Below, piece by piece: positions 1 to 64,000 of a DNA stretch of 64,000 nucleotides (its first letter is position 1; every line of letters begins with the position of its first letter). The notes under the pieces are model-generated. The model was not told the DNA's origin. It made no database searches and was given only the letters and a program-made list of their open reading frames with translations. The translations under genes were made by a program, and so were the position numbers. This DNA comes from Minisyncoccota bacterium (lineage in GTDB: Bacteria; Patescibacteriota; Minisyncoccia; Phycocordibacterales; DATDWN01): positions 1,813-65,812 of the forward strand of contig JBAZZC010000001.1 of assembly GCA_041658985.1 (NCBI GenBank). Reading direction: 5' to 3'.

Positions 1-20
1 ACACCATCGACACGGAAACT

Positions 21-287
21 GTGTTCTTGCACGGAATCCTGCAAACTTCAGAGGAACAGAGAACCACAGTCCCCGTGCTGGAAATACGAGGAAAGGTGGG
101 AGTTCGAATCACTCAACACCTGAGTCTGGGTGGAGGAGTCTTCACCTCGCAATGGCTCAGCGTACCGATGGCTCCATCGTGGTCATTCCCTGGACAGTGG
201 ACCGCACTGGGGGGAACCAATTCGAAGCCCAACGTCCGGAACCTCTCGTTCATGGGCTACTCGTTCTTCGTCAGAGCCTCGTTCTAA
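21..287 (+). CDS. GC-rich ORF, 3' end of a gene probably starting before the window; unknown product
   Basis: open frame with GC-rich codon usage unlike surrounding genome; followed by two GC hairpins (gcgccgtaatggcgc, gagttgaga..tctcaactc) at 330-370. Confidence 0.3.
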   Translation: MFLHGILQTSEEQRTTVPVLEIRGKVGVRITQHLSLGGGVFTSQWLSVPMAPSWSFPGQWTALGGTNSKPNVRNLSFMGYSFFVRASF

Positions 288-523
288 TCACGTTTCCTGA
301 CGTCACAAGCGCGCCGTAATGGCGCACATGTTCTTTACGGAGTTGAGAATTACGGTCTCAACTCAAAACCCAAGCTCTTCGTGCTAGAACCACTGGGAGC
401 TTGTTTCGGTTTAAAAAATTTCACTAACATTCGTCCAAATCTGAAATTTATAGAAGTGTTTCTTTGTATAAATTTATAAAAACATGTTGATAATAGAGTT
501 AGTGTAGGGGTATACTTATACAT

Positions 524-904
524 ATGTCGTTTATCTTTTCGTATCTATCTTGGCACTACTCAAAAGCTTTTTTGAATATCTACGGAATTTTTTCAAATTT
601 TCTCTGGGTAATTTACAGATTTTTTTCCATTCCACTCTTACTTAAGACCTTTTTCTCCCCTTGGCGCCGTCTGGATAGTTCATACTCACAAAAAGTCAAT
701 CTCGGAGAATATTTTGGCACTTTTGTTGTCAACACATTAATGCGTTTAGTCGGTATGTTTGTAAGGCTAATTGTGATAGTTGTTGGTATTCTTTGTTTAA
801 TCTTTGTGTTTCTACTTGGAATTGTCTCTTTTCTCGCCTGGATTATTTTACCAGTTTTTATTGTTTGGATTCTTTATACTGGAATAATAAAAATACTCCA
901 ATAA
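524..904 (+). CDS. small integral membrane protein (hypothetical)
   Basis: ORF with several hydrophobic segments; promoter-like TTGATA..TATACT upstream; abuts next gene. Confidence 0.45.
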   Translation: MSFIFSYLSWHYSKAFLNIYGIFSNFLWVIYRFFSIPLLLKTFFSPWRRLDSSYSQKVNLGEYFGTFVVNTLMRLVGMFVRLIVIVVGILCLIFVFLLGIVSFLAWIILPVFIVWILYTGIIKILQ

Positions 905-905
905 T

Positions 906-3338
906 ATGAACAACACTATTTTGGAAAAAATCACAAAAAAATACGACCCAGCAAATACACTTGATGGTGTGATGCCTCTTAGGTGGCGAGAATTAATAAA
1001 AAATTTTTTTATTGATTTAACTATTTTTCTTTTTGTCTGGTTTGTTGCCTCTCCTACCGTTACTCCAGCATACACAACACTAATTCAAGGATTAACCTTG
1101 CTTTCTTTTGGTGTTGCATTTTTACTCTTTTGTTTAGACAGTTTCTGTCTTGATTTATATTTTGATGACCTACCGACAGTATTTACGGAACCACATTTTA
1201 AAAATCTTGAAATGACTGGGTCATATATTGTAGCGGGAATAATAAAAAGTACGAAAGAAGATGTTGCCTCTGGATTATTTCATTCTAGTATAGGTAGATT
1301 ACTAAGCACCCGTCTGGATATTCCTCTAGAAGAAGTAAATTTATTTATAAAAAACAAGAAAGATAAAGTCGCCCTAAGTCAGATTGAAATGCAAACCGAA
1401 AACAGGAGTGACCTATTTGAGAGTTATGCAATATCTATATACAAACAGGACAAAGAATTTAAGGACTTTCTTTTCCGTTATTCCATCAAGGAAAAAGAGC
1501 TCGGTGGCACAGCCCAGTGGATTACCAAACAATATGAAAGAGAAAAAAGAAATAGGAGGTGGTGGGGACGGGACGGCTTAAGCAAAGTAGATGGTATTGG
1601 AAAAGATTGGTCTTACGGAAAGGCTTTTGTTCTTGAGAAATATGCCACAAAGATAGAGGATTTGTATAACTTTTCCTCAAGCGGATTGGGACATCACAAA
1701 GAAGAGGTTGAAAAAATAGAAAGCATTCTTTCTCGAAAAAATGAGGCCAATATTTTGCTTGTGGCAGATGATGACCTACAAATGATTGGTATTCTTATAG
1801 AATTTTCAAAAAAAGTCCTTGGTGAAAAATCACCTTCTCTAAAAAATAAAATTATATTAACTGTTGATATAAACGATGTCATAGTTAATAAAAAAACAAA
1901 AGCGGATTTTGAAGAAGAAATCGTTAATATGTTTAACGGAGCGGTTGGAGCCGGAAATATAATCTTAGTCATTAAAAATCTTCCAAGTAGTATTTTAAAT
2001 AGCAACAGCATAGGAAGTGATTTTCTTGGACTGGTTGGCCCTTATTTAGACTCTCTTTCTCTCCAAATAATTGCCTTAAGCGATATTAAAAGTTTTCACC
2101 AGTATATTGAAAACAATATATCAATAATGGAAAAATTTGAGACCGTCCTTCTGAAAGAAGACTCCGAGGATAATCTCATTTATAATCTACAAAAAACCAC
2201 GGCTGAATTGGAGCAAAAATATGGCGTATTTTTTACGTATCCATCTCTAGTAGCTGTGGCTGAAAATGCCTCACGATATTTTATGGGACAGATTATTTCT
2301 GACAAAGCCAAGGACATGCTGGTTGAGTTGCCACAACTGGTTTTAAGACAAAAAAGAAAGACTGTAACTAAACAGGATGTTTTGAACATAGTAGAAACAA
2401 AAACCGGTATTCCTGTCGGAGAAATAAAAGAAAAAGAGAAAAATAAACTTCTGAATTTAGAAAAGATTCTCCACGAACGAGTTATAAGTCAAAACGAAGC
2501 TATCATTGCTATTGGGAGCAGTTTAAGACGAGCAAGGTCTGGCATAGAATCAGGAAATAAGCCTTTGGGCTCTTTCTTATTCCTTGGCCCAACCGGTGTA
2601 GGAAAAACGGAAACCGCCAAAGCTCTGTCTGAAGTATTTTTTGATAGTGATAAAAAGATAATTCGCCTAGATATGTCGGAATACAGCGGACCAAATGCTC
2701 TGTCTCAGCTTTTGGGTTCATTTGAAACAGGTAAGCAGGGTGTCTTAACTTCACTTTTGCGAGAAAATCAATATGGAGTTCTGCTTTTGGATGAGTTTGA
2801 AAAAGCTAATAGTGAAGTACATAATTTGTTTCTCCAAATATTGGACGAGGGAATTTTTTCTGATATGGTTGGTAAAAAAGTAAATGCCCGTAATCTTATT
2901 ATTATAGCCACATCAAACGCCGGAAGTTCTACTATCTGGGATTATGTTAAGGAATCAAAAAGTTTGGCCGACGGTAAACAAGAAATTATTGATGAAATTA
3001 TTCATCAAGGACTTTTCAAGCCAGAGCTTATAAACCGCTTTGACGGAGTTATTCTTTTCCACCCATTAAGTGAAACTGATTTAAAACAAGTAGCCAACCT
3101 GATGCTAAAAAAACTAGCCAAAAGATTAGAAGAAAAAAGTCTGGAATTAGTTATTACAGATGATTTGATAGATTATTTAGTGGAGAAAGGTTCGGACCCT
3201 GCATTTGGAGCTAGACCAATCAACAGAGCCATCCAAGATAATGTCGAAGAGATAATCGCCCGCAAATTAATAAGTGGTGATGTTAAACCAGGGTCACAAA
3301 TAACCATATCCAAAGAAGAACTGGTGTCAATAAAATGA
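906..3338 (+). CDS. membrane-anchored Clp/Hsp100-family AAA+ ATPase (ClpB/ClpC-like, single active D2 module)
   Basis: Walker A GPTGVGKTE, sensor/arginine-finger region and ClpB-like D2 C-terminal domain; middle region resembles degenerate D1; N-terminal 100 aa contain transmembrane helices. Confidence 0.8.
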   Translation: MNNTILEKITKKYDPANTLDGVMPLRWRELIKNFFIDLTIFLFVWFVASPTVTPAYTTLIQGLTLLSFGVAFLLFCLDSFCLDLYFDDLPTVFTEPHFKNLEMTGSYIVAGIIKSTKEDVASGLFHSSIGRLLSTRLDIPLEEVNLFIKNKKDKVALSQIEMQTENRSDLFESYAISIYKQDKEFKDFLFRYSIKEKELGGTAQWITKQYEREKRNRRWWGRDGLSKVDGIGKDWSYGKAFVLEKYATKIEDLYNFSSSGLGHHKEEVEKIESILSRKNEANILLVADDDLQMIGILIEFSKKVLGEKSPSLKNKIILTVDINDVIVNKKTKADFEEEIVNMFNGAVGAGNIILVIKNLPSSILNSNSIGSDFLGLVGPYLDSLSLQIIALSDIKSFHQYIENNISIMEKFETVLLKEDSEDNLIYNLQKTTAELEQKYGVFFTYPSLVAVAENASRYFMGQIISDKAKDMLVELPQLVLRQKRKTVTKQDVLNIVETKTGIPVGEIKEKEKNKLLNLEKILHERVISQNEAIIAIGSSLRRARSGIESGNKPLGSFLFLGPTGVGKTETAKALSEVFFDSDKKIIRLDMSEYSGPNALSQLLGSFETGKQGVLTSLLRENQYGVLLLDEFEKANSEVHNLFLQILDEGIFSDMVGKKVNARNLIIIATSNAGSSTIWDYVKESKSLADGKQEIIDEIIHQGLFKPELINRFDGVILFHPLSETDLKQVANLMLKKLAKRLEEKSLELVITDDLIDYLVEKGSDPAFGARPINRAIQDNVEEIIARKLISGDVKPGSQITISKEELVSIK

Positions 3339-3967
3339 GAAATTTTATAATAATTATCGTTTTGGTCTTGGTCGTCGGTGGAGTATGGTTTGCTAAAAGC
3401 AAAAACGTGGCGGTTGTTGATAAAACCTTAACGTCCTATAACAATTCAAGCTTAGGAATTTCTTTTACTTATCCAAAAATCCTAACAGCTAGTACAACGA
3501 GTGGTGTTATAACCCTCCATCACGAAGTTCCTTTTGTTCACCATGATTATTGTGATTTTAAAGGAGAAATAGATACAACAATTAACACATTAACTGATTT
3601 TGATGTTAAATTCTTCATTCAAAACAAAAACCTTGTCGAAACAATGAAAACCGTCAGCCCCTATATCCCCCAAGAAAACTTTATAGACAACACAGTAATA
3701 GAATCGCCCGGATTTATTGATAAATACTCGGTTGGTAAACTAGATGGATACAAAATATTTGAAGGGGCCGAAGGTTGTGGCCAAACAACATATTATTTTC
3801 CTGTTTCGGATACAAAAACAATTGTTGTACAGGAAGCACTGGTTACGGTGTTTACGGGAGTAATAGATGTTGAGAATATGGATAAAGCCCTAGCTGTTCC
3901 GGGGGTTATAAATAAAGAAAAATCTGCTGAAATATTTGAATCTATTTTGAAAACTTTGAAAATATAG
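3335..3967 (+). CDS. hypothetical protein with N-terminal signal anchor
   Basis: 4-nt overlap (ATGA) with clp-like gene; N-terminal hydrophobic helix. Confidence 0.5.
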   Translation: MRNFIIIIVLVLVVGGVWFAKSKNVAVVDKTLTSYNNSSLGISFTYPKILTASTTSGVITLHHEVPFVHHDYCDFKGEIDTTINTLTDFDVKFFIQNKNLVETMKTVSPYIPQENFIDNTVIESPGFIDKYSVGKLDGYKIFEGAEGCGQTTYYFPVSDTKTIVVQEALVTVFTGVIDVENMDKALAVPGVINKEKSAEIFESILKTLKI

Positions 3968-4074
3968 AAAATTTGATTTCTTTCTCACTAAAATCAATTT
4001 TTCTTGTGTATTTACATAAAATATGCTATGTTTCTCCTATGTTTCTTAGGTTTTATTAATTAATCATATAATTT

Positions 4075-4584
4075 TTGTCTACATACGTTAGGATAAACAA
4101 TCAAATCCAAGCTCCAGAATTAAGAGTAATTATGGAGGATGGTTCTAATTTGGGAGTATTATCTTTCAAAGAGGCCCTGGATAAGGCTAGAGAGGCCGGA
4201 CTTGACCTCTTAGAGATATCACCAAATGCTGTCCCTCCTGTTGCAAAAATTATGGATTATGGTAAATTTCAGTATGCTGAAAACAAGAAGCAAAAGATAG
4301 CAAAAACCAAGGCCCATACGGTAGAAGTCAAAAATATACAAGTAAAAGTGGGTACTGGGGACCACGATTTAGAACTTAAAGCCAAGAAAGCTTCGGGTTG
4401 GTTAAAAGAAGGAAATCGTATAAAAATAGACCTTTTTCTCCCAGGTAGAACCAAATATATGGATATGAAGTTCCTACGTGAACGTATGGATAGAGTTTTG
4501 AAACTTATTACTGAAGAATATAAGATTGCTGATGAAGCCAAAAAGTCACCAAAAGGTCTTAGTATCATCATAGAAAAGGCATAA
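4075..4584 (+). CDS. infC: translation initiation factor IF-3
   Basis: RINxxIxAxEVRxI...EISPNAxPPVxKIMDYGKF motif; non-ATG start probable as usual for infC; first gene of infC-rpmI-rplT. Confidence 0.9.
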   Translation: MSTYVRINNQIQAPELRVIMEDGSNLGVLSFKEALDKAREAGLDLLEISPNAVPPVAKIMDYGKFQYAENKKQKIAKTKAHTVEVKNIQVKVGTGDHDLELKAKKASGWLKEGNRIKIDLFLPGRTKYMDMKFLRERMDRVLKLITEEYKIADEAKKSPKGLSIIIEKA

Positions 4585-4596
4585 AAACAAGATATC

Positions 4597-4785
4597 ATGT
4601 CAACAAAAACAAACAAAAGCTTCACAAAAAGATTAAAAGTTAGTAAAAACGGCAAAATTAGTGCACGTAAAACTGGCCAAAATCATTTTAATGTTAAAGA
4701 AAGCCGAAGAACACAGCTTGCAAAGAAAAGAGGTGTATCTTTTACAATAAGTAATAAAGACAGAGCACATTATATTAAGAACTAA
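4597..4785 (+). CDS. rpmI: 50S ribosomal protein L35
   Basis: 62-aa basic protein TKRLKVSKNGKI... between infC and rplT. Confidence 0.85.
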   Translation: MSTKTNKSFTKRLKVSKNGKISARKTGQNHFNVKESRRTQLAKKRGVSFTISNKDRAHYIKN

Positions 4786-4815
4786 TTTTCAATTACTAAT
4801 TTCTAAACAAATACA

Positions 4816-5208
4816 ATGACACGGGTTAAAAAAGCGGTAAATGCCTTAAAATCAAGAAAAAATGTCCTCCGAAAGGTAAAGGGTTATAGACATGGAAGAA
4901 GCACAAAGGAGAGACAAGCAACTGAGGCCATATTTCATGCTGGAGCTTACGCTTTTGCCCACAGACGAGATAAAAAGAGTGATGCAAGAAAATTGTGGAA
5001 CGTAAAAATTTCGTATGCATGTAAAGAACTTGGCACGTCTTACAGCAAACTCATCGGGGCCTTAACAAAGAAAAAAATTCTTATAGACAGAAAAATCCTG
5101 GCCACTCTTGTAGAGGAAAACCCTGAAATATTTAAAAAAATCGTTGAATTCGCTAATTCAACCACTCCACCTAAAACAGCAAAAGAAAAAGAAACATCAA
5201 CAAAATAA
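4816..5208 (+). CDS. rplT: 50S ribosomal protein L20
   Basis: MTRVKKAVNALKSRKNVLRKVKGY...ID RKILA motifs typical of L20. Confidence 0.9.
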   Translation: MTRVKKAVNALKSRKNVLRKVKGYRHGRSTKERQATEAIFHAGAYAFAHRRDKKSDARKLWNVKISYACKELGTSYSKLIGALTKKKILIDRKILATLVEENPEIFKKIVEFANSTTPPKTAKEKETSTK

Positions 5209-5249
5209 TATAATCTACTACAATATATCGTAGTAAATTAATACAAAAA

Positions 5250-5277
5250 TTCCGGCTCTGGCCGGTTTTTTGTTTTA
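5250..5277 (+). terminator. rho-independent terminator of infC-rpmI-rplT
   Basis: ccggctctggccgg hairpin followed by tttttt. Confidence 0.7.
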
Positions 5278-5565
5278 TAAATAGCCTCTTTTCTTCAATT
5301 CGGCTTTTGTCTTTTCAACAATTTCTAACATTATTGCTCCACCACCAATTTCTTGGCTCGGTCTTGTGAGTGCATCACCACTTTTTCTAATTAGATAACC
5401 TTCAGAGTCAAGTTCACCCGTAAAATTCTCTATGAAATATTCTCTGTCCTTAGTCCTTAAAAATTCTAGAGCTAGTCGTTGTAAAATAGGTTCAGCTATT
5501 GAGTCTGTCTGCAATTGAACTATATCCATCGCTTCATAATTTTTTGGTTCTGAGTCTATTACCAT
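5275..5565 (-). CDS. hypothetical protein
   Basis: 96-aa ORF upstream partner of beta-CASP nuclease gene; no recognisable motif. Confidence 0.4.
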   Translation of the reverse strand: MVIDSEPKNYEAMDIVQLQTDSIAEPILQRLALEFLRTKDREYFIENFTGELDSEGYLIRKSGDALTRPSQEIGGGAIMLEIVEKTKAELKKRGYL

Positions 5566-5575
5566 ATATTTTTGA

Positions 5576-6952
5576 TTAAATTTTTAATCTATATATTTTA
5601 CCACGTTCCGGATAAATAGCATCTACATCCAGTTCTTCACGTAAACGTTGAACTAAATATGTTGAAGCACTTGGCTCGCCCATTACCACAAAGACTCTCT
5701 TGACTGTACTTGCTGTATTAGAAACCATTTCAACAATCCCGTCTGAATCTTTGTGCGATGAGTAGCCAGATATCATTTCTATTCTTGCCCGCACGGGAAT
5801 TACCTTGCCATTTATCTCTACTGATTTTGGTTTGTCTTGTATTCTCCTGCCTAGAGTTCCCACGGCTTGATACCCCATAAGAAGCACGGTGCTTTTTGGA
5901 TCTGGTAGAAAATTCATTTCGTGCCATGTTACCCTTCCCCCAGTCGACATGCCTGAACCAGCAATAATAATTTTTGGGTTAGGAATATTTACAATTTCTT
6001 CAGAATCACGAGATCCATGAGTTATTTTGAGTTTTGGAAAATTAAAAATATCGTCCCCACCACTTATTTCTCGTTGGACTTCTGGATTAAAATCTTTTTT
6101 GAATTGTTTATATATATTTGTAACTTTTAATCCCAAAGGTGAATCGAGATAAACTGGCACTGATGGAATTTTTCCTTCCTCTACCAAATTATTTAATTCA
6201 TACAATATGACTTGTGTTCTCTCTATAGAAAAGGCTGGCATAACTAGTGCACCCCTGTTATTGATTGTCTCCGTTACAATTTGTCGAAACCGAGTATCTC
6301 TTTCTGCTTTTGGCTCATGATTTCTGTCGCCATAGACACTGTCACAAATCAAATAATTGGCATCAGTAATTTTTTCCATATCTCTAAGAAGTGGTGCTGG
6401 TGAATTTCCAGAATCTCCAGTAAAAACAACTTTTTTGCCACCGTAACTAAACTCGTATATTGCTGAACCTAAAATATGCCCAGCATCTTTCAGATAAACC
6501 CCAAAATCTCCTATTTCTGTTTGTATGTGATAAGAAAGGGTCTCCCAGATAGAGAAGGTCTGTTCTAAATCAGCTATTTCATAAAGGGGCATCTCTTTTA
6601 CTTCCTCTGTTAGACTTTGTTTCTTCATCTCCATAACCTTCAAAGCATCCAGAAGCATTACATGGGCCAGCTCCTTTGTCTCTGGTGTAGAATAAATTGT
6701 TCCCCTGAAACCGTCTCTGACTAGTTTGCACACCCTACCAATGTGGTCCATGTGAGCGTGGGTAATAAATAGATAATTAATTGATTTTACATCATAGGAC
6801 CAAGGTTTATTATTTTCTTCGTATGAGTTCGGTGTACCTTGAACCAATCCACAGTCCACAAGTATTTTTGTCTTGTCACTTTCTAACAAAAAATTAGCAC
6901 CAGTAACCGTGCCTATTCCGGAAAAAAAAGTTATATTAAGTTTTTTTACCAT
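5576..6952 (-). CDS. MBL-fold beta-CASP ribonuclease (RNase J / CPSF-like)
   Basis: HAHMDHIG metallo-beta-lactamase motif plus beta-CASP-like C-terminal region; start placed at MVKK (track ORF extends to 7021). Confidence 0.7.
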   Translation of the reverse strand: MVKKLNITFFSGIGTVTGANFLLESDKTKILVDCGLVQGTPNSYEENNKPWSYDVKSINYLFITHAHMDHIGRVCKLVRDGFRGTIYSTPETKELAHVMLLDALKVMEMKKQSLTEEVKEMPLYEIADLEQTFSIWETLSYHIQTEIGDFGVYLKDAGHILGSAIYEFSYGGKKVVFTGDSGNSPAPLLRDMEKITDANYLICDSVYGDRNHEPKAERDTRFRQIVTETINNRGALVMPAFSIERTQVILYELNNLVEEGKIPSVPVYLDSPLGLKVTNIYKQFKKDFNPEVQREISGGDDIFNFPKLKITHGSRDSEEIVNIPNPKIIIAGSGMSTGGRVTWHEMNFLPDPKSTVLLMGYQAVGTLGRRIQDKPKSVEINGKVIPVRARIEMISGYSSHKDSDGIVEMVSNTASTVKRVFVVMGEPSASTYLVQRLREELDVDAIYPERGKIYRLKI

Positions 6953-7331
6953 ATTTTTTTGTATACAAACCAACAAAAAGACCTCCCAAGACATCAAAGA
7001 CCAAATCTGAAGCTGTATCATTTATATACTCTGGTGTAGAAAAAGAAGAAACAAGACCAAAATATACTTCGTATATTTCCCAAAAAATACCCACCACTAG
7101 AGTTCCTAGTACAACAATTGCAACCGTTCTATAAATACTCCATACAGCCACATTAAAGATTTTCTGGAATAACAGCAATATTATTAATCCTACCGCCACC
7201 CCAGAAAGCAAATGAAGAACTATGTCATACCACCAAACCGTCCAAGTTAAATAAAACTTAGCGTCTAGAAGATATAAAACTAAAATCAAAACCAATAGAC
7301 CAAAAAGAACTTTACGTAATTTTGTATACAT
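6936..7331 (-). CDS. small polytopic membrane protein (hypothetical)
   Basis: 131 aa with about 4 hydrophobic helices. Confidence 0.4.
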   Translation of the reverse strand: MYTKLRKVLFGLLVLILVLYLLDAKFYLTWTVWWYDIVLHLLSGVAVGLIILLLFQKIFNVAVWSIYRTVAIVVLGTLVVGIFWEIYEVYFGLVSSFSTPEYINDTASDLVFDVLGGLFVGLYTKKYGKKT

Positions 7332-7473
7332 TTAATTTATCCGCACACCAATTTTGGCATTGTGTTTTTGTTGCTTATTAAATATTTATCACAAAATATT
7401 ATTCTGATACTTTATAAATCAAATCATCATTTGTGAAAACACGATGCAACGATGCCAAATTTGGTGTTCGGAT
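7329..7473. repeat. family-1 inverted-repeat element copy 1 (TIR ATCCGCACACcaattttggcattg / caatgccaaatttggtgttcGGAT)
   Basis: 24-bp terminal inverted repeats enclosing about 95 bp AT-rich core; same ends at 6 other loci. Confidence 0.75.
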
Positions 7474-7745
7474 TAATTGTATCAAAATTAAAATACCCAC
7501 GCATTATCGTGAGTCTCTTAATGGGACTACATAGATATTCCCCTACTACAAAAGTAGGTGGGTGCTCGCAAATGCACTCGTCAGAATGACAAATAAATTT
7601 GTCGCTCATCGTGGTACAAAAATATAAAGCTCCCTAAAAATTGTTATCCGGAAAATATCAAATGTAGTCCTGTATGAATTATACCTCCACCACAAACCAC
7701 TTCAATATTGCCCCAGGTAAATAAATGTGCTGTATAAAGAAAATT

Positions 7746-8327
7746 TTATTCGTCTACCCCAAAACGCTTATAATTATACACAGGAACATCCCCAAACCAG
7801 TGTTTAATCTCATGTGCCGATTCTTCGGGAGTTTCCGAACAATGGATGATGTTTGTTACGCAACGCTTTTCTTTGTTGGCTAGTGCAGGAGAATCAATAG
7901 AAAAATCACCCCTAATAGTTCCTACATCGGCCCTATATGGCAACGTATCTCCGGCAAGTTTACGAACAATATCAACCGAATGAATACCTTGGACTATCAT
8001 TTTTACCAGCGGTGCAGATTCCATAAAATCAACAAGCCACTTTCTAATCTCTGGACCAATTTTGGCTGGATCGTTTGTACCAAAATCTGAAATCAGGTCA
8101 TAACCATATTTTTCATAAGTAGATACAGTTTTACTTCCTAAACGAGTTATCCATTCTTCATTTTTTGGATAGTGATTATCCAATTGGTCGTGTGTTGGTT
8201 GAAACATTTCAAGAGCAACTATTTTCAGATCGCGTTGTTCAAAACGCCTAATAACTTCCCCAATCAGCCCTTTTCTAACCCCGTCTGGTTTTATCATTAC
8301 AAATGTTTTTTCTTCTTTTGGATGCAT
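7746..8327 (-). CDS. ndk: nucleoside diphosphate kinase (long form)
   Basis: FVMIKPDGVRKGLIGEVIRRFE NDK motif; 193 aa with insertion. Confidence 0.7.
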   Translation of the reverse strand: MHPKEEKTFVMIKPDGVRKGLIGEVIRRFEQRDLKIVALEMFQPTHDQLDNHYPKNEEWITRLGSKTVSTYEKYGYDLISDFGTNDPAKIGPEIRKWLVDFMESAPLVKMIVQGIHSVDIVRKLAGDTLPYRADVGTIRGDFSIDSPALANKEKRCVTNIIHCSETPEESAHEIKHWFGDVPVYNYKRFGVDE

Positions 8328-8392
8328 AAATAATAAGTTAAAAGTTTATAAAGTCATAAAGTCCATAAAGACTTGCAAAGATAATACAGGAA

Positions 8393-9160
8393 TTATTTTG
8401 TTAACACAATCGGGTCGCCATTAGTAATCGCAATGGTGTGTTCAAAATGAGCTGCTACAGAACCATCTGCTGTTTTGTATGTATAACCATCTTTAGCTAA
8501 AACAATCTTATCTCCACCCAATGTAAGCATCGGTTCAAGAGCAATGACCATTCCAGGCCGTAGAAGCTCACCCCCACCTCTTTGCCCCTCGTTGGGTACA
8601 AATGGGTCCTCATGGACCTTGTAGCCCACTCCATGGCCCGCCAAACCACTACAAATACCATATCCCAGGGCCCTGGCAAAGGATTCTATGGTAAAACCTA
8701 TGTCTCCTATATAACCACCCCCTTTGGCAGCTTTTATACCTAAACCGAGAGCTTCTTTACAATGTTCTATTAGTTTTTTATTTTTTGGAGAAATTTTTCC
8801 AACCCCAACAGTAATAGCACTGTCCGTAATAAGTCCCCCATGAATCAAACCCATATCCAGAGAAACAACATCTCCTTCCTGTAAGATAAGTGGGTCTTCA
8901 TTTGGAATGCCGTGAACGATTTCATTGTTTACTGAAACACACAAAGCAGAAGGGTAAGGTCTTTTTGCCCCGCGAGGAGTGTAGTTTAAAAAAGCCGGAG
9001 TGTCTCCCCCCTCTTTCACCAGTTGTCTAGTAAAATCCTCCAGCACCTCTGTAGAAATTCCAGCTTTAACTTTTTTTGAAACCTCCGACAAAATAAAAGC
9101 GAGGCGTTTGCCACCCTCTCTTAAAATTTCTATTTCCTTTTGGGTTTTAATCGTTACCAT
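8393..9160 (-). CDS. map: methionine aminopeptidase type I
   Basis: pita-bread fold motifs (D..D..H..E..E), HGIGxxxHE-like region; follows adk as in spc operon. Confidence 0.9.
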   Translation of the reverse strand: MVTIKTQKEIEILREGGKRLAFILSEVSKKVKAGISTEVLEDFTRQLVKEGGDTPAFLNYTPRGAKRPYPSALCVSVNNEIVHGIPNEDPLILQEGDVVSLDMGLIHGGLITDSAITVGVGKISPKNKKLIEHCKEALGLGIKAAKGGGYIGDIGFTIESFARALGYGICSGLAGHGVGYKVHEDPFVPNEGQRGGGELLRPGMVIALEPMLTLGGDKIVLAKDGYTYKTADGSVAAHFEHTIAITNGDPIVLTK

Positions 9161-9741
9161 CCTAATTTCTGAAGAATTTCTTTGTGAACGTTTTCTATTG
9201 ATTGTTCCCCATTAATTTCAGTAAATGTATATTTATCATCTTTTTTAAAATATTCAACAGCAGGATAAGTGTCTCTTTCAAACCAATCCAGTCTTTTTTC
9301 TATTCCATAACTGTTATCATCATCCCGACCACGAGCCAAAAGTCTCTCTCTAGACCATTGCCTAGAAACATTCATATAAACAACATTTATTTTTCTACTA
9401 TAAAACTCTGAAATAGAACTAAACACAACCGCTTCTGGTAATGACCTACAGATACCATCAAGCATAATATGTTCACCATCTTTAATTGTCTCTATGAGCA
9501 TATCCGCCCAAAATCTAACCGCTAAAAAGTCAGGCTGTCTTTCTCCTTTTTTATATATTTCTAGTGCCAGTTTATTTGAATATCCCTCTCCGGCAATAAA
9601 CTCCCGAAATTTTGAACCTGTTTCCAGATGAATAATTTCTTTCCCGGGGTCTTTTTCTTTTAAGAGTTTTTCTAAAAGAGCAACTTGGGTACCCTTGCCA
9701 CATCCAGAACGTCCTATAAATATAAATGTCTGAGGAGTCAT
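9154..9741 (-). CDS. adk: adenylate kinase (divergent)
   Basis: P-loop GRSGCGKGTQ, LDGxxRS, position secY-adk-map. Confidence 0.75.
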   Translation of the reverse strand: MTPQTFIFIGRSGCGKGTQVALLEKLLKEKDPGKEIIHLETGSKFREFIAGEGYSNKLALEIYKKGERQPDFLAVRFWADMLIETIKDGEHIMLDGICRSLPEAVVFSSISEFYSRKINVVYMNVSRQWSRERLLARGRDDDNSYGIEKRLDWFERDTYPAVEYFKKDDKYTFTEINGEQSIENVHKEILQKLGW

Positions 9742-9768
9742 AAACTAAATTATAGCAAAAATACTTTC

Positions 9769-9905
9769 ATCCGAACACTAACTCTGGCATTGTCTCTGTG
9801 TTGCTATTCGGATAATAAAATAAATTATAGTAAGCTTGTCTAATTTACAAGTTAAGGTATAAATCGTGAGAGACGATGCAACGATGCCAGAGTTAGTGTG
9901 CGGAT
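9769..9905. repeat. family-1 inverted-repeat element copy 2
   Basis: ATCCGAACACtaactctggcattg ... caacgatgccagagttagtGTGTGCGGAT. Confidence 0.75.
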
Positions 9906-9967
9906 AAATAAACAGCGAACCGTGGAGCGAGAAGTCGCCCCACGGTGTAGTCGAAAGGTACAATGCC

Positions 9968-10654
9968 CTAGGGAGAGATGACTTCGAACGTGTCATCCCC
10001 CACACTCTTCACGTAGAGAGCGTTCGCCTCGGCTAGAAGCCGAGCGATGACCGGTGGGTGGTGAGCCATGTACACGTAACCCACTGGAGCACTCATGATG
10101 CACGAGCCAGTTCCTGGTGGTCTGTACAAACTCATGTCAATCGTCCCTTGCTGGCGAACGACTTGTAGAACCTTGTCCGCCCCGAAGCAGATTTGGTCCT
10201 GCGGGATAAGTCGTCGGCTTTCACCGACAACCGTCTCGAGAACGAAGCGCCGATGCGTCGGCCCCTCATCCTTGGGAACTGGAGTGTATCCGCAGGACAT
10301 CGCGAGCATCTCCGCGAAGTCGCCCACCTCAGACCACGACCTGAGATATGGGGCGTAGAGACATCTCCCGCCGGCATCTCGCAACCACCCAGCTGGGGTC
10401 CATTTCAACAGGGCTTTGCCACGATACGCCGCCACACGAACCCCGTTGAGACAGGGTCCATCATCAATCATCCAATCAATGAGTAGGTAGTCCCTTTCAC
10501 GAAGACCACCATTCATTATCTTGAATGAGTCAGGCTTTTCTGGACCTCTTCCAGCTCTGATTCTTTCAATCTCTTCCCTTGTAAAATGGGTCGTTTCGGG
10601 ATAAACCTTGGGTTTTTGGTTCCAGTCCCTTTTCGGCTTTGGCCATTTTCCCAT
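9968..10654 (-). CDS. GC-rich orphan protein A (unknown function)
   Basis: about 55% GC coding with AGGAGG SD 8 nt upstream of ATG at 10654; hairpin terminator 9918-9962; inserted between secY and adk. Confidence 0.6.
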   Translation of the reverse strand: MGKWPKPKRDWNQKPKVYPETTHFTREEIERIRAGRGPEKPDSFKIMNGGLRERDYLLIDWMIDDGPCLNGVRVAAYRGKALLKWTPAGWLRDAGGRCLYAPYLRSWSEVGDFAEMLAMSCGYTPVPKDEGPTHRRFVLETVVGESRRLIPQDQICFGADKVLQVVRQQGTIDMSLYRPPGTGSCIMSAPVGYVYMAHHPPVIARLLAEANALYVKSVGDDTFEVISP

Positions 10655-10759
10655 GGGTTTTCCTCCTTTCCTTGGGAATCCAATCAAAAACTACCACAAG
10701 ATGTGGCTGTATGTCAATAGATTATATTAAATTTAAAAATCAAAATATTTAAACCACTA

Positions 10760-10877
10760 AAAACTTTCAAATTTGGATGAAATTCGACGTGAGAAATTAA
10801 AAAGATGAGGAGCCTTACTTAGTGGTAAGGTGATGAATATTTTTAATTTGGGAACGAGGATTTCGCCAAATTTGGAA
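10760..10877. repeat. family-2 structured palindromic element copy a
   Basis: aaactttcaaatttgg...gagCCTTACttagtgGTAAGGtga...cgccaaatttgg; three nested helices. Confidence 0.7.
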
Positions 10878-10880
10878 GTT

Positions 10881-12152
10881 TTAATATTCCCTAATAGAAA
10901 CCTGTGCATCAATCTTCTTAATCAAATCAATAACTACAGAAACTACGATGAGAAGTGACGTTCCACCAATAGATATCGCTGTGATACCAGTAAGACCGCT
11001 CATGGCCAAAGGAAGAACAGCAATAAAACCCAAAAAGAGTGCCCCAATTAGAGTTAGCCGAGTTAATATTCTCGAGATATGGTCCGATGTTGATTTGCCA
11101 GGTCTTACCCCTGGAATAAATGCTCCGTTTTTTTGAAGATTTGTTGATATTTGGTCTGGGTCAAATGTAACGGCAGTATAAAAATAAGTAAACACAAATA
11201 CCAAAAAGAAATATGCTCCGGCATAAAACCAGCCATTCGCCAAAATATCCAACAAAAAGGTTGACACTGATTGTACTAAGGCGTTACTAGCACCCTGCAA
11301 AAATCTTAGTATCATTTGTGGAAATAGAAGTATTGAAAGGGCAAAGATAATTGGAATAACCCCCGCTTGATTTATTCTAAGTGGTAAATATGTTGATGTT
11401 CCCCCATAAACTTTATTTCCTCGAACTTGTTTTGCATAGGTTACTGGTATTGGTCTTTCCGCTTCGGTGATAATAACCACACCAACAATAACAAGAGCTG
11501 ATATGACAAGAAAGACTAAGTAAAGTGGTAATTGTGAAGCCTCAAAAGAAAAAACCAGTTGACCGATTGTTGCCGGCAAAGATGCAACAATACCAGCAAA
11601 GATGATAAGTGAGACACCATTGCCAATACCATATTCAGAAATAAGTTCACCGACCCACATCAAAAGTACCGACCCAGCTGTTATAACCAAAAGATTCGTA
11701 ACTAATTCAAGGGAAGTAAGATGGGCTAAGATTTGCTGATTTTCTAAGAGTTTTATAAAACTGAAAGCTTGAATAATAGCAAGTGGAATAGAAAGTATTC
11801 TGCTGTACTGAGCAAACTTTCGTCTACCAGCTTCTCCTTCTTCCTGATACATTTCCTTTAATTTGGGAAACATAATAGTTAGAAGTTGCATAATAATTGA
11901 TGATGTGATGTACGGACCAACACCAAGCATCACAATAGAAAGTTGGGCCAACCCACCGCCAGAGAAAAGATTGAGAAGCCCAAAGAATTCATTGCCAGCA
12001 AAAAACTGAGCTAATTTAACATGGTCAACTCCAGCAATAGGGACAGCAGCAAAAACACGAAACAAGACAAGTGCAGAAAGTGTAAAGAATATTCTTTTTC
12101 GTAATATTCTGTCTTGAAAGATAAGGGTGAATTTATTAAAAAGGTCTTTCAT
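10881..12152 (-). CDS. secY: preprotein translocase subunit SecY
   Basis: 10-TM protein with SecY signature regions; follows rplO. Confidence 0.9.
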   Translation of the reverse strand: MKDLFNKFTLIFQDRILRKRIFFTLSALVLFRVFAAVPIAGVDHVKLAQFFAGNEFFGLLNLFSGGGLAQLSIVMLGVGPYITSSIIMQLLTIMFPKLKEMYQEEGEAGRRKFAQYSRILSIPLAIIQAFSFIKLLENQQILAHLTSLELVTNLLVITAGSVLLMWVGELISEYGIGNGVSLIIFAGIVASLPATIGQLVFSFEASQLPLYLVFLVISALVIVGVVIITEAERPIPVTYAKQVRGNKVYGGTSTYLPLRINQAGVIPIIFALSILLFPQMILRFLQGASNALVQSVSTFLLDILANGWFYAGAYFFLVFVFTYFYTAVTFDPDQISTNLQKNGAFIPGVRPGKSTSDHISRILTRLTLIGALFLGFIAVLPLAMSGLTGITAISIGGTSLLIVVSVVIDLIKKIDAQVSIREY

Positions 12153-12156
12153 GGTA

Positions 12157-12594
12157 TTATTTTACCTCACCACCTGCTTTTTCGATAGCTAGTCGAGCTG
12201 AAGCTGAAACCTGACAACCTTTTACTTTTATTTTTCGGCTGAGCTGACCCCCTCCTAAAATTTTTACTCTTGGAAAAACCCCTGAAATTGTCCTGATGAT
12301 TCCTTTTTTTACCAATGTCTGTGGTGAAACAACATCACCATCTTTAAATATGCTAAGTTTTTTTAGGTTTATAACCGTGGGCTTTAGTTCAATGCTTGTG
12401 TTTATGTTTTTTCCGCGACCGCGTAATTTTGGTACCCTTTTAATAAAATCTCTAATTTCTGGTCTCTTCTTGTGACCAGCTCTAGCATTTTGTCCTTTTG
12501 TTCCACGTCCCGATGTTTTTCCACGAGTTCCCCCACGACCGACAAGGCGTGTTTTTGTATTTGGATGTTGTCTTTTTAGGTTATGTGTTTGCAT
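12157..12594 (-). CDS. rplO: 50S ribosomal protein L15
   Basis: Gly/Arg/Lys-rich N-terminus typical of L15; position before secY. Confidence 0.9.
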   Translation of the reverse strand: MQTHNLKRQHPNTKTRLVGRGGTRGKTSGRGTKGQNARAGHKKRPEIRDFIKRVPKLRGRGKNINTSIELKPTVINLKKLSIFKDGDVVSPQTLVKKGIIRTISGVFPRVKILGGGQLSRKIKVKGCQVSASARLAIEKAGGEVK

Positions 12595-12619
12595 GGTTGA
12601 TTTTTAATAACTGAAGTAG

Positions 12620-13243
12620 TTATTTTCTCGGTATTAATTGACTTAATGCTTTTACCGCTGCTTTGGCATTGTTGATTTTATTTTTGCTTCTGGAAAAGAT
12701 TTTGCTACTTACTTCTTTTATTCCAGCAAATTCCAAAACGGTTCTAACAGATGAACCGGCCAAGATTCCTTTACCAGGAGCACGCATAATAAGTACTCTT
12801 GAACTAGAATACTTGGCGCTTACTTCGTGTGGAATAGAGCCGTTTTTTGTCATATTGACTTTAATCATGTTTTTTCTGGCATCTCTAACGGCCTTATCTA
12901 TAGCCACCGGAGTATCTCCAGCTTTTCCAAGACCAACACCAACACGACCCCTTCTGTCCCCAATAACAATACCAACAGAAAAACTGAATCTTCGTCCACC
13001 AGTTACCACTCTCGTCACCCGACGAATACTTATAATCTTTTGGTCAAATTCTGGCTTAACCCGGGCTTCTCTTCTTGGAGAAGGTCTACGAGAATTTTTC
13101 CTAAATTCTTTTGGGGCCTGCGTTGAAACTACATCTTTTTGTAAGACGGTTGGTTCAATTTCTTCTTCAATTTTTATTTCTTCTGGATCCATAATATTTT
13201 TTAAACTAAAATTAAAACTGTAGTCCTCCCTTGCGAGCCCCAT
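12620..13243 (-). CDS. rpsE: 30S ribosomal protein S5 (N-terminally extended; start uncertain, alt 13192)
   Basis: S5 dsRBD and C-terminal domain motifs; directly followed by rplO with no L30 gene between. Confidence 0.85.
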
Positions 13244-13562
13244 CTGCTATCGCCTTAACACTGCCCGTATAAATAAAACCTCCTCTGTCAAACACTACTT
13301 CTTTGATTTTTTTTACCTTAGCTTTCTCTGCAATACTCTCTCCAACAAGCAAAGCTTTTTCCATCATACTTTTGCCTTTTACTTCCCGAGAATGAGCTGA
13401 TGCTAGAGTCTTTGTATTCTCATCATCAATGAGTTGGGCGGAAATGTGCTTGTTTGATTTGTAAACAGACAAACGAGGTTTTTCTTTTGTACCAGAAATC
13501 TTGGCACGAATTCTTGCGTGTCTTCTCGTTCTCTTCTCTAATTTTGCATTTAATGTTTTCAT
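13212..13562 (-). CDS. rplR: 50S ribosomal protein L18
   Basis: L18 motifs, operon position. Confidence 0.9.
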
Positions 13563-13577
13563 ATCGATATATTACCT

Positions 13578-13703
13578 AAACTTTCAAATTTGACCTAGGT
13601 CGCGTATAAAATTTGAAAAATAATGGGAGCCTACCTGAGTGCGTAGGTGACCATTATTTTTCAGATTTTAGACGATGAGATTGGTCATAATTTGTAAGTT
13701 TAG
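13578..13703. repeat. family-2 structured palindromic element copy b
   Basis: aaactttcaaatttg...gaaaaataatgg gagCCTACctgagtgcGTAGGtga ccattatttttc... Confidence 0.7.
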
Positions 13704-14233
13704 GCTGTCTTCTTACCTTGTTTACGCTTAACTACTTCGCCTTCATATCTCATCCCCTTGCCTTTATATGGCTCTGGCTTCTTTAGGGACCTAACTTTTG
13801 CTACAAACTCCCCAACAACCTCCTTATCAATGCCCGTTGTTGTAATAATGTTTTTCTCTGCTGTAACTTTCAGAGTGTTTGGAATCGGAACAATAACTGG
13901 GTGAGAAAAACCAAGGGCTAAAACCAGGGTCTCTCCTTTGACTTCCGATTTATACCCAATACCCTCAAGTATTAATTTCTTGACGTATGGGGTTGTGACA
14001 CCAGCTATCATATTCATGATGTGCGATGCATATGTTCCCCATAATGCTCGTGTTTCTAGTGTTTCAACCTTGGGAACAAGTGTAACTTTATTATCGGCGA
14101 TAGTAACATTAATATCGTCCTTGAAAATCTTTGTAAGTGTTCCAAGTGGGCCTTTAACAGTCAAAATTCCTCCCGAAAGTGAGACTTCAGTTGTTTTTGG
14201 TATTTCTATTATTTTTTTTCCGATTCTACTCAT
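13700..14233 (-). CDS. rplF: 50S ribosomal protein L6
   Basis: MSRIGKKIIEIP start; L6 two-domain pattern. Confidence 0.9.
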   Translation of the reverse strand: MSRIGKKIIEIPKTTEVSLSGGILTVKGPLGTLTKIFKDDINVTIADNKVTLVPKVETLETRALWGTYASHIMNMIAGVTTPYVKKLILEGIGYKSEVKGETLVLALGFSHPVIVPIPNTLKVTAEKNIITTTGIDKEVVGEFVAKVRSLKKPEPYKGKGMRYEGEVVKRKQGKKTA

Positions 14234-14248
14234 GTTATTTTGTGTTTG

Positions 14249-14371
14249 AAAAACTTTCAAATTTGGCCAAGGTCGAGGCAAAACTGGAAACAGAGTCCGA
14301 GCCGTACAATAGTACGGTGAGGATTATGTTTTCAGTTTTAACGAAGAGATTGGTCATAATTTGAATGTTTT
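14249..14371. repeat. family-2 structured palindromic element copy c
   Basis: aaactttcaaatttgg...gagCCGTACaataGTACGGtga...gagattggtcataatttg. Confidence 0.7.
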
Positions 14372-14758
14372 TTACCAGATTTTAAATAGTGCTTCACCTC
14401 CAACTCCTGCCTCTTTCGCCATCTTATCTGTCATAATTCCTTTTGGTGTTGAAAGAATAAGAGCGCCCATACCACCTTTAACCTTATTAATTTCTTTTGA
14501 TTTTTGATAAATTCTTTTTGATGTTTTTGAAACTCTTTCTATGCCATGAATTTTTGGACCGTTTTCATCATAAACAAAAACTACTTCAATAAACTTTGCT
14601 ATTTTCTTTCCTTTCTTTCCAAATGATTTTAGATAACCATCTTTAAAAAGAACATCACTAATTGCAAGTTTTAATTTTGAATATGGAAAAACAACAGATT
14701 CTTTTTTTGATTCTGTCGCATTCTTTATTCTAACTATCATATCTGATATTGGATCCAT
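14372..14758 (-). CDS. rpsH: 30S ribosomal protein S8
   Basis: S8 motifs, operon position. Confidence 0.9.
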   Translation of the reverse strand: MDPISDMIVRIKNATESKKESVVFPYSKLKLAISDVLFKDGYLKSFGKKGKKIAKFIEVVFVYDENGPKIHGIERVSKTSKRIYQKSKEINKVKGGMGALILSTPKGIMTDKMAKEAGVGGEALFKIW

Positions 14759-14815
14759 TTTGTTTATTATATTTTGGTGGTATCTCTGTGAGACCTACCA
14801 AAGATGTTATTTTAA

Positions 14816-15001
14816 TTACCACGAAGATTTCTTGATACCTGGAATCTTTCCTTCATTAGCTAATTCCCTGAAACAAATTCGGCAGAGACCAAAATCTCTC
14901 ATAAAAGCATGACCTCGCCCGCATTTGAAACATCGATTTGTAGCCCGAGTACTGAATTTCGGTTTTTTGAGAGCTCTTGCCTTTGTTGATGTTTTAGCCA
15001 T
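14816..15001 (-). CDS. rpsZ: 30S ribosomal protein S14 type Z (zinc-binding)
   Basis: 61 aa with CxxC...CxxC. Confidence 0.9.
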
Positions 15002-15068
15002 TTTTTAAATAAAATGAGCTTTAAAGCTCGGGTCTATACTATCAGGGATAAATCGCACTGTCAATTAA

Positions 15069-15674
15069 CTACTTTTTAATATTCCAACCCTTCTTTTTTG
15101 CCTTTGGAGCCTCCTTTTTGACTTCTGGGCCCCCAACCCCTGCCTTTCTGAATGGAAAACCTAGATGCTTTAGAAAAGCCAGTGTTTGCTTACCATCTTT
15201 AACTTTTGTGACAATTGTTACTGCCAAACCAAATACATCCTTCAAATCCTCATCTGATGATTCTGGAAATATGGTGTTCTCTCGAATGCCTAGAGTATAA
15301 TTACCCATTTCGTCTACTCCTGTGGTTGGAATACCACGGAAGTCTTTTGTTCTTGGAAGGGCAATATTTACCAGTCTGTCTAGGAAATCATACATCCTCT
15401 CTCCTCGAAGGGTTACTTGCATACCAACCGTATCCCCCTCTCGTACCTTAAATGCAGCGACTGACAGTTTTGCTCCCTTTCTAGCTGGTAATTGTCCTGT
15501 GATTTTTGCTAATCTGTCCGCAACAAGCTCAATTTTCTTTTTATCCTTCATTGAACCAACACCACTAGAAATAACCACCTTCTGAATTCTCGGCGCTTGC
15601 ATAGGATTTGTATATCCAAATTCGTCTTTTAGAGCTCTATAACCAGATTTTACTTTTTCTTTAATTGTTTGCAT
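15069..15674 (-). CDS. rplE: 50S ribosomal protein L5 (Lys-rich C-terminal extension)
   Basis: MQTIKEKVK...GYTNPMQAPRIQKVVISSGVG. Confidence 0.9.
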   Translation of the reverse strand: MQTIKEKVKSGYRALKDEFGYTNPMQAPRIQKVVISSGVGSMKDKKKIELVADRLAKITGQLPARKGAKLSVAAFKVREGDTVGMQVTLRGERMYDFLDRLVNIALPRTKDFRGIPTTGVDEMGNYTLGIRENTIFPESSDEDLKDVFGLAVTIVTKVKDGKQTLAFLKHLGFPFRKAGVGGPEVKKEAPKAKKKGWNIKK

Positions 15675-15829
15675 GATAGTTGAATTACTAATTGCTCTAA
15701 TTTCTAATTGACCTAAATAATGACAAAATACCAAATCCCAATAGATTCATTCCGTTGTTCTTTTTTAATTGGTTCTTATTCATTGGGTTTTATTTAGGAA
15801 TTAGGTCAATTAGGAATTAGAAATTATCT

Positions 15830-16054
15830 TTATTTCTTTTCTACCTTTTTAACATTTGAAACGTGAATTGGCATGGTCTTGTCTATAATCTGTCCTTTCT
15901 CACCACTCTTTCTTGCTTTCTGATGAACCTTCAAAACATTAACTCCAGAAACAATAACTTTATTTTCACTTGGTATTGATTTAGTAACGGTACCAGTTTT
16001 ACCTTTATCTTTTCCAGTTAACACTATTACTTTGTCGTCCTTCTTGATGTGCAT
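15830..16054 (-). CDS. rplX: 50S ribosomal protein L24
   Basis: KOW motif KDDKVIVLTGKDKGKTG. Confidence 0.85.
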   Translation of the reverse strand: MHIKKDDKVIVLTGKDKGKTGTVTKSIPSENKVIVSGVNVLKVHQKARKSGEKGQIIDKTMPIHVSNVKKVEKK

Positions 16055-16068
16055 GTTTGTAAAATAAT

Positions 16069-16446
16069 TTATACAACCTCTGGTGCTAATGAAATAATTT
16101 TCTGATATCCAACTTCACCAATTTCTCTTGGAATTGGTCCGAATATGCGTCCAGCGATTGGTTCTAGCTTTTTCTTATCTTTTATCACAAGAACAACTGC
16201 ATTTTCATCAAATCTAATGTATGAACCGTCTTTTCGTCTAAAAGGTGCCTTCTGTCTTACCACAATAGCTCGATGCACATCTTTCTTTTTTGTTGTTTTT
16301 CGAGGCTCTGCTTTCTGTACTGAAATAATAACCAGCTCACCGATGCTTGCATATCTCTTTTTTGAACTACCTAATACCTTAAACACTCTTCCGATTTTTC
16401 CACCAGAGTTATCAGCTATTTTAACGATTGAACGTGGTTGAATCAT
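16069..16446 (-). CDS. rplN: 50S ribosomal protein L14
   Basis: MIQPRSIVKIADNSGGK. Confidence 0.9.
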   Translation of the reverse strand: MIQPRSIVKIADNSGGKIGRVFKVLGSSKKRYASIGELVIISVQKAEPRKTTKKKDVHRAIVVRQKAPFRRKDGSYIRFDENAVVLVIKDKKKLEPIAGRIFGPIPREIGEVGYQKIISLAPEVV

Positions 16447-16525
16447 ATGTTTAGTTTATAAAGTTTGTAAAGTTTGTAAAGTTGAATTCATCTAATTTTT
16501 TGTTTTCTTTATGGACTTTATAACT

Positions 16526-16792
16526 TTATGAACTTTCGACTATTCTAAAGTGTTTATCCTTTGAAATTGGCGCGCATTCAATAATAGTAACCCTGTCCCC
16601 CACCTTCTTTGTATTTCCTTTGTCATCTGCTTTAAACTTTTTGTCGTGGGACACATATTTACCATATTTGGGATGTTTTACAAAACGAGAAACTTTTACA
16701 ACAATCGTGTCCTTCATTTTGTCAGATGTAACAATTCCAACCAAAGTTTTCTTGAGTGATTGTTTTGTTAGGTTTTCGGTTGTTTTTTTCAT
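16526..16792 (-). CDS. rpsQ: 30S ribosomal protein S17
   Basis: S17 OB-fold motif GIVTSDKMKDTIVVKV. Confidence 0.9.
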   Translation of the reverse strand: MKKTTENLTKQSLKKTLVGIVTSDKMKDTIVVKVSRFVKHPKYGKYVSHDKKFKADDKGNTKKVGDRVTIIECAPISKDKHFRIVESS

Positions 16793-16796
16793 GTTT

Positions 16797-16982
16797 TTAT
16801 TTTACAGATTTATTGTTCAAAATTGTCAAAATCCGAGCGATATCTTTTTTGAGTGAATTTCCTTCTTTAACATTTCTGACATTACTTCCAGAAACAGCAA
16901 AACGGAAATTACGCAAAGCCAACCTTTTCTCAGAAAGAAGTGTTTTAAGTTCTACTGGTGTTTTCTTAATAAAATCTTTCAT
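16797..16982 (-). CDS. rpmC: 50S ribosomal protein L29
   Basis: 61 aa helical, ELKTLLSEKRLALRNFRF. Confidence 0.85.
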   Translation of the reverse strand: MKDFIKKTPVELKTLLSEKRLALRNFRFAVSGSNVRNVKEGNSLKKDIARILTILNNKSVK

Positions 16983-16983
16983 A

Positions 16984-17400
16984 TTATTTTGAAATTATTT
17001 TGGTTTTAAGGGGAAGTTTTGTACCAGCTTTTCTCAAAGCTTCTTTAGCCACAGCGTCTGTAACCCCATCAACCTCAAAGATTATTCGTCCTGGTTTAAC
17101 AGGGGCACAATATCCAAACAAATCCCCTTTTCCTTTTCCAAGTTTTACTTCAGCTGGCTTTTTTGTTAACGGCATATCGGGAAAAATACGAATCCAAATC
17201 CTACCAGTCTTTCCAACTGCTCTAGATAGTGCCTTTCTTGCTGCCTCTATCTGATTAGACATAACACGAGCTCCACTTAGGGCCTTCAGAGCATGAGAGC
17301 CAAAAGAAATAGTCGTACCACGAGTACTGACACCCACTTTTTCAGCGTTTTTTCGCATTGTTTGCCATTTTCTGTATTTAACTTTTTTTGGTAGCAACAT
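16984..17400 (-). CDS. rplP: 50S ribosomal protein L16
   Basis: MLLPKKVKYRKWQ. Confidence 0.9.
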   Translation of the reverse strand: MLLPKKVKYRKWQTMRKNAEKVGVSTRGTTISFGSHALKALSGARVMSNQIEAARKALSRAVGKTGRIWIRIFPDMPLTKKPAEVKLGKGKGDLFGYCAPVKPGRIIFEVDGVTDAVAKEALRKAGTKLPLKTKIISK

Positions 17401-17409
17401 GGTAGTATT

Positions 17410-18069
17410 TTATTTTTTAGCAAAAATCTCCCCTCTATAAATCCAAACTTTTATACCAATTCCACCATAAGGTAGCCGGGCTTCATGTTTAGCAAAGTCT
17501 ACATCTGCTCTGAAAGTTTGAAGTGGAATTCGTCCTCTCTTTATTTTTTCCTGACGAGCCATTGATGCCCCGCCGAGTCGTCCCGATAGTTCTATTTTTA
17601 CTCCCAAGACATCTCGATTGGCCATAACTTTTTCAACCATTTGTTTTGTAACTCGTCGAAAAGGCAATCTCTTTTCTAGTCCATCGGCAATCATTTGGCT
17701 AACTATGGTAGCATTTGATTCTGGTGATTTTACTTCTTTTATATCTACCCTAACCTCACCCCCAGAAGAAAGTTTTTTGTTTGATAAAAATTTTAAAATG
17801 TCATTCTTTAATTTGACCGCACCGTCTCCTGACCTGCCAATAATCATTCCAGGTCTTGATGTTTCAATAATAATTCGAAGAACTTTTTCTCCCCTTTCCA
17901 TTTCTATATTACTCACATACATACCACGAAGCTTTTTCTCTAAATAAACACGAAGCAAGACATCACTTTTTAGAAACTCTTTGTATTTATTTTTTACCCC
18001 AAACCATCGAGATTTCCAGTCTCTTATGATTCCTAGTCTATGTGAATATGGGTGAACTACGTGGGTCAT
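17410..18069 (-). CDS. rpsC: 30S ribosomal protein S3
   Basis: KH domain and S3 C-terminal motifs. Confidence 0.9.
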   Translation of the reverse strand: MTHVVHPYSHRLGIIRDWKSRWFGVKNKYKEFLKSDVLLRVYLEKKLRGMYVSNIEMERGEKVLRIIIETSRPGMIIGRSGDGAVKLKNDILKFLSNKKLSSGGEVRVDIKEVKSPESNATIVSQMIADGLEKRLPFRRVTKQMVEKVMANRDVLGVKIELSGRLGGASMARQEKIKRGRIPLQTFRADVDFAKHEARLPYGGIGIKVWIYRGEIFAKK

Positions 18070-18118
18070 GATAATTAGTTAAAAGTCTTTAAAGTTCATA
18101 AAGTCTATAAAGTTAATC

Positions 18119-18544
18119 CTACTTTTTGGCACCAACTTTTTTGGTCTTTATTTTTATTGGTAATTTTTCAATTTTTACAACCTCCTTTACGACTTTTGAC
18201 TTTCGACTTTCGACTGGAGTCGATAATTCGACGAACACAGCACATGTTCTTTTTCGCATTGGATGAGCAGAACCACGGGCGGCAGGAAGTCTTCTGTATA
18301 ATATTTTTCCGCTATCTACTTTTATCACTTTTACAATTAAATTTTCAGTTGGAATATTTTGGGTCTTGGCGTTAGCCAGAGCTGACAGAATAAGTTTTTT
18401 TATTGGAAGAGAAGACTTCTTTGCAATAAAATCTAGGTTTACCAAAACATCTGATACCTTTTTACCTCTTACAGCATTCGCAACCATTCGCATTTTACGA
18501 GGAGCTTGTCTGAAATCAGATAATGTCGCAGTTGCTGTTGCCAT
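18119..18544 (-). CDS. rplV: 50S ribosomal protein L22 (Lys-rich C-terminal extension encoded by GACTTT repeats)
   Basis: L22 motifs; position. Confidence 0.85.
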   Translation of the reverse strand: MATATATLSDFRQAPRKMRMVANAVRGKKVSDVLVNLDFIAKKSSLPIKKLILSALANAKTQNIPTENLIVKVIKVDSGKILYRRLPAARGSAHPMRKRTCAVFVELSTPVESRKSKVVKEVVKIEKLPIKIKTKKVGAKK

Positions 18545-18549
18545 AATGA

Positions 18550-18894
18550 TTATTTTTTAGTTTCACCGACGGTGGCCTTGGCTGCTTGAGCAGAAGCAAT
18601 CTCGCTTTCCTTTTGTTTTTGTTCCATTTCTTTCTGCATTTTACCTCCGTGTCTTATAAATTTCTTTGTAGGAGAAAACTCACCTAATCTGTGTCCAACC
18701 ATATCCTCATTAACTAAGACATCAATATGGGTCTTGCCATTATGAACACCAAACGTAAAACCAACCATTTCAGGGGCGATGACACAGGCTCTTGACCAAG
18801 TCTTAATAACCCCAGTTTCAGTGGATTTTTTACCCTCGATTTTCTTTAGAACTCGCGGGTCAACGTATAGGCCTTTCTTGCTTGATCTTGTCAT
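18550..18894 (-). CDS. rpsS: 30S ribosomal protein S19 (C-terminally extended)
   Basis: [20 protein letters not shown]. Confidence 0.9.
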
Positions 18895-18924
18895 ATTTTA
18901 ATTTGTTCAAAACAAAAACCACAT

Positions 18925-18953
18925 TGTTAGTGGTATTGACGCTTAACTTCATA
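18925..18953 (-). promoter_or_regulatory. sigma70-type promoter (TTGACT-17-TAGTAT) reading into rpsS
   Basis: near-consensus hexamers 17 bp apart on minus strand just downstream of GC-rich gene B hairpin; coordinates approximate. Confidence 0.4.
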
Positions 18954-19103
18954 CCGCAAACAAAATTGTAAGTAGAGGTAATGGCTCTGACTTGGCGTTT
19001 ATACTATACAAATCAAGGAAATAAGTCAACAGGCTTACAGGTAAGTTAAAGGGCGAGCCCGGCCGTTGCCGAGTCCGCCCTCTTTGGACGAGCTCCCACC
19101 CAC

Positions 19104-19628
19104 CTACTGCGGGAGCTGGAGCCCCTTCACCTTGGCCGGATCGAGCTTGCTGCCACCCTTCGGGAAGATAACCCCAGCGCCGAGGAAGGGCATGGTGAAC
19201 ATGATCCTTCCATCACCAATGTCCTGCGGGGAAACCTCCGTGGGGTTGATGTAGAACGGGAAGATCTGCCACTTTTCCCATTCCGATCCCGGAACCAGCC
19301 GAGCGACCCACGGGGACTCGAAGAAGATCAGGCCATCACGAAGTTCGATCTTCGAGATCGGCCCTCGGTAGTACGTCCCATCCTCTTGAGTTTCGAGGTC
19401 GCCTCCGACGATGTCATCCCTCCGTAACACGTCTTCCCAGGTCATGTGAACCTCCCATCTGGCAAAATTGCCACCAGACAACACCTTACATCTTTTTACA
19501 AAAGTGTCAACGTCTTTGCTTGGTAAAAAATATCTTCGAGAAACATCCGCAGGCGCTGAGCTTGGTGTTGTCATAGACCCCGAGCTTTGCGAGGGGCTCT
19601 TGACAACGAAGCGCCGAGGACCGAACAA
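19104..19628 (-). CDS. GC-rich orphan protein B (unknown function; probable true start 19445 with GGAGG SD)
   Basis: GC-rich open frame between rplB and rpsS; GC hairpin 19050-19085 downstream; N-terminal 60 codons are AT-rich and bracketed by 26-bp inverted repeats. Confidence 0.5.
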   Translation of the reverse strand: MFGPRRFVVKSPSQSSGSMTTPSSAPADVSRRYFLPSKDVDTFVKRCKVLSGGNFARWEVHMTWEDVLRRDDIVGGDLETQEDGTYYRGPISKIELRDGLIFFESPWVARLVPGSEWEKWQIFPFYINPTEVSPQDIGDGRIMFTMPFLGAGVIFPKGGSKLDPAKVKGLQLPQ

Positions 19629-19685
19629 GGCTTCCGCAGGAGAAGCCTTGTGTTTTCGAGAAGATATTATTTACCAAGCAAAAAC

Positions 19686-20528
19686 TTACTTCCTCTTGCC
19701 CACCTTCCTTCGTGAAACAATTAATCTGTTCGAGTATTTCTTTGGAGTTCTAGACTTCTGACCCTTTCCTGTTGGCTTACCATATACAGAGATTGCTCTC
19801 TTTCTCCCTCTACCTTGTCTGCCCTCTCCACCTCCGTATGGGTGGTCAACTGGGTTTTGAGCTGTACCACGAACTGTAGGACGAATACCAAGCCATCGTG
19901 AGCGACCAGCCTTTCCAAGGTTTGCTAACCTATTTTCATTATTTGAAACCTCACCAATACTTGCATAGGCAGTCTCCTTCACTTTTCGGACCTCAGATGA
20001 AGGCATCTTCAAGTCAACCATCCCAGCGTCTTTGGCTATAACTTCAATATAATTTCCGGCAGAACGAGCCAGTTTTGCTCCTCCTTGTGGCTTTACTTCA
20101 ACATTATATACAAATGTTCCAATAACTATGTTTTTTAAAGGAAGTCTATTACCAGGCTTTTGTTCAACATTCTCTCCAGTGACACAGATATCACCAACTT
20201 TTACTGATTTAGGAAGTAAAACATATCTCTTTTCACCGTCCTTGTATTGAGCCAAACCAATAAAACCAGCCCGGTTTGGGTCATATTCTACGGTTTTGAT
20301 TGTATAAGGAACGTCCATCTTGTCATATCTAAAATCAACCTCTCGAAAAAGTTTCTTATGACCACCACCTTTGTGACGAGTTGTAATCTTGCCGTGATGG
20401 TTTCTTCCAACTGACCGCTTAAAACCGCTTGTTAAAGATTTGAAAGGTTTACCGGTTGTCAAAAAATCACCGTAGGAAACAGTTGTGTGTTGGCGTTGGG
20501 ATTTAGATGTCGGCTTGTATGATTTCAT
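19686..20528 (-). CDS. rplB: 50S ribosomal protein L2
   Basis: L2 motifs GRNHHGKITTRHKGGGHKK. Confidence 0.95.
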   Translation of the reverse strand: MKSYKPTSKSQRQHTTVSYGDFLTTGKPFKSLTSGFKRSVGRNHHGKITTRHKGGGHKKLFREVDFRYDKMDVPYTIKTVEYDPNRAGFIGLAQYKDGEKRYVLLPKSVKVGDICVTGENVEQKPGNRLPLKNIVIGTFVYNVEVKPQGGAKLARSAGNYIEVIAKDAGMVDLKMPSSEVRKVKETAYASIGEVSNNENRLANLGKAGRSRWLGIRPTVRGTAQNPVDHPYGGGEGRQGRGRKRAISVYGKPTGKGQKSRTPKKYSNRLIVSRRKVGKRK

Positions 20529-20559
20529 AAATTTGAATTTTCTTTATAACTTTCAACTT

Positions 20560-20838
20560 TTAACTTTCTAACTTCTGGCCTTTGGCCAGGTATATGTAAG
20601 CCTTTTTGTATCCTGATTTTGTACCCCTCTTGCCTCGTACAACCACATTTTTTGCTGGTATTGTAACTGTGTTTATTCTGATTGGGGTTATTTTGTATTT
20701 TTCAACAAAAGCTTTCTTAACATCATTAGATGTTGACTTTGGGTCTACTTCGTAAACATAGACCGAAGATTCAGCAGACATCGTAGCCTTTTCTGTAACA
20801 TGAGGTCGTATTAAAATATGGTTTAGGTCTTTCTTCAT
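20560..20838 (-). CDS. rplW: 50S ribosomal protein L23
   Basis: 92 aa, L23 pattern, position. Confidence 0.85.
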   Translation of the reverse strand: MKKDLNHILIRPHVTEKATMSAESSVYVYEVDPKSTSNDVKKAFVEKYKITPIRINTVTIPAKNVVVRGKRGTKSGYKKAYIYLAKGQKLES

Positions 20839-20843
20839 TTTAT

Positions 20844-21593
20844 TTACTTGCCCTGCGTAGCTTTACGCGAAGCGGGGGTTAATTTTTCAGTAATTTGTGG
20901 CAGACCTTTGTCTGGATTTGAAATAACGACATATTTGTATTTCATTAAATCAATTGGGTTTATATTGCGTATTTCATCAACAACTAAATTACCAAAATTT
21001 CTAAAACTTTTTTCTGTTGTTGTATCTTTCTCTGATAAAGCAATGTAGGCTGAATTTTTCTTTTTACTTAGTAAGTCCTTGTAACCATCTATTTTTGAGA
21101 GAGATGAGAGAACATTTTTTGCTTCGTTTGTTTTTATGGCTCGCATTCCTAAATCATCAACAAACAAAACCTGACCGTCTCTATATTTTGCAGAAAGTAT
21201 CATATATAGGGCCTTTGCTTTCATTTTCTTGTTTACTTTTTTATCAAAAATTTTGTCATTTCTTGGCCCATGAGTCACGCCTCCACCAACCCATATAGGT
21301 GAACGAGTTGAGCCGTGCCTTGCGCGACCAGTTCCTTTTTGTTGCCACGGCTTCTTGCCTCCTCCCCTAACATCTCCCCGATTTTTTGTGTGGGCTACAT
21401 TAGTTCTTGCACTTGATTCCATAGAAACAACAACTTGGTGAACCAAGTCAGCATTCCAAGGTAAAGCAAAAACTGATTCTGGTAGAGAAATCTTTCCAGC
21501 TTCTTTACCCTTCTGATTATAAACAGTAGCTTCCAAAGCAACAGGTGTGTCTGTTTTTATTTTAGTTTTTTTTGTTGTTTTAGATGTTTCCAT
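20844..21593 (-). CDS. rplD: 50S ribosomal protein L4
   Basis: L4 motifs, position. Confidence 0.9.
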   Translation of the reverse strand: METSKTTKKTKIKTDTPVALEATVYNQKGKEAGKISLPESVFALPWNADLVHQVVVSMESSARTNVAHTKNRGDVRGGGKKPWQQKGTGRARHGSTRSPIWVGGGVTHGPRNDKIFDKKVNKKMKAKALYMILSAKYRDGQVLFVDDLGMRAIKTNEAKNVLSSLSKIDGYKDLLSKKKNSAYIALSEKDTTTEKSFRNFGNLVVDEIRNINPIDLMKYKYVVISNPDKGLPQITEKLTPASRKATQGK

Positions 21594-21631
21594 GATTTTT
21601 CTTTATAGACTTTACAAACTTTATGGACTTT

Positions 21632-22246
21632 TTACTTTCCTATTACTTCTACTAGTGTTCCTCTGCGACCAGCGACTGTTCCTCGTATAAAAATTTCTCC
21701 AGTTTCTGGTTTTACACTAACAATTGTTAAATTCTTAGTTGTGATTCTGTCTCCACCCGTTCTGCCGGCCATTCTTTTGCCCTTTGCTACACGACCACCA
21801 TCACGACCAGCACCACCGATAGAACCCGGCTCTCTTTCTGAATGTTTTTGCCCGTGTGAACGAGGACCTCCGTGGAATCCATGTCTTTTCACCACACCCT
21901 GAAAACCTTTTCCTTTTGATATGCTAGAAATGATAACCTCGTCCCCCTCTACAAATGTTGAGAGGTCAATTGTGTCTCCGACTTTCATTGCTGGGTCGCC
22001 GTCTGTTGTAAACTCTCGCAAATATCTAAAATTGCCACTTCCCATGTGGCCTTTTTCTGGTTTATTAATATTTTTTTCCGCTTTTTCGCCAAAACCAACT
22101 TGGATAGCATTATAACCATCTGTGGCAACAGTTTTAATTTGTGTGACAACCATTGGACCTGCTTTCAAAACAGTCACTGGATGTACCAGACCCTTATCAT
22201 CAAAAATTTGGGTCATATTGATTTTTGTTCCCAATATGAACTTCAT
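21632..22246 (-). CDS. rplC: 50S ribosomal protein L3
   Basis: L3 motifs FxxGxxVDVTGxSKGKGFQG. Confidence 0.9.
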   Translation of the reverse strand: MKFILGTKINMTQIFDDKGLVHPVTVLKAGPMVVTQIKTVATDGYNAIQVGFGEKAEKNINKPEKGHMGSGNFRYLREFTTDGDPAMKVGDTIDLSTFVEGDEVIISSISKGKGFQGVVKRHGFHGGPRSHGQKHSEREPGSIGGAGRDGGRVAKGKRMAGRTGGDRITTKNLTIVSVKPETGEIFIRGTVAGRRGTLVEVIGK

Positions 22247-22470
22247 ATTTTTATTTTATATTTGGAGACGTTTTGCGGACAGTAATGAGAAAAGGTTTTC
22301 CTCAACATTGCCCTTCGCTAGCCCCCATGAAAAAGTCGCTTAAAGCGATTTGGCTATGGTAACAGATATCAATTTTTTAATCAAGTCGCTCTGGCCTTTT
22401 TGTTTAATATTTTATACAGAAAGGACCTCACGACGAGCGGGGGCCGAGAGGCCCTTCCTTTGTCGTGAGG

Positions 22471-22746
22471 TCACTGGTTGTCGAACTCCGTCGACTCGCG
22501 ACCCAAACCAAGTTGAACAGTCTCGGCGCAGGCCGACAACCTCTCAACCTGGAATCCAGTGTCAATCAACACTAAGATCTTGGTGATTTCAGCTGCCGGA
22601 ACACCTGTTCTCTCAGCGAATCCGTCAATATCCTTCGTGACGGCTTGCATGAGACCAGGGGTCTGCCGAAACAATTGCTTCAGCAGTTTGTAGCTTACTA
22701 TAGTTGAGTCCATCGATATCTCCCTCCAAAACAAATGGTATCCCAA
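22471..22746 (-). CDS. GC-rich orphan protein C1 (91 aa, unknown)
   Basis: GC-rich ORF with GGAGGGA SD; terminator-like hairpin module 22405-22465 immediately downstream. Confidence 0.5.
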   Translation of the reverse strand: MGYHLFWREISMDSTIVSYKLLKQLFRQTPGLMQAVTKDIDGFAERTGVPAAEITKILVLIDTGFQVERLSACAETVQLGLGRESTEFDNQ

Positions 22747-22879
22747 ATTATATAAATGTCAACGTAAACAAAAAACCGCTAAGATTAAGGGTGACTTATT
22801 ATACAGAAAAGACCTCGCGACAGACGAGAGGCGCAAGGCCCTTCCGTTGTGCGAGGTCGTGTGTCAGCGAGTGGAGAAG

Positions 22880-23344
22880 CTACTTCTGCAACACTCCAGC
22901 GACATAAACTCTCGGGGGTGGCCAGCCACCCTTTGTACATCGTGTGATGATTAGCTTGTCGAAGTGCCCACCATTCGGGCCATCAACAAACTCCACCCAC
23001 CCCTGGCAGAACATGGCTGTTGTCGGTTCGTACAACTGCACCTTCGCCCCTGACTTGGAAAGGTCGGCGAAGGCATTGAGTCTGAAATCGTCCTTGTCGA
23101 CTTCACTTCCTTGCCGGTGAGGAATCGCCTTATTCAGACGATCCCTCAGCTCGTTCTCGACCCTCGTCACCTCAGCGCGACGCTGGTTTTGCCGCTCGAT
23201 GGCCCCCTTTTTCAAATGAGACAACGACATGGTCCCGACCAACAGCAAAATACCCACAATCACGTAGGAGAGAAACGTACACGAAGCTTTTCCGAACATA
23301 CCCCCTCCAATCCAGATGGTCAGTACTTGACCATACCCTTTCAT
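22880..23344 (-). CDS. GC-rich orphan membrane-anchored protein C2 (start 23344 or 23299)
   Basis: GC-rich ORF with N-terminal TM helix; TTGACA-17-TATAAT promoter ends right at the upstream ATG; paralogous hairpin module 22800-22860 downstream. Confidence 0.5.
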   Translation of the reverse strand: MKGYGQVLTIWIGGGMFGKASCTFLSYVIVGILLLVGTMSLSHLKKGAIERQNQRRAEVTRVENELRDRLNKAIPHRQGSEVDKDDFRLNAFADLSKSGAKVQLYEPTTAMFCQGWVEFVDGPNGGHFDKLIITRCTKGGWPPPRVYVAGVLQK

Positions 23345-23437
23345 ATTATATCACCCTTTGTAATTAATGTCAATAATACAAAATAGCCCTAGTTAGGGCA
23401 ATTTTGTTGAATTTATATTGTTTGAAATCATCCCAGC

Positions 23438-23878
23438 CTACATAATCTTTACATCGATGTTGACTCCCGAGGGTAAACTCATGTTAGTAAGTGCCTCCAT
23501 AATCTTTGGTGTGGGATTGAGAATATCTATAAGTCTCTTGTGCACTCTCATTTCAAACTGCTCTCTAGCATTTTTGTAAACGAAAGATGAACGATTGACT
23601 GTGTACTTCTTGATCTCTGTAGGAAGTGGAACTGGCCCTTCTATTTTTGCGTCATAGCGAAGAGCTGTATCTATAATTTGTTTTACTGACAGGTCAAGTA
23701 TTTTGTATTCGTAAGCTCTAACTCTGATTCGCAACTTAGAAATTACATCAGCCTTGGCAGGAATCTTGACTGCAGTTTTTTTAACTGCGGGTTTTTTTGC
23801 AACTTTTTCTACCATCTCTTTTTTTGTTGTTTTTGTAACCATTTTTTGTTTATTTAAGTACTTTTGAGGATAGTACAT
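23438..23878 (-). CDS. rpsJ: 30S ribosomal protein S10 (Lys-rich N-terminal extension)
   Basis: LRIRVRAYEYKILD...HKRLIDIL S10 core. Confidence 0.9.
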   Translation of the reverse strand: MYYPQKYLNKQKMVTKTTKKEMVEKVAKKPAVKKTAVKIPAKADVISKLRIRVRAYEYKILDLSVKQIIDTALRYDAKIEGPVPLPTEIKKYTVNRSSFVYKNAREQFEMRVHKRLIDILNPTPKIMEALTNMSLPSGVNIDVKIM

Positions 23879-23884
23879 CTAAGA

Positions 23885-24004
23885 AATTTCATAATCTGGA
23901 TGCAGTTCTAGGCGGAAAGTGAAAAAGAATTCGAGCCTGCCTGAGTGCGCAGGTGAGAATAATTTTTTGCTTTCCAACAACGAAATGCGCCAGATTTGGA
24001 ATTT
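23885..24004. repeat. family-2 structured palindromic element copy d
   Basis: aatctggatgcagttctaggcgga...gagCCTGCctgagtgcGCAGGtga...cgaaatgcgccagatttgg. Confidence 0.75.
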
Positions 24005-24007
24005 CTG

Positions 24008-25204
24008 TTAAGCCGTAATCGAGGTTACAACACCAGCACCCACAGTCTTCCCCCCCTCCCTAATAGCAAACCTCTGGTTCTGCTCTAGGGCAACTGGAGC
24101 AACTAATTTAATCTTGAATGTAACCGTATCTCCTGGCATGACCATTTCCACACCTTCATTTAGAGTTACATCTCCAGTAACATCTGTCGTTCTGATGTAA
24201 AACTGTGGTTTGTAACCAGAGAAGAATGGTGTGTGTCGTCCACCTTCCTCTTTCTTTAGAACATAAACTTCAGCTGTAAATTCTGTATGAGGAGTAACAG
24301 TACCTGGTTTTGCAAGAACTTGACCTCGATGAATTTCTTCTTTCTTTGCACCTCGAAGTAAGATTCCAGCATTATCCCCTGCAATACCCTCTTTAAGTGA
24401 TTTGTTGAACATTTCGATACCTGTAACTGTATATTTCTGTGTATCTTTCAAGCCAATACATTCAATTTCTTCACCAACTTTAACAACCCCCCTTTCAATT
24501 CTTCCAGTAACCACCGTTCCTCGGCCCTCAATTGAGAAAATATCTTCAACTGGCATAAGAAATGGTTTTTCTAGGTCTCTTTGTGGAATTGGGAAATATG
24601 TATCTAGGGCATTAGCTAATTCTAATATCTTCATTGCCCATTCGTCTGTATTGTCCTTTGATTCAAGAGCTTTAAGGCCAGAACCCCTAATAACAGGAGC
24701 ACCCGCACCATCAAAACCCTGTTTTGTAAGGAGTTCTCGAACTTCCTCCTCAACTAAATCAATAAGTTCCTTGTCAGGCACCATATCGCATTTATTTAGG
24801 AAAACAATAAGCTTCGGCACACCGACTTGTTTTGCCAAAAGCACGTGCTCTCTTGTTTGAGGCATCACGCCATCTGTTGCAGCAACTACCAATATCGCGC
24901 CATCCATTTGGGCGGCACCGGTAATCATGTTTTTAATATAGTCAGCGTGTCCAGGAGCATCCACGTGTGCATAGTGTCTCTGTGGTGTTTCGTATTCTGA
25001 GTGGTGAAGAGCAATGGTTATTCCTCTTGCTTTTTCTTCAGGAGCACTATCAATTTTGTCCACTCCTTCAACTCTAGCTGAATATCCTGCGCCTGCGCGA
25101 GAAAGCACAGCAAGAATTGCTGCTGTTAATGTTGTCTTCCCGTGGTCAACGTGGCCAACTGTACCGACGTTTACATGGGGCTTTGATCTATCAAAATCTG
25201 CCAT
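24008..25204 (-). CDS. tuf: elongation factor Tu
   Basis: [22 protein letters not shown]; start at [14 protein letters not shown]. Confidence 0.95.
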
Positions 25205-25460
25205 TGTATTTATGTGTGTTATCTCACAGCGCTTCCAAATTTGGCGAACTTCTGCGTTGGACTTGTAAAATGTTCGTCGTCGTATGTCTATACGCCTCCT
25301 CACCTTTTACTTCGTCCGCCTTGAATTTCATCCAAATTTTAAAGCGTGTAATTAAACAAAGATTAAAACTAATAATGTTTTAGAAATTCCAACAACTCAA
25401 TGTTCGAGAAATCTGAATTCTGGGAACTTCCAAAAATGGTCGCGTGAAGCGACACTGAGT

Positions 25461-25489
25461 ATACTAGTCAAAATAACAAAAATAGTCAA
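25461..25489 (-). promoter_or_regulatory. candidate promoter TTGACT-17-TAGTAT upstream of tuf
   Basis: consensus hexamers on minus strand, about 250-nt leader to tuf ATG. Confidence 0.35.
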
Positions 25490-25493
25490 GTTA

Positions 25494-25796
25494 TTAAGCC
25501 GGTATCAGTAAATCCCTTTTAAGATTTTGGCGTTCTTCTGACACAAGTTGTCCAAATGTTGGGATTTTTGATTGTAAAAAGACCAAAACATCTTGTGGAG
25601 TAGTGGCATCTTCGTCTAAAAGTAAATCAAATTCGGTCTGTTCTTTTTCAGAGAGAATATCAAGAGCTCTTACTAGAAGAGCTTGATATATCATCTTTCC
25701 GACACGGTCAGCTATTTCAACCTGTTTTTCAGAAGTCAATGATTCAAGTCCCCACTCTTTTATTATATCTTTTGATAATGTATCGTCTGTTGTCAT
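25494..25796 (-). CDS. hypothetical acidic protein (100 aa)
   Basis: ORF downstream of giant membrane protein gene, upstream of tuf promoter. Confidence 0.4.
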   Translation of the reverse strand: MTTDDTLSKDIIKEWGLESLTSEKQVEIADRVGKMIYQALLVRALDILSEKEQTEFDLLLDEDATTPQDVLVFLQSKIPTFGQLVSEERQNLKRDLLIPA

Positions 25797-25858
25797 TAAT
25801 TTAATTATATCCTTTATTTATTTGCTCTGCATCCACAGATGGTCACCAAATGTTCATA

Positions 25859-28800
25859 TTATTTTTTAACAAACTCAAAACTTTTAATAACATCTTTTAA
25901 CTCCTTAAATTTGAGTGCTTTTTCATAAGGGGTCTCAACGAGAAATCCGAATAATCCGCCTTTCAAATTGCTATCTAATTTTATATTTGAACCATTTTCT
26001 GTTATCCACCCTTTAGCAATTTCTTTACCGTTGAGTAAAACCCTAACTATGTTTGGGTCTTCCTCTACACCATGAAGCACAGATAATCTTCCACCATCAA
26101 AAACCACACCTTTCATTTCTTTATAACCACTAAACCATTCGTTTTTGTCAAATGCTTCAAGAAATGCCTCACGAATACTTCTGTTTTCTATGCCATTCTG
26201 AAATTTATCATCTAAGACTAATATTTTTCCACTACCAAATGGCCGTTCCTGGGCAATTTTTAAACCTTCAATTTCCATAGTTTTAACACCATTCCTGTCT
26301 AATATATCGACAAAAGTCTCTTTAAATGGAACACGTATTTGGGAAACTTCCACAGCTGATGGAGTTGTTTTTTTAACAGCAAAGACATCTCTTGATTCAA
26401 GTGGTTGCACTACTGGAATCACTTCTGGTTCAGGAGGCATTTCAACCTTAGTGATTTCTGCTTCTGAAACATCTGGCACATCTGGCACATCTGATGTTGC
26501 TTTTGGCATAACCGCTTGTGACTCATTAACTTTTGGTGTAAACATCTCTCCGCCAGTTTCTTCAAAGGTTACTACCTTTCCGGTTTTTGTATCAACCATG
26601 TCAATTGATTTTCCCCCACGCTCATAAACCAAGTGTCCATGATTATCAACACCAAGGTGTTCACCCTTAAACATCATTGCACTATCACCGCCAGTGTCGC
26701 CCGGCTTATAGAAACCATACTCTTTTGCAATTTCAACAGATGGTTTGTCCATAAAATTGGTTTTGATTTCTTGTGGAATGTGGTCGCCATATTTTCTTAT
26801 AACCGCCGCTTTCAAATCAAGAATTGTTTGCCAACCTCCTTGGGAAGACGCCTCAACCCTCACTTGAGATACGTCTACAACTTTTGGACCTTCTGGTATT
26901 TGTGGTTTTGGAACAGCTGGCGTCTCTGGCGGTACCACTTTTGCAGATACGGGCGAAACGACAGCTTTTGGTCTGGCTATGCCGTCAAAAGATTTTGTGC
27001 CTTCAACTCTTGGCCTATCCATTATTTGACTCCCACCTAAACCCCCACCAGTACTGGCTAATAAAGGGGTTTCTAAAAGAGACTGAGTCAAACCAGCCAA
27101 GATACCAGTTCCTGCCCCCGCACCAACCATTATCATAGCTTTTTTAACCCTTTGTCCTTTCATTCTTCTTTTTTCTAATTCACGGGCCTCCATATATTTT
27201 TTTTCCTTTTGTTCAGATGTTACTGATGGGTCTCTGGAAATATAGGTTGCTTCATATTCTTTTCTTATTTCTTCATTTTCTCTTTCTGTTTTTTTGCCAT
27301 ACCGCTTACCAAAATATGTAGAACCTAGAGCCCCAGCGGCACCACGGACTATACGTGTCCCAGCAATTGATGCGCCAAAGGCAAGACCCCCAGCCACACC
27401 AGCACCAGTACCGATGAGTATTGGAACAAAAGCCAGACGAGCTGTTATCGGTACCTTTGACCACACTTTTAAGGCCCTACTCGCTCTTTCTTTTACCCAT
27501 TCTGTTCTCTCGTTTTTTGGTAATGATTCCCTGATTTGTTCCTGTAATATGTTCCATTCTGCGTCAGCATTTTCTAAACGTCTTGATAATTTTTCAAATT
27601 CATCCCCTATTGATTCAGTATCTTTTTCCACCTTCGTTATTTTTGCCTCTATATAAGCATCCAAAGTTTGACCTATTCTTTCTTTTGCCTCTAATTCCAA
27701 CCTTCTTGCATTTTCCACTGCGTCACTCATTGATATCCTGTCACTAGAAACTAGATTTCCCAAAAGACCAATAAATTTTTGTGTGTTTGATTTTCTCTTA
27801 TCATAATCAGCCATAGCCCTTATATATTCCAAACGAGCTTGTTCTAATACTTTTTCAGGATTTTGCTCGAGTACCCCTGAATCTAAAACTACAGAAACCC
27901 CTTCTTCGGATTCACCAAGAATACTAAGTATTTCTTTGTGTTCTTCTTCAGTAAAAGCAAGTCCTGGTCGAGAATAATCAAATAGGATTTTCAAGACTTC
28001 TTGTTTTGTAATTCCACCCTGTTTTAAGGTATCAAGAACAAGTTTAGCTCCTATATCTACTTTATTTAAACCTTCTATATATAAAATTAGTTTTTCTGGA
28101 ACGACAAACACTTTCTCACCTGTCATATTTTCATCCAAGATAATTTCGTGTCTAAGTAGTTCCGCAACTAATTTACGCAAACCCCTTGCTCTTGGTACAT
28201 TTACAATATTTTGCAATGGATTTTCGCTTTTTCTGATTTCTTCTATTGCTTTTATTAAGCCGTCCGGAGAATAACTAATACCACTATCTTTATATACACC
28301 AAGATGACCCAGCTTCTCATATAAATCCTTAAAATCACTAGCTACAACATCTGGACCCCCTTCAGCTTCAATAAGATTTTTAACATCATCCGTCCTTTCT
28401 ATGATAGGTTCAGGTTTTTCTAAATAACTTAAAACCATTGCGTACTGTTCTGGAGAGATATTACCAATATCACGAGCTTCATTTAAAATTTCTCTGACTC
28501 TCTCTTTTGAATTAGCATATTCCAGTTCCCATTGATAACGCCTGAAAGATTTAGCAGTCACGGGGTCACTCTCCGAGGCAACTAATCTAGTAAAAAACTC
28601 TAAAACACGTGAATCTACTCTAAAACTTTCTTTGGGCTCCGTTTCAATTTTTTCTGGAACAATGGGTGGCAACAGTGCATTAGAAATTTCTGGTTCTGGT
28701 GCTAAATCAGTTGGTCTTTGTTTTAAAACGTCAGCAAGGTCGTGCACCCCAGAAGGAACCTGTGGTTCTTCTTCTCGTTGCATATCATTTCTAGCTAAAA

Positions 28801-28930
28801 TATCCAGAGGAGCTTTTCTTGGTGGGGTTAGACTAGAATCTAAATCCGTAGCTGGTTTTGTTTGATCAATAACACCATTCATGTGTGTATTGTATCCCGT
28901 TAGAGTTTTACAATCAACTAAAAATTTCAA
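25859..28930 (-). CDS. giant membrane protein (1023 aa; cytoplasmic N-domain, Gly-rich TM hairpin, large extracytoplasmic C-domain)
   Basis: long ORF between fusA and tuf; central GxxxG-rich hydrophobic segments; no catalytic motif recognised. Confidence 0.6.
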   Translation of the reverse strand: MKFLVDCKTLTGYNTHMNGVIDQTKPATDLDSSLTPPRKAPLDILARNDMQREEEPQVPSGVHDLADVLKQRPTDLAPEPEISNALLPPIVPEKIETEPKESFRVDSRVLEFFTRLVASESDPVTAKSFRRYQWELEYANSKERVREILNEARDIGNISPEQYAMVLSYLEKPEPIIERTDDVKNLIEAEGGPDVVASDFKDLYEKLGHLGVYKDSGISYSPDGLIKAIEEIRKSENPLQNIVNVPRARGLRKLVAELLRHEIILDENMTGEKVFVVPEKLILYIEGLNKVDIGAKLVLDTLKQGGITKQEVLKILFDYSRPGLAFTEEEHKEILSILGESEEGVSVVLDSGVLEQNPEKVLEQARLEYIRAMADYDKRKSNTQKFIGLLGNLVSSDRISMSDAVENARRLELEAKERIGQTLDAYIEAKITKVEKDTESIGDEFEKLSRRLENADAEWNILQEQIRESLPKNERTEWVKERASRALKVWSKVPITARLAFVPILIGTGAGVAGGLAFGASIAGTRIVRGAAGALGSTYFGKRYGKKTERENEEIRKEYEATYISRDPSVTSEQKEKKYMEARELEKRRMKGQRVKKAMIMVGAGAGTGILAGLTQSLLETPLLASTGGGLGGSQIMDRPRVEGTKSFDGIARPKAVVSPVSAKVVPPETPAVPKPQIPEGPKVVDVSQVRVEASSQGGWQTILDLKAAVIRKYGDHIPQEIKTNFMDKPSVEIAKEYGFYKPGDTGGDSAMMFKGEHLGVDNHGHLVYERGGKSIDMVDTKTGKVVTFEETGGEMFTPKVNESQAVMPKATSDVPDVPDVSEAEITKVEMPPEPEVIPVVQPLESRDVFAVKKTTPSAVEVSQIRVPFKETFVDILDRNGVKTMEIEGLKIAQERPFGSGKILVLDDKFQNGIENRSIREAFLEAFDKNEWFSGYKEMKGVVFDGGRLSVLHGVEEDPNIVRVLLNGKEIAKGWITENGSNIKLDSNLKGGLFGFLVETPYEKALKFKELKDVIKSFEFVKK

Positions 28931-29084
28931 TTACTACGCTACTCATCCTGCATAATTTTACTTTATACAAAAAATGTAAAACTCTAACGGGACAGGTCGT
29001 TTTTACAACGTTGATGCAATGAAAAAACTCACTAAGAAGTGAGAATTTTCTGTATTAATAGAATAAAGAATCCTGGAGGATTTT

Positions 29085-29185
29085 TTTTCGAGTTCAAGGC
29101 GAAATGAAAAAATGCGAGGAGCCTTACTGTCGTAAGGTGACGAGGATTTTTGAAATTTCAACGCAGAAATCGGACAAAAAGACCC
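29085..29185. repeat. family-2 structured palindromic element copy e
   Basis: gagCCTTACtgtcGTAAGGtga core with A-/T-rich flanking helix. Confidence 0.6.
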
Positions 29186-29188
29186 AGG

Positions 29189-31330
29189 CTATTTTCTAGA
29201 CTCAATAATTGTCAAAGCGACGTTTGGTGGCACCACTTCATAATGATCAAACTCCATCATAACCGACCCTCTTCCTTGTGTCATTGAACGAATATCAGTT
29301 GTGTATCCAAACATTTCAGACAAAGGAACCTTAGCGTGAATTACTCGGAGCATTCCTCTCTCCTCCATTCCTTCTATCTGCCCTCGTTTACCTGAAAGTG
29401 AGCCTGTGATATCTCCCATAAATTGTTCTGGCATGATAGCATCAACTTTCATAATAGGTTCAAGTAAGACAGGTCTGGCTCTTTTGGCTGCATCTTGGAA
29501 AGCTTGAGAGGCTGCAATCTTGTAAGCAATTTCAGATGAGTCAACATCATGATAAGAACCGAATGTAAGTTCGCAGGAAATATTTACCATTTTGTATCCA
29601 GCAACAATTCCTCTATCCATTGCCTCATGAACACCTTTTTCACAGGCAGGAATAAATTCTTGTGGGATAACGCCCCCTTTGATTGAGTCAATAAATTCAA
29701 AGTCTTCATATCGTTTAACATTCTTAGGAATTTTTGCTCCCTCTTCAATTTTCTCAAGAGGTTTGATTGTGAGTTTTACGTGACCATACTGACCTTTTCC
29801 ACCAGTCTGTTTGATATATTTGTGTTCCGCCTCGGCTGTCCCAAGAATTGTCTCTCTGTATGCTACTTGTGGTTTACCAACATTTACCTCAACACCAAAT
29901 TCTCGTTTCATGCGGTCAACCATAATTTCTAGATGTAGCTCTCCCATACCAGAGACAATCGTCTCGGCTGTTTCGGAATTTGATGACACAATAAACGTTG
30001 GGTCCTCGTCAGAAAGTTTTTTGAGGGCCATACCCATTTTTTCCTGGTCAGCTTTTGTTTTTGGTTCAATACGAAGTGAGACGACAGGAGCAACGAATTT
30101 AATTGGGTCAAGAAGAATTGGTTGGTCCTCGTCACAAAGTGTGTGAGATGTTTTTGCAGACTTTAATCCCACCGCTGCTGCGATTTCTCCGGCAAAAACT
30201 TTTTTTACTTCCTCACGTTTGTCAGCCTGAAGTCGCACAATACGACCCAACCTTTCTTTCTCACCTGTGGTTGAGTTATAAATATATGTTCCAGACTCAA
30301 TTGTCCCAGAATAGACACGAAAGAAAGTTAGCTGTCCAACGAATGGGTCGTTTTGAAGTTTGAAAGCAAGAGCAGAAAAAGGTTCTTCATCAGAAGGTTT
30401 CCTAAATATTTCATCACCTGTTTTTGGGTCTAAACCTCTGACGGGAGGGATGTCTAGTGGAGACGGGAGATATTCTACAACTGCGTCTAGAACAAGCTGG
30501 ATACCTTTGTTTTTCAAAGCAGAACCCGCCATGACAGGAACAATTTTTACAGCAAGACAGGCCTTACGAAGAGTCTTTTTTAGCTCTTCTATTGTTGGTT
30601 CCTTACCATCTAGAAACATTTGCATTTGCTCATCATCTTGTTCAACAATTTTTTCTATAAGCTCTGCGCGATATTTTTTTGCTTCATCCAAATATTCGGC
30701 GGGAATTTCTGACTCACGAATATCCATACCCATATTTCCTTCAAAGTGATAAGCCTTCATTTTCAAAAGGTCAATCACCCCCTCAAATTTATCCTCTAGA
30801 CCAATAGGAATTTGTAGGCGAACTGCGTTTTTTGTCAGTCTGTCTAAAATGGAGGCAAAAGAACGCTCAAAAGATGCACCCGTTCTATCAAGTTTGTTTA
30901 TCAAACAAATTCTTGGCACAGCGCCATCATCAGCATATCTCCAGTTTGTTTCTGATTGTGGTTCAACTCCGGCAACTCCGTCAAAAACCACAACCGCACC
31001 GTCAAGAACACGAAGTGAACGTTTTACCTCAGCTGTGAAATCAATGTGTCCGGGAGTATCAATAATATTGAAACGATAGGTGGGTTTGTCTCCCTTTGGC
31101 ATGTAGGTAGGATTCCAGAAACAAGTGATGGCTGCAGCAGTAATGGTAATACCTCTTTCACGCTCTTGTTCCATCCAGTCTGTCACCGTCTCCCCCTCGT
31201 GCACTTCACCAATCTTGTGAGTCATTCCTGTATAGAAAAGCACACGCTCTGATGTGGTTGTTTTACCAGCGTCAATGTGCGCTATTATACCAAAATTACG
31301 AACCTTATCTAGGGAATAGTCTCTATTCAT
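29189..31330 (-). CDS. fusA: elongation factor G
   Basis: [23 protein letters not shown] and full-length EF-G domains. Confidence 0.95.
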
Positions 31331-31453
31331 AAGTTAAATTATTGTAAATAAAAATGCCCGGAGGCACACAGGAAACTATATACCAAAAACCATTTTTGAG
31401 CAATAATGCAAAACTCCCAGTTAAGGGTTTATATTACTCACGTATAAATCAAT

Positions 31454-31984
31454 TTATTTTAAATTACTAATTACTTCATCTATAAGATCCTTTAATTGAC
31501 CTCTGTTTGATATGACCCTTGCTTTATCAAGGTTAGTGAAGACAAGATTACCACCAATTTCACTCAATGTTGTCAAACCACTACCAAGAGAATCCTCGGC
31601 ACCATATGATCCACCAACACCAAATTCTTGAGTTAATTCATATCTGTGGTCAGTTGGTGCATCTATTATTTGAGATACCTGATTTGGTTCTAGAACCATT
31701 TTGATAGTAAAAGTTATATTATCTCCTTGACCAGGAATTCTTTGAATTGATACTTCTAATGGGTTTCCAGTATTCATAAATCTATCTTCAATAGTAAAAA
31801 TCCTCGGAGTCATGTTCCCTCTTGGAACTAATTCTCCTAATATCTTTATTTTAGGATTTATTTCTTCACTTAACGCAAATCCTTGCATTTGCTGTGCGTC
31901 TTCCTCTTTCCTTTTTTCAGCCATAAAAACGTCATACTCATTTGGTTTATCTTCACTCGCTGGTTGAACTCCTTCTTCACTCAT
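31454..31984 (-). CDS. hypothetical protein (176 aa)
   Basis: ORF preceded by family-1 IR element; no motif recognised. Confidence 0.45.
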   Translation of the reverse strand: MSEEGVQPASEDKPNEYDVFMAEKRKEEDAQQMQGFALSEEINPKIKILGELVPRGNMTPRIFTIEDRFMNTGNPLEVSIQRIPGQGDNITFTIKMVLEPNQVSQIIDAPTDHRYELTQEFGVGGSYGAEDSLGSGLTTLSEIGGNLVFTNLDKARVISNRGQLKDLIDEVISNLK

Positions 31985-31993
31985 AATTTTTTT

Positions 31994-32064
31994 ATCCGAA
32001 CACTAACTTTAGCATCGCTCCGCCGTGTTTCGATGAAACACAATGCCAAAGTTAGTGTGCGGAT
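31994..32064. repeat. family-1 inverted-repeat element copy 3 (short form, 71 bp)
   Basis: ATCCGAACACtaactttagcatcg...caatgccaaagttagtGTGTGCGGAT. Confidence 0.7.
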
Positions 32065-32168
32065 GAATTAAAATATTAATACCCTAATTTTACCCCGACC
32101 ACAAGAATTTACAACCCTGTAATTAAATCCCTTCTTTTCCCCTAACAACTTAAACCAAACCCCCACTC

Positions 32169-32196
32169 AATCTACTACGATATATCGTAGTAGATT
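32169..32196. promoter_or_regulatory. 28-bp perfect palindrome aatctactacgatatatcgtagtagatt (copy downstream of yerC-like gene)
   Basis: exact palindrome, identical copy at 32641-32668, near-identical at 5212-5239. Confidence 0.6.
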
Positions 32197-32203
32197 GATA
32201 ATA

Positions 32204-32608
32204 TTATTTTGAATATTTTCTCCAATATTTCTTTCCAACCGGTGGAGGCATTATTCCCCCAACAGTTAGTATTCCCCATATTATTTTTTCAAAATCCAAT
32301 TTTTGTTTTTTTGAAATCTTGAGAAGAGTATCGTACTTTCCAATTTCAATACCCAGAGACATCATTGCAACCGTGGACGGACTCACCTTTAATATTTCCA
32401 CAATCCTATGTTGTGGAGTTTTACTATCAAGCATGAGAATAATCGCCAGACGTTTAGCGAGCATGGTTCTTTCTGTATCCGAAAAAAGTTCATTTACTAC
32501 CGAGGAGAGATATTTCTTGTTTTGTGCTTCCCCAAATGTTAAAAGAAGCTCACTTAATAATTTCTCCAATAATTCTGGGTTTAATTTTTTACTTGATACG
32601 TGTGGCAT
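32204..32608 (-). CDS. TrpR-fold DNA-binding protein (YerC/YecD-like)
   Basis: LFSDTERTMLAKRLAIILML...QHRIVEILKVSPSTVAMMS resembles TrpR/YerC helix-turn-helix core; flanked by identical palindromes. Confidence 0.5.
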   Translation of the reverse strand: MPHVSSKKLNPELLEKLLSELLLTFGEAQNKKYLSSVVNELFSDTERTMLAKRLAIILMLDSKTPQHRIVEILKVSPSTVAMMSLGIEIGKYDTLLKISKKQKLDFEKIIWGILTVGGIMPPPVGKKYWRKYSK

Positions 32609-32640
32609 AGATTATATTTACAATTAATTTTAATATCTTT

Positions 32641-32668
32641 AATCTACTACGATATATCGTAGTAGATT
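32641..32668. promoter_or_regulatory. 28-bp perfect palindrome (copy about 35 bp upstream of yerC-like start); candidate operator
   Basis: identical to 32169-32196. Confidence 0.6.
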
Positions 32669-32752
32669 AAGAACTGAGTGTCAACATCAAAAAGCATTTT
32701 TGAACAATGACAAAATAATTAAAGAGCTTCTCACAAACCAAGGGCAGTTATA

Positions 32753-33028
32753 TTATTTTTCACCCAGTTCTTCTAGAAGCTTACCAAAGTGCTTATTGGT
32801 CCAGCCGTGGTAATGTATCTCCCTGATTCCACCAGCATCACCCCCACTCGCCATACCTCTTATTTCATTAATTACAGAACAATATTCTGACATTGAAATA
32901 TTTCTCTCTTCTCTTAAACTACTTAGTCTGCTATCAAAATTATCAGGAAGACCGCCGGGTGCCCCTTCCTCGGAGCTACTCTTATCTGCACCGTCAAAAT
33001 CACCGTATTCCGGCTCTTCGTTTGACAT
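32753..33028 (-). CDS. hypothetical acidic protein (91 aa)
   Basis: ORF in rpsG-fusA island. Confidence 0.35.
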   Translation of the reverse strand: MSNEEPEYGDFDGADKSSSEEGAPGGLPDNFDSRLSSLREERNISMSEYCSVINEIRGMASGGDAGGIREIHYHGWTNKHFGKLLEELGEK

Positions 33029-33125
33029 GTTATTAGACTAGAGTAATAACACACTAATTTTATTCCTCCCCCAGATAAATACAAGACATGGCAACCAGAA
33101 TTTCTCTTTGGGAAGATTCTATGGC

Positions 33126-33356
33126 TTAAAGTCTACCTTTTAGGTTCCTTACTTCTTGTTCCAAATCTTCAAGCCTTTCATGGTCAGACTTGTGGTGAAC
33201 AAGAGCTTTTTGAATAAATGGCCAGATAATAAGACCAATAATTACGTCAAAAATAACAATTAGAAGTATCTCAAACTCCCAATGTGCCGGGTCTCTTACT
33301 AAATCAAAAAATGATTCCATGAGGTTATTTAAGACAACCAGACAAACAAAATCCAA
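33126..33356 (-). CDS. small membrane protein with C-terminal coiled coil (76 aa)
   Basis: one TM helix then charged helix. Confidence 0.35.
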   Translation of the reverse strand: MDFVCLVVLNNLMESFFDLVRDPAHWEFEILLIVIFDVIIGLIIWPFIQKALVHHKSDHERLEDLEQEVRNLKGRL

Positions 33357-33367
33357 AACAAAAAACT

Positions 33368-33787
33368 TTACATTACTGGTTTATTTGGAAATAAGTGTTT
33401 TACCGCTATTAACAACATAACAGTAATTTGTGTAATAGTTGCAGTAATTAAAAGTCTAAAGCTCCACCCTTCAATCTCAAATCCACCAGTCTTAAAACCT
33501 TGGAAAAAAGCGATTACAAAAATAGCAACGGTTTCTGCTGCCAAAAACCAGAATAAGATAAAAAGTGTATTTTTCTTTAAACCTATATCTTGCTCAAATG
33601 CCCTGTTTTCTAACTGTCCTTTTTCTAGAGCAATTTTTTCCTGAATGCTTCTTTCGCCGAACGGTCTTATATTATATTGCAGAGGTCTCTTAATTCCCTG
33701 CTGATGAACTAGTGAAGCACGAATTTCTTTAAATCTTTCTGAAAGATCAGTATTTCTCTTAGAAAATGACTCGGGAATTTCTGTCAT
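33368..33787 (-). CDS. membrane protein (2 C-terminal TM helices) translationally coupled to ImmA/IrrE peptidase
   Basis: ATGA overlap with upstream gene; hydrophobic C-terminus. Confidence 0.5.
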   Translation of the reverse strand: MTEIPESFSKRNTDLSERFKEIRASLVHQQGIKRPLQYNIRPFGERSIQEKIALEKGQLENRAFEQDIGLKKNTLFILFWFLAAETVAIFVIAFFQGFKTGGFEIEGWSFRLLITATITQITVMLLIAVKHLFPNKPVM

Positions 33788-34338
33788 GGTAATAATTTTA
33801 ATCGCTCGAGTCTTATGCTCATTGTGGAGACGGAAACATTAAAGACTTTAGCACATGATTCTACATCTCTTAAACTCTCCCAGGCCTGAACTATTAACTC
33901 TGAAGGCATTATTAAAGCATACGCAAAATTATTCGCTTCGATTTCCATTTGACTAATTTCTGCTTCATCCAGACTAAACAATGCTCTACCCCCGTCAAAA
34001 AAGTCACTGTCAACAATAATTCCCTCAATTTTTATCTTATCCTTATGTAAAAAATAATGACCCAATTCGTGAGCTAGTGTAAAGTTTTGTCTTTCTTGAG
34101 ATTTACTACTATTAATTGCGATGTGAAATTCGTAAGTCTTCACACCACTAGAATCTTTCTCCTCATACGTTATCGCCCCTGATAAGTTTTTTATAGAATC
34201 CTCTGAAAATTCAAACGATTGTATTTTAAGTTCAAAGATTGAATCTGTTATGTTTTTATATGGAAATGGAGATAAATCCAGAGGATTATATTGTTTTCTT
34301 ATTTCATTGGCCTTAGACTCACAATCAGCTCTGTTCAT
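33784..34338 (-). CDS. ImmA/IrrE-family (COG2856) zinc metallopeptidase
   Basis: HELGHYFLH HExxH motif in characteristic context ...FTLAHELGHYFLHKD...E..NxFAxxLLMP. Confidence 0.75.
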   Translation of the reverse strand: MNRADCESKANEIRKQYNPLDLSPFPYKNITDSIFELKIQSFEFSEDSIKNLSGAITYEEKDSSGVKTYEFHIAINSSKSQERQNFTLAHELGHYFLHKDKIKIEGIIVDSDFFDGGRALFSLDEAEISQMEIEANNFAYALIMPSELIVQAWESLRDVESCAKVFNVSVSTMSIRLERLKLLP

Positions 34339-34575
34339 AGTTATGATTATACACCTTTCTAAATATTTGTTTCAATCTTAGTGTGATTGTGTAAAAATCT
34401 TAATTCTAAGTATTATATAAAATAAAAAGTAAACTTGTAGACGAAGATTTTTGTGAGGATTTTTGTTGAAGTTCGAAGCTCGCAGGTTTTTTCTGTGACC
34501 AAAACGTACAACAGTACGTTGCGTGGAACAGATAAAAACCGAGAGCAAAGAAATTCGGCAAAAAGACCACAAAAA

Positions 34576-35055
34576 CTACCAAGCAAAATGGGCAAAGGCC
34601 TTGTTTGACTCCGCCATTTTATGCGTATCTTCTCTCTTCTTCACTGCCTTACCTTCATTTTTTGAAGCTAGTATAATTTCGTCAGCTAAGCGAGATGCCA
34701 TAGGAGCACCTTTGCCTGAGCGAGCTGAATCAATAATCCATTTCATTGCGAGAAACGAACGTCTTTCTGGTCGAACTTCTCGAGGAATTTGGTAGTTAGC
34801 ACCTCCGACTCGACGAGAGCGAACTTCTGTAAGAGGGCCTGTATTTTTTAATGCTGTATCAAAAACTTCCATTACATCCACTGTCGTAGCTGTGCCTAGT
34901 TTCTTAATAATCTGTTCAAATGCATCATAAACAATTTTTCGAGCTGTCGCTTTTTGTCCACGAATCATTATGTAATTGATAAATTTACCAACTTTCTCAG
35001 AATCATATTCGTGATCTTTACCTACTATATTTCTGTTTGTTATTTTTCTTCGCAT
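34576..35055 (-). CDS. rpsG: 30S ribosomal protein S7
   Basis: S7 motifs across length. Confidence 0.95.
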   Translation of the reverse strand: MRRKITNRNIVGKDHEYDSEKVGKFINYIMIRGQKATARKIVYDAFEQIIKKLGTATTVDVMEVFDTALKNTGPLTEVRSRRVGGANYQIPREVRPERRSFLAMKWIIDSARSGKGAPMASRLADEIILASKNEGKAVKKREDTHKMAESNKAFAHFAW

Positions 35056-35104
35056 TTTTGTGTTTGTATTTTACTTTATGGACTTTATGAACTTTATAGA
35101 CTTT

Positions 35105-35518
35105 TTACTTCCCCTTAGGTTTCTTTACACCATATCTAGACCTACCCTGCATTCTTTTTTCTACTCCTGTTGCATCGAGCTTGCCTCGTACTATTGTATA
35201 TCTGATACCAACATCCTTTACTTTTCCACCACGAAGCAAAACCACTGAGTGTTCCTGTAGTCCATGTCCCATTCCTGGAATATATGCCGTAACCTCCATA
35301 CCATTTGTTAGTCTAACTCTAGCAATTTTTCGAATAGCAGAGTTTGGTTTCTTTGGTGTTTTTGTTGTTACTTTCGTACAAACTCCCCTTTTAAATGAAG
35401 ATGGATAATAGACAGGTCTGTTTGTTAGAGTGTTGAATCCACGAGTTAAAGCAATGGCCTTTGATTTAGGTCTACCTTTTGAGCGTCTTTTTTTAATCAG
35501 CTGATTTATCGTTGACAT
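35105..35518 (-). CDS. rpsL: 30S ribosomal protein S12
   Basis: KPNSALRK-like [16 protein letters not shown]... Confidence 0.95.
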
Positions 35519-35559
35519 TACTTCACTACTCTAATATATATGTATCAAAATTGCAAATA

Positions 35560-35865
35560 CTTGTTTGTATAAACGAAATGGCCCGCCTCCGAAGAGAACG
35601 AGCCTTTGCCCCCGAGTTATTTTTATGTCTCGGTGGGAGGAGCGGAGGAGAGGGGGTGTGGCCAACCAGTTGATTGATTCGCTGTTGTCGCAAGTCGCTG
35701 AACGCCATTGTCGCCGATTGCAAATCTTCGCAACCGGCGAACTTCGCCAGACGCCGATGTCGCAGATCGCTAAACGCCAATTTCGCAAGATGTCGCAAGC
35801 CGCCAGACGCCGTTGTCGCAACGCCAGACCCCTCTCTCCAACAGAAAGCCTATCACACTAGCCGT
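35560..35865. repeat. GC-rich degenerate tandem-repeat region upstream of rpsL (recurring TTGCGACA / GGCGTCTGGCG units); open in all frames
   Basis: 55-60% GC low-complexity block in AT-rich context; 4 spurious overlapping ORFs on both strands. Confidence 0.5.
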
Positions 35866-35978
35866 ATAATGTCAAGCAATTTTTGTATATGAAAAATAGC
35901 CTTACTCTAGGCCTTTATTTAAATTTTACTTACATAAATATGGAGATTACTGTACGAAAAAGATAAATACTAATTTCA

Positions 35979-36593
35979 CTACGGGATTAATCCAGTTATG
36001 AGAGAAAATTCAAAAACAACTAGAGGTAAAACAAATTTCCAAAGGAAGAAAATGAAGAAAATTAAAACAAACAATCCGTTTCGTTCTAGAAAATCACGAA
36101 CACCTTGCATACTATAAGGTAAAATGGAGAAAAGGATTTTTGAACCATCAAGAGGAGGAATGGGTATTAGATTAAACGTGGCCAGAATCAAGTTTATAAA
36201 TACTATGGTAGAAGAAATATATGTAAATGCCTGTCCAAATTGAGAAGTTATCCCAAAACGAATAAGCAGACCAAAAAACAAGGCCACACAGATATTAGAC
36301 GCTGGACCAGCAAGAGCCACCATGGCCTCTCCCCATCTTTGATTTCTTAGATTATATGGATTGAAAGGAACAGGTTTTGCCCAGCCAATTATAAAACCAC
36401 CAAACATATATGACATTACAGGCAAGAGAAAAGAGCCAAACCATTCTAGGTGTTTCATTGGGTTAAGAGTCAACCTGCCCTGAAATCTTGCTGTATTATC
36501 CCCTTGTAGATAGGCAACGTAACCGTGAGAGACCTCATGGATGACGATAGAAAAAATTAGTATGAGAATTGAAAAAATAAAATCGAGAGACAT
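35979..36593 (-). CDS. site-2 protease family (peptidase M50) intramembrane metalloprotease
   Basis: HEVSHG HExxH in TM helix and NLIPIPPLDG motif. Confidence 0.75.
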   Translation of the reverse strand: MSLDFIFSILILIFSIVIHEVSHGYVAYLQGDNTARFQGRLTLNPMKHLEWFGSFLLPVMSYMFGGFIIGWAKPVPFNPYNLRNQRWGEAMVALAGPASNICVALFFGLLIRFGITSQFGQAFTYISSTIVFINLILATFNLIPIPPLDGSKILFSILPYSMQGVRDFLERNGLFVLIFFIFFLWKFVLPLVVFEFSLITGLIP

Positions 36594-36705
36594 GGGATAG
36601 TCTATAAAGTCGAAAGTTTATAAAGTCTATAAAGTAGATTCATTTGCTCCTTTTGACTTTATAGACTTTTGACTTCTGACTTTGTTATGATACCATACTT
36701 TCATT

Positions 36706-36948
36706 ATGGCTAAAGTATGTCCAATATCAAAGAAAAGTTCCCAGCTTAGTGGTGGATATTCAAACCGCACTCGTGCTACGCAGTTTAATCCAACTGGTGT
36801 TACTCGAAAATATGCCAATCTTCAAAAAAAGAAGATATATATTCCTGAACTCAAAAAATCAATAACCCTAACTCTCTCAACCACAGCAATTAAAACTATT
36901 CAGAAAAATGGTGCTTACGCTACACTCAAAAAAGCAGGTTTGATTTAA
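36706..36948 (+). CDS. rpmB: 50S ribosomal protein L28
   Basis: MAKVCPISKK...NLQKK... L28 pattern. Confidence 0.8.
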   Translation: MAKVCPISKKSSQLSGGYSNRTRATQFNPTGVTRKYANLQKKKIYIPELKKSITLTLSTTAIKTIQKNGAYATLKKAGLI

Positions 36949-37000
36949 GAAATAACAAAAAGTCCAGTTACCAAAAGACATCTTGATAGAGGATGTTTTT

Positions 37001-37028
37001 TTGACATTAATAAATATAAGGGTAATAT
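37001..37028 (+). promoter_or_regulatory. sigma70 promoter TTGACA-16-TAATAT for small GC-rich ORF
   Basis: consensus hexamers. Confidence 0.5.
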
Positions 37029-37046
37029 TCGATATGGGGGTGCCCT

Positions 37047-37238
37047 ATGAAATGGCGAATGTGCAAGGCCATCGTCAGAAACATAGGCTACCTACTTTCC
37101 TATGATTTCTGGCGACTCGCTCTCCGAGACAAGGAGTTTCCCGTAATCACGATCGTTCTCCTCATATTGTTTGCGGGGTGTTCCGACATCCTGCGGATGA
37201 TATTCACTCCGGGTTACCCGGAGAAGGCCGCCGACTAG
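37047..37238 (+). CDS. small GC-rich single-TM protein (63 aa)
   Basis: own promoter, SD, and ggccgcc..ggcggcc hairpin after stop. Confidence 0.4.
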   Translation: MKWRMCKAIVRNIGYLLSYDFWRLALRDKEFPVITIVLLILFAGCSDILRMIFTPGYPEKAAD

Positions 37239-37244
37239 GCGGCC

Positions 37245-38114
37245 TCATCGTTTCAAAAGAAACCTTTTCCCATCTGATTCAAAAATCACTTGTCCTACAT
37301 CATATGTTCCAATGATTGGGACTTTTAGTTTATTTAAAATATCCAAAACTTCTTTGTGTGGATGGCCATACGTATTGTTTTTTCCTGCAGATATAACAAC
37401 CCATTCTGGATCAACTGCTTTTACATACTCTTCCGACGAACTTGTTCGTGAGCCGTGATGACCAGCTTTTAAAATTGTGCTTTTTAAGTTGTTTTCTAAA
37501 CTAACAAGAAAATGTTCTATGTTTGTCGGCGAATCTCCTTGTAACATTACCGAGGTCTCACCATAAACCAATTGCATTACAATCGAACCGTCATTTGGAT
37601 TTAGACCAGAAATATCTCTGTCTGGGAAAATTACTCGTAAATATGCACTCCCACCTAAATCAATTATTTGTCCTCGCCTTGCAATTATTTTTGGAATTTT
37701 TTTATTTATGATTTCGTCTTCTAATAGAGAATATGCCTCACTTTTATTTGTCGTGCCGGGCTCAAGCACTACATCGGTTTTGTATTTTTTCAGAAAAGGG
37801 ATAAATCCTTCGTAGTGGTCCTTATCTGGATTTGTCACAACTAGCATATCAATTTTTCTGTCATACCAAGGTAAAATGGATGAGATTTCTTTCATTAGAG
37901 CGTTATTTGGGCCACCATCTATCAAAACCTGTATACCAGTTGGTGATTCAATAAAAATCGAGTCACCCTGACCAACATTCAGGAAGACAACAGTCAAAAT
38001 CCCCTGACGATTTTCTCTAATTACAGTAGACCACAAAACGAAGCTTAAAATCAAAAGTAGTCCAAGAATATACCAGCGTAGATAAGCACGAATATGAGAA
38101 AATCTTTTCAACAT
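37245..38114 (-). CDS. membrane-anchored ComEC C-terminal-type metallo-beta-lactamase domain protein
   Basis: VVFLNVGQGD...GHHGS...TYGHPH MBL motifs typical of ComEC/Rec2 nuclease domain; own N-terminal TM. Confidence 0.7.
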   Translation of the reverse strand: MLKRFSHIRAYLRWYILGLLLILSFVLWSTVIRENRQGILTVVFLNVGQGDSIFIESPTGIQVLIDGGPNNALMKEISSILPWYDRKIDMLVVTNPDKDHYEGFIPFLKKYKTDVVLEPGTTNKSEAYSLLEDEIINKKIPKIIARRGQIIDLGGSAYLRVIFPDRDISGLNPNDGSIVMQLVYGETSVMLQGDSPTNIEHFLVSLENNLKSTILKAGHHGSRTSSSEEYVKAVDPEWVVISAGKNNTYGHPHKEVLDILNKLKVPIIGTYDVGQVIFESDGKRFLLKR

Positions 38115-38147
38115 ATGTTATATTATACACACAAAATTAAGAGCTAA

Positions 38148-38289
38148 ATCCGCACACCAACCCTGGTATTGTGTCTTCCGTTGATATTATATGTATAATA
38201 GATATATCAACTGGTGAATTTACTAGTAACTGAGCAATAATTTCCACACCACGACACAATATCAACGATACCAGAGTTGGTGTGCGGAC
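38148..38289. repeat. family-1 inverted-repeat element copy 4 (contains TGtATAAT extended -10 directed at sod gene)
   Basis: ATCCGCACACcaaccctggtattgtg...caacgataccagagttggtGTGTGCGGAC. Confidence 0.75.
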
Positions 38290-38302
38290 AAATCAAAACA
38301 AA

Positions 38303-38914
38303 ATGGAATTTAAAGAAAAAAAATTTAACATCGGTGAACTAAAGGGAATTTCAGCAAAAACGATTGAGGAACACCTAAAACTTTATGCTGGGTATGTAAA
38401 AAATACCAATAGTATCCTAGAAAAGATACCGGTATACGAAGGATATGTAAAAGAAGACGCTTTTGCTCCGTATGTAATAAGCGAACTAAATAGACGATTC
38501 AGTTTTGAATATAACGGCATGAGAAATCATGAGATTTACTTTGATTCACTATCAGATGGAGCAAAAGAAATTACACCAGACGGTGAACTAATAAAATGTA
38601 TCGCCTACTTATGGGGTTCATTTGATAAATGGCTCGTACAATTTAAAACACTTGCTACAACTCGTGGTATTGGTTGGGCCATGCTTTATTTAGACAGAAA
38701 AGAACACCGGCTTTTAAATGCCTGGGTTGATGAGCAACATATTGGACAGCTCCAAGACTGCACTCCAATACTTGCCCTAGACATGTGGGAACACTCCTTC
38801 GTTGCCGACTATCAGCCAAGTGGTAAAAAACAATATATTGAAGACTTCTTTACTAGTCTTAATTGGCAGAATGTTGAGAAAAATTTTTCAGAAAGTATAA
38901 GCCCAGAAAAATAA
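38303..38914 (+). CDS. sodA: Fe/Mn superoxide dismutase
   Basis: N-terminal helical His sites and C-terminal DMWEHSF motif. Confidence 0.85.
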   Translation: MEFKEKKFNIGELKGISAKTIEEHLKLYAGYVKNTNSILEKIPVYEGYVKEDAFAPYVISELNRRFSFEYNGMRNHEIYFDSLSDGAKEITPDGELIKCIAYLWGSFDKWLVQFKTLATTRGIGWAMLYLDRKEHRLLNAWVDEQHIGQLQDCTPILALDMWEHSFVADYQPSGKKQYIEDFFTSLNWQNVEKNFSESISPEK

Positions 38915-40343
38915 TTCCGTAAACAAAAATTAAAATAATAGGTGAAAAAGCTGGTAGATTTATTGAACCAAATGGAATACCTGCTCCAATATGTATCACT
39001 GTAAGTTGGTACCACAGCAAAATGTAGGTAAAAAAGGCTGGAATGTAAGATAGATAGAGAGAAACCAAGCCCACAATTCCAGTCACAAACCCAAAAAGCA
39101 TGGCTATTGGTATCGTTCCAAGAATTAAAACATTCACAGGAAGAGAAACCAGAGACAAAATACCCATATTGTAAATTAGATATGGAAGAACCGTAATTTG
39201 TGTAGCGATTGTGCCTGAAACTATTTCTCGTAATCCAAATTTTTCTGTTATCCATAACAGATATGGGGTAATGTAAGGCGAAACAAAAATCAACCCTATT
39301 GTAGCCAAGATAGAGAGTTGAAAAGATGGGTCAAATGCGAGTAGAAGTGGGTTTGGAGCAAGCATCAAAACAATTGTAAAACCAAAAACACGACTGATTT
39401 TATAATCTCTGTTCATTCTCTTAGCAAACAAGGCAACCAAAACCATAATCGCTGCTCGCCAGGCTGATGCTCCCCCACCAGAAAGAATTGTAAACAAAAT
39501 AATACCAACAACACCAAAACTGAAAGATAAATTTTTAGGCAAGAATTTGAAAAAGGCCATTATGCTCCCAGCAATAATAGCAATATTGTAGCCAGAGAGA
39601 ACAACAATATGAGAAACTCCTGTTTTTTGAAATTCTGAAAGTAATTCTTTGCCTAATGATTGCTTTGTTCCAAGTAAAAGTCCCGCCAAAAGACTTGATT
39701 GCGGTTCTGGTAAAACCCCGTTGATTGAATCAGTAAAAACTTTCTTTGTGCTAAATAATAAATTTTTTATGACACTACCGTGCCCACTTGATACCAGATT
39801 TATTGTTGTGTAATTACTCGTATACCAAATTCCCCTAACTCTTAAATATCCCCTGTAATCAAACATTCGACCATCTGTTTCAATTTCTCCAGGTTCTTTC
39901 AGGGTAACTTTCATTTTTACCCTATCTCCATATTTGTATTCTGGATAGATTGGAACTGTAACTAATATCTTTTCTTTCACTGCAACAGTGGTCGTCCCAA
40001 TATATATGTTACGCAAACTTACAGTTAATTTTGTATTATTTTCTCTAACGTCTGGCTCGTTTACTATTATTCCCTCGACAGAAATTTTTTGGTCAGCGTA
40101 TCTATCTAGTTGTGACTCTTTATACAAGTTTGAGACATACATTCTTCCTACACCAAACAAAATACCAACCATGGCTACCACAATAAAGGTTAAAACTATG
40201 CGGTACTCCTGTGCAATAAAATATTTATATACAAAAAAAATCACTGTGACAAAAACTAAAGCAATAAAAAACCCGACACCAATCGGAACAAATGACCCTA
40301 TTGCAATCCCACTGATGAAACCAAAAACAAAAGACAAAATCAT
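38859..40343 (-). CDS. comEC: ComEC/Rec2 competence-domain membrane protein (DUF4131 + competence domain; no MBL domain)
   Basis: polytopic membrane topology with ComEC competence domain pattern; 56-bp convergent overlap with sod 3' end. Confidence 0.7.
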   Translation of the reverse strand: MILSFVFGFISGIAIGSFVPIGVGFFIALVFVTVIFFVYKYFIAQEYRIVLTFIVVAMVGILFGVGRMYVSNLYKESQLDRYADQKISVEGIIVNEPDVRENNTKLTVSLRNIYIGTTTVAVKEKILVTVPIYPEYKYGDRVKMKVTLKEPGEIETDGRMFDYRGYLRVRGIWYTSNYTTINLVSSGHGSVIKNLLFSTKKVFTDSINGVLPEPQSSLLAGLLLGTKQSLGKELLSEFQKTGVSHIVVLSGYNIAIIAGSIMAFFKFLPKNLSFSFGVVGIILFTILSGGGASAWRAAIMVLVALFAKRMNRDYKISRVFGFTIVLMLAPNPLLLAFDPSFQLSILATIGLIFVSPYITPYLLWITEKFGLREIVSGTIATQITVLPYLIYNMGILSLVSLPVNVLILGTIPIAMLFGFVTGIVGLVSLYLSYIPAFFTYILLWYQLTVIHIGAGIPFGSINLPAFSPIILIFVYGIIFLGLYFLKNFSQHSAN

Positions 40344-40344
40344 A

Positions 40345-41016
40345 TCATTCCGTAAATTCTTTTATGATTTCTTCCTCATTTTCGGGAGAAATACTTTTTT
40401 TATATTTTGCATTAACACCATGAACTCTCTTTTTGCATTCTTCCCAAGTCTTGTGAACTTCCACAACACCATCAACCATACTTATATAGGAATAGGCACG
40501 ACTTTTTGATTTTGACTTCTTCGAAGTTTTTGTTTCTTTAATTGAAACATCAACTCCATACCTTTGGCGCGAACCACTGTATAGCACGACAGGAACCCTA
40601 TCAGCAAAAGACGTGGCAATCACATCACATCTTTCATTTCCAGCTGTTCCACTGTGACCTTTTATAAGTTTCCAATCAATTATTTTGTGTTTTCTAGCAT
40701 CATCAAGCCTCTTCCACAAGTCTTTATTCAAAACATCTTCCTTTTTTGATGTTTTCCATTTATTTTTATTCCAACCAATAACCCAGCGAGTGATTCCGTT
40801 TACAACATAGGCAGAATCAGTATATATAGTCATTTCCCTCTCTTGTAAAACAGAATCTAGAGCAGAAATAACTGCCAGAAGTTCCATACGATTGTTTGTA
40901 GTGTGGTCTTCTCTTCCACCAAGCTCAATTGCCTTATCATCTGTTAGAATAACAACCCCCCATCCACCAGGACCAGGGTTTCCTCTTGCCGAACCATCTG
41001 TAAAAATTGTAACCAT
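40345..41016 (-). CDS. rnhA: ribonuclease HI with C-terminal hybrid-binding (RNase H1-N / caulimovirus VI-like) domain
   Basis: IFTDGSARGNPGPGGWG...DSAYV...HSGTAGNERCD catalytic core; C-terminal YSYISMVDGVVEVHKTWEECKKRVHGVNAKYKKS resembles HBD. Confidence 0.75.
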   Translation of the reverse strand: MVTIFTDGSARGNPGPGGWGVVILTDDKAIELGGREDHTTNNRMELLAVISALDSVLQEREMTIYTDSAYVVNGITRWVIGWNKNKWKTSKKEDVLNKDLWKRLDDARKHKIIDWKLIKGHSGTAGNERCDVIATSFADRVPVVLYSGSRQRYGVDVSIKETKTSKKSKSKSRAYSYISMVDGVVEVHKTWEECKKRVHGVNAKYKKSISPENEEEIIKEFTE

Positions 41017-41044
41017 TAAACAAGTATAACAAAATCTCGTTGTA

Positions 41045-41150
41045 GTCGTACATTGAAGAGAGACTAGTGAGGCTGTCGAGCCGAACTCAAGCAAAATTCT
41101 AGCAAGAATTTATGCGTGTCTCTCAGAAATGTACGACGAAAAAAGAGATT
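41045..41150. repeat. type-B inverted-repeat element (copy 1)
   Basis: about 105 bp with 17-bp arms gtacattgaagagagac/gtctctcagaaatgtac; inverted copy at 49530-49640 (about 85% identity). Confidence 0.6.
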
Positions 41151-41155
41151 TTTTA

Positions 41156-42922
41156 TCAAAAAATATCCACAATCCTCAGTCTTAATTCAGGAAAGTTGCG
41201 GAATGTTGATTTTTCCAATGTTGCGACAAGATTTATATTACTTCCCACTTTGATGGGTACTGGAAATTTATCTCCATTTGAGAAAAACGCAATCGCAGTT
41301 ACATCTGAATTTTTTCCGCTAGAGGCGGATCCGCCTCTGGCGGAAAATTTTAGTTCTAAATGATTTTGTTCTTTGCCAAAAAGTTTCATTCCGACTACTG
41401 TAATATTTTCAAAAAGAAAAAGTGGTTTTGGATTGTTTAGCCCAAAAGGTGCAAATTTTTCCACAGAACTATATGTATCCCAATCCACATCATTGAGAGA
41501 AAGTTTTTTATCTATTAACGTATCCTCAGTTATTTTGTGTTCTTTTGTTAATTCTAAAAATGCTTCATTCAACCTACTCTCCAGTATATGAATATTTTCC
41601 TGTGCCACAGAAAAGCCCCCAGCTCCTTTGTGTCCTCCGTAGTCCACAAAAACATCTTTGGCTTTTTCCATGAGCGCCACAACATCTGTGTCTCCTCCAG
41701 CACGACAGGAACCTTTTATAATTGCGCTTCCGTTACTTCCTTCTCTCCCCCAAAAGAAAACCGGACGATTGTGCTCATCAGAGAAACTGTTTGCAACAAG
41801 TCCTAGAAGAGACGGTTTCCACTCTGGATTTCCAAAAACCAAAACGTGTTTTCCGCCCAAGGCGGATCCGCCTTGGGCGGACATGTCACCAAATCTTTCA
41901 TCAATTCTTTTTTTTATTTCTTTTATCATACTTCCCACCACACCCTTTCTCTCATCATTTTTATTATTCAAATGCTGTGCCAATACTCCCGCTTCCACTT
42001 CATCGATTGTAGATAATAAAGTAAATGCATCTTTGGGAATTCCCATTCGTGAGGCAGCGTTGATTCGTGGAGTAATCATAAAAGCAACATCATCTTCCGT
42101 TGCTGTGTTTTGGTTTATCCTAAGTAGAGAAAATAATTTCTGGAGTCCTGCCCGTGGACTTTTTTGTAAAACCTTCATCCCATAATAAGAAAAAATCCTA
42201 TTCTCACCTAAAAGCGGAACCATATCAGAAAGTGTGGCCAGTCCAACCATATCGAGCATCCACTTTTCTTGACCATCCTTCCATTCAAACTTTCTAGATT
42301 TAATTAGAGCTTGAATGACTTTAAATATCACCCCAGCACCACAAAGCATTTTTTCTGGATACTGACACCCCTTTTGTTTTGGGTTTATTATGGCGAATGC
42401 TTTTGGTAATTTTTTTCCTGGTATGTGATGGTCGGTAATAATTACGTCAATCCCGTGTTTCTCCGCGGTCTCTACTTGTTCAACGTCTGTAATTCCACAA
42501 TCAATTGTGATGAGCAATTTCACACCTCCCTCCGCCAACAAGTCAATTGCTTCGTGATTAAGTCCGAATCCCTCCTCATTACGAAGCGGAATATAATTTA
42601 CAAAATTGTTGTAGTTAATTTTTTTAAAAAAATCGTGCAAGATAACTGCCCCGGGAATACCATCTGCATCATAGTCACTATATATTCCAATTTTTTCATT
42701 ATTCTTGATGGCTTTCAGAATTCTTTCCACCACCTTTTTCATATCTTTTAGTAGATAGGGGTCATGAACATGTTTATCGTAATCTGGGCTGAGGAACTGC
42801 TGTGAAGCTTCTACATCACTAATTCCCCTTGCATATAATAGAGCTCTAACGAGAGGGTGATAGATTTTTAATCTTTCATCTATGTCTTGTGGAATCGGGT
42901 CTCGTAGAGCATATTTTTTCAT
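41156..42922 (-). CDS. recJ: single-stranded-DNA-specific exonuclease RecJ
   Basis: DHH motifs DYDADGIPG, ITDHH, DHH-associated DHHA1 region. Confidence 0.85.
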   Translation of the reverse strand: MKKYALRDPIPQDIDERLKIYHPLVRALLYARGISDVEASQQFLSPDYDKHVHDPYLLKDMKKVVERILKAIKNNEKIGIYSDYDADGIPGAVILHDFFKKINYNNFVNYIPLRNEEGFGLNHEAIDLLAEGGVKLLITIDCGITDVEQVETAEKHGIDVIITDHHIPGKKLPKAFAIINPKQKGCQYPEKMLCGAGVIFKVIQALIKSRKFEWKDGQEKWMLDMVGLATLSDMVPLLGENRIFSYYGMKVLQKSPRAGLQKLFSLLRINQNTATEDDVAFMITPRINAASRMGIPKDAFTLLSTIDEVEAGVLAQHLNNKNDERKGVVGSMIKEIKKRIDERFGDMSAQGGSALGGKHVLVFGNPEWKPSLLGLVANSFSDEHNRPVFFWGREGSNGSAIIKGSCRAGGDTDVVALMEKAKDVFVDYGGHKGAGGFSVAQENIHILESRLNEAFLELTKEHKITEDTLIDKKLSLNDVDWDTYSSVEKFAPFGLNNPKPLFLFENITVVGMKLFGKEQNHLELKFSARGGSASSGKNSDVTAIAFFSNGDKFPVPIKVGSNINLVATLEKSTFRNFPELRLRIVDIF

Positions 42923-42964
42923 TTAACTAGTGTAACACAGCTAGACATAGCGTGAATAACAAAA

Positions 42965-43710
42965 CAAATGTGGTAAAAATAAAAGCACACGGAGGCGTTG
43001 CCTCCAAAGTTGTTTGTGTTATACTTATGACATGGCCTTACGAAAACAAAATTTTGTTCCCGGGGAATTCTATCACCTATACAACCGCGGCACCGACAAA
43101 AGAATTATTTTTGCAGATAAAAAAGATTATGAACATTTTTTATTTTTGATGCACATCTGCAATACCACCAAGAATATAGAGTCAAGAAATATTAATGAAA
43201 CCTTTAATCGTGAAGAAACTCTTGTTGACATAGGAGCATACTGCCTCATGCCAAATCATTTTCATTTTTTAGTATACGAAAAAACAGAAGGTGGGGTTTC
43301 TAAATATATGCTTAAACTAATGACCGGATATTCAATGTACTTTAATAAAAAATACGAGCGCACAGGAAAATTATATGAGGGGGTATTCAAATCAATTCAT
43401 ACACAAAACGACAACTATTTAAAATATCTATATTCATATATTCATTTAAATCCCGCCAAATTAATTGATAAGGATTGGAAAACGAGCAAGAATAGAAATG
43501 TTGTAAACTTATTAAAATATGTTTTTGATTATAAATATTCAAGTTTACAAGAATATGTGGGTTTAAAATTTAAAATTATAAATCCAATACCATTCCCTAC
43601 TTATTTCAAAGAACCCGATGACCACAAAAAAGAGCTTTTTGAATGGCTCAGTCTCAAAGAAGATTAGCTGATACGGAGGCGTTGCCTCTGTATTGCCTCT
43701 GTAATTTAAA
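42965..43710 (+). mobile_element. IS200/IS605-family minimal insertion sequence (tnpA only) with subterminal hairpins
   Basis: Y1 HUH transposase gene flanked by same-orientation hairpins acggaggcgttgcctcc at 42977-42999 and 43673-43690. Confidence 0.6.
43014..43667 (+). CDS. tnpA: Y1 HUH transposase (IS200-like TnpA / RAYT-like)
   Basis: HUH motif NHFHFLV and catalytic tyrosine motif YSYIHLNP. Confidence 0.7.
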   Translation: MCYTYDMALRKQNFVPGEFYHLYNRGTDKRIIFADKKDYEHFLFLMHICNTTKNIESRNINETFNREETLVDIGAYCLMPNHFHFLVYEKTEGGVSKYMLKLMTGYSMYFNKKYERTGKLYEGVFKSIHTQNDNYLKYLYSYIHLNPAKLIDKDWKTSKNRNVVNLLKYVFDYKYSSLQEYVGLKFKIINPIPFPTYFKEPDDHKKELFEWLSLKED

Positions 43711-43731
43711 ATTTGTGTTAAAATAATAAAT

Positions 43732-44100
43732 GTGGAAAACTGTATATTTTGCAAAATAGTTAAAGGAGAAATTCCTTCACATAAAGTTTATGAGGATGAA
43801 AATTTCTTGGCTTTTTTAAGTATTGAACCGGAATCACCAGGACACACCCTGGTAATTCCAAAAGAACATTATAGATGGGTTTGGGGTGTGCCAAATGTCG
43901 GAGAATATTTTGAAGTAGCTAAAAAAATTGCACTTGCCCAACAAAAAGCATTTGATACCGACTGGATACTTTCAAAAATAGTTGGTGAAGAAATCCCCCA
44001 CGCTCACATTTGGGTCTTTCCAAATGATAAAGTCAAAGGGGATAAAAAAGATTTTGAAACAAACGCCAAAAAAATTATAGAGAATCTACAAGTTTTATAA
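43732..44100 (+). CDS. HIT-family (histidine triad) nucleotide hydrolase
   Basis: CIFCKI...GHTLVIPK...PHAHIWVFP histidine triad. Confidence 0.85.
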   Translation: MENCIFCKIVKGEIPSHKVYEDENFLAFLSIEPESPGHTLVIPKEHYRWVWGVPNVGEYFEVAKKIALAQQKAFDTDWILSKIVGEEIPHAHIWVFPNDKVKGDKKDFETNAKKIIENLQVL

Positions 44101-44845
44101 TCTCAATAAAATCTTTTACTCGCAAGCTCTCTCGCCCAACCAGAAGTCCTGCAACATTTCCATCACGGACCAAAACATCGGCATTTACCCTGTCTGCATC
44201 ACCACCATATATTATTTTTACACCTTCAGAAAAAGCCCCACACAAATCTTTTAAAACTTTTTTGATAAAAATAGACATCTCGTGGAGCTCTCCAGGACTA
44301 ACTGGCTCTGGACCACCAACGGCCCATAATGGCTCGTAAGCAATGACCACTTGGTCCAATTGTTTTTTAGAAACATCTTTTAGGCTAGAGACAATTTGCT
44401 GTTTTATAAAATTATAGAAATCACCGTTTGCATCTCGGCTACTTTCTCCAACACAAATTATTGCAGTCATTCCCCCGCCAATTACAGCCCTAACTTTTTT
44501 ATTTATAAGCTCATCACTCTCCCCTCCGCCAGTTGGCGGATATCTTCTTTCTGAGTGACCAACAATTACATAATCAACTTTAAATTGGGTAAGCTCGGCA
44601 AAACTAACTTCACCAGTGAAAGAACCAAGTGCTTCATAATTTGCATTTTGTGCACCAAGAGAAAGTGAACCAGCCATCAAATTAGATATAGAAGAAAGAA
44701 AAACAAAAGGTGGACAAAGAACGACCGTGGTATTTTTTACACCACGCATTGCTCTTTTTACATTTACCGCTATTTTCTTTGCTTCTTCTAAACTTTGTGG
44801 ATTCATTTTCCAATTTCCCACCACAAGTCTTTTTGGTTTTTTCAT
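44075..44845 (-). CDS. tpiA: triosephosphate isomerase
   Basis: VGHSERR, AYEPLWAVG, GG motifs. Confidence 0.9.
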   Translation of the reverse strand: MKKPKRLVVGNWKMNPQSLEEAKKIAVNVKRAMRGVKNTTVVLCPPFVFLSSISNLMAGSLSLGAQNANYEALGSFTGEVSFAELTQFKVDYVIVGHSERRYPPTGGGESDELINKKVRAVIGGGMTAIICVGESSRDANGDFYNFIKQQIVSSLKDVSKKQLDQVVIAYEPLWAVGGPEPVSPGELHEMSIFIKKVLKDLCGAFSEGVKIIYGGDADRVNADVLVRDGNVAGLLVGRESLRVKDFIEIIKLVDSL

Positions 44846-44891
44846 AGTTGCTATTTTAACACAAAATCAAATTCTGGGGATTTTTAGGACT

Positions 44892-45000
44892 TTTAGATTT
44901 GGATGCAATTCGCGAAAGATGAGAAAAATGATTTGAGCTTGCCTGAGTGCGCAAGTGAAAATCATTTTTTGAAATCTGACAAAGAAGTGCGCCAAATATA
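44892..45000. repeat. family-2 structured palindromic element copy f
   Basis: atttggatgcaattcgcgaaa...gagCTTGCctgagtgcGCAAGtga...gtgcgccaaatat; abuts stop codon of upstream gene. Confidence 0.75.
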
Positions 45001-45006
45001 AAAGTC

Positions 45007-46800
45007 CTATTCTACTTCCTCCCAAGAAGAGATTGACCACCCTCCACTAGGCCCACTTGAAAAATTCACGTCAGCTAAGCCACTTTCGTAATTTATAATA
45101 GCTCCACCAGAAGCTTTTATAAGATATGCCGTAGCGGCCTTCACACCAGAACCACCATTTAAGGTCATCGTTCCTCTTTGGGCACTTAAAATGACAGCCC
45201 CAGCACCTCCAGAGAGAGTCAGTGCATCAACCCCACCACAAGATGAGTCGATTGGACAATTGCTTGTGGTAAGAACCATTAAATAACTCCCAGCTTGACC
45301 CGAACCAGATAAATTTCCTCCACCCGCTAGAGATACTATATTATCAGAGAGAAGCACTCCACTTTTTGTTCCATATGATGCGGCAAGTTTTATTTTTCCT
45401 CCCCCACTTAAAGTAATAGTGCCTTGAACCCAGATTGTTCCTGAGAGGGTAAGAGTTCCACCACCATTTACAACAAGATTACCTGTGATTTTTGTCGGCC
45501 CCACTGTCGCTCCTGCCCAACCAACAGTATAGTTACCAGTTATCGTTCCACCAGCGGAGGCCTCACTTTTCCAGTCCGCTATGTTGCTGTCAGAGATTGG
45601 GTAACCGGTAGGTGATGGGTCTGGCCTTGATGTGTCGCATGATTTGTTGTTGTCATCTCCAGTCTGGCAATAAAGATTACCCGCGACTTGTGCACCAGTT
45701 ACATTGTGGGCGTAAGCATCACCAACACCACCACTACCAATAACCACTGCACCAACATAAGTTCCACCACCGATAGTTGAGGTTAATCCACCCAAATAAA
45801 TCCGAAAGTATCCATCTAGTCCAACTGGGTTGGTATTGTTCCAGGTTCCAGCATATTTTCCTAGTTTTGCTGAACCGTTGGTGTATGATGAATTTCCTCC
45901 AATGGTGTAATAGTTGGTGGAACTTTGGGTGCTATTGTCTAACACTAACCAATAGGTCGTCCCAGGAATAAGTTCTGGATTATCGGGAAACACAACATCA
46001 ACCCAACCATAGTTTATAGACACGAGTGATGCCGAAAGCGTTCCTTGTGTTGTAAATAAATTAGTTGTACTTGGATTTCCAGAAGAATTGGTAACCATTC
46101 TCACTGTAATATCTGATGGGCTACCTGTCTTTTTTATATAAAGACTGACTTTGTTTATTGGGCCCTGATTTGTAACTTGAAAACTCTGGGCTAAATCTTG
46201 GGTGGTTGATGTATCTCTAAATTTAATATTATTTGTTGGTGGTGTTGGAGTATCGTTTAATTGGTCTGAACTTAATGCAGAACTATTTGCCGCAATGGCC
46301 GAACCAGTAATAGTTACACCATTTGTGGCAATAATATCTCCATTCGAATACACATTGCCGTTTACCCTAGACCCACCACTTAAATTAAAACCACCGGTTC
46401 CAGTTTGAATACCATAATTGAAGGCTGTGCCAACCCCAGTTGTTACACTCGATTGCATCTTCCTGATTATTCCAGCTCTATCAGAGACAGCATTAATAGT
46501 CTTTCCTTCTGATGTGGAGATAACATTAATCGTCGCCGTATAACCGTTTAGAACAACAGTGTCCCCGGAACTAACTGTTTTCCCAGTTTTTAGACGATAC
46601 ACAGCATCTTCGAGCGCTCCTTCAGCTAAATAATAACTTTCTTTTGAAAAAACCACCTCCTTCGAAATAGTAGCTTGTTTTAAAATTGGGCTAATAATTC
46701 CAAACACAATAGTCATAGACGTAAACAAGAAAAATATCACTGCGATAAGCATTGCTGCACCTTTATTATATTTATTTTTTTTGTCTTTTTTATTACTCAT
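45007..46800 (-). CDS. large Gly/Thr/Ser-rich exported protein (597 aa) in pilus cluster; possible pilus-associated adhesin
   Basis: N-terminal hydrophobic anchor, beta-rich low-complexity body; not a canonical prepilin (no E at +5). Confidence 0.5.
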   Translation of the reverse strand: MSNKKDKKNKYNKGAAMLIAVIFFLFTSMTIVFGIISPILKQATISKEVVFSKESYYLAEGALEDAVYRLKTGKTVSSGDTVVLNGYTATINVISTSEGKTINAVSDRAGIIRKMQSSVTTGVGTAFNYGIQTGTGGFNLSGGSRVNGNVYSNGDIIATNGVTITGSAIAANSSALSSDQLNDTPTPPTNNIKFRDTSTTQDLAQSFQVTNQGPINKVSLYIKKTGSPSDITVRMVTNSSGNPSTTNLFTTQGTLSASLVSINYGWVDVVFPDNPELIPGTTYWLVLDNSTQSSTNYYTIGGNSSYTNGSAKLGKYAGTWNNTNPVGLDGYFRIYLGGLTSTIGGGTYVGAVVIGSGGVGDAYAHNVTGAQVAGNLYCQTGDDNNKSCDTSRPDPSPTGYPISDSNIADWKSEASAGGTITGNYTVGWAGATVGPTKITGNLVVNGGGTLTLSGTIWVQGTITLSGGGKIKLAASYGTKSGVLLSDNIVSLAGGGNLSGSGQAGSYLMVLTTSNCPIDSSCGGVDALTLSGGAGAVILSAQRGTMTLNGGSGVKAATAYLIKASGGAIINYESGLADVNFSSGPSGGWSISSWEEVE

Positions 46801-46804
46801 GTTC

Positions 46805-47320
46805 TTAGACTGCCCTTAAAACAACTGTCGAGTGGTAAGTTCTTGTTTCAGTCACAGTTCCAGCTGTTCCAGAAACAGTCATATCAATTTTAATTGCCGT
46901 AGAGATACCGCTCTCCAGTTTTGTAAAAACGAGACTGTTGATGACAGAATCAGAGGCAGATAATGGACCAAAATAACTTCCGTTAACATCAAGCCTTATT
47001 ACTCCATTTTGAAAATAAAATTTTTCTGTTGTAGAAACACCATCAACGGTAGAGATAATTACCAACACCCCCAAGTTTGTGCCAAAAACGCTGTTTATGG
47101 AATCAACTTGATTTGCTGACCTTATATCTCGGGTGAGTCTCTCCATAACATCTACTGCCGAATGGTCTACTTTGCGTAAGGCGACAACATTTCTGTAGCT
47201 TCTAGTAAAAGATAGGGTTGTATTTATCATGAGAAGAGAGACAACAGACAAAATAGCTAAATAAATAATCATCTCTACCAAAGAATATCCAGATTTTTTT
47301 GTTTCCTTGTGTCTTATCAT
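46805..47320 (-). CDS. type IV pilin-like protein (prepilin N-terminus GYSLVEM)
   Basis: class III signal peptide motif. Confidence 0.7.
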   Translation of the reverse strand: MIRHKETKKSGYSLVEMIIYLAILSVVSLLMINTTLSFTRSYRNVVALRKVDHSAVDVMERLTRDIRSANQVDSINSVFGTNLGVLVIISTVDGVSTTEKFYFQNGVIRLDVNGSYFGPLSASDSVINSLVFTKLESGISTAIKIDMTVSGTAGTVTETRTYHSTVVLRAV

Positions 47321-47782
47321 TTAATTGTAGAGATTTGTTATATAAGTTGATATTGCTCTGGTTGTTGTACCATGCCCCTGCCAATATTCAACGGTTGTTG
47401 TTATCTTTTTTGTGTTTGGATCATATGTGCCACTTGCTGAAATCTCATCCCCAGCATCTCGTTTAACATCAGTAATATTTATTTTTCTCAAAAAAATATT
47501 ATCAATGTACTGAGGCGTGGTCGTAGTAGCCCAATCATTACTAAAAGATAAATAATATGTAGTCGAGGTTGATAAGGCGGAAATGTTTGTCCAACTTTTG
47601 TCACGAAAATAAGTCATTATCTCAAGTCCCTCCTCTAAAATATAGCTGGCACTGACATTTTGTTGGTTAGCAAAAGCATATTGGACATAGGTACTAAATA
47701 CCGAGCTGACAGCAAGAATGCCAACTGAAATTATGGCTGAACCAATTAATATCTCCACTAATGCCATCCCTTTGTTATTCAT
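47321..47782 (-). CDS. type IV pilin/pseudopilin-like protein
   Basis: KGMALVEILIGSAII N-terminal motif. Confidence 0.65.
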   Translation of the reverse strand: MNNKGMALVEILIGSAIISVGILAVSSVFSTYVQYAFANQQNVSASYILEEGLEIMTYFRDKSWTNISALSTSTTYYLSFSNDWATTTTPQYIDNIFLRKINITDVKRDAGDEISASGTYDPNTKKITTTVEYWQGHGTTTRAISTYITNLYN

Positions 47783-47783
47783 T

Positions 47784-48248
47784 TTATTGATATTCCATTA
47801 AACCCGTTTTATATATTGTAACAGTTTTCGATTTTGATATCCCAGGAGAAGACACAACCACCGTGCCATAGTTAACGGTCTCACCTGTTAGACGATCAAA
47901 AACCACATCACTTCCACTTGGCGTAAGACTAATCGTCAAAATTGTGTCCGTAGAACTCAAAATAAAATCTTGGTTGGTTGGACTACCCGCAATGTAACTA
48001 GTCCCAACGAACAAGGTAACCTTAGTCGAAGAAAAGTGAACACCATAACTAGAGGAGTTTTTTGATGTCAGAGTTTGATTGCGTGCCTGTCTTAAAACTT
48101 CAACGACAGTGTCTGTATCCATATTAAGTGCCTGGTTTGTTTTAAAAGTTACAAATGTGTTAAAAATTATCATAGAGACGACTGACATAATAGCTACTAC
48201 GACAAGCAATTCGACTAAGGTAAACCCATGTTTAAATGATAATTTCAT
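47784..48248 (-). CDS. type IV major pilin-like protein
   Basis: KHGFTLVELLVVVAIMS canonical prepilin leader and hydrophobic helix. Confidence 0.8.
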   Translation of the reverse strand: MKLSFKHGFTLVELLVVVAIMSVVSMIIFNTFVTFKTNQALNMDTDTVVEVLRQARNQTLTSKNSSSYGVHFSSTKVTLFVGTSYIAGSPTNQDFILSSTDTILTISLTPSGSDVVFDRLTGETVNYGTVVVSSPGISKSKTVTIYKTGLMEYQ

Positions 48249-48290
48249 TTTTTGAAAATTAAAAACCAGAAACTGAAAATCTAACTAATA

Positions 48291-49507
48291 CTATTTAATA
48301 CTGTCTCCTATTGAATATATAGGACTAATAATCGAGATAGCAAAAATTCCAACCGCCACACCTATAAAAACCATCAGCACCGGTTCAATAACCGACGACA
48401 TATCTTTGGTTTTTTGGTCTATTTCTTCTTCATAAAACAAAGCAACGTTTAAAAGCATATCCCCCGTCTTACCTGTTTCCTCACCCACTGAAACCATTTC
48501 GGAAACAAAGATTGGATAAAGGTCGTGATGTGCAGAAAAAACCGATGACATTGTCGTGCCTTTTTGAACTGAAATCTGAATTTCATTTAAAACTTCTTTG
48601 TAGTATGAATTCTGCAACACATCTTTCGTTACCCCAGAGGCCACAACAATATCTACCCCAGAGGAAAGCAATGATGATAGAGTTCTAGCTGTGCGAGCGG
48701 CATTAATCTGTCTGGTAACACCACCAATTATTGGTAACTTTAACAAAACAAAATCTAGAAATCTTTGACCTCTCTTTGTTCTAATTGCAAAAATAAAAGC
48801 CAAGACTAACAAAATAAAACCAAATAAAACAAAAATAAAGTATGAAACAAGAAAATTGCTTGTACCAATAATCATCCGTGTAGAAAAGGGAAGGTCCAAA
48901 CCCAACCCTGTAAATGTGGCGGTAAGAGTCGGCACCATATAAATCATCATGAGCACACCAATCGCTACCATTAAAACAAGGATAATAACTGGGTACATTA
49001 AAGCCCCCCTTATTTTTCTGTTTAACTGATAAGTTTTTTCCATCTGCAAAGCGACATTTTGTAAAGCAGAGGAGAGATTTCCAGATTCCTCCCCCGCTCT
49101 AACCATAGAGGTAAAAAGTGAAGAGAATACTTTTGGGTAAGCTTTCATAGAATCACTAAGTGTGGTTCCACGACTTAAGGATGCGTTAAATCGTTTAAAA
49201 CTTTTTTGAAAAGATTTTTTGCTTCTCTTTCCATTATTGAAAGAGCTCTAGTTATGGGCAACCCAGCATCTATCATTTTCGATAAATTTCTAGCAAAAAT
49301 AATTTTGTCGTGTGTTTTGATGTTATCAAGAAATGGCAAAAAATTTGAAATATTAAATGTTGATTTATTTTGTGCTTCTTCGGCAAAGACAACTGAGTTA
49401 CCGTCAGTTTTAATTAAGTGGTACAAAGCAAATTTATCTTTTGCTTCCATTGTCCCTTCAGTTTGCTTACCTTCTTTATTTACTGTTTTGTAATGAAATA
49501 GTGGCAT
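48291..49507 (-). pseudogene. pilC: pilC (GspF-family platform protein) split by stop and +1 frame change near 49148-49177
   Basis: N-terminal GspF part 49175-49507 and C-terminal T2SSF repeats 48291-49148 in different frames. Confidence 0.55.
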
Positions 49508-49529
49508 GGGTTTGAATGATTCAAAATCT

Positions 49530-49640
49530 CTTTCTCGTCATATCTCTCAGAGAGACACGCATAAATTTTTGCTAAAATTTTGCTTGAGTTCGCACCGTCG
49601 TGCTCACTAGTCTCTCTTCGAGATATGAGTCAACGAATTT
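49530..49640. repeat. type-B inverted-repeat element (copy 2, inverted)
   Basis: reverse complement matches 41045-41150. Confidence 0.6.
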
Positions 49641-49736
49641 TTCAAGTCATACTTTATATAATTGTATCAAAAATAAATTTTATTTACATAGAACTTGTGT
49701 ATAAAAACTTTTATAAACATAAAGCCCCTCACCAAT

Positions 49737-49765
49737 TTGCCAAATTGGTGAGGGACTAAGTGTTA
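49737..49765 (-). terminator. perfect 14-bp-stem palindrome ccctcaccaatttg c caaattggtgaggg after gene D
   Basis: exact palindrome followed by T-rich tract on minus strand. Confidence 0.6.
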
Positions 49766-49787
49766 GAGAGTCAAGGGGCCATGGGGA

Positions 49788-50450
49788 CTAGGCCACCACG
49801 GGGGCGGTCAGTTGCGGGAAGACGAAGCGATGACGATCCTCGCCGTCCCAGACGTGGTCGAGCGACAGCCGGTGGGCGCGGACGTGGAGACCAAAGGGGC
49901 AGACGCGCACGCTCGCAACGAAGAACTCGTTGTCCTTCTTCACGAGGAAGAAGGTTCCGTAGCCATCCATTCTCAACCAGTCCTGGTGGGTCTCGCAGAA
50001 TGAGATGACCTGACCCTGGGTCATGACCAGATTGTCCAGAGGGACGCCGACATTGGCGTAAATGTCAACGAACTTGCCATTGCGGACGAGCTCGTGAACT
50101 TCCACGTCCGTGTTGGGGGTTGCCACTCCTTCCACGTCGAGACCGTAGTTGACGAAGTCGGGGTCGATGTAACCCCGAAACACCGTCTTGGCCTTGGCGA
50201 TAGTCCGCTTGCCCTTGCAGGCAGAGATGGTCAAAGTCTCCCCGCCCGAGACGAGACGGAGGTAGAAAGCGGACTTCTTGGTCGGCTTCACCACCTTCGG
50301 CATGATGTCGGCGTCGCCGTCGAGGTATGCCTTGATCATCCGAAGACGACCACCCGACCCAATGAGATTTACTTGTTCGGGGGTTAAGCCATCCTCTTCA
50401 AATCTGTCCGACAACCACTTCATCTGGTCAATCGTGTAGAGTAAGGACAT
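49788..50450 (-). CDS. GC-rich orphan protein D (unknown function)
   Basis: GC-rich ORF; AGAAAGGG SD then ATG at 50450; consensus promoter 50599-50627 and structured leader upstream. Confidence 0.6.
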   Translation of the reverse strand: MSLLYTIDQMKWLSDRFEEDGLTPEQVNLIGSGGRLRMIKAYLDGDADIMPKVVKPTKKSAFYLRLVSGGETLTISACKGKRTIAKAKTVFRGYIDPDFVNYGLDVEGVATPNTDVEVHELVRNGKFVDIYANVGVPLDNLVMTQGQVISFCETHQDWLRMDGYGTFFLVKKDNEFFVASVRVCPFGLHVRAHRLSLDHVWDGEDRHRFVFPQLTAPVVA

Positions 50451-50598
50451 CGTCCTACCCTTTCTGGCACATCGTGCCAATGCTGGCTCAGCGGGATGCT
50501 TTGCCACAGCAGAAAAGGTCATTGTTTTAGGGCACTTTCTGCTATGGCAAATCTTATTTTTGACTCTATAACACTTTTAAAGAACTGCTTAACTTATT

Positions 50599-50627
50599 AT
50601 ATTATACACCCCTAAACCACTTTAGTC
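50599..50627 (-). promoter_or_regulatory. consensus sigma70 promoter TTGACT-17-TATAAT for gene D with upstream A/T UP-like tract
   Basis: perfect -10, 5/6 -35, 17-bp spacer; paralogous copy upstream of gene E. Confidence 0.6.
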
Positions 50628-51056
50628 AAGGTGTGAGATTTACACAAAAACTTTCAAATTTAGGCAAAACCTGAGGCGTAAGCCTCGGTTTGCGCTCGTC
50701 GTTCCAACGGTTGAACGTGGCGAAATGTACAGAATACCATCCAAACCACCTCCCCTAGAAATTCTTTTGAAGATTTCGGGGTTGAATATAATTTCGCATC
50801 ATAATGCGTCAGTATTCTGCACCAAGTATCTTCATTTTTTTGAAGTGTCTACATAAGTCCTCCGTCTGAAACCGTGGTCGCAGACGCTCTCAACTTATCC
50901 CAACAAGTGAGGAGCGTGTAAGAATTTATTCTTACGACGTCCGAGTGCCGTCGAGACAAAGGGTACAACCCTTTATGGATACTGGATTCGGCCGCCAGAA
51001 ACCTTAATCTCCAGCAAGATTCACCTACTACCATATTTAGTATAACAAATTTTTTT

Positions 51057-51193
51057 ATCCGCACACCAACTTTGCCATCGTTTTTATGTTCTGTCTTGAT
51101 AGGTTATAAGATAAAAAAAATTATGTATAAATATTAAAATATTATTGATTTGTTTTTGTAAAAACAGAGCTATGGCAAAGTTGGTGTGCGGAT
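51057..51193. repeat. family-1 inverted-repeat element copy 5
   Basis: ATCCGCACACcaactttgccatcg...ctatggcaaagttggtGTGTGCGGAT. Confidence 0.75.
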
Positions 51194-51249
51194 ATATCAA
51201 AAAACCGGCCACAGAAACTGTGCCGGGGTGCAGGGCTGAGGTCAAAGGT

Positions 51250-51906
51250 TCAAGGAGAACCGAGACCCCAGCCCTTAGAACTTACTTGCGGACGCCAGCG
51301 AACCACCAGTAGGCGTCCCAGGCGTAGTCGTGGCGGTTTGACGTGCACGCGGCGCCCGCCGTGCCAACGGCGGAACGTGGCGAAACACCACTTGCCGTTC
51401 TCATCCTTCCAGTGCGTACCGTGAAGATGTGTGTCGGCGAAGGTGGGGTCCGCCTCGTTGACAGCAGCGACGGAGTACGGATCAGCGGGCTTGAGACCCG
51501 CAAACTCGTACTCCTTCTCCAAATCGTCGTCACTGATGACGCCGTTTTTGTAGGCCTCCGGACGAGGCTTGAAGAAAACGACCTCCGTCGGTCCGCCCGT
51601 ACCTTTCGGCATGGTCGCGACGACGCCGGCGTCAACGTACTGTTTCCGGCCCGTCGCCTTGAGCGTCGCTTCCGGAGTGCGCGTGTTGTCCACGTCGACC
51701 AGTCGAATGATGAGGTTGGCCAACGATTCGACCAGCTCGCGGAACACCGCGAACATCCTCATGCCGAGATTGTCCACCCCCAGCGCCTGCTGGGCGCCAT
51801 CCTTCGGAGTTTCCGCCTGATGCTTGCGCATGGCAGCACGGAGTTGGTCCACAACCGTGTCAATCTGTCCGTCGGTCATCGGAGATGCGGTCATGGTCTG
51901 TGCCAT
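51250..51906 (-). CDS. GC-rich orphan protein E (unknown function; 3' end/frame uncertain)
   Basis: GC-rich ORF with AAAGGA SD; promoter 52027-52055; hairpin terminator about 51200-51232 followed by family-1 element. Confidence 0.55.
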   Translation of the reverse strand: MAQTMTASPMTDGQIDTVVDQLRAAMRKHQAETPKDGAQQALGVDNLGMRMFAVFRELVESLANLIIRLVDVDNTRTPEATLKATGRKQYVDAGVVATMPKGTGGPTEVVFFKPRPEAYKNGVISDDDLEKEYEFAGLKPADPYSVAAVNEADPTFADTHLHGTHWKDENGKWCFATFRRWHGGRRVHVKPPRLRLGRLLVVRWRPQVSSKGWGLGSP

Positions 51907-52026
51907 GGCGTCATCCTTTCGTGACTAGGCAACTGTATTGTCGCCATAGTTTTTAATTTACAAGATGTTTATGAACTAAAAACTATGGCGACTTGCAAGT
52001 AAGTATCAAAGAACTTAACTTTCTGT

Positions 52027-52055
52027 ATTATACACCCTTAATCAGTTTCCGTCAA
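52027..52055 (-). promoter_or_regulatory. consensus sigma70 promoter TTGACG-17-TATAAT for gene E
   Basis: paralog of D promoter module (about 85% identity over about 100 bp). Confidence 0.6.
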
Positions 52056-52163
52056 GGCGTGACATTTGACACAAAAACTTTCAAATTTAGGCAAAACCCG
52101 AGGCGTAGGCCTCAGTTTGTGCTCGTAGGATTTTTGCTCAAGGTTGTGTATTTGGGGGCTTTC

Positions 52164-52272
52164 ATATTTGGATGCAGTTCGAGGCGGACGAAAAAAATAA
52201 CCCGAGCCTTACTTGTCGTAAGGTGAGGGCTATTTTTTAAAGTCCAACAAAGAAATGCGCCAAATATGAAAG
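52164..52272. repeat. family-2 structured palindromic element copy g
   Basis: catatttggatgcagttcgaggcgga...gagCCTTACttgtcGTAAGGtga...aatgcgccaaatatg; abuts pilB stop codon. Confidence 0.75.
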
Positions 52273-52275
52273 TCC

Positions 52276-54027
52276 CTATTCGGAGGTAGCGCGCAGTACC
52301 TCTTCTATGGTCGTAATCCCCTGCACTGCTTTAAATATACCATCTTCAAACATGGTCAGCATTCCTTCTTTTTCTGCCTGGGCCTGTATGGCATCTGACG
52401 TGCCAGATTTTAAAATAATTTCTTTAATGGTTGGGGTCATTTTTAAAATTTCATGTACTCCAACACGACCAGAATAACCATCGTCTCCCGAGACATCTTT
52501 CTTCATTCTCCAGAACGGTATTTTATCCCACGTTTCTGTCTTTCCCACGACTTTTTCGCTTCTTAGGGCTTCCAAAACTTTCGTCAAATTAACAGATTTG
52601 CCAAGTGTATCAAGTTCTCCCTTGGTCAAAATATATTTTTCTTTTTTATCTGTTAGTTTTCTCACTAACCTTTGAGCAATAATTACATTAATAGTGGAAA
52701 CAAGAAGAAACGGCTCAACTTTCATATCAATAAGCCGAGGAATGGCTCCAGCTGCGGAGTTGGTGTGAAGAGTTGAAAGGACAACATGTCCAGTAAGAGA
52801 AGCGTTGATAGCTAGAGCCGCTGTTTCGTTATCGCGAATCTCACCGACCATAATAATATCTGGGTCTTGGCGAACAAGAGTGCGCAATCCATTGGCAAAC
52901 GTCAGTCCAATTTCAGGACGAACTTGGGTTTGGTTGATTCTTTTCATTTGGTACTCAATTGGGTCTTCAACGGTAGAAATATTAACATCAGGAGTATTTA
53001 AAATATCGAGAATTGTATAAAGAGTTGTGGTTTTTCCTGAACCAGTCGGACCAGTGGTCAGAATCATCCCTGTAGTTGATTTTACTGCAGCATGGATTCT
53101 TTCTAACCCTTCACCATGAAAATGAAGTGACTCCAATGTAAATCCAGAAACATTTTCTCGCAAGAGTCTCATGACCACTTTTTCTCCATAATAAGTCGGT
53201 AAGGTCGAAACACGAAATGAAACTTTTTCGCCATCCGAATCAATTTTAAATCTTCCGTCTTGAGGAAGACGCTTTTCGTCCAACTTTAGACTTGATAATA
53301 CTTTTATACGAGCAACAATACTTGGAGCCATGTTTTTTGGTAAAATCATGGCATCGTGTAAAAGACCGTCAAGACGATATCGAACCAATAGTTCTTTTTC
53401 CTGTGGTTCAATATGAATATCGGATGCATTTTGTAAAATGGCGTGTTTTAGTAAGGTGTCAACAATACGCACAACCGGAACATCATCCGCCAGTTTTCTT
53501 AAATCTTCTTCGCTGGTTGCTGCTTCTTCTTCATCAAAAATATTTTTTATTGAGTCAGCGTCTTTTTGAATCAAGTCGCCAAATTCTGCTTTTAGTGATT
53601 TTTGATACTGCAGAATAGCACTTTTCATCGACTCAGCATCAGTTAGACGAGGAAGGATTTTTAAACCAACTTTCTTTTTAACAAAATCAATTGCAGTGAG
53701 GTCTTCTGTATCAAGCATGGCCACTTCCAAAGCTGTATCAGTCTTCTTGAAAGCAACGATATTGTGATTACGAGCAATTGGCTCCGGAATAAGAGAAAGA
53801 ACTTCAAAAGGTAGTTTTTCTTTTTTCAGGTCGACAAAAGGAATACCAAGAATGTAGGCCTGCATCCGACGAAAGTCGTCCTCTGTCATCTTTCCTTTAC
53901 TTACCAAAATTTTTCCAAGACTTCCTCCAGTTTCTTTGCTTTCTTTTTCAGCGAGCTCCAAATCACTTCGTGAGACAAGACCTGAGTCTAGGATAAACTC
54001 TTTTAATTGTGCTTCTTCAATATGCAT
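52276..54027 (-). CDS. pilB: type IV pilus assembly ATPase PilB (GspE family)
   Basis: N-terminal GSPII_E_N domain, Walker A GPTGSGKTTTLY, Asp/His boxes. Confidence 0.9.
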   Translation of the reverse strand: MHIEEAQLKEFILDSGLVSRSDLELAEKESKETGGSLGKILVSKGKMTEDDFRRMQAYILGIPFVDLKKEKLPFEVLSLIPEPIARNHNIVAFKKTDTALEVAMLDTEDLTAIDFVKKKVGLKILPRLTDAESMKSAILQYQKSLKAEFGDLIQKDADSIKNIFDEEEAATSEEDLRKLADDVPVVRIVDTLLKHAILQNASDIHIEPQEKELLVRYRLDGLLHDAMILPKNMAPSIVARIKVLSSLKLDEKRLPQDGRFKIDSDGEKVSFRVSTLPTYYGEKVVMRLLRENVSGFTLESLHFHGEGLERIHAAVKSTTGMILTTGPTGSGKTTTLYTILDILNTPDVNISTVEDPIEYQMKRINQTQVRPEIGLTFANGLRTLVRQDPDIIMVGEIRDNETAALAINASLTGHVVLSTLHTNSAAGAIPRLIDMKVEPFLLVSTINVIIAQRLVRKLTDKKEKYILTKGELDTLGKSVNLTKVLEALRSEKVVGKTETWDKIPFWRMKKDVSGDDGYSGRVGVHEILKMTPTIKEIILKSGTSDAIQAQAEKEGMLTMFEDGIFKAVQGITTIEEVLRATSE

Positions 54028-54189
54028 ATGAGTAGTTGAAAGTTTATAAAGTCCATAAAATCAAAAGTGAACTAAAATTTACTTTATAGACTTTGGACTT
54101 CACGACTTTTGACTCATTCATTATATCAAAAAAATATCTTTTTACATAAAAAATGTGTATAAGAAAATAAAATTAAAAACGTATTATAT

Positions 54190-54603
54190 CTATCCCTTAA
54201 TACCACGGACTTCCATCTCTTTTTCAATAAGCCTGAGTGATATCATTTCACTAAGACGATGTGTAGAATCCCGAGACACATCTAAATCTTGAAATGCTAC
54301 CCGAAGTTCTTCATCACTCAATTTTTTTATTCTTTGTTCCTCATTGTATTCAAACTGTGCTCTACCTTCTGCACCATCGGCATCTCTCTCAAGGTCTTTT
54401 ATACCATCTTCAATACTATTCCGACGACTATAAGATTCTGTTCTCGGACCCATTGTTTCTAATAAGGCCGTATCCTCCTTTATCCTTTCACGAGATATTT
54501 TTCCAGCTTTAGCCATTACTTGAGCTTCTTCTATATTTACAACTCTTCCTGAAGCTTCATCTTCAGGGGTTGAAAAGAATCCTTTTAATTCTTCTTTAGA
54601 CAT
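54190..54603 (-). CDS. hypothetical charged protein (137 aa)
   Basis: ORF upstream of pilB. Confidence 0.4.
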   Translation of the reverse strand: MSKEELKGFFSTPEDEASGRVVNIEEAQVMAKAGKISRERIKEDTALLETMGPRTESYSRRNSIEDGIKDLERDADGAEGRAQFEYNEEQRIKKLSDEELRVAFQDLDVSRDSTHRLSEMISLRLIEKEMEVRGIKG

Positions 54604-54685
54604 AAAATTTTTGTTAGAGTAATAATTAAGTTACATACTAAGAATATCTCGTACCTATTTTTTTAACAAGCCCTACTTATAATCA

Positions 54686-54715
54686 TTGACAAAAATATAT
54701 CGTTTATGCTAATAT
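54686..54715 (+). promoter_or_regulatory. sigma70 promoter TTGACA-18-TAATAT for nusA
   Basis: consensus hexamers. Confidence 0.55.
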
Positions 54716-54731
54716 AGCACTATTGAAGTTC

Positions 54732-54757
54732 GCCCACCCGGGCGGGCCATTTTTTTA
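54732..54757 (+). terminator. leader hairpin gcccacccgggcgggc + U7 (putative attenuator) in nusA 5' UTR
   Basis: GC stem followed by ttttttt between promoter and nusA start. Confidence 0.5.
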
Positions 54758-54821
54758 GGGAAAATTCGTAGCCATTCGTAGATTCGCATTATTCGCATAT
54801 TCGTATATAACAATAAATAAC

Positions 54822-55991
54822 ATGATGGATTTAAAGGTAATTAACTCAGTGCTAGCCCAGCTGGAGGAAGAGCGTGGTATCCCAAGAGAAAAAATCTTGG
54901 AGGCTATTGAACTTGCTTTGGCTACTGCATACAAAAGAGAGTACGGTAAAAAGGGCCAAATTATTCGGGCAAAATTTGATATAAACACAGGAAAAACTGA
55001 AATGTTTCAGGTTAAAATTGCTGTAGACGAAAGTACTGTTGCTATGAACGAAGATGAAATCCCTACTGATATAAAAGAGGGTGAAAAAGAAATGGATTTA
55101 TACAATCCCGAACATCATATGATGCTCTCCGACGCTCGTCGCATAAAGAAAGACGTTGTGTTAGGTGAAGAAATGATATTTCCCCTTGAAGCCCAGGATG
55201 ACTACAGCCGTATCGCTGCCCAAACAGCAAAACAAGTCATTATGCAAAAAATCCGTGAGGCAGAAAAAGTTTCTGTTATGTCAGAATATGGTAAAAGAGA
55301 GGGTGAGATTGTCACTGGCACGGTTCAAAGAATAGAGAGAGGTAATGTTTTTATTGATATGGGTCGAGCTACAGGCTTACTTCCCTATGAAGAACAGATT
55401 CCAGGTGAGAGATTTGGACAAGGAGAAAGAGTCCGAGCATATTTATATAGAGTGGAAGAGTCAGGAAAGGGTGTTTTCTTACGACTTTCTCGTTCACACC
55501 CAAAGCTGTTGGAAAAATTATTTGAAGCAGAAACTCCAGAAATAGCTAATGGCACAGTGATTATAAAATCAGTGGCTAGAGAGGCTGGTAGTCGTACTAA
55601 AATAGCTGTTAGCTCAACCGACCAGCACATTGACCCAGTTGGTTCAATGGTTGGACAGAGAGGAGTCCGAGTTTCGACGGTTATGTCAGAACTTGGTGGT
55701 GAAAAAATTGATATTATTGAGTGGTCAGAAGACCCAAAGAAGTTTATAGAAGACGCCCTCTCACCAGCAAAGGTTTTATCTGTAACACTAAACGAGGAAG
55801 AAAAGCAGGCCACAATCATGGTTTCGGAAGACCAACAATCTTTAGCAATTGGAAAAGGTGGTCAAAATGTTCGACTAGCAGCCAAACTGACTGGATGGAA
55901 GATTGACATACAATCAGCCACAAATAAACCCGACATATCAAGAGACATCTTGGCTCACGAGGAAGAAGAACCAGAAGAGAGTGTTGTCTAG
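54822..55991 (+). CDS. nusA: transcription termination/antitermination factor NusA
   Basis: N-terminal domain, S1 and two KH domains. Confidence 0.9.
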   Translation: MMDLKVINSVLAQLEEERGIPREKILEAIELALATAYKREYGKKGQIIRAKFDINTGKTEMFQVKIAVDESTVAMNEDEIPTDIKEGEKEMDLYNPEHHMMLSDARRIKKDVVLGEEMIFPLEAQDDYSRIAAQTAKQVIMQKIREAEKVSVMSEYGKREGEIVTGTVQRIERGNVFIDMGRATGLLPYEEQIPGERFGQGERVRAYLYRVEESGKGVFLRLSRSHPKLLEKLFEAETPEIANGTVIIKSVAREAGSRTKIAVSSTDQHIDPVGSMVGQRGVRVSTVMSELGGEKIDIIEWSEDPKKFIEDALSPAKVLSVTLNEEEKQATIMVSEDQQSLAIGKGGQNVRLAAKLTGWKIDIQSATNKPDISRDILAHEEEEPEESVV

Positions 55992-56033
55992 TAGTAGAAG
56001 TTGATGTAGTATCTCTTATTATTAGTTAAAAAC

Positions 56034-56078
56034 CCCGACGCTACGGTCGGGGAACCGACCGTAGCGTCGGCTTTAAAA
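56034..56078 (+). terminator. bidirectional intrinsic terminator: perfect 16-bp stem CCGACGCTACGGTCGG-GGAA-CCGACCGTAGCGTCGG
   Basis: exact inverted repeat with GNRA loop, A-tract before and T-tract after. Confidence 0.75.
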
Positions 56079-56084
56079 ATTATC

Positions 56085-58097
56085 ATGAACACATACCTCG
56101 TATTTGCTCTACTAGCCTCTGTCGTTGCTATCGTCTATGGTCTTATTTTAGCAAAATCCATTCTAAAAAAGAGCCCTGGGAATGAGCGCATGCAGGAAAT
56201 TGCCAAGGCCATTCAAGAGGGCGCCCAAGCATATTTAAATAAACAATATAAAACTATAGGAATGATCGCCGTAGTGCTTTTTCTAGTCATTGGTTTTATA
56301 CCAAAACTTGGTTGGATTATGGCTCTCGGATTTTTAGTTGGAGCTATCTTCTCTGCCTTGGCTGGATATATAGGTATGAATGTGTCAGTTAGAGCAAATG
56401 TTAGGACAGCAGAAGCTGCTCGAGGAGGAATAGATGGTGCCCTTTCTTTAGCTTTTAAGGGCGGGACCGTTACGGGACTTTTGGTTGTTGGTCTTGCTCT
56501 TCTTGGTGTCACTGGTTTTTACGTAATCACAAAAGATGTTACCGCTTTGGTTGGTCTTGGTTTTGGGGCTTCTCTTATTTCGGTCTTTGCAAGATTGGGT
56601 GGTGGAATTTTTACAAAGGCAGCTGATGTAGGTGCTGACCTTGTTGGTAAACTTGAAGCTGGTATTCCAGAAGATGACCCAAGAAATCCTGGGGTTATTG
56701 CCGACAATGTTGGTGACAACGTTGGTGATTGTGCCGGTATGGCCGCTGACCTTTTTGAGACTTATGCTGTCACATCAGTGGCTACTATGCTTTTAGGCTC
56801 GCTTCTTTTTGCTGGATTCGAAAATGCAGTCATTTATCCGCTAGCTATTGGTGGAATGGCAATCTTTGCGTCAATTATAGGCACGTGGTTTGTGCGTCTC
56901 AGTAAATCAAAAAATATTATGGGGGCTTTGTACAAAGGCCTGATTGCTTCTGGAATTATTGCCGCTGTTACCTTCTATCCCATTACAAAGATGCTCATGT
57001 CTGGAAACGGTAAGTATGCAGTACTAGATTTGTTTCTTTGTTCTCTAGTTGGATTGTTGGTAACCGGAGCTTTAGTTGTCATTACAGAATATTTTACTTC
57101 AACAAAATATTCTCCAGTACAATCTATCGCCCTAGCTTCTGTTTCCGGTCACGGAACAAATGTTATCCAAGGTTTAGCTATCTCAATGAAATCTACCGCT
57201 TGGCCTTTAATTACTATTGTCCTAGGAATTCTTGCTTCTTATTATTTTGGTGGGCTTTATGGAATTGCTGTAGCCGCTATGTCCATGCTCTCAATGACAG
57301 GAATTATTGTGGCCATAGATGCATATGGTCCGATTACCGACAACGCTGGAGGAATCGCTGAAATGGCAAATCTTCCAGAAGAGGTTCGCAATGTTACAGA
57401 CCCACTTGATGCGGTTGGAAACACCACAAAAGCTGTAACAAAGGGTTACGCTATTGGTTCTGCGGGGTTAGCTGCTTTGGTTTTGTTTGCATCTTATACA
57501 GAAGAAATCGTTAAAGCGGGCAAAAGCATAACTTTTGATTTAAGTAACCCATATGTAATCGTCGGTTTGTTTTTGGGTGGACTTCTTCCCTACTACTTCG
57601 GTGCGCTTTGTATGGAAGCCGTAGGAAAAACCGCAGGCAAGGTGGTAGAAGAAATCCGAAGACAGTTTAGAGAAATAAAAGGAATCATGGAGGGCACAGC
57701 CAAACCAGATTATGCTAAAGCCGTTTCAATTATCACGGGTAGTGCTATTAAACAGATGATTGTGCCAGCCCTAATACCAGTCTTGGCTCCAATTTTAGTG
57801 ATGTTGGTTTTTGGAAAAGAAATTGGGCTTGTAGTACTCGGAGGCTTACTTGTTGGTTCTATTATTACTGGACTATTCGTAGCAATCTCAATGACCTCGG
57901 GTGGTGGAGCATGGGACAATGCCAAGAAACACATTGAGCAGGGTAATCATGGTGGTAAAGGTAGTGATGCTCACAAAGCAGCTGTGACTGGAGATACTGT
58001 CGGTGACCCATACAAAGATACAGCCGGACCAGCCATGAATCCAATGATTAAAATACTAAATATTGTAGCTCTTATTATTGTGACTCTTATGATTTAG
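56085..58097 (+). CDS. hppA: membrane-bound H+-translocating pyrophosphatase
   Basis: [18 protein letters not shown] and [21 protein letters not shown] signatures. Confidence 0.95.
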
Positions 58098-58252
58098 CTA
58101 GAAGTAAATTATAAAACTCTTGGCTTGATATATATTTTTTGGGGCACGGATATTTTTCTGCTGAAAAATTCCTCGTGCTCCCTCCGTCGAGCGTCGCAAG
58201 TCCCCAAAAAATATACATCTGCGCCGTAGTTTTATAATTCTCATATAACCAA

Positions 58253-58283
58253 CAAAAAACTCGGTTTGTTATCCGAGTTTTTT
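58253..58283 (+). terminator. bidirectional terminator aaaaaactcgg tttgttat ccgagtttttt
   Basis: hairpin flanked by A6 and T6. Confidence 0.65.
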
Positions 58284-58321
58284 GTTATATAATAGATTGA
58301 CTCGGATTTATCATTAACTTC

Positions 58322-58452
58322 ATCCGCACACTAAGTCTGTCATCGTTTTATTTCATAAAACAAAACTGATTAAATAAAACATCAGTAAAAAATTGAAATA
58401 AAATGCGATGATAATAAAATAAAAGGAATAATGACAGACTTAGTGTGCGGAT
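58322..58452. repeat. family-1 inverted-repeat element copy 6 (ends 10 nt before start codon; internal TTGAAA-16-TAAAAT)
   Basis: ATCCGCACACtaagtctgtcatcg...aatgacagacttagtGTGTGCGGAT. Confidence 0.8.
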
Positions 58453-58462
58453 AAACTAAAAA

Positions 58463-59146
58463 ATGAAAAAATTTATATTAAACACACTATTAATTACTCT
58501 TATTTTTGGTGCAAACATTGCTTTGGCGCAAACAGGAGCTATCTGTACCCAGGAGGCCAAACAGTGTCCTGACGGTTCGTACGTCGGAAGAACTGGACTA
58601 AACTGTGAATTTGCAAAATGTCCAAACTCTGTTTCTACTTCTACTTCAGCAACACCAAGACAAGGGTTAATGCAAAAATTAAAGAATGTGGTAGAAAATA
58701 AAAAAGAAGTCAGAGAAGAAGTAAAAAACAAGATTCAAGACAGAGTTTCTAGTACCACAGCGCAAAGAATTGAGAAGCGTTTTGAAAAAGTAGCAACAAA
58801 ATACTTAAGAACAATTGAAAGAGAAGAAGCTATTATGGCAAAAATTGTTTCTAGAATTGAAAAGATAAAAGCTAATGGAGGAAATGTGATAGAAGCAGAA
58901 AAACTTGTGGCCACAGCAAAAATCTCACTAACTCAAGCAAGAACGATTTATGAAACATTAAAAATATCTGCCAACTCTGCTGATTCAGTCGAAAAAATAA
59001 CCAAAGAAACATTAACCAACTTAAAAAATACAGCAAAAAATGTAGAAAAATACTTAAGAGAGGCTCACAAATCATTACAAAAAATAGTCGGTGTCTTAAG
59101 AGGTGTTTCAGGGTTGCGAAATGCCACTTCTACAAAAGAAGATTAA
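58463..59146 (+). CDS. secreted protein with N-terminal 4-Cys module and long helical/coiled-coil region
   Basis: signal peptide, CxxxxC...CxxxxC. Confidence 0.5.
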   Translation: MKKFILNTLLITLIFGANIALAQTGAICTQEAKQCPDGSYVGRTGLNCEFAKCPNSVSTSTSATPRQGLMQKLKNVVENKKEVREEVKNKIQDRVSSTTAQRIEKRFEKVATKYLRTIEREEAIMAKIVSRIEKIKANGGNVIEAEKLVATAKISLTQARTIYETLKISANSADSVEKITKETLTNLKNTAKNVEKYLREAHKSLQKIVGVLRGVSGLRNATSTKED

Positions 59147-59167
59147 TAATTATTATTAAACTAATTC

Positions 59168-59298
59168 ATCCGCACACTAAGTCTATCATCGTTTTATTTC
59201 ATAAAACATAAGGATAATCATAAAATATCTAGTAAAAATTCAGTTTAAACATGGAATTGCTAAAACAAGAGAAATAATGATAGACTTAGTGTGCGGAT
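59168..59298. repeat. family-1 inverted-repeat element copy 7 (about 90% identical to copy 6)
   Basis: ATCCGCACACtaagtctatcatcg...aatgatagacttagtGTGTGCGGAT. Confidence 0.8.
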
Positions 59299-59306
59299 AA
59301 AAAACC

Positions 59307-59576
59307 ATGGAAGGAGAAAATAAATCGTCAGTTGGCTCTATCATCGCAACAATTATAATTATTGCCATAATTATTTTGGGTGGACTATATTTTTGGGGAA
59401 AACGTCTAGAGGAAAACAAATCGAAAGAAGACTTAATAACAAGCTTTACTCCAGGAACAACAGAAACTAATGGAACAGAAGCAACAACCAGTGTTAGCAG
59501 TTCAGATGATTTAAATTCTATTGAAGCAGACCTCAACGCAACCGTCTTAGATGGTTTAGACGCTGATTTACAATAA
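59307..59576 (+). CDS. small membrane protein (89 aa)
   Basis: one TM helix then Thr/Ser-rich tail. Confidence 0.4.
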   Translation: MEGENKSSVGSIIATIIIIAIIILGGLYFWGKRLEENKSKEDLITSFTPGTTETNGTEATTSVSSSDDLNSIEADLNATVLDGLDADLQ

Positions 59577-59671
59577 AATTTACAAAAACGAAATCTGTAA
59601 AGACCACCTCAAGGTGGTTTTTACTTACCAAAATTGACTGGATTGCGCATATACGATAAAGTCTAAGAGCT

Positions 59672-60745
59672 ATGTCACAACAAAAACACTACACGGATAT
59701 AAAAATCAACTCGTTACCAGACAGAGAAATTGAAATTATTGGGACAATAACGGCCGAAAAAATGGCCCTCATGAGAGAGCGGGCTTTGGCTAAGATTAAA
59801 GCTGATTTAGAACTCCCGGGGTTTAGAAAAGGCAATGCTCCTGATAATATTGTTGCCCAAAAAGTTGGGGAAGGAAAATTGTTAGAAGAGGCAGCGGAAA
59901 TTGCCTTGTCAGAGGAGTATCCAAATATTTTAGAAGAAAACAAGATTGATGCCATCGGCCGACCAGAGATTTCTATAACCAAAATAGGTTTAGGAAGCTC
60001 AATGGAATTTAAAGTTAAAACCTCTCTTATGCCCGAAGTTAAACTTGGAGATTATAAAAAATTAGCCTCATCGGCTAACTCGCCGAAGAGGCGAGATGAA
60101 ATTCTCGTTTTGGACTCGGAAATTGAGGATGTAATAAAAGATATACAAAAAAACATTGCCCATCAGAAATTGCATAAATCCGCCGATGAGGCGGAACATA
60201 ACCATGCAGAAATTAAAGACAGTGATTTACCAGAAGTTAATGATGAGTTTGCCAAAATGATTGGTGGGTTCAAAGATGTGGTAGAAATGAAAGAGAAAAT
60301 TAAAGAGAACATTGCTTTGGAAAAAAGCCTGAAAGAAAAAGATAAAAGAAGAACGGTAATCCTTGAAGCAATAATGAAAAAATCTGCAATTGACTTACCA
60401 AAAATAATTGTTGATGGAGAATTAGAAAAAATGTTGGCTCAATTCAAGGATGATTTGGCCAGAGCCAGTATTACTTACGAAGATTATTTGAAACACATAA
60501 AAAAGACCGAGGAAGACTTAAAAACCGAGTGGAAAGATGTGGCTGTAAAACGTGCAAAATCACAAATCATCCTGAATAACATTGCAAAAGAGGAAGCTAT
60601 CGCTCCAAAAGAAGAAGAGGTGAAGAAAGAAATGGAACATATTCTCTCACAATACAAAGACGCGGAACGTTTCCGTGTCCGAATGTATGTTGAAACATTT
60701 CTCACCAATGAACTTGTTTTTCAGTTTCTTGAATCACAGAAATAG
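59672..60745 (+). CDS. tig: trigger factor lacking most of the PPIase domain
   Basis: N-terminal ribosome-binding motif PGFRKGNAP and C-terminal EVNDEFAK region; only 357 aa. Confidence 0.75.
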   Translation: MSQQKHYTDIKINSLPDREIEIIGTITAEKMALMRERALAKIKADLELPGFRKGNAPDNIVAQKVGEGKLLEEAAEIALSEEYPNILEENKIDAIGRPEISITKIGLGSSMEFKVKTSLMPEVKLGDYKKLASSANSPKRRDEILVLDSEIEDVIKDIQKNIAHQKLHKSADEAEHNHAEIKDSDLPEVNDEFAKMIGGFKDVVEMKEKIKENIALEKSLKEKDKRRTVILEAIMKKSAIDLPKIIVDGELEKMLAQFKDDLARASITYEDYLKHIKKTEEDLKTEWKDVAVKRAKSQIILNNIAKEEAIAPKEEEVKKEMEHILSQYKDAERFRVRMYVETFLTNELVFQFLESQK

Positions 60746-60763
60746 AAAATATAAATTGTATTT

Positions 60764-60792
60764 GACTTTTTTCATATTTATTGGTAATATCC
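60764..60792 (+). promoter_or_regulatory. consensus sigma70 promoter TTGACT-17-TAATAT
   Basis: hexamers and spacing. Confidence 0.55.
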
Positions 60793-60800
60793 TATAGGAT

Positions 60801-61259
60801 TTGGAAGAGATATTCCTTGCACTTAACCACAAGGGGGTGTCTGTGTTGTCTTGTTCTTTGCGTCCGACAACCCGATTGCGGGTAATACAATCACTCAAGC
60901 TTCTGGGTGGAATCACAAGCTCCATCTTCCCCGAAGTGGAAGCGGCTCTCCTTGGTAACCTCGATTATCAGAGAGCAATCGAGTTCATGATCCCCAACAA
61001 GACGATGGGGTGGTACAGATCAACGATGGACCTGTTGTTCTGTGAACTCCACCCGAAATACCGCGCGTCATGTCGCACGTACTATGTCAACAAGGGTCCG
61101 ATGCTGAAGGACCTCATCACGGTGGATGAGTGGGTAGAGTACAACAGTCGCCTACTCAAAGCCCTAGAGGTTGCCCACGATCTGTTCTGCGAACAGCGCC
61201 AGATGTGGTGGGGCTGGTATCGTCGGCGAGTGGAGAGAGCATTTCGGGCAACCGCCTGA
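60801..61259 (+). CDS. GC-elevated ORF of unknown function (alternatively a structured RNA; start uncertain)
   Basis: open frame with TTG/ATG candidates; terminator hairpin 61285-61320; see findings. Confidence 0.3.
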   Translation: MEEIFLALNHKGVSVLSCSLRPTTRLRVIQSLKLLGGITSSIFPEVEAALLGNLDYQRAIEFMIPNKTMGWYRSTMDLLFCELHPKYRASCRTYYVNKGPMLKDLITVDEWVEYNSRLLKALEVAHDLFCEQRQMWWGWYRRRVERAFRATA

Positions 61260-61282
61260 TAACTGCAGGGTTTCAAACGCAG

Positions 61283-61322
61283 ACCCCCACCCCCAGAGCG
61301 TCGTTGCTCTGGGGGTTTGTAA
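61283..61322 (+). terminator. hairpin cccccagagcgtcgttgctctggggg + T-tract
   Basis: 10-bp GC stem. Confidence 0.65.
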
Positions 61323-61387
61323 TTTATAAAAATAACAAACTAGCTACAGCTATAGCTGCAGTTTCGGTACGGAGAATTTGAGTGAGA

Positions 61388-62308
61388 TTATTTCTTTAAC
61401 CACAAGACTACCGCCTGAGAAAGTTCTCTTTCGTATCCATTAAATCCGTGGTCGGCTCCTTTGATTATTTTATAATCAAAGTTCGGCTGTTTTGCCTTTA
61501 GGGTTTCCACAACTTCTTCTACATCATTTAAAAGATACTGGTCTTTTTCTCCATAAATAACAAATGATGGTTTCTTAATAAATTTAAAATACCTAAATAA
61601 AGGTTTCTTTGAAAGTTTATTTTTTCCGAGTGATTCATAAAACGGAAAAGTATTATAATCTCCATCTGGATTGGCTATATCATAAAAACCCTTATAGGAG
61701 AAAACAAAAGAAGGAAGCAGTTCGGGTATAATTTCGTTGCCTTTTTTGTTTTTAATCTTAGTTTTGGATTTAGATAAGAGTTTCCAAAATTTAATCTTGC
61801 CTAAATGGGTGTAATAACTGGCCGTATCATCTCCCCCGGACAGCAAGACATACTTCTCGATTTTATTTTTCGGCTTGTAAAAATTGTATACGCAAATTTT
61901 ATTTGCCCCCGTTGACGCCCCAATAAGATAAAACTTTTTATAACCTCGAGTTTTTAGGAAAGAGACGGCTCCGTCTATATCATAAACGCATTCTTTGATT
62001 TTTTCGTGTGCCGTACCAAAATATTTGGGAGTTTCCTTGTTCTTCTTTATTACTTTTAATCTCTTAATGATGTGAGCACCACGATTATTGAAATACAAAA
62101 TTGAAATTTTTTGTTTTTTGAGAGCTAAAGCCAAAGGGTGATTTTTCTCTTCATTATAAAACACAGATGCACTTCCGTTTCCGTGGAGAAATATAACCGC
62201 TGTTTTAGAGCCTTTGGACTCATAAAAAAGTCCGGGTAGATTTAGTCCATCTTCAGTTTTAAATTCTATAAATTCGGGTTTCATGTTTCTTTTGTGTTTT
62301 TTAAGCAT
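61388..62308 (-). CDS. alpha/beta-hydrolase fold protein
   Basis: HGNGSA oxyanion region and GASTG nucleophile elbow. Confidence 0.6.
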   Translation of the reverse strand: MLKKHKRNMKPEFIEFKTEDGLNLPGLFYESKGSKTAVIFLHGNGSASVFYNEEKNHPLALALKKQKISILYFNNRGAHIIKRLKVIKKNKETPKYFGTAHEKIKECVYDIDGAVSFLKTRGYKKFYLIGASTGANKICVYNFYKPKNKIEKYVLLSGGDDTASYYTHLGKIKFWKLLSKSKTKIKNKKGNEIIPELLPSFVFSYKGFYDIANPDGDYNTFPFYESLGKNKLSKKPLFRYFKFIKKPSFVIYGEKDQYLLNDVEEVVETLKAKQPNFDYKIIKGADHGFNGYERELSQAVVLWLKK

Positions 62309-62495
62309 ACCAGTTTAGTAAATAAAAATCATTATAAAATCCGGCGAGGGTTTCCCCTCGCCGGACCGACACTACCACAGGAACAGGGGGAGCCCCCCGC
62401 AGGCACGGGTAATGCTCCTGTACATTCACCACCTCCTTTCGTCTTGAACTCCAAGTTCCCTCTGATTGTGAACCGGCATACCACCACATGGGCGA

Positions 62496-63266
62496 TTAAG
62501 ACTTCGGTATCTCACGTTCCCTCCATGGATGAATGATTGGGAGCGACTTTTTGCGCCTCAATCCGAGCAAATGGTCCGTTCTAGCATCAGCTGCCTGAAG
62601 GAAGATTGCGTTCGGATAAAGGAGCTCAAGGGCCTCCCCGATGAGAGCGTAGTCGGCAAGTCGCTTACGCGACGAGGGCTCAAGTTCTGCGCGACGGGTA
62701 TACCTGAACTTGGGAATGCTCAGGCGATACCGAATGTCGGCGTCCAAGGCCAGAGATTGCTTCGACTCCCCGGCCCACCTGAGTGCACTTTCGTACGAGA
62801 TACACCCGGCGGTGACCGCCTTCGGCTCAATGTCGGACCAGAAAAGAATATCGCCTGGAGGTGCTTTTCCTTCCTCCCTGGCAATTTCAATCTGAAGCCA
62901 CGCCTCTTCCCGAAGCTCGGATTGCGGTTGGAACCACCCCCACGTCCTGACCCATTCCAAATCCTGGACAAAGAGCGTGAGGGTGACTTCTTTTCCCAGG
63001 TTTTGGAGGCGCTCAATCAACCCCTCGGTTTTTTGCCGAACACTCCGACTGAAAAACCCGACCGAGGCCACATTGAGGTCTCGTCCATCTTCGGTTCCCG
63101 TTGCACAGGAAATACCGACAAGATGGACGGTGGGGGTATTTAGAGCTTCGCACAGCTCCGGAACCGAAACGATATTTTCAGTCTCGGTTTCCTCAAGAAG
63201 AGCAAAGGTGCTCGCCTCAACCCCTCGAAGCTTAGAGACTGCCTGTCTCGCATCCCGGTTAGCCAT
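62496..63266 (-). CDS. GC-rich orphan protein (256 aa, unknown)
   Basis: GC-rich ORF with AGGAGA SD; promoter TTGACA-18-TACTAT near 63500-63530 and about 230-nt structured leader. Confidence 0.5.
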   Translation of the reverse strand: MANRDARQAVSKLRGVEASTFALLEETETENIVSVPELCEALNTPTVHLVGISCATGTEDGRDLNVASVGFFSRSVRQKTEGLIERLQNLGKEVTLTLFVQDLEWVRTWGWFQPQSELREEAWLQIEIAREEGKAPPGDILFWSDIEPKAVTAGCISYESALRWAGESKQSLALDADIRYRLSIPKFRYTRRAELEPSSRKRLADYALIGEALELLYPNAIFLQAADARTDHLLGLRRKKSLPIIHPWREREIPKS

Positions 63267-63559
63267 CTCACTTCTCCTGTCTTTGTGATAGTGTGAAAGA
63301 ACTTCGAAGAGTTATCTCCGACCAGACACCTGTCTGGGACCTGCTTGCAATATTTTGTAAACAGGTCCAAAACGAAAACGACCCTCGAGTGAGGATCGTT
63401 TCTTTGTGTCTTTTTTGGCCTATTACACTCTACAGAATAGAAAAAATCCTCACTTTATGGGCGTTAAAGTGTGCAAACCAAGTGGATTTTTTCTGTATGT
63501 TTGAAATCATATGCTTATTCACTATAGTACCACTTGCCTCAGTTTTTTGTCAAACCGAT

Positions 63560-64000
63560 CTACAAGAGTAGCAAACTGGCCACAGCGATGGCGGCAGTTT
63601 CAGTGCGGAGAATTTGAGTGCCGAGAGAGACAATTGGCATATTGTAAGATTTGAATTGAGCGATTTCTTTGTCTGAAAACCCCCCTTCTGGACCAATAAA
63701 AGCAGCAAAAGATGCCTGGTTTGTACTATTTATGTATTGTTTGAAAGAAATTCCAGTTGGATGGAAAGCTATTTTCTCTTGAGGCAACATTCCCCCCTGA
63801 AATAAATCTTGAATTGTTGTTATTTCATGAATTTCCGGAATATCACTTCTCCCCGACTGTTCTGATGCCTCAATGGTAATTTTTTGCATTCTATCTAATT
63901 TTAATTTTCTTTTTTCAGAATGTTCACAAATTATTGGAACAATGTGATTTACTCCAAGCTCTGTCGCTTTTTGAACCAGTAACTCAAAATTATCTTTTTT
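63560..64000 (-). CDS. rsmE: 16S rRNA (uracil1498-N3)-methyltransferase RsmE, 5' part beyond window end
   Basis: C-terminal IGPEGGFS...ILRTETAAIA motif; frame stays open to base 64000 (ELLVQKATELGV...). Confidence 0.7.
   Translation of the reverse strand, partial: KKDNFELLVQKATELGVNHIVPIICEHSEKRKLKLDRMQKITIEASEQSGRSDIPEIHEITTIQDLFQGGMLPQEKIAFHPTGISFKQYINSTNQASFAAFIGPEGGFSDKEIAQFKSYNMPIVSLGTQILRTETAAIAVASLLLL

Follow-up and report, generated by a model that had tools for sequence, protein, structure and literature searches.

Small palindromic mobile repeats are known from several bacteria. The Correia elements (CREE/NEMIS) of Neisseria are 100-155 bp long, and their long terminal inverted repeats pair to form a single long hairpin. 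They occur in hundreds of intergenic copies, often by start codons, which are co-transcribed with genes and differ in presence or absence between strains. Outward promoters and an IHF site have been defined in them, and their TA target is duplicated; we know of no coding gene within them and of no dedicated transposase. REPINs are paired REP sequences mobilised by RAYT transposases, and the cognate single-copy RAYT gene is flanked by REPs. The ERIC/IRU and YPAL repeats of enterobacteria are imperfect palindromes of ~127-170 bp in transcribed intergenic regions, which use a TA target, have a narrow lineage distribution and affect the mRNA as hairpins; to our knowledge, no crossed-module architecture has been described for them. 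PATEs, which derive from IS200/IS605, insert beside a fixed short sequence without duplication and depend on DNA hairpins; both of their ends have a subterminal hairpin of their own, and their polarity with respect to the target is fixed. Patescibacteria, with their tiny genomes, are thought to carry little mobile DNA.

The window analysed here (the whole stretch of DNA, 64 kb) contains seven inverted repeats, named Family-1, and these are confirmed as real copies of a ~135-bp hairpin-shaped insertion-element family. The family is apparently undescribed and spread over many Patescibacteria (CPR) genomes; it is multi-copy and non-coding, and has subfamilies with similar cores inside one genome. 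We regard it as a variant among the small palindromic mobile repeats, not as a new kind of system: a mobile hairpin of the MITE/REPIN/Correia type, with an unusual architecture and a putative mobilising enzyme. The reading we favour, with a probability of about 0.7, is a non-autonomous palindromic ("foldback") mobile DNA element of Patescibacteria.

Like MITEs, which are small (<~500 bp) and without coding capacity, most copies measure 129-139 bp and hold no ORF. They have terminal inverted repeats (arms of 21-24 bp, 94% complementary) and many dispersed copies, present or absent at orthologous sites. A fixed-length target-site duplication is lacking: the flanks are asymmetric (WMA versus TAAA), and direct repeats of at least 3 bp flank 38 of 105 copies versus ~20 expected. 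The analogy with Correia elements and MITEs made in the original prediction is right for the behaviour but not for the regular duplication that defines MITEs. Correia elements share with Family-1 the size range of 100-155 bp, the long hairpin, the intergenic position, often at start codons, the presence/absence pattern and the lack of a coding gene and of a known dedicated transposase. Family-1 differs from them in its termini (TCCGCACAC), in having no regular duplication (T at position -2 in only 14 of 92 copies), in internal promoters at chance level, in arms that covary between copies, in crossed inner modules and in its phylum. REPINs also consist of two inverted arms around a variable spacer that form a hairpin, are extragenic and multi-copy, keep their pairing as the arms evolve and show no regular target duplication; Family-1 has longer arms (~36-40 nt) and a conserved 12-nt terminus, and no RAYT-like or repeated ORF was found in the 8-kb loci around copies. 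The ERIC/IRU and YPAL repeats resemble Family-1 as imperfect palindromes of ~127-170 bp in transcribed intergenic regions that are present or absent at orthologous sites, but the sequences differ. As in PATEs, insertion is beside a fixed tetranucleotide without duplication: TAAA (read as TTTA^ on the opposite strand) abuts one end in 91 of 92 normalised copies. Unlike in PATEs, the two ends form a common stem, and the interior is found either way round with respect to the TAAA side (47 versus 31).

Two other candidates were rejected. Integron attC sites have R''/R' core sites (RYYYAAC / GTTRRRY) and lie in cassette arrays adjoining an integrase, whereas the Family-1 termini are TCCGCACAC/GTGTGCGGA and the copies are dispersed among housekeeping genes. 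TIGR arrays lie beside a Nop-domain gene and repeat a short unit in tandem, with box C/D motifs and two 8-12-nt spacers (PMC12045711); Family-1 copies are scattered rather than arrayed and have a length of 135 nt, which rules this class out. An Rfam search of the 64-kb window gave no family match for Family-1 at the gathering score, and the copies, searched on both strands, gave only sub-threshold generic matches to plant miRNA-precursor hairpins. No paper describing Family-1 was found in the literature, in agreement with the earlier statement that it was not known to be described.

Copies in the window and in other genomes

The motif TCCGMACAC has 14 matches in the window, which form exactly seven inverted pairs; chance would give 0.41, and none of 100 shuffles exceeded 3. 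All seven elements of the original prediction are present, at a density of about one copy per 9 kb, and their coordinates need small corrections (Table 1): c1 starts at 7339, not 7329, and the right end of c4 is GGAC, while the other spans, with flanking A/T included, are right.

Table 1. Family-1 copies in the window and parts of copy c1
Feature	Position	Strand	Setting and remarks
c1	7339..7473	-	TAAA-side end faces left
c1 setting			Between host -10 box TACAAT (7476-7481, minus strand) and ATG 7329-7331 of a 131-aa gene
c1 outer stem, left arm P1L	7340..7360	+	Positions 1-12 conserved (TCCGMACACYAA); positions 13-21 variable, covarying with right arm
c1 inner module U, left copy GTGTTTTT	7362..7369	+	Complementary to 7436-7442 (AAAACAC)
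c1 inner module V, left copy GTTGC	7370..7374	+	Complementary to 7446-7450 (GCAAC)
c1 right-hand partners	7436..7450	+	U' 7436-7442, GAT, V' 7446-7450; V' adjoins right arm
c1 outer stem, right arm P1R	7452..7472	+	Uncompensated T (GTGTTCGGA) at stem position 5
c2	9769..9905	+	TAAA end toward hairpin terminator of GC-rich gene A; other end 15 nt upstream of adk -10 box (TATAAT-N7-ATG)
c3	31994..32064	-	Short 71-nt form without core and one V module; end 9 nt ahead of ATG (31982-31984) of a 176-aa gene
c4	38148..38289	.	Between divergent genes: metallo-beta-lactamase-fold gene (own TATAAT-N7-ATG) and sod; atypical flanks, CTAAA / element / CAAATC
c5	51057..51193	-	Between terminator of GC-rich gene E and TTGTTATACT promoter, which precedes a conserved non-coding stretch; segment downstream of c5 conserved
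c6	58322..58452	+	Leader of 227-aa ORF, ATG 10 nt downstream; TTGTTA-16-TATAAT promoter (58266-58293) ends 28 nt upstream
c7	59168..59298	+	Between 227-aa ORF and 89-aa ORF, ATG of the latter 8 nt downstream; sister of c6 (same arm type, identical first 25 core bases)

The additional copies anticipated by the original prediction were found. The same termini occur in at least 91 further stretches from at least 25 MAGs (Paceibacterota, Zambryskibacteria, Taylorbacteria, Campbellbacteria and Moraniibacteriota), and more than 100 further copies of 129-139 bp are bounded by them in these Patescibacteria MAGs. Of the 110 distinct copies, most fall between 129 and 139 bp, with outliers of 69, 74, 120, 125, 140 and 142 bp, and besides c3 there is a second short form (L049, 3111-3184). 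In SMAG_U8111, subfamilies with shared cores are present. Neither a longer version with the same termini (a cognate autonomous IS) nor a multi-copy or transposase-like ORF was detected in ~1 Mb of loci (8 kb each) around copies, and no ORF is linked to the element or lies inside it. Being common to many lineages, Family-1 would be a notable part of genome dynamics in Patescibacteria, and it would serve as a marker for comparative work and binning checks.

Insertion sites

Filled and empty states could be compared at three orthologous sites (c1, c2 and c5). The boundaries lie within 1-2 nt of TCCG/CGGA, an uncertainty due to the fact that all comparisons span genomes 20-35% diverged in DNA, and Family-1 is thus a discrete insertion element, as had been proposed. 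At the c1 site, loci L094 and L099 lack the element: the same TTTTGATACAATTAA runs straight into ATGATG, and the host -10 box is already present. At the c2 site, the element occupies the same point in L094, and L099 has an empty site (GCTGTTTA joined to TAGAATTTAATTTTTGTTATACTT). There is no element at the point of L006 and L028 that corresponds to c5. At a pilB-like gene, L070 carries the element and the window carries a different hairpin, both after the same TTTTTGATATAAT.

The preferred insertion site is AAT-W-M-A^TAAA, asymmetric and without regular duplication. Exactly one TAA-type flank was found in 92 of 105 copies. In the flank profile of 92 normalised copies, T is at -4 in 82, A is at -1 in 81 and TAAA is present in 91. 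The A^T step is nearly invariant at both junctions, and TAAA pre-exists at the empty sites of c2 and c5. We propose that a trans-acting enzyme would recognise the conserved termini and move the element, and that selection on mobility, probably through a DNA hairpin or cruciform form, would keep the arms complementary. The two orientations of the interior relative to the target would follow from the equivalence of the two ends.

These junctions are also compatible with recombination or invertible-DNA sites, where a site-specific recombinase would act on the conserved termini, either through a circle junction (GTGTGCGGA joined to TCCGCACAC) with a central palindromic A^T crossover or by inversion between the arms. 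Such an activity would explain the missing duplication and the near-random orientation of the interior with respect to flank polarity (47 versus 31), and it agrees with the A^T step and with the perfect palindrome that the joined ends form when read from the sequence. However, no recombinase gene is linked to any copy in the 8-kb loci, the 90-bp spacer is short for inversion and no single locus occurs in both orientations, the only second assembly of the species being identical, so we judge this explanation distinctly unlikely.

Paired arms and crossed inner modules

In the seven window copies, the arms are 22-30 nt long and 88-100% complementary, and the fold z-scores range from -5 to -12 on both strands. 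Across the family, the outer stem has 21-24 bp, of which the first 12 (TCCGCACACYAA) are conserved across lineages. The arm variants listed in the original prediction (ttggcat/atgccaa and others) are correct as quoted, and the covariation that it described between the arms is strong. Complementarity is 94% within a copy versus 63% between copies. For 101 distinct copies, 93.7% of the stem cells are paired versus 86.0% in shuffles, and double-changed cells number 208 versus 76±10, a value reached in 0 of 500 shuffles. The covariation score of the same copies is 0.273 versus 0.129, and 0.02-0.09 with partners slid. One subfamily carries the same two mismatches (stem positions 5 and 13) in c1, L031 and L070, three loci in three genomes.

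Inside the outer stem, each arm has two short modules, U (for example GTGTTTTT, GTCTCCC or GTTTTTT) and then V (GTTGC, GTCCTG or GTTAC), followed by a variable core with 24% GC. The crossed U/V complementarity is significant across the family. Because the order U-V on the left is repeated as U'-V' on the right, the helices cross each other and are mutually exclusive. Simple transposition gives no explanation for this arrangement, a structural puzzle that could point to the putative mobilising enzyme.

Promoters, start codons and terminators around the element

In 45 of 105 copies one end lies 3-20 nt from the ATG of a long ORF. The consensus of these copies has a TATAAT that stops 3 nt ahead of the other end, and a transcript would thus start at the foot of the stem; the box 3 nt upstream is, in many copies, the host's own. 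About 40% of copies are placed 3 nt behind a TATAAT box and 3-15 nt ahead of an ATG. Of the three copies predicted to end 8-12 nt before starts of plus-strand genes, c6 (10 nt) and c7 (8 nt) do so, while c4 is 13 nt from the sod ATG. Three copies that precede minus-strand gene starts had been overlooked: c1 (7 nt from GGAT, 8 nt from CGGA), c3 (9 nt from GGAT) and c2 (27 nt). More than half of the copies have no adjacent start codon, and c2, c5, L065 and L046 are upstream of the -10 box and therefore outside the mRNA.

Many copies would be found in this position because the preferred target of the mobile element is similar to the sequence that separates a -10 box from a leaderless-type start. 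There they would have to be transcribed from the host promoter, giving a 5'-terminal hairpin leader that ends in UAAA-N(0-10)-AUG. Consequences for translation, RNase III processing or mRNA stability, if any, would be incidental and may have been co-opted. At c1, the start is of the leaderless type in element-free relatives, and insertion appears to have turned it into a hairpin leader. A gene without a leader in one species can thus have a 135-nt hairpin leader in the next, and the position between -10 box and start codon bears on translation initiation in Shine-Dalgarno-poor organisms.

Alternatively, function rather than target preference could account for the strong association of the element with -10 boxes and start codons. 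Family-1 would then act in cis as a structured 5' leader RNA, for example by stabilising the 5' end as a hairpin, by binding a protein or by offering RNase III a processing site. Selection would favour its influence on expression in an organism that is poor in Shine-Dalgarno sites and prone to leaderless starts, with spread being secondary. This agrees with the 45 copies near an ATG and their TATAAT consensus, with the tightly constrained length and with the junction pair at stem position 22, U·G in 23 gene-oriented copies and C·A in 12. In this and other CPR genomes alike, further, unrelated hairpins take the same place ahead of start codons. However, the interior can face either way relative to the gene, the stem shows no RNA-strand bias (G·U mismatches: 10 sense, 9 antisense), over half of the copies are away from start codons, some outside the mRNA, and the orthologous genes in L094 and L099 manage without the element. 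We consider a primary leader function unlikely.

Copies c2 and c5 are located after the GC-rich hairpin terminators of genes A and E, as claimed, and ~10 other copies sit just after GC-rich terminator hairpins. With their very stable stems, the elements might act as bidirectional intrinsic terminators or insulators between transcription units, but this is highly improbable: a consensus scan found no terminator-like site in the elements, the sequences next to the stem are TAAA and T-K-W-ATT, one on each side, instead of a T-run, and many copies separate a promoter from the gene that it serves. The intrinsic terminator class was rejected on the first two grounds. The promoter-like hexamers reported earlier exist (TGTATAAT in c4, TTGAAA-16-TAAAAT in c6) and their frequency is at chance level, as a consequence of the 24% GC core. 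Promoter-like sites number 6 versus 3.7±2.3 and 1 versus 1.6 in shuffles, and -10-like hexamers in the core are equally common on the two strands (124 versus 106). The original prediction of a mobile promoter-terminator is not upheld by these results.

A wider proposal for the mobile element, which we hold to be rather unlikely, is a new class of DNA-hairpin transposon. It would be recognised at the conserved 12-bp stem foot and inserted without duplication at AATWMA^TAAA, possibly by A^T crossover of a palindromic circle junction (GGA^TCC), and its two mutually exclusive, covarying inner helices would make a two-state hairpin with an 8-9-nt bulge on either side. Landing between -10 box and ATG would have been co-opted in Patescibacteria, where leaderless genes would acquire 5'-terminal hairpin leaders, Family-1 being one of several hairpin families there.

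Family-1 copies in the window and beyond

The Family-1 elements are genuine and form a widespread family of palindromic insertions. All seven predicted window copies (c1-c7), bounded by ATCCG(C/A)ACAC and GTGT(G/T)CGGAT, are present in the sequence, with termini TCCGCACACYAA (joined as in a circle junction, the ends would read GTGTGCGGA then TCCGCACAC). The motif TCCGMACAC has 14 matches in the window, which are exactly seven inverted pairs, with 0.41 expected. Arms of 23-37 nt, 84-100% complementary, were given by the repeat finder for six copies (I2 and I7-I11), or 88-100% without I2, whose repeat extends into the flanks; c1 is not among the 25 inverted-repeat pairs that it listed. Both strands of the elements fold well beyond shuffled sequences (z -5 to -12). 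The arm variants quoted in the original prediction are correct and its coordinates stand, apart from the start of c1, which is 7339, and the end of c4, which is GGAC. No copy in the window is more than about 30 nt from a start codon or promoter.

The window, with about 37% GC, comes from a metagenomic contig of 148.7 kb and contains ribosomal, secY-adk, rpoB-like, type IV pilus and nusA genes. Shine-Dalgarno motifs are nearly absent from the genome, and many starts read TATAAT-N6-7-ATG, which is the pattern of putatively leaderless mRNAs.

Outside the window, at least 91 stretches were found when one genome per species was scanned with the pattern TCCGMACACYAA-N90-120-TTRGTGTKCGGA. Among the matches listed, nearly all are in Patescibacteria MAGs, including Paceibacterota, Zambryskibacteria, Taylorbacteria, Campbellbacteria and Moraniibacteriota, with dozens in the single MAG SMAG_U8111. 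A few carry Nitrospira or Nanoarchaeota labels; we suspect mis-binned contigs, because their flanks are AT-rich like those of the Patescibacteria matches. Viral contigs gave 0 matches to the two-arm pattern. From the collected DNA, 110 distinct copies were extracted; most are 129-139 bp long, and two short forms measure 69 and 74 bp. Five scan matches with GC-richer cores differ from the rest: L033 and L088 have a common arm type, L053 and L072 another, both pairs retaining TCCGCACACCAAT termini, and L005 (Acidimicrobiales) looks like a chance palindrome. Odd arrangements at four loci (see table) include two back-to-back copies with TACA between them, two variants of ~300 bp with Family-1 termini, and clusters of three copies within 1.4 kb.

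In agreement with the original prediction, which knew of no description, Rfam holds no such family and returned generic hairpin matches only, at gathering score and at permissive E-values. The tRNA/tmRNA search found nothing, and literature searches on the terminal sequence, CPR MITEs, structured RNAs and palindromic repeats gave no relevant description. Small palindromic mobile repeats of the Correia, ERIC and REPIN type are the closest relatives by behaviour. TIGR stem-loop arrays, known from CPR bacteria, consist of short units in tandem (PMC12045711); this identity was rejected, as such arrays do not fit Family-1. In the loci around the copies there was no candidate RAYT or IS partner, clustering of all ORFs for a multi-copy transposase gave housekeeping and pilus genes only, and the search for long versions or solo arms gave only a few degenerate copies and the two ~300-bp variants.

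Features of the window and of compared loci (Lnnn, loci from other genomes)
Feature	Position or locus	Description
c1	7339-7473	
c2	9769-9905	
c3	31994-32064	
c4	38148-38289	
c5	51057-51193	
c6	58322-58452	
c7	59168-59298	
c1 site, empty	L094, L099	TTTTGATACAATTAA-ATGATG: -10 box directly, then start
c1 site, filled	window	same -10 box, TAA, 133-bp element, TAAATTAA, ATG
c2 site, empty	L099	gene A homologue, terminator, then GCTGTTTA-TAG-AATTTAATTTTTGTTATACTT
c2 site, filled	L094	flanks as in L099; GCTGTTTA[TCCG...CGGA]TGAATTTAATTTTTGTTATACTT
c5 site, empty	L006, L028	element absent
GC-richer core	L072 (Moraniibacteriota)	upstream of nusG
GC-richer core	L033	upstream of 472-aa ORF
Odd arrangements	L016 1757-2026; L060 575-874; L079 2762-3072; L030 6553-7928	
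TATAAT-N6-7-ATG starts	9154-9741, 14372-14758, 25494-25796, 33784-34338, 37245-38114, 44075-44845 and others	
Cys-rich ORF	7427-7609 (minus)	60 aa
c6, c7 and ORFs	58322-59576	227-aa and 89-aa ORFs
GC islands	1-400, 9968-10687, 18800-20000, 22400-23350, 49788-50522, 51250-51906, 60801-61259, 62400-63270	
Tandem-unit elements	8328-8392, 16447-16525, 18070-18118, 20529-20559, 21594-21631, 35056-35104, 36594-36705, 54028-54125	units and complements make a hairpin at the last two
Conserved segments	50780-51040 (minus)	non-coding
Direct repeat	50588-50699, 52014-52126	113 nt, 86% identical
32-bp palindromes	32167-32198, 32639-32670	
Trp-repressor-like gene	32204-32608	

Filled and empty sites and the target

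The predicted mobility is borne out by orthologous sites at c1, c2 and c5 that are filled in one genome and empty in another. Querying metagenome contigs with the Adk protein yielded 47 related loci; the c2 site is filled in the window as well as in L094, and TAAAAA is already present at the c5 insertion point of L028. At a pilB-like gene, the syntenic locus L070 has a Family-1 copy between TTTTTGATATAAT and ATG, and the window has a different hairpin of 96 nt there, behind the same -10 box. Because 20-35% of the DNA differs between the genomes compared, the insertion junctions are good only to 1-2 nt. Identical-protein look-ups for closer relatives or a second orientation returned the same species only, with identical sequence. 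Fifteen codons through the end of c1 are read by the 60-aa Cys-rich ORF, conserved in L096, L098 and L099, whose C-terminus was apparently altered by the insertion. The sister copies c6 and c7 bracket a 227-aa ORF without family match, followed by an 89-aa ORF, a layout that resembles a composite element or cassette.

Copies were oriented by a single TAA-type flank, which was possible for 92 of 105 (both flanks were TAA-type in 1 and neither in 12). The flank consensus is A(-6) A(-5) T(-4) [T/A] [A/C] A before the element and T A A A after it, with A at +4 in 91 of the 92 oriented copies. TAAA pre-exists at two empty sites and is therefore part of the target. Direct repeats of 3 bp or more flank the element in 38 copies, where about 20 would be expected; the target-site duplication check thus gave an excess of repeats that is not a regular duplication, and on this test Family-1 is not a MITE in the strict sense. 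The arms have no polarity with respect to the TAAA flank, P1 (the outer stem) being symmetric at positions 1-21. The lack of a regular duplication, the asymmetric AATWMA^TAAA target, the crossed inner modules and the two interior orientations are unusual. The target coincides with leaderless promoter-start junctions.

Outer stem, crossed modules and selection for pairing

P1 comprises 21 Watson-Crick pairs and three junction pairs. Positions 1-12, except position 10, were preset by the search pattern. Positions 13-21 show 64 distinct 9-mers among 106 copies, and complementarity at the free positions is 94% within a copy versus 63% between copies; position 18, for example, is G-C in 52 copies, T-A in 25, C-G in 20 and A-T in 3. 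The predicted arm covariation is upheld by pair counting, with 208 double-changed cells versus 76±10 in shuffles (0 of 500 shuffles reach 208), and by a covariation score of 0.273 versus 0.129, falling to 0.02-0.09 with the partners slid. At position 5, 20 of 101 copies have C->A on a single arm, a change that is never compensated, and at position 13 a T·T or A·A mismatch is present in 15 copies (~14%). These recurrent mismatches are inherited within subfamilies.

Inside P1, each arm holds two short modules, U (GTGTTTTT, GTCTCCC, GTTTTTT, GCTTTTT and similar) and V (GTTGC, GTTAC, GTCCTG, GTTCTG, GTCTTGC and similar), both beginning with GT except in GCTTTTT. The module adjacent to the left arm complements the one distal to the right arm, and vice versa. 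For this crossed combination the longest shared run averages 5.3 nt versus 3.45 in permuted arm pairs, and reaches at least 6 nt in 36 copies versus 5 expected, while the nested combination stays below its permuted control (2.95 versus 3.56); therefore the two inner helices cross. Given the closing stem and linkers of 0-3 nt, these helices would be mutually exclusive and could not form together, and a pseudoknot was rejected on this geometry, which would leave 1-nt joints with the closing stem. Either inner helix alone lengthens P1 and leaves a bulge of 8-9 nt, on the 3' side for one and the 5' side for the other. Of the two arms, the V module lies beside the one on the TAAA side in 47 copies and beside its partner in 31, so the interior occurs in both orientations. 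The core is variable, with 24% GC; groups of copies in a single genome have similar cores, which may be read as recent amplification.

Whether the hairpin acts as RNA or DNA was addressed with transition mismatches at P1 1-21 of gene-oriented copies, and G·U versus A·C showed no strand bias: 10 of these mismatches would be G·U in the sense RNA and 9 in the antisense RNA. With respect to the gene, the interior had one orientation in 23 copies and the opposite one in 12, which is not a significant difference. The subfamily c1/L031/L070 has members in three genomes, each at its own locus, and all share one pair of mismatches. The mismatches were thus inherited as the element moved, without either arm being rebuilt from the other on each occasion; therefore, the data speak for pairing having been selected over the long term. 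The simplest reading is that selection acts on mobility through a DNA hairpin, and the element may also have an RNA role.

Position relative to genes and other features of the window

In 45 of 105 copies the ATG of a long ORF lies 3-20 nt past exactly one end, which is the TAAA end in 39 of them. Positions -9 to -4 of these 45 copies read T24 A27 T26 A37 A34 T42, a TATAAT consensus that stops 3 nt before TCCG, often with TG upstream; transcription from it would start within the element's first bases. Further copies (c2, c5, L065 and L046, for example) stand between a GC-rich terminator and the next promoter. The original prediction of a promoter-terminator element did not hold: internal promoter-like hexamer pairs are not above chance, -10-like hexamers of the core are equally frequent on both strands, and a consensus scan found no terminator-like site within the elements.

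At least eight islands of 50-61% GC stand within the 37% GC genome, inserted between core genes and even within the ribosomal-protein cluster. Several hold an orphan ORF without Pfam match, and several have a promoter of the TTGACA-N17-TATAAT type; PADLOC was negative for the seven island ORFs scanned. The GC-rich genes A and E finish in the GC-rich hairpin terminators that precede c2 and c5, and both are coding genes, as shown by about twice as many mismatches at third codon positions as at the others. The secY-adk junction of L095 and L096 lacks gene A. The direct repeat precedes genes D and E, both GC-rich, which therefore share a leader/promoter region.

A second kind of element consists of tandem units of 8-9 nt (ACTTTATAA-like in the window) and their complements, and stops 5-10 nt before many start codons. 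At the secY-adk position of other CPR genomes (L103, L104, L105, L113 and L134, upstream of adk), hairpins are made from their own, different unit. The conserved non-coding segments immediately downstream of c5 and a TTGTTATACT box are 78-89% identical in L028, L006, L131 and L083, from different genomes; Rfam gave no match at E up to 5, and the stretch may be an undescribed conserved RNA. Finally, the Trp-repressor-like gene stands between two perfect 32-bp palindromes, TCAATCTACTACGATA followed by TATCGTAGTAGATTGA and a one-base variant, which look like operator sites.

Follow-up and report, generated by a model that had tools for sequence, protein, structure and literature searches.

GC-rich accessory genes at the junctions of the S10-spc ribosomal gene cluster in a Ca. 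Paceibacterota genome

The gene order of the S10-spc cluster is regarded as nearly immovable, and the cluster commonly serves to anchor both the phylogeny and the binning of CPR genomes. As a rule, accessory DNA is AT-richer than its host. Several described systems place accessory or lineage-specific genes between conserved ones, and the locus reported here resembles each of them in part. Phage morons are lone genes of deviant composition, with their own sigma-70-type promoter and intrinsic terminator, inserted between conserved genes. Integron cassettes are small units, most of them with a single ORF, that accumulate at one constant location and have an imperfect palindrome behind each. Within the spc operon region, at secY-adk-map, lineage-specific genes keep a fixed position across a clade. 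Finally, integration hotspots (genomic islets) between core genes have been described in E. coli (PMC2617782); they have constant core flanks and differing, varied accessory content, and exchange is thought to occur via homologous recombination in the flanks.

The window, the whole stretch of 64,000 nucleotides that we analysed, comes from a contig of a Ca. Paceibacterota MAG (Paceibacteria, CPR). Its GC content is 38.7%, and its ribosomal genes have a GC3 of about 0.28. As the first-pass annotation had reported, four GC-rich ORFs (GC 0.50-0.55, GC3 0.57-0.76) lie between core ribosomal genes on the operon (minus) strand: A (9968-10654, GC 0.54, GC3 0.57 as listed and 0.585 from the ATG start) at secY/adk, B (19104-19628, GC 0.55, GC3 0.66, or 0.76 for the likely 113-aa gene) at rplB/rpsS, and both C1 (22471-22746, GC 0.50, GC3 0.60) and C2 (22880-23344, GC 0.53, GC3 0.64) at rpsJ/rplC. 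The GC signal lies mostly at synonymous sites; the richness in Arg, Gly and Pro ascribed to these genes earlier amounts to a mild shift (G+A+R+P 22-33% in the ORFs versus 21-31% in host proteins). Expression signals of their own were correctly attributed to all four: a site resembling a promoter (weak in the case of B), an SD, with SD-like GGAGG motifs readable in the sequence of the ORFs, and a 3' GC hairpin followed by a U-rich tail. That the source is a MAG would fit a chimeric assembly or contamination by a GC-rich organism. However, the same proteins are found on 137-149 kb contigs from NCBI (two MAGs), JGI, ENA and Logan, the L2-B-S19 stretch was found identical in another run, another sample shows the identical arrangement, other species have orthologous arrangements, and the GC boundaries line up with gene signals. 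Because several independent assemblies carry the same arrangement, the contig is not chimeric; the arrangement is real, and a chimeric or contaminant origin, with a likelihood next to nil, is already refuted, barring contrary raw-read evidence.

RNA genes often make up the GC-rich islands of AT-rich genomes, and the region of A holds several overlapping ORFs. The GC-rich stretches might therefore be structured RNAs, with ORFs arising merely from the scarcity of stop codons in GC-rich DNA. We consider this extremely unlikely. The stretches matched no Rfam family at gathering score or at E<=1, the four ORFs show a periodicity across codon positions (GC1 > GC2 < GC3) consistent with coding sequence, protein homologues have dN far under dS, and A and B give confident AF2 models; C1 is the one gene left without support of this kind. 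All four are genuine accessory genes for proteins, restricted to CPR. None of them matches Pfam, PHROGs, PADLOC or NCBIfam, and no known anti-phage defence or toxin-antitoxin family was matched in PADLOC, Pfam or NCBIfam. The label "orphan" given to them earlier holds against curated libraries only, since A and B belong to uncurated families.

Gene A (9968-10654, minus strand, 228 aa) has about 30 representative homologues (clusters), which together form a small CPR family. Five further genomes (L017, L076, L091, L092 and L094) proved to carry it, each time at secY/adk. In every one of the six genomes A has a high GC and a GC3 excess of +0.2 to +0.3, and its identity declines along with that of SecY; its presence is patchy across lineages whose SecY is about 80% identical. 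Compared with the L076 orthologue, pN is 0.23 and pS 0.76 (saturated), and for the same pair of genomes secY has a dS of 0.82 and A a saturated one. The recent acquisition claimed for the four genes is contradicted in the case of A by its fixed position, its tracking of SecY and its high GC everywhere. Its GC-richness in six genomes and its tracking of SecY give A the look of vertical descent, for which re-import alone would hardly account; A would be an old, fast-evolving resident of this junction. The protein has a pI of 8.8, and its AF2 model (pLDDT 90.7) has no meaningful PDB match. The observations that bear on a putative association with the ribosome or SecYEG are this pI and the conserved position. 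The promoter-like site of A (10688-10717, minus; TTGACA, 18-nt spacer, TAGTTT, then SD AAGGAGG) was read directly from the sequence, was missed by the consensus scan and resembles the host TTGACA-17-TAGTAT type. The terminator (9920-9945, minus) is a GC hairpin (-25 kcal/mol, z = -3.9) with a U-rich tail behind it. Two palindromic elements, neither assigned to a strand, flank the gene. One of about 120 nt (10762-10880, arms AACTTYCAAATTTGG) lies directly 3' of the secY stop and belongs to a family also present at further junctions and in further species. The second (9760-9908, arms TTTATCCGCACAC...GGCATCG), between A and adk, has seven copies in the window and gave only meaningless hairpin matches in Rfam.

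At rpsJ/rplC, the listed ORF of C2 reaches 23344. Since the -10 of its promoter abuts the ATG at 23344, translation probably starts at ATG 23299 (SD GGAGG), giving a gene at 22880-23299 (minus, 139 aa) with a predicted N-terminal membrane helix. The closest relative, L002, has a counterpart at the same site that is 39-40% identical and equally GC-rich (GC3 0.64-0.66 here, about 0.65 for the L002 allele); dN/dS is 0.16, and dS, at 0.5-0.9 in the flanking genes, has reached saturation in C2. The promoter (23345-23373, minus; TTGACA-17-TATAAT, 12/12 positions, with an upstream TG) is kept in L002, and the terminator-like hairpin (22811-22858, minus) is near-identical there. With gene, promoter and terminator all shared, recent acquisition of C2 is doubtful; it would be an old resident of rpsJ/rplC, with an allele much more divergent than its flanks. 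C1 (22471-22713, minus, 80 aa) is missing from L002, and no homologue of it was found. It has a promoter-like site (22735-22762, minus; TTGACA-16-TACCAT) and lies between two copies of the terminator-like hairpin, the second of them at 22422-22475 (minus, z = -5.7); the stem differences between the two copies are compensatory.

Gene B most likely starts at ATG 19445, matching the NCBI call (19104-19445, minus, 113 aa, SD GGGAGG). The 5' part of the longer ORF crosses a 174-nt hairpin element (19512-19685, minus; 32-nt arms, fold -83 kcal/mol, z = -8.3, single copy in the window) that lies directly 3' of the rplB stop. B belongs to a CPR-wide family of predicted small beta-barrels with at least 74 homologous clusters (38-78% identity) in varied contexts; its AF2 model (pLDDT 97) has no significant fold match. 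It is present at rplB/rpsS in L121 and missing there in L001 and L076, both closer relatives. Between the window and L121, dN/dS of B is 0.22, the dS values of rplB, B and rpsS are 1.62, 0.50 and 0.72, respectively, and the GC hairpin terminator (19051-19083, minus) is common to the L121 orthologue. In several CPR contigs of 0.51-0.59 GC, genes of the B family have a GC of 0.54-0.64, within 0.03 of the host, and GC-rich donors for B among CPR are thus plausible. Copies at host GC (0.37) in some AT-rich hosts show that high GC is unnecessary for B function. We infer that B, from a family moving around CPR genomes, and C1 may be later arrivals; taken over the four genes, the recent acquisition proposed earlier is right in part only. 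The promoter noted earlier downstream of B does exist (19001-19029, minus; TTGACT-17-TAGTAT), but it is the native promoter of rpsS, lies outside the insert and is kept in five relatives without B, and so is no part of a cassette.

Genes of the same class recur elsewhere in the window, largely as had been noted: at 21-287, between pilB and pilC as D (49788-50522, minus; GC 0.58, GC3 0.75; 220 aa from the NCBI start), and as E (51250-51906, minus; GC 0.615), whose C-terminus looks frameshifted, I (60801-61259, plus), with a homologue in L010 just upstream of rpsJ, and J (62496-63266, minus). D and E share a duplicated terminator-promoter module. The ORF at 37047-37238, also assigned to the class at first, is short and unconvincing, and 35553-35892 looks non-coding.

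Across 80 related loci, five junctions expand: tuf/rpsJ, rpsJ/rplC, rplB/rpsS, rplE/rpsN and secY/adk. They range from under 50 nt to 9.7 kb, and the remaining junctions are tight, except for one 489-nt rpsC/rplP gap. Promoter-like sites are present at four of the five in the window. Relatives without B already have a terminator and a TTGACA-17-TA(G)TAT promoter between rplB and rpsS, and the same promoter type lies upstream of rpsN and of tuf. The 112 junction ORFs of AT-rich hosts have a median GC3 excess of +0.105, with 44% above +0.15, and 79% of them are co-directional. No Pfam match was found for 28 of 36 cargo genes, the others having kinase, YkuD, receiver, DksA-type or transporter domains. 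As in a hotspot, the same core flanks thus enclose different gene content across related genomes. B is missing from its junction in L001 and L076, and C1 from L002; gain, loss and replacement at the junctions are real, with their direction unpolarised. Related genomes do carry the same genes at the same sites, as expected if the composition were normal for the lineage, but their GC is anomalous there too. Along the cluster, dS against L001 goes from 0.09 (rpsS) up to 2.56 (rplP). Insert dS that is discordant with the flanks, together with this mosaic, indicates homologous recombination, although the comparison is between MAG contigs and strain-mixed assemblies could account for part of the mosaic. 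The GC boundaries of the inserts are very sharp and the ends of flanking genes only slightly GC-enriched, which argues against simple biased gene conversion. The window also contains uptake genes (ComEC, type IV pilus). One report shows natural competence in Saccharibacteria (PMC10633639), and from gene content we infer that Paceibacteria may be competent.

We therefore favour, as the probable explanation, that these are accessory genes in inter-block gaps, turned over via uptake and homologous recombination. The ribosomal cluster of this clade would be split into independently promoted blocks, with the inserts occupying the gaps between them; since a terminator and a promoter are already in the gaps, adding, losing or swapping a unit leaves the operons unbroken. 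Gap content would turn over among related Paceibacteria, most likely because cells take up DNA and recombine it homologously, the highly conserved ribosomal genes and the conserved promoter/terminator modules acting as homology arms. High GC is a persistent property of the gene pool and not the fading trace of a single recent import, and it may be kept up by re-import from GC-richer Paceibacteria and/or by GC-biased repair at the hotspots. A bolder version, which we hold to be unlikely, is that in competent Paceibacteria the gap hotspots and a GC-favouring process keep a fast-evolving, CPR-only pool GC-rich at equilibrium, with A as a new-fold, long-term rider of the spc cluster, perhaps in partnership with the ribosome or the translocon; that process could be biased gene conversion or recombination-tied repair. 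Several of the same observations can be read differently. The presence of A at secY/adk in six of six genomes, with its GC3 excess intact despite synonymous saturation, the agreement of its identity with that of SecY and the GC3 of 0.65 retained in both C2 alleles would also fit native, vertically inherited, lineage-specific genes, in which selection on the gene or mRNA (structure, stability, slow decoding) holds GC and A is an unrecognised spc member. This has some chance of being correct, though a minor one: the B family works at host-like GC in several AT-rich hosts, dS of A, C2 and B is at odds with the flanks, A is patchy among lineages, and no particular selective agent is known.

One-gene units with host-type signals between core ribosomal genes were rightly recognised in the first-pass annotation, which attributed them to a cassette-insertion process bringing in ORF, promoter, terminator and palindrome together. 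Such a dedicated process would be integron-like or element-borne. Every gene is indeed a modular unit, the duplications of the terminator element around C1 and of the terminator-promoter modules at D and E would fit such a process, palindromes lie immediately 5' of A and E in the window and likewise of the counterparts of C2 (in L002) and B (in L121), and the B and I families are found at different sites in different genomes. Nevertheless, we saw no shared att-like site, target duplication or integrase: the four inserts have no common end sequence, no duplication is visible at the borders of B or C1, no integrase was present among the larger window ORFs covered by a non-exhaustive scan, and the window's sole transposase gene (Y1_Tnp, 43014-43667) is flanked by hairpins of its own, unrelated to the inserts. 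Neither the B nor the C1 unit as a whole is enclosed by repeats in the manner of a MITE/REP-like vehicle, palindromic elements are present also at insert-free junctions, and A is confined to one site. A dedicated process is thus distinctly improbable. While integron cassettes are promoterless and depend on an integrase, attI and Pc, the units here have promoter-like sites (A, C1 and C2; weak for B) and are spread over several sites, with no integrase or attI seen. Their palindromes are ordinary terminators, not common to the units as attC would be: A, B and C1/C2 have mutually unrelated hairpins at their 3' ends, a match existing between the copies of C1 and C2 alone. The architecture of own promoter, own terminator and foreign composition is also that of a phage moron, but an origin as morons or prophage remnants is very doubtful, since the inserts sit in a chromosomal ribosomal cluster, with ribosomal and no phage genes beside them, and no phage homologues were found (no PHROG match, no B relative in IMG/VR, A unmatched in phage genomes and B in plasmids).

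With the E. coli hotspots the locus shares constant core flanks, varied content and signs of recombination in the flanks. Our findings suggest that in one CPR clade the ribosomal cluster is cut into separately promoted blocks and that the cuts are gene-exchange hotspots. The mosaic synonymous divergence bears on concatenated ribosomal-protein trees, and the hotspots bear on gene acquisition by streamlined episymbionts. A GC excess that persists even in synonymously saturated families contradicts the usual rule of AT-richer accessory genes and offers a concrete test bed for GC-biased repair versus selection in bacteria; a GC-favouring process, if true, would give bacteria an unusually clear-cut example of GC enrichment driven by recombination. 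A and B define two protein families, predicted to fold well, without a known fold relative. Compared with other lineage-specific genes embedded in the spc operon, A has no known family or fold and is fast-evolving, patchy and compositionally deviant. Compared with the E. coli hotspots, those described here have neither tRNA nor integrase, lie inside the ribosomal cluster itself and hold mostly single genes, GC-richer than the host and each with its own promoter and terminator.

The GC-rich reading frames within the ribosomal cluster, first reported by the first-pass annotation, are real, both as genes and as an anomaly of GC and GC3 relative to their neighbours. A MAG of Candidatus Paceibacterota, a CPR lineage (GCA_041664695.1), carries the window on a contig of ~149 kb, and the same set of proteins is on record from contigs of 137-149 kb in NCBI (two MAGs), JGI, ENA and Logan. 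One further contig, 2.9 kb long and from a separate run, contains L2, B and the first part of S19 and encodes identical proteins. Given these independently recorded contigs and the additional run, chimeric assembly is hardly a serious explanation. The GC content of the window is 38.7%, with a GC3 of 0.15-0.36 in ordinary genes and a mean of 0.28 in ribosomal genes. The GC content of the inserts, all on the operon strand, is 0.54 for A (9968-10654, at secY|adk), 0.55 for B (at rplB|rpsS), 0.50 for C1 (22471-22713) and 0.53 for C2 (both at rpsJ|rplC). GC3 across the four ORFs is 0.57-0.66, reaching 0.76 when the likely true gene of B is used. Of the Arg/Gly/Pro-rich usage initially noted, the amino-acid bias is mild, and the anomaly lies mainly in synonymous codon choice.

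A, B and C2 are genuine genes. Between A and its orthologue in the related locus L076, 23% of the non-synonymous sites differ and the synonymous sites are saturated, while dN/dS is 0.22 for B and 0.16 for C2. Their initial description as orphans holds only in part, since A, B and C2 have relatives. A full HMMER scan returned about 30 representative relatives of A, and for B there are 74 homologous clusters (38-78% identity) with names from Uhrbacteria, Liptonbacteria, Parcubacteria and Minisyncoccia. A word-indexed search with A and C2 recovered only the queries themselves; the overlooked relatives were found by tblastn on fetched loci or by full HMMER. For C1 no homologue was found anywhere, and composition is the one line of evidence that it is a gene. 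The curated libraries also stayed blank: Pfam, PHROGs, PADLOC and NCBIfam gave no match for any GC-rich protein, and Rfam (at gathering score and permissive thresholds) and a tRNA search likewise had no relevant hits. Nor are the GC-rich proteins mutual paralogues, as all-against-all BLAST and tblastn comparisons inside the window showed. AlphaFold models with homologue alignments as input were confident for both B, a small beta-barrel (pLDDT 97), and A (pLDDT 91), neither with a meaningful structural neighbour. Searches of mobile-element sources gave no match (the B family in IMG/VR, A in phage genomes, B in plasmids), and literature searches turned up no account of GC-rich genes located within the ribosomal clusters of CPR.

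As had been proposed, each of the four genes has its own expression signals in the sequence: a GGAGG-type SD motif and a GC hairpin with a U-rich tail were present at all four. C2 has a perfect promoter, TTGACA-17-TATAAT, and promoter-like sites were seen for C1 (TTGACA-16-TACCAT) and A (TTGACA-18-TAGTTT). The -10 box of C2 touches an upstream ATG, and the start is therefore probably ATG 23299 (gene 22880-23299); that of B is probably ATG 19445 (113 aa, gene 19104-19445), matching the NCBI annotation. The TTGACT-17-TAGTAT promoter, thought to restart transcription into rpsS downstream of B, turned out to be the native one. Related loci L001 and L076 lack B, and their rplB|rpsS gap consists solely of an rplB terminator and the same promoter (TTGACA-17-TATAGTAT) and leader. 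This 5' leader (18895-19000), with a hairpin ACCACTAACAATGTGGT and a T-run, is attenuator-like, and a second one precedes rplC (22247-22400). Both are conserved and common to relatives, gave no Rfam match, and are possible undescribed ribosomal-protein leaders. Separately, the stretch 35553-35892, which separates the rpsL start from a TTGACA promoter, is GC-rich (0.52) and consists of repeats of GGCGTCTGGCG/TTGCGACA-like units; it has the look of a non-coding leader or an RNA rather than a gene.

To place these genes in a wider context, 80 loci from related species were fetched via L2, and all intergenic gaps in the tuf-adk interval were measured. Only tuf|rpsJ, rpsJ|rplC, rplB|rpsS, rplE|rpsN and secY|adk were repeatedly expanded, with a maximum of 9.7 kb at rplB|rpsS; the remaining junctions were tight, the sole exception being one 489-nt rpsC|rplP gap. 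In the window, four of these junctions (rpsJ|rplC, rplB|rpsS, rplE|rpsN and secY|adk) have promoter-like sites, as does the region upstream of tuf, so the ribosomal "superoperon" appears to be already divided into separately promoted blocks. In AT-rich hosts, 112 ORFs of 80 aa or more occupy these gaps; 79% of them were co-directional and their median GC3 excess was +0.105, exceeding +0.15 in 44%. No Pfam match was found for 28 of 36 GC-elevated gap ORFs, the others having unrelated functions. The first-pass annotation had seen recently acquired cassettes put in place by a special mechanism. That view is only partly correct; the arrangement is best described as hotspots for accessory genes in gaps that already existed between operons of the ribosomal cluster, common to a CPR clade and with a persistent GC excess.

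The individual genes have different histories. A lies at secY|adk in every other genome in which it was found (L017, L076, L091, L092/L093 and L094), with a GC of 0.49-0.54 and a GC3 of 0.47-0.58, compared to 0.18-0.35 in the flanks. Its identity to the window copy drops alongside that of SecY (A/SecY 62/91, 51/85, 36/80, 32/79 and 36/78%), and it is absent in further lineages whose SecY is about 80% identical. In the closest relative (L001/L002, L2 98% identical), the C2 counterpart is 39-40% identical and equally GC-rich, and its promoter, the upstream rpsJ terminator and the downstream hairpin element are all as in the window. C1 is absent there; in the window it is flanked on each side by one copy of the hairpin element found downstream of C2. 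B is present in L121 (L2 91% identical) with the same terminator, and elsewhere in CPR its family occurs in unrelated contexts, often beside other small unannotated genes. Gene I (60801-61259), 40 kb from the ribosomal cluster in the window, has a homologue directly upstream of rpsJ in L010.

What maintains the GC excess? A fading foreign signature was ruled out, as A and C2 hold a high GC3 despite saturated synonymous sites. Nor does B, at least, need high GC to function, since in some AT-rich hosts its copies are at host GC (0.37). In several GC-rich CPR contigs (0.51-0.59) the B copies (0.54-0.60) differ from host GC by no more than 0.03, and such lineages are therefore plausible donors. 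Gene-specific selection, repeated import from relatives of higher GC, or GC-biased repair at hotspots may each be responsible. The GC3 gradient into flanking genes is weak and inconsistent, and since the ends of the flanking genes show only a slight rise in GC, there is no clear sign of a simple conversion gradient.

The insert borders showed no integrase, no shared attachment site and no target duplication. The terminator element and an inverted repeat next to B are local only, with no shared insertion signature. That repeat region (19512-19685, directly after the rplB stop and upstream of B) is a 174-nt near-perfect hairpin with 32-nt arms (-83 kcal/mol, z = -8.3), occurring once in the window and absent in relatives. 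The two palindromic families that had been tied to the cassettes also occur at gaps without inserts. The first, of ~120 nt (intergenic; 10762-10880, 13579-13690, 14252-14365, 23914-24009, 25230-25440, 29091-29178, 44885-45011, 50639-50699 and 52076-52274; L002:420-545 and L121:745-865 in relatives), has GAGCCT..AGGTGA as its inner hairpin and AACTTYCAAATTTGG as its outer arms. It lies directly after stop codons at transcription-unit ends, is also found conserved in further species of this clade, and may be a terminator/insulator module or a REP/MITE-like repeat. The second, of ~145 nt, has 33-nt arms TTTATCCGCACACYAAC..GGCATCG and an AT-rich core, and all seven copies are intergenic (7330-7476, 9760-9908, 31985-32080, 38148-38292, 51048-51196, 58313-58455 and 59159-59301). 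A 9-nt repeat, (G/A)ACTTTAT(G/A)(G/A), matched 26 times against 3.4 expected by chance; tandem runs of three or four, in either orientation, occupy short intergenic spacers (8338-8372, 16457-16539, 18079-18114, 21599-21634, 35072-35107, 36610-36672 and 54036-54097). An AT-rich IS200-like Y1 transposase gene (43014-43667, region 42989-43688; Pfam Y1_Tnp, E = 1.8e-7), with the identical 16-mer ACGGAGGCGTTGCCTC on either side, is unrelated to the GC-rich genes, and was rejected as the source of the palindromic repeats because the hairpins on its flanks bear no relation to those repeats.

The inserts and their flanks have discordant dS. Between the window and L121, dS is 1.62 for rplB, 0.50 for B and 0.72 for rpsS; against L002, flanking genes are at 0.5-0.9 and C2 is saturated; against L076, secY is at 0.82 and A is saturated. 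Compared to L001, dS ranges about 30-fold between neighbouring ribosomal genes (15830-22246), from 0.09 (rpsS) to 2.56 (rplP), and falls abruptly exactly at the rplB|rpsS junction. Such discordance is the pattern expected from homologous recombination, the route we infer, although strain blending in MAGs could inflate the mosaic. Lineages that have diverged would swap segments, the breakpoints falling in the gaps. The mosaic relative to L001 is relevant to users of concatenated ribosomal proteins from such MAGs.

Among the type IV pilus genes (46805-54027), pilB and pilC are separated by the GC-rich genes D and E. E seems frameshifted near its 3' end (51250-51400), where ...HDYAWDAYWWFAGVRK* can be read in another frame. 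The D promoter is preceded by an E-like 3' end in a decayed, AT-shifted copy (50700-50760), which points to cassettes having been duplicated in tandem and having decayed. The pilus genes lie near ComEC, which is split into a metallo-beta-lactamase part and a Competence-domain part (37245-40343), separated by a small plus-strand ORF (38282-38914). Both ComEC and the pilus genes are thus encoded in the window, and a different CPR group has been shown to be naturally competent (PMC10633639).

Follow-up and report, generated by a model that had tools for sequence, protein, structure and literature searches.

We show here that a previously uncatalogued family of hairpin-forming repeats, about 130 bases per copy, is present in the window, the whole stretch of 64,000 nucleotides that was analysed. 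To the reading of these repeats as an old, low-activity, dispersed intergenic hairpin repeat of the REP/MITE/ERIC-like kind we give about even chances. The original prediction described seven structured copies; all of them are present at their coordinates, fold, align with a mean column identity of 64% and score 77-132 bits against a covariance model (CM) made from the same seven. A strict core pattern has six matches versus a chance expectation of 0.00. The covariance model adds an inverted copy (25225-25351, 82-94 bits) and a diverged one (34454-34577, 29 bits), so that the window holds nine copies instead of seven. The proposal that all copies are co-oriented does not strictly hold, as the inverted copy is on the minus strand. 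The copies are:

Copy a, 10757..10885, + strand, after secY (stop codon 10881-10883); CM 115-117 bits, pattern match; A5..T5 core module 10799-10844, inner hairpin 10810-10833.
Copy b, 13574..13705, + strand, after rplF (stop 13700-13702); CM 94-113 bits; core 13616-13661; rplR ATG 13 nt further on.
Copy c, 14247..14374, + strand, after rpsH (stop 14372-14374); CM 110-111 bits; inner hairpin 14299-14320; rplF ATG 13 nt further on.
Copy d, 23879..24009, + strand, after tuf (stop 24008-24010); CM 124-132 bits; core 23922-23967, inner hairpin 23933-23956.
Copy h, 25225..25351, - strand, inverted, about 20 nt upstream of the tuf start; CM 82.5 and 94.2 bits.
Copy e, 29066..29194, + strand, after fusA (stop 29189-29191); CM 78-85 bits; core 29108-29151, outer arms variant.
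Copy i, 34454..34577, + strand, after rpsG (stop 34576-34578); CM 29.3 bits, E 1.6e-4.
Copy f, 44883..45011, + strand, after the gene of a 597-aa protein that adjoins pilin genes (stop 45007-45009); CM 117-120 bits; core 44924-44969.
Copy g, 52152..52279, + strand, after the gene of a pilB-type ATPase (T2SSE by Pfam; stop 52276-52278); CM 116-122 bits; core 52193-52237.

The predicted location directly 3' of genes was borne out, and Pfam confirms the flanking genes (SecY, S10, L18, the PilB-type ATPase, S8, L6, EF-Tu and EF-G, and S7 upstream of copy i). Copy h has intact outer arms and, as read from the sequence, a degenerate GAGCC/GGTGA core. Copy i is diverged, with outer arms of the e type, a centre that carries T6 5' and A5 3', and no GAGCC/GGTGA; its fold reaches -54.5 kcal/mol (z -7.9). 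Copy f is followed by a promoter-like TTGATT..TGTGTTAAAAT and then by tpiA (TIM by Pfam). The junctions of copies f and g had been described as identical, but one base differs, GAATAG being followed by GACTTTT in f and by GGACTTTC in g.

A wider search with the covariance model, as the prediction had suggested, recovers about 130 more copies outside the window, in more than 60 Patescibacteria MAGs and metagenome contigs. Its distribution is restricted to one clade of Patescibacteria with tiny genomes (Paceibacteria / Zambryskibacteria-like), in which dispersed imperfect palindromes of about 125-135 bp occur at a density of roughly one copy per 5-8 kb. The suggested comparison with Rfam gave no match to the element, even with E up to 10. 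Among the 123 copies analysed, 98 were seeded by a search pattern demanding A5, GAGC, GTGA and T5, and the conservation of these motifs is therefore partly ascertainment. Pattern-independent sets were also analysed, 21 copies for covariation and 25 copies not matching the pattern for the strand test.

As had been described, three helices are nested in the element and its inner part forms a GAGCC-stem-loop-stem-GGTGA hairpin. With all 123 copies, 88.5% of cells pair, changes on both sides are seen in 42 of 44 pairs and the covariation score is 0.512, compared to 0.158 for shuffled and at most 0.128 for slid controls; the 21 pattern-independent copies give 89.5%, 38 of 44 pairs and 0.541 versus 0.185. 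The claim that the stems covary and that specific non-Watson-Crick features are conserved is supported. An invariant tandem G.A/A.G and a G.U adjoin the inner stem on the + (model) strand, and A68, G69 and G89 are invariant also in the 25 copies not matching the pattern. Other parts of the description need revision. The outer helix is present, but extends about 4 nt beyond the limits given for it and includes the stop codon. The A-tract/T-tract helix, thought to covary, does not: the A5/T5 tracts are nearly invariant in polarity. The conserved segments are partly paired rather than unpaired, and across the family conservation is highest at GAG...GGUGA, in the A and U tracts, and at UUCG and AC.A.G. 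The consensus ends are AAC...GTT.

The fold belongs to the + strand of the window, antisense to the flanking genes. On this strand the mismatches comprise 427 G-U versus 101 A-C, the others being mostly purine-purine, and the 25 copies outside the search pattern show 75 G-U versus 18 A-C and 96 purine-purine versus 14 pyrimidine-pyrimidine. The mean MFE is -49.8 kcal/mol on the model strand versus -36.7 kcal/mol on the opposite one, and not one of the 123 copies deviates from this order of stability. If an RNA acts within the operon transcript, it would have to use the weaker-folding complement. Because G.U and G.A are kept on the non-mRNA strand, in the outer helix too, the data imply that a folded + strand molecule, either RNA or single-stranded DNA, is under selection at its full length, which speaks against the REP/MITE/ERIC-like reading.

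An ORF of at least 60 codons ends within 9 nt of one element end in 82 of 123 copies, compared to 12 of 123 for the other end, with offsets of the stop codon peaking at 0-1 and 3-5 nt. The palindrome thus starts flush with the stop codon of the upstream gene, which is often paired into the helix, and complementarity of the next 4 flanking nucleotides is 0.88, 0.78, 0.61 and 0.48, versus 0.53 to 0.32 expected. The 84 upstream proteins fall into 88 Pfam families of unrelated housekeeping functions, so the element is not a gene-specific regulator. The neighbours are ordinary genes (FtsZ, L10, L7/L12, FtsA, YbeY and MsrA/B); neither a transposase nor another partner protein was seen near the copies, another point against the REP/MITE/ERIC-like reading.

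Sites are polymorphic between genomes, and the stop codon position is identical in filled and empty orthologous sites. At the site of copy b, the window, L125, L127, L132 and L136 have an element, whereas L122, L123, L126, L128 and L131 have none, and the rplF site is held by three different subtypes. That of copy c has a copy in none of 80 rplF loci, that of copy d is also occupied in L021, L024 and L088, with differing inner stems, and that of copy e in L007, L011 and L070. Empty orthologous spacers had been named as one half of a refutation; they are indeed frequent in close relatives, so no single copy is indispensable, but the covariation persists when copies are added. Near-identical copies sit after unrelated genes in other genomes; copy a, for example, is 86-90% identical to copies after mreB or a SIMPL-like gene. 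Of the pairs with an identity of 80% or more, 82 are at non-orthologous and 7 at orthologous sites, and for 117 of 123 copies the nearest neighbour lies in another genome. Median identity is 0.59 within and 0.58 between genomes, indicating an old family, and no near-identical copies inside one genome were found among the 123, unlike in active MITEs or REPINs. Comparison of flanks revealed no clear duplication of the target site; 29 of 122 copies have symmetric TA..TA flanks versus 14.5 expected, which helix extension would explain equally well.

Between co-directional genes, 63 copies are antisense versus 11 sense, and rplF loci sampled irrespective of the element give 13-15 versus 3. The centre (A5, a hairpin of 12-13 kcal/mol, U5) has the geometry of an intrinsic terminator on the folded strand, while the complementary strand mostly does not: a U-tract at most 2 nt from the stem end is found in 103 of 123 copies on the model strand (-12.9 kcal/mol) versus 48 of 123 on the mRNA strand (-8.2 kcal/mol). 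The apparent ordinary terminators of the organism are short hairpins of 5-6 bp. Selection against polar termination may cause the orientation bias, but is not the whole explanation, since either orientation should be tolerable before a strong promoter and yet antisense prevails there by about 23:2. In three related genomes an intact sense-oriented copy lies 7 nt upstream of the rpsZ start, so that essential genes are necessarily transcribed through the "terminator" side, again an argument against the REP/MITE/ERIC-like reading.

We consider it unlikely that the element acts in cis in the host mRNA, as a stop-codon hairpin that loops out about 130 nt and serves as 3'-end protector, RNase III-type processing site or device that holds the stop codon near the next start codon and so preserves translational coupling, with pyrimidine-rich internal loops (UCA/CUC) as recognition sites. 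Such roles are in line with the stop codon being flush in about two thirds of copies and base-paired into the helix, with the mostly highly expressed housekeeping genes upstream, with the strong promoter that often follows, and with the rplF-rplR distance, 2-7 nt at empty sites versus an ATG 13-25 nt past the hairpin base at filled ones. The mRNA strand also still folds, at the mean of -36.7 kcal/mol. However, where the + strand has U.G, U-A or C-G, C.A mismatches mostly stand in the mRNA, which is the less stable strand in all 123 copies; close relatives dispense with the sites, and about 15-20% of copies are opposite-oriented or have no stop codon alongside. An independently expressed structured or protein-binding RNA from the + strand would explain why fold, G.U pairs and invariant tandem G.A are all on that strand, and would suit the strong covariation and the sense copy that three genomes have in the rpsZ leader, where the RNA must be made. 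It is nevertheless very improbable: promoter-like sites aim into the element in 6 of 117 copies, close to control levels, versus 23 of 117 pointing away towards the next gene, and no promoter for a separate + strand RNA was found among the 117 copies scored. For copies b and c the next gene, which is on the opposite strand, is only 13 nt away, and the middle U-tract would end the transcript before a 3' arm whose outer helix covaries. A density of one copy per 5-8 kb, with every copy different, does not resemble that of an RNA gene, and Rfam has no match. Of the two classes named in the prediction, functional structured RNA or REP-like element, the REP-like one fits best.

It is quite unlikely that the folded + strand is a single-stranded DNA site, selected for mobility as the substrate of an HUH/Y1 enzyme (as in REP-RAYT and IS200/IS605) or of an attC-type tyrosine recombinase. 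DNA hairpins recognised by proteins typically carry strand-specific mismatches of the G.T and tandem G.A kinds; a clear target duplication is lacking, the flanking TARA covaries with TYTA at the far end, as expected of element-target pairing, several subtypes are inserted at precisely one junction, orthologous copies have swapped the palindrome centre as a block, and the AAC...GTT ends fit as well. Against it, no HUH/Y1 or tyrosine recombinase gene was seen near any copy, and the folded strand is by GC skew the leading-strand template, whereas elements of the IS200/IS605 type use that of the lagging strand. Copies of the window family stand between core genes rather than between cassettes beside an integrase, bursts of identical copies are absent, and the conserved A5/U5 polarity points to transcription rather than recombination. 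That very polarity, the A5-hairpin-U5 core and the location after genes would suit ordinary bidirectional intrinsic terminators, alike by appearance only. We hardly credit this: homology extends through about 130 nt and takes in arms that a terminator can do without, the spc operon continues with its next cistron 13 nt after copies b and c, the mRNA-strand core has terminator geometry in only 48 of the 123 copies, and the organism's apparent ordinary terminators are the short 5-6 bp hairpins. The earlier view that the element is not a plain terminator is supported.

As a REP/MITE/ERIC-like repeat, the family would gain and lose copies at intercistronic junctions, those of the essential spc and str operons included, each copy being placed exactly between the stop codon and whatever came after. 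Mobility would then be the likely source of the copies. Compensatory change maintains the hairpin on one strand only, and surviving copies are mostly oriented so that the RNA polymerase of the genes reads the weak strand. The operon transcript could pass through and form the looser hairpin, starting at the stop codon, while transcription from the opposite direction would meet the terminator-like side. A benefit may lie in a barrier to incoming or antisense transcription, or in an mRNA 3' hairpin.

Several known systems share parts of this description. Bidirectional intrinsic terminators share the A-tract, hairpin and U-tract, a geometry found in the 103 copies on the folded strand, but the core of the window family lies inside an outer helix that is conserved and measures about 45 nt on each side, mostly aims against the adjoining gene and occurs within essential operons. 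Integron attC sites lie immediately 3' of ORFs as imperfect palindromes of 60-140 nt, with structure rather than sequence conserved, a functional fold antisense to the ORFs and AAC...GTT ends, all of which resemble the window family. However, the family lacks a RYYYAAC/GTTRRRY core, neither an integrase nor a cassette array was seen, its copies separate core ribosomal and translation genes, and its A5/U5 tracts are conserved. Correia/NEMIS elements of Neisseria and other MITEs (100-150 bp, long terminal inverted repeats, gene-adjoining, co-transcribed) are similar in size, inverted repeats and position, and presence/absence polymorphism at orthologous sites is observed for the window family. 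Correia elements are flanked by a TA duplication and occur in many near-identical copies, whereas the window family has no established duplication, a within-genome identity of only about 59%, and complementarity with covariation over its whole length. REP elements are extragenic hairpins just past genes, with strand-specific hairpin mismatches and long-term residence, and the REP/BIME/REPIN likeness lies in these features; for E. coli REPs, transcript effects that depend on stop-codon closeness have been reported. Their 20-40 nt units with a conserved 5' tetranucleotide, doublets and large near-identical populations around a RAYT gene were not found in the window family. ERIC/IRU elements of Enterobacteria are imperfect palindromes of about 127 bp that form one long hairpin, intergenic in transcribed regions and in both orientations, with old fixed-site copies, few of them identical, and compensatory change that maintains the structure. 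The window family differs in host phylum, in being flush with stop codons, in the structure on the usually non-mRNA strand and in the terminator-like A5/U5 centre. A sequence relationship is not expected; shared with ERIC are the similar size, a single long imperfect hairpin, intergenic position in both orientations, old copies and compensatory change.

The repeat described here is an imperfect palindrome of about 130 nt that lies flush with stop codons. All seven copies of the original prediction align over about 125 nt and follow the genes named there (copy a follows secY, b rplF, c rpsH, d tuf, e fusA, f a gene for a 597-aa protein and g a pilB-type gene), with Pfam giving SecY, S10, L18 and a PilB-type ATPase and also S8, L6, EF-Tu and EF-G. 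A strict core pattern, A5-N6-GAGC-N13-18-GTGA-N5-AT5, is matched by six of the seven, compared to 0.00 expected from shuffles. A covariance model, which had been proposed as a check, was built from the seven copies and scores them at 77-132 bits. The copy number of seven was too low, however; all seven are present, and covariance models add two more, giving nine in total. The eighth copy (h, 25225-25351, upstream of tuf) lies on the opposite strand and scores 82.5 bits with the model from seven copies. The ninth (i, 34454-34577) stands directly after rpsG, its upstream S7 being confirmed by Pfam, reaches 29 bits with a second model built from 123 copies and folds at -54.5 kcal/mol (z -7.9). 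Copy i has kept e-type outer arms; its centre has T6 on the 5' and A5 on the 3' side, so that its tract polarity is the reverse of that in the remaining family, and the GAGCC/GGTGA motif is absent. In the str region of the window (25352-34453) the order is rpsL, rpsG, copy i, an M78/IrrE-like peptidase with four small ORFs and fusA, followed by copy e, a 1023-aa protein without Pfam match together with DUF5663, the inverted copy h, tuf, copy d and rpsJ; the classical str operon is broken here at two points. Since fusA is followed by this pair, the 1023-aa protein and DUF5663, in L070 and L007 as well (two loci from other Patescibacteria), the insertion is old, and the idea that copies e and h are the ends of a composite transposon carrying the pair was rejected.

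In the alignment of 123 copies from the window and from other genomes, 88.5% of the cells are paired and two-sided changes occur in 42 of the 44 pairs, with a covariation score of 0.512 compared to 0.158 after shuffling and at most 0.128 with slid partners. The corresponding values for a 21-copy alignment that is independent of the search pattern are 89.5%, 38 of 44 pairs, 0.541, 0.185 and at most 0.11. Of the 123 copies, 98 were forced by the pattern to have A5, GAGC, GTGA and T5, and the remaining 25, which the pattern did not seed, were therefore examined separately; A68, G69 and G89 do not vary among them, and conservation of the A and T tracts is 80-92%. The inner stem is bordered by 5'-GA...GA-3', a tandem sheared G.A/A.G beside a near-invariant G.U, and a second tandem G.A takes the place of two Watson-Crick pairs of the middle helix in about one third of the copies. 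Variety is large, with 96 distinct inner hairpins and 103 distinct arm pairs of the middle helix among the 123 copies. Pairing is 92.6% in the outer helix, which measures 18-22 bp and reaches 4 nt into the flanks, and the repeat forms one full-length palindrome, not two unlike end hairpins. Inspection of the aligned copies by eye for a small ORF downstream of the Shine-Dalgarno-like AGGTGA revealed no conserved start codon or frame. In two of the comparison loci, copies stand in tandem a few bases apart (L045, 6808-6937 and 6944-7061; L100, 7256-7383 and 7392-7460), one copy of the two being partial.

The comparison with Rfam that the original prediction had called for gave zero matches: Rfam 15 returned nothing at the gathering score over the whole window, and nothing for either strand of copy d at E up to 10. 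We conclude that the repeat is a genuine structured repeat family outside Rfam. The core pattern matched at least 116 stretches in a species-representative genome collection, and nearly all listed matches are MAGs labelled Patescibacteria, Parcubacteria, Zambryski-, Kaiser- or Campbellbacteria or Paceibacterota. About 115 copies were confirmed by the model among the matches listed, in at least 62 assemblies besides the genome of the window; the closest gene identities among them are about 82% at the DNA level for fusA and 92% at the protein level for EF-Tu, the latter to a Zambryskibacteria MAG. In an element-independent sample of 80 metagenome loci, seeded with the L6 protein of the window, we found 16-18 copies in 11-12 loci, almost all at an L6 identity of at least 70%, so the family is confined to a clade. 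Two pattern matches in viral contigs were not upheld by the covariance model, and these contigs gave no sign of phage carriage. A search of the literature on structured RNA, palindromic repeats, terminators and MITEs of Patescibacteria or the CPR yielded no account of the family.

The strand that folds is the plus strand of the window, antisense to the flanking genes. On this strand 427 G-U pairs are found compared to 101 A-C combinations (which are G-U on the opposite strand), and the other mismatches are overwhelmingly purine-purine. RNAalifold gives -35.4 kcal/mol for the plus strand and -19.6 kcal/mol for the other, and the minimum free energy per copy is -49.8 compared to -36.7 kcal/mol, the plus strand being the more stable in 123 of 123 copies. 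The folded strand is rich in G and in purines (A 0.345, G 0.231, T 0.283, C 0.141), the reverse of the skew of the surrounding plus strand. Wobble pairs of the folded strand occur in the outer helix too, and hence selection seems to act on a full-length plus-strand molecule. A misfit is that a plus-strand transcript stopping at the core U-tract would be without the 3' arm.

Read in mRNA orientation, the repeat starts at the stop codon. An ORF of at least 60 codons ends within 9 nt of the stop-side end in 82 of the 123 copies, and within 9 nt of the other end in 12, with offsets peaking at 0-1 and 3-5 nt. Complementarity over about 4 flanking nucleotides is 0.88, 0.78, 0.61 and 0.48, compared to 0.53 to 0.32 expected, and the flank consensus is TARA|...|TYTA with R and Y covarying; as the palindrome extends into the flanks in this way, the stop codon often lies within the basal helix. 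Stop codons at the repeat are TAA in 51, TAG in 28 and TGA in 5 cases (background 472, 197 and 103). The genes upstream are unrelated housekeeping genes (88 Pfam families in 84 proteins), among them those for EF-G, EF-Tu, LepA, GyrA, NusG, SecY, MreB, DnaB, PilB, L2, L11 and S7. Of the copies that separate co-directional genes, 63 have the folded strand antisense and 11 have it sense; 24 further copies lie between convergent and 10 between divergent genes, and the element-independent loci of the spc operon give 13-15 antisense compared to 3 sense. The 3' end of the folded strand faces a gene border in every context, tail or head, and where a convergent pair holds two elements, each is antisense to its own gene. 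Within the spc operon the next cistron starts 13 nt beyond copies b and c. An intact sense copy stands 7 nt before the start of rpsZ in L124, L129 and L132, with no space for a promoter, which shows that essential genes are read through the strongly folding side. At ftsZ of L056, another comparison locus, a sense copy lies about 20 nt upstream and has TGTAATTTT, similar to an extended -10 box, behind it; an antisense copy is flush with the stop codon of the gene. GC skew in the window simply tracks gene direction, and replication and gene direction are thus not separable as causes of the orientation bias. L124 also encodes a 170-aa ORF without Pfam match between rplE and rpsZ (3398-3910), and carries, just upstream of its sense copy, TTGACA-17-TAGTAT together with a short hairpin that has a T-run (3983-4047).

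Copies come and go. The site between rplB and rpsS is filled in the comparison locus L088 and empty in the window, with the rplB stop codon at the identical position. Between rplF and rplR a copy is present in five genomes and absent in at least six, the empty sites having a stop-start gap of 2-7 nt in six relatives and of 17-36 nt in three more. All copies at this site begin immediately after TAA and the filled sites hold 13-25 nt extra from the palindrome to the ATG; the copies belong to different subtypes, one shared by the window, L125 and L127 and two others in L132 and L136. The secY, rpsZ-rpsH and rpsH-rplF sites are also polymorphic. Copies that are 85-91% identical follow unrelated genes in different genomes: copy a (secY) resembles copies behind mreB and behind a SIMPL-like gene, copy b (rplF) one after rpsC, and pairs of at least 80% identity are non-orthologous in 82 cases and orthologous in 7. 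The nearest neighbour of 117 of the 123 copies lies in a different genome, and median identity is 0.59 within and 0.58 between genomes (maximum 0.70 among eight window copies); there has been no recent burst. Orthologous copies can have near-identical arms and central 45-50 nt that differ as a block, as after fusA (L011 compared to L070) and after rplF (L127 compared to the window and L125). The spacers have peculiarities of their own. In L121 (about 5531-5600) two small GC-rich hairpins, GCCAATCCAAAGGATTGGC and GACCCCAAAGGGGTT, stand between rplF and rplR where the repeat would be; these are followed by AACTTCCAAATT, which adjoins the rplR ATG, matches the beginning of the repeat over 12 nt and may be the remnant of a lost copy. 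The repeat-free rplB-rpsS spacer of the window (19629-19685) holds a simple hairpin, AAGGCTTC-TCCTGCG-GAAGCCTT, without U-tract; in L088 the repeat is followed by a GC hairpin and then by a promoter, TTGACA..TGTGATTAAAT, which lies midway in the S10 operon.

Signs of mobility were sought at the ends and in the neighbourhood, among them a target-site duplication (TA) like that of Correia-type MITEs. The excess of direct repeats at the flanks is small, and only 9 of 122 palindromes end in TA. Symmetric TA..TA flanks occur in 29 of 122 copies compared to 14.5 +- 3.1 expected, an excess equally explained by helix extension because TA is self-complementary. The 84 upstream proteins and ten genes flanked by copies, from genome pieces of 8-10 kb, were all housekeeping and included no transposase, and no tnpA or tnpB gene was seen. 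Arm pairs enclosing a gene-sized insert were absent from the window and from 116 loci, and solo arm-like matches were few. Two such matches in the window were rejected as solo arms, as both are part of a separate terminator-promoter cassette, about 110 nt long, that occurs twice on the minus strand (50560-50760 and 51990-52190). This cassette consists of a short terminator-like hairpin (GAGGCYTACGCCTC and GGTTTTG), then CCTAAATTTGAAAGTTTTTG, then a strong promoter, TTGAC..17-18 nt..TGTATAAT; AAATTTGAAAGTT in it is similar to the repeat's 3' arm, and one cassette lies upstream of each of two ORFs without Pfam match (49788-50522 and 51250-51906). Several start codons in the window have no recognisable Shine-Dalgarno sequence. 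The stretch from 38859 to 54027 is a competence and type IV pilus neighbourhood:

38859-40343, ComEC
41156-42922, RecJ
46805-48248, pilin-like genes with N-terminal methylation motif
52276-54027, PilB-type ATPase

We see an even chance that the family is a low-activity mobile hairpin repeat with a one-sided terminator-like core, kept mainly in the orientation that lets operons be read through it. Such a repeat may benefit its host by blocking incoming transcription or by forming a hairpin in the mRNA. The rival readings, in order of rank, are a host element at the mRNA level, a single-stranded-DNA recombination site, an independent RNA and a plain terminator, which would be built on the core. 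When the segment between the A- and U-tracts was folded separately for each strand, the folded strand gave a mean of -12.9 kcal/mol with about 11 pairs and the mRNA strand -8.2 kcal/mol with about 8, and intrinsic-terminator geometry, with the stem ending no more than 2 nt from the U-tract, was found in 103 of 123 copies on the former and in 48 on the latter, where the stem stops 9 nt short in 61 copies. The A5:U5 pairs almost never flip, which fits the need for a U-run 3' of the hairpin; the A- and T-runs are of similar length (5.0 and 5.3). A terminator consensus scan did not call the elements, and copies b and c in the spc operon and the L124 copy before rpsZ do not stand at the end of a transcription unit, as an intrinsic terminator would. 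Only 23 of 117 copies are followed by a strong promoter, these spacer sites being aimed at the next gene and many a perfect TTGACA-17-TATAAT. Selection against polar terminators alone is insufficient to explain the orientation bias, because promoter-followed sites should then be unbiased and are still at about 23:2. An element of the host acting at the mRNA level would agree with the stop-flush position, and has against it the weaker mRNA-strand fold. An independent RNA would suit the full-length plus-strand structure, but an own promoter for it is unsupported, sites aimed into the element (6 of 117) being at about control levels. For RNAs ending at the U-tract, an antiterminator or alternative fold was considered and rejected, none being conserved on either strand.

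We regard it as rather unlikely, if worth considering, that the antisense-strand fold is itself the functional form, either as outward-facing gene-border insulators or as a single-stranded-DNA recombination site for a hairpin-specific enzyme. This reading is supported by the 3' end facing the gene border and by the elements of convergent pairs being antisense to their own genes. As insulators, the elements would have their terminator side away from the protected gene and would halt RNA polymerases coming from downstream or from upstream read-through, having spread as mobile hairpins across streamlined CPR genomes. As single-stranded-DNA sites, they would be inserted by a putative enzyme exactly at stop-codon junctions, the element end pairing with the stop codon.

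Patescibacteria have among the smallest and most streamlined bacterial genomes, and this clade still retains about one structured 130-bp repeat per 5-8 kb (nine in the 64 kb of the window), even within str, S10 and spc, the most conserved operons known. A puzzle lies in the strands: selection maintains the structure on one of them, and the stop codon that positions the repeat is on the other. An answer would inform either on how CPR bacteria control antisense transcription or on the mobility of single-stranded DNA in them. The repeat offers a marker for gene ends and lineage in uncultured Patescibacteria, its covariance models can be used to mask or annotate copies in CPR MAGs, and as a natural experiment its sites can show how an insertion does no harm between essential genes that are translationally coupled.

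Among known elements, REP/REPIN sequences flank a cognate RAYT (Y1/HUH) gene and form a large near-identical population within a genome; such a population is not found here. MITEs of the Tc1/IS630 type, such as Correia, share with the repeat terminal inverted repeats and orthologous sites that are filled in some genomes and empty in others; neither the window nor 116 loci contained an autonomous insertion sequence with matching ends. Integron attC sites have RYYYAAC/GTTRRRY core sites and form an array beside an integrase gene, whereas the ends of the repeat read TARA-AACTT...AAGTT-TYTA, with AAC/GTT present and RYYY/RRRY absent, and its neighbours are core genes. Elements of the IS200/IS605 type have distinct subterminal hairpins at their two ends and insert 3' of a fixed tetranucleotide without duplication; the repeat is one palindrome, and its upstream flank consensus T-A-R-A covaries with the far end. 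Its resemblance to enterobacterial ERIC sequences is one of form. In its behaviour the repeat is like an old element of the REP/MITE/ERIC type, being dispersed and palindromic, occupying polymorphic sites and occurring with the same subtypes at unrelated loci, but unlike these families it is flush with stop codons, conserves its structure, specific non-canonical pairs included, on the strand that is usually not the mRNA and has a centre with terminator geometry on the folded strand only.
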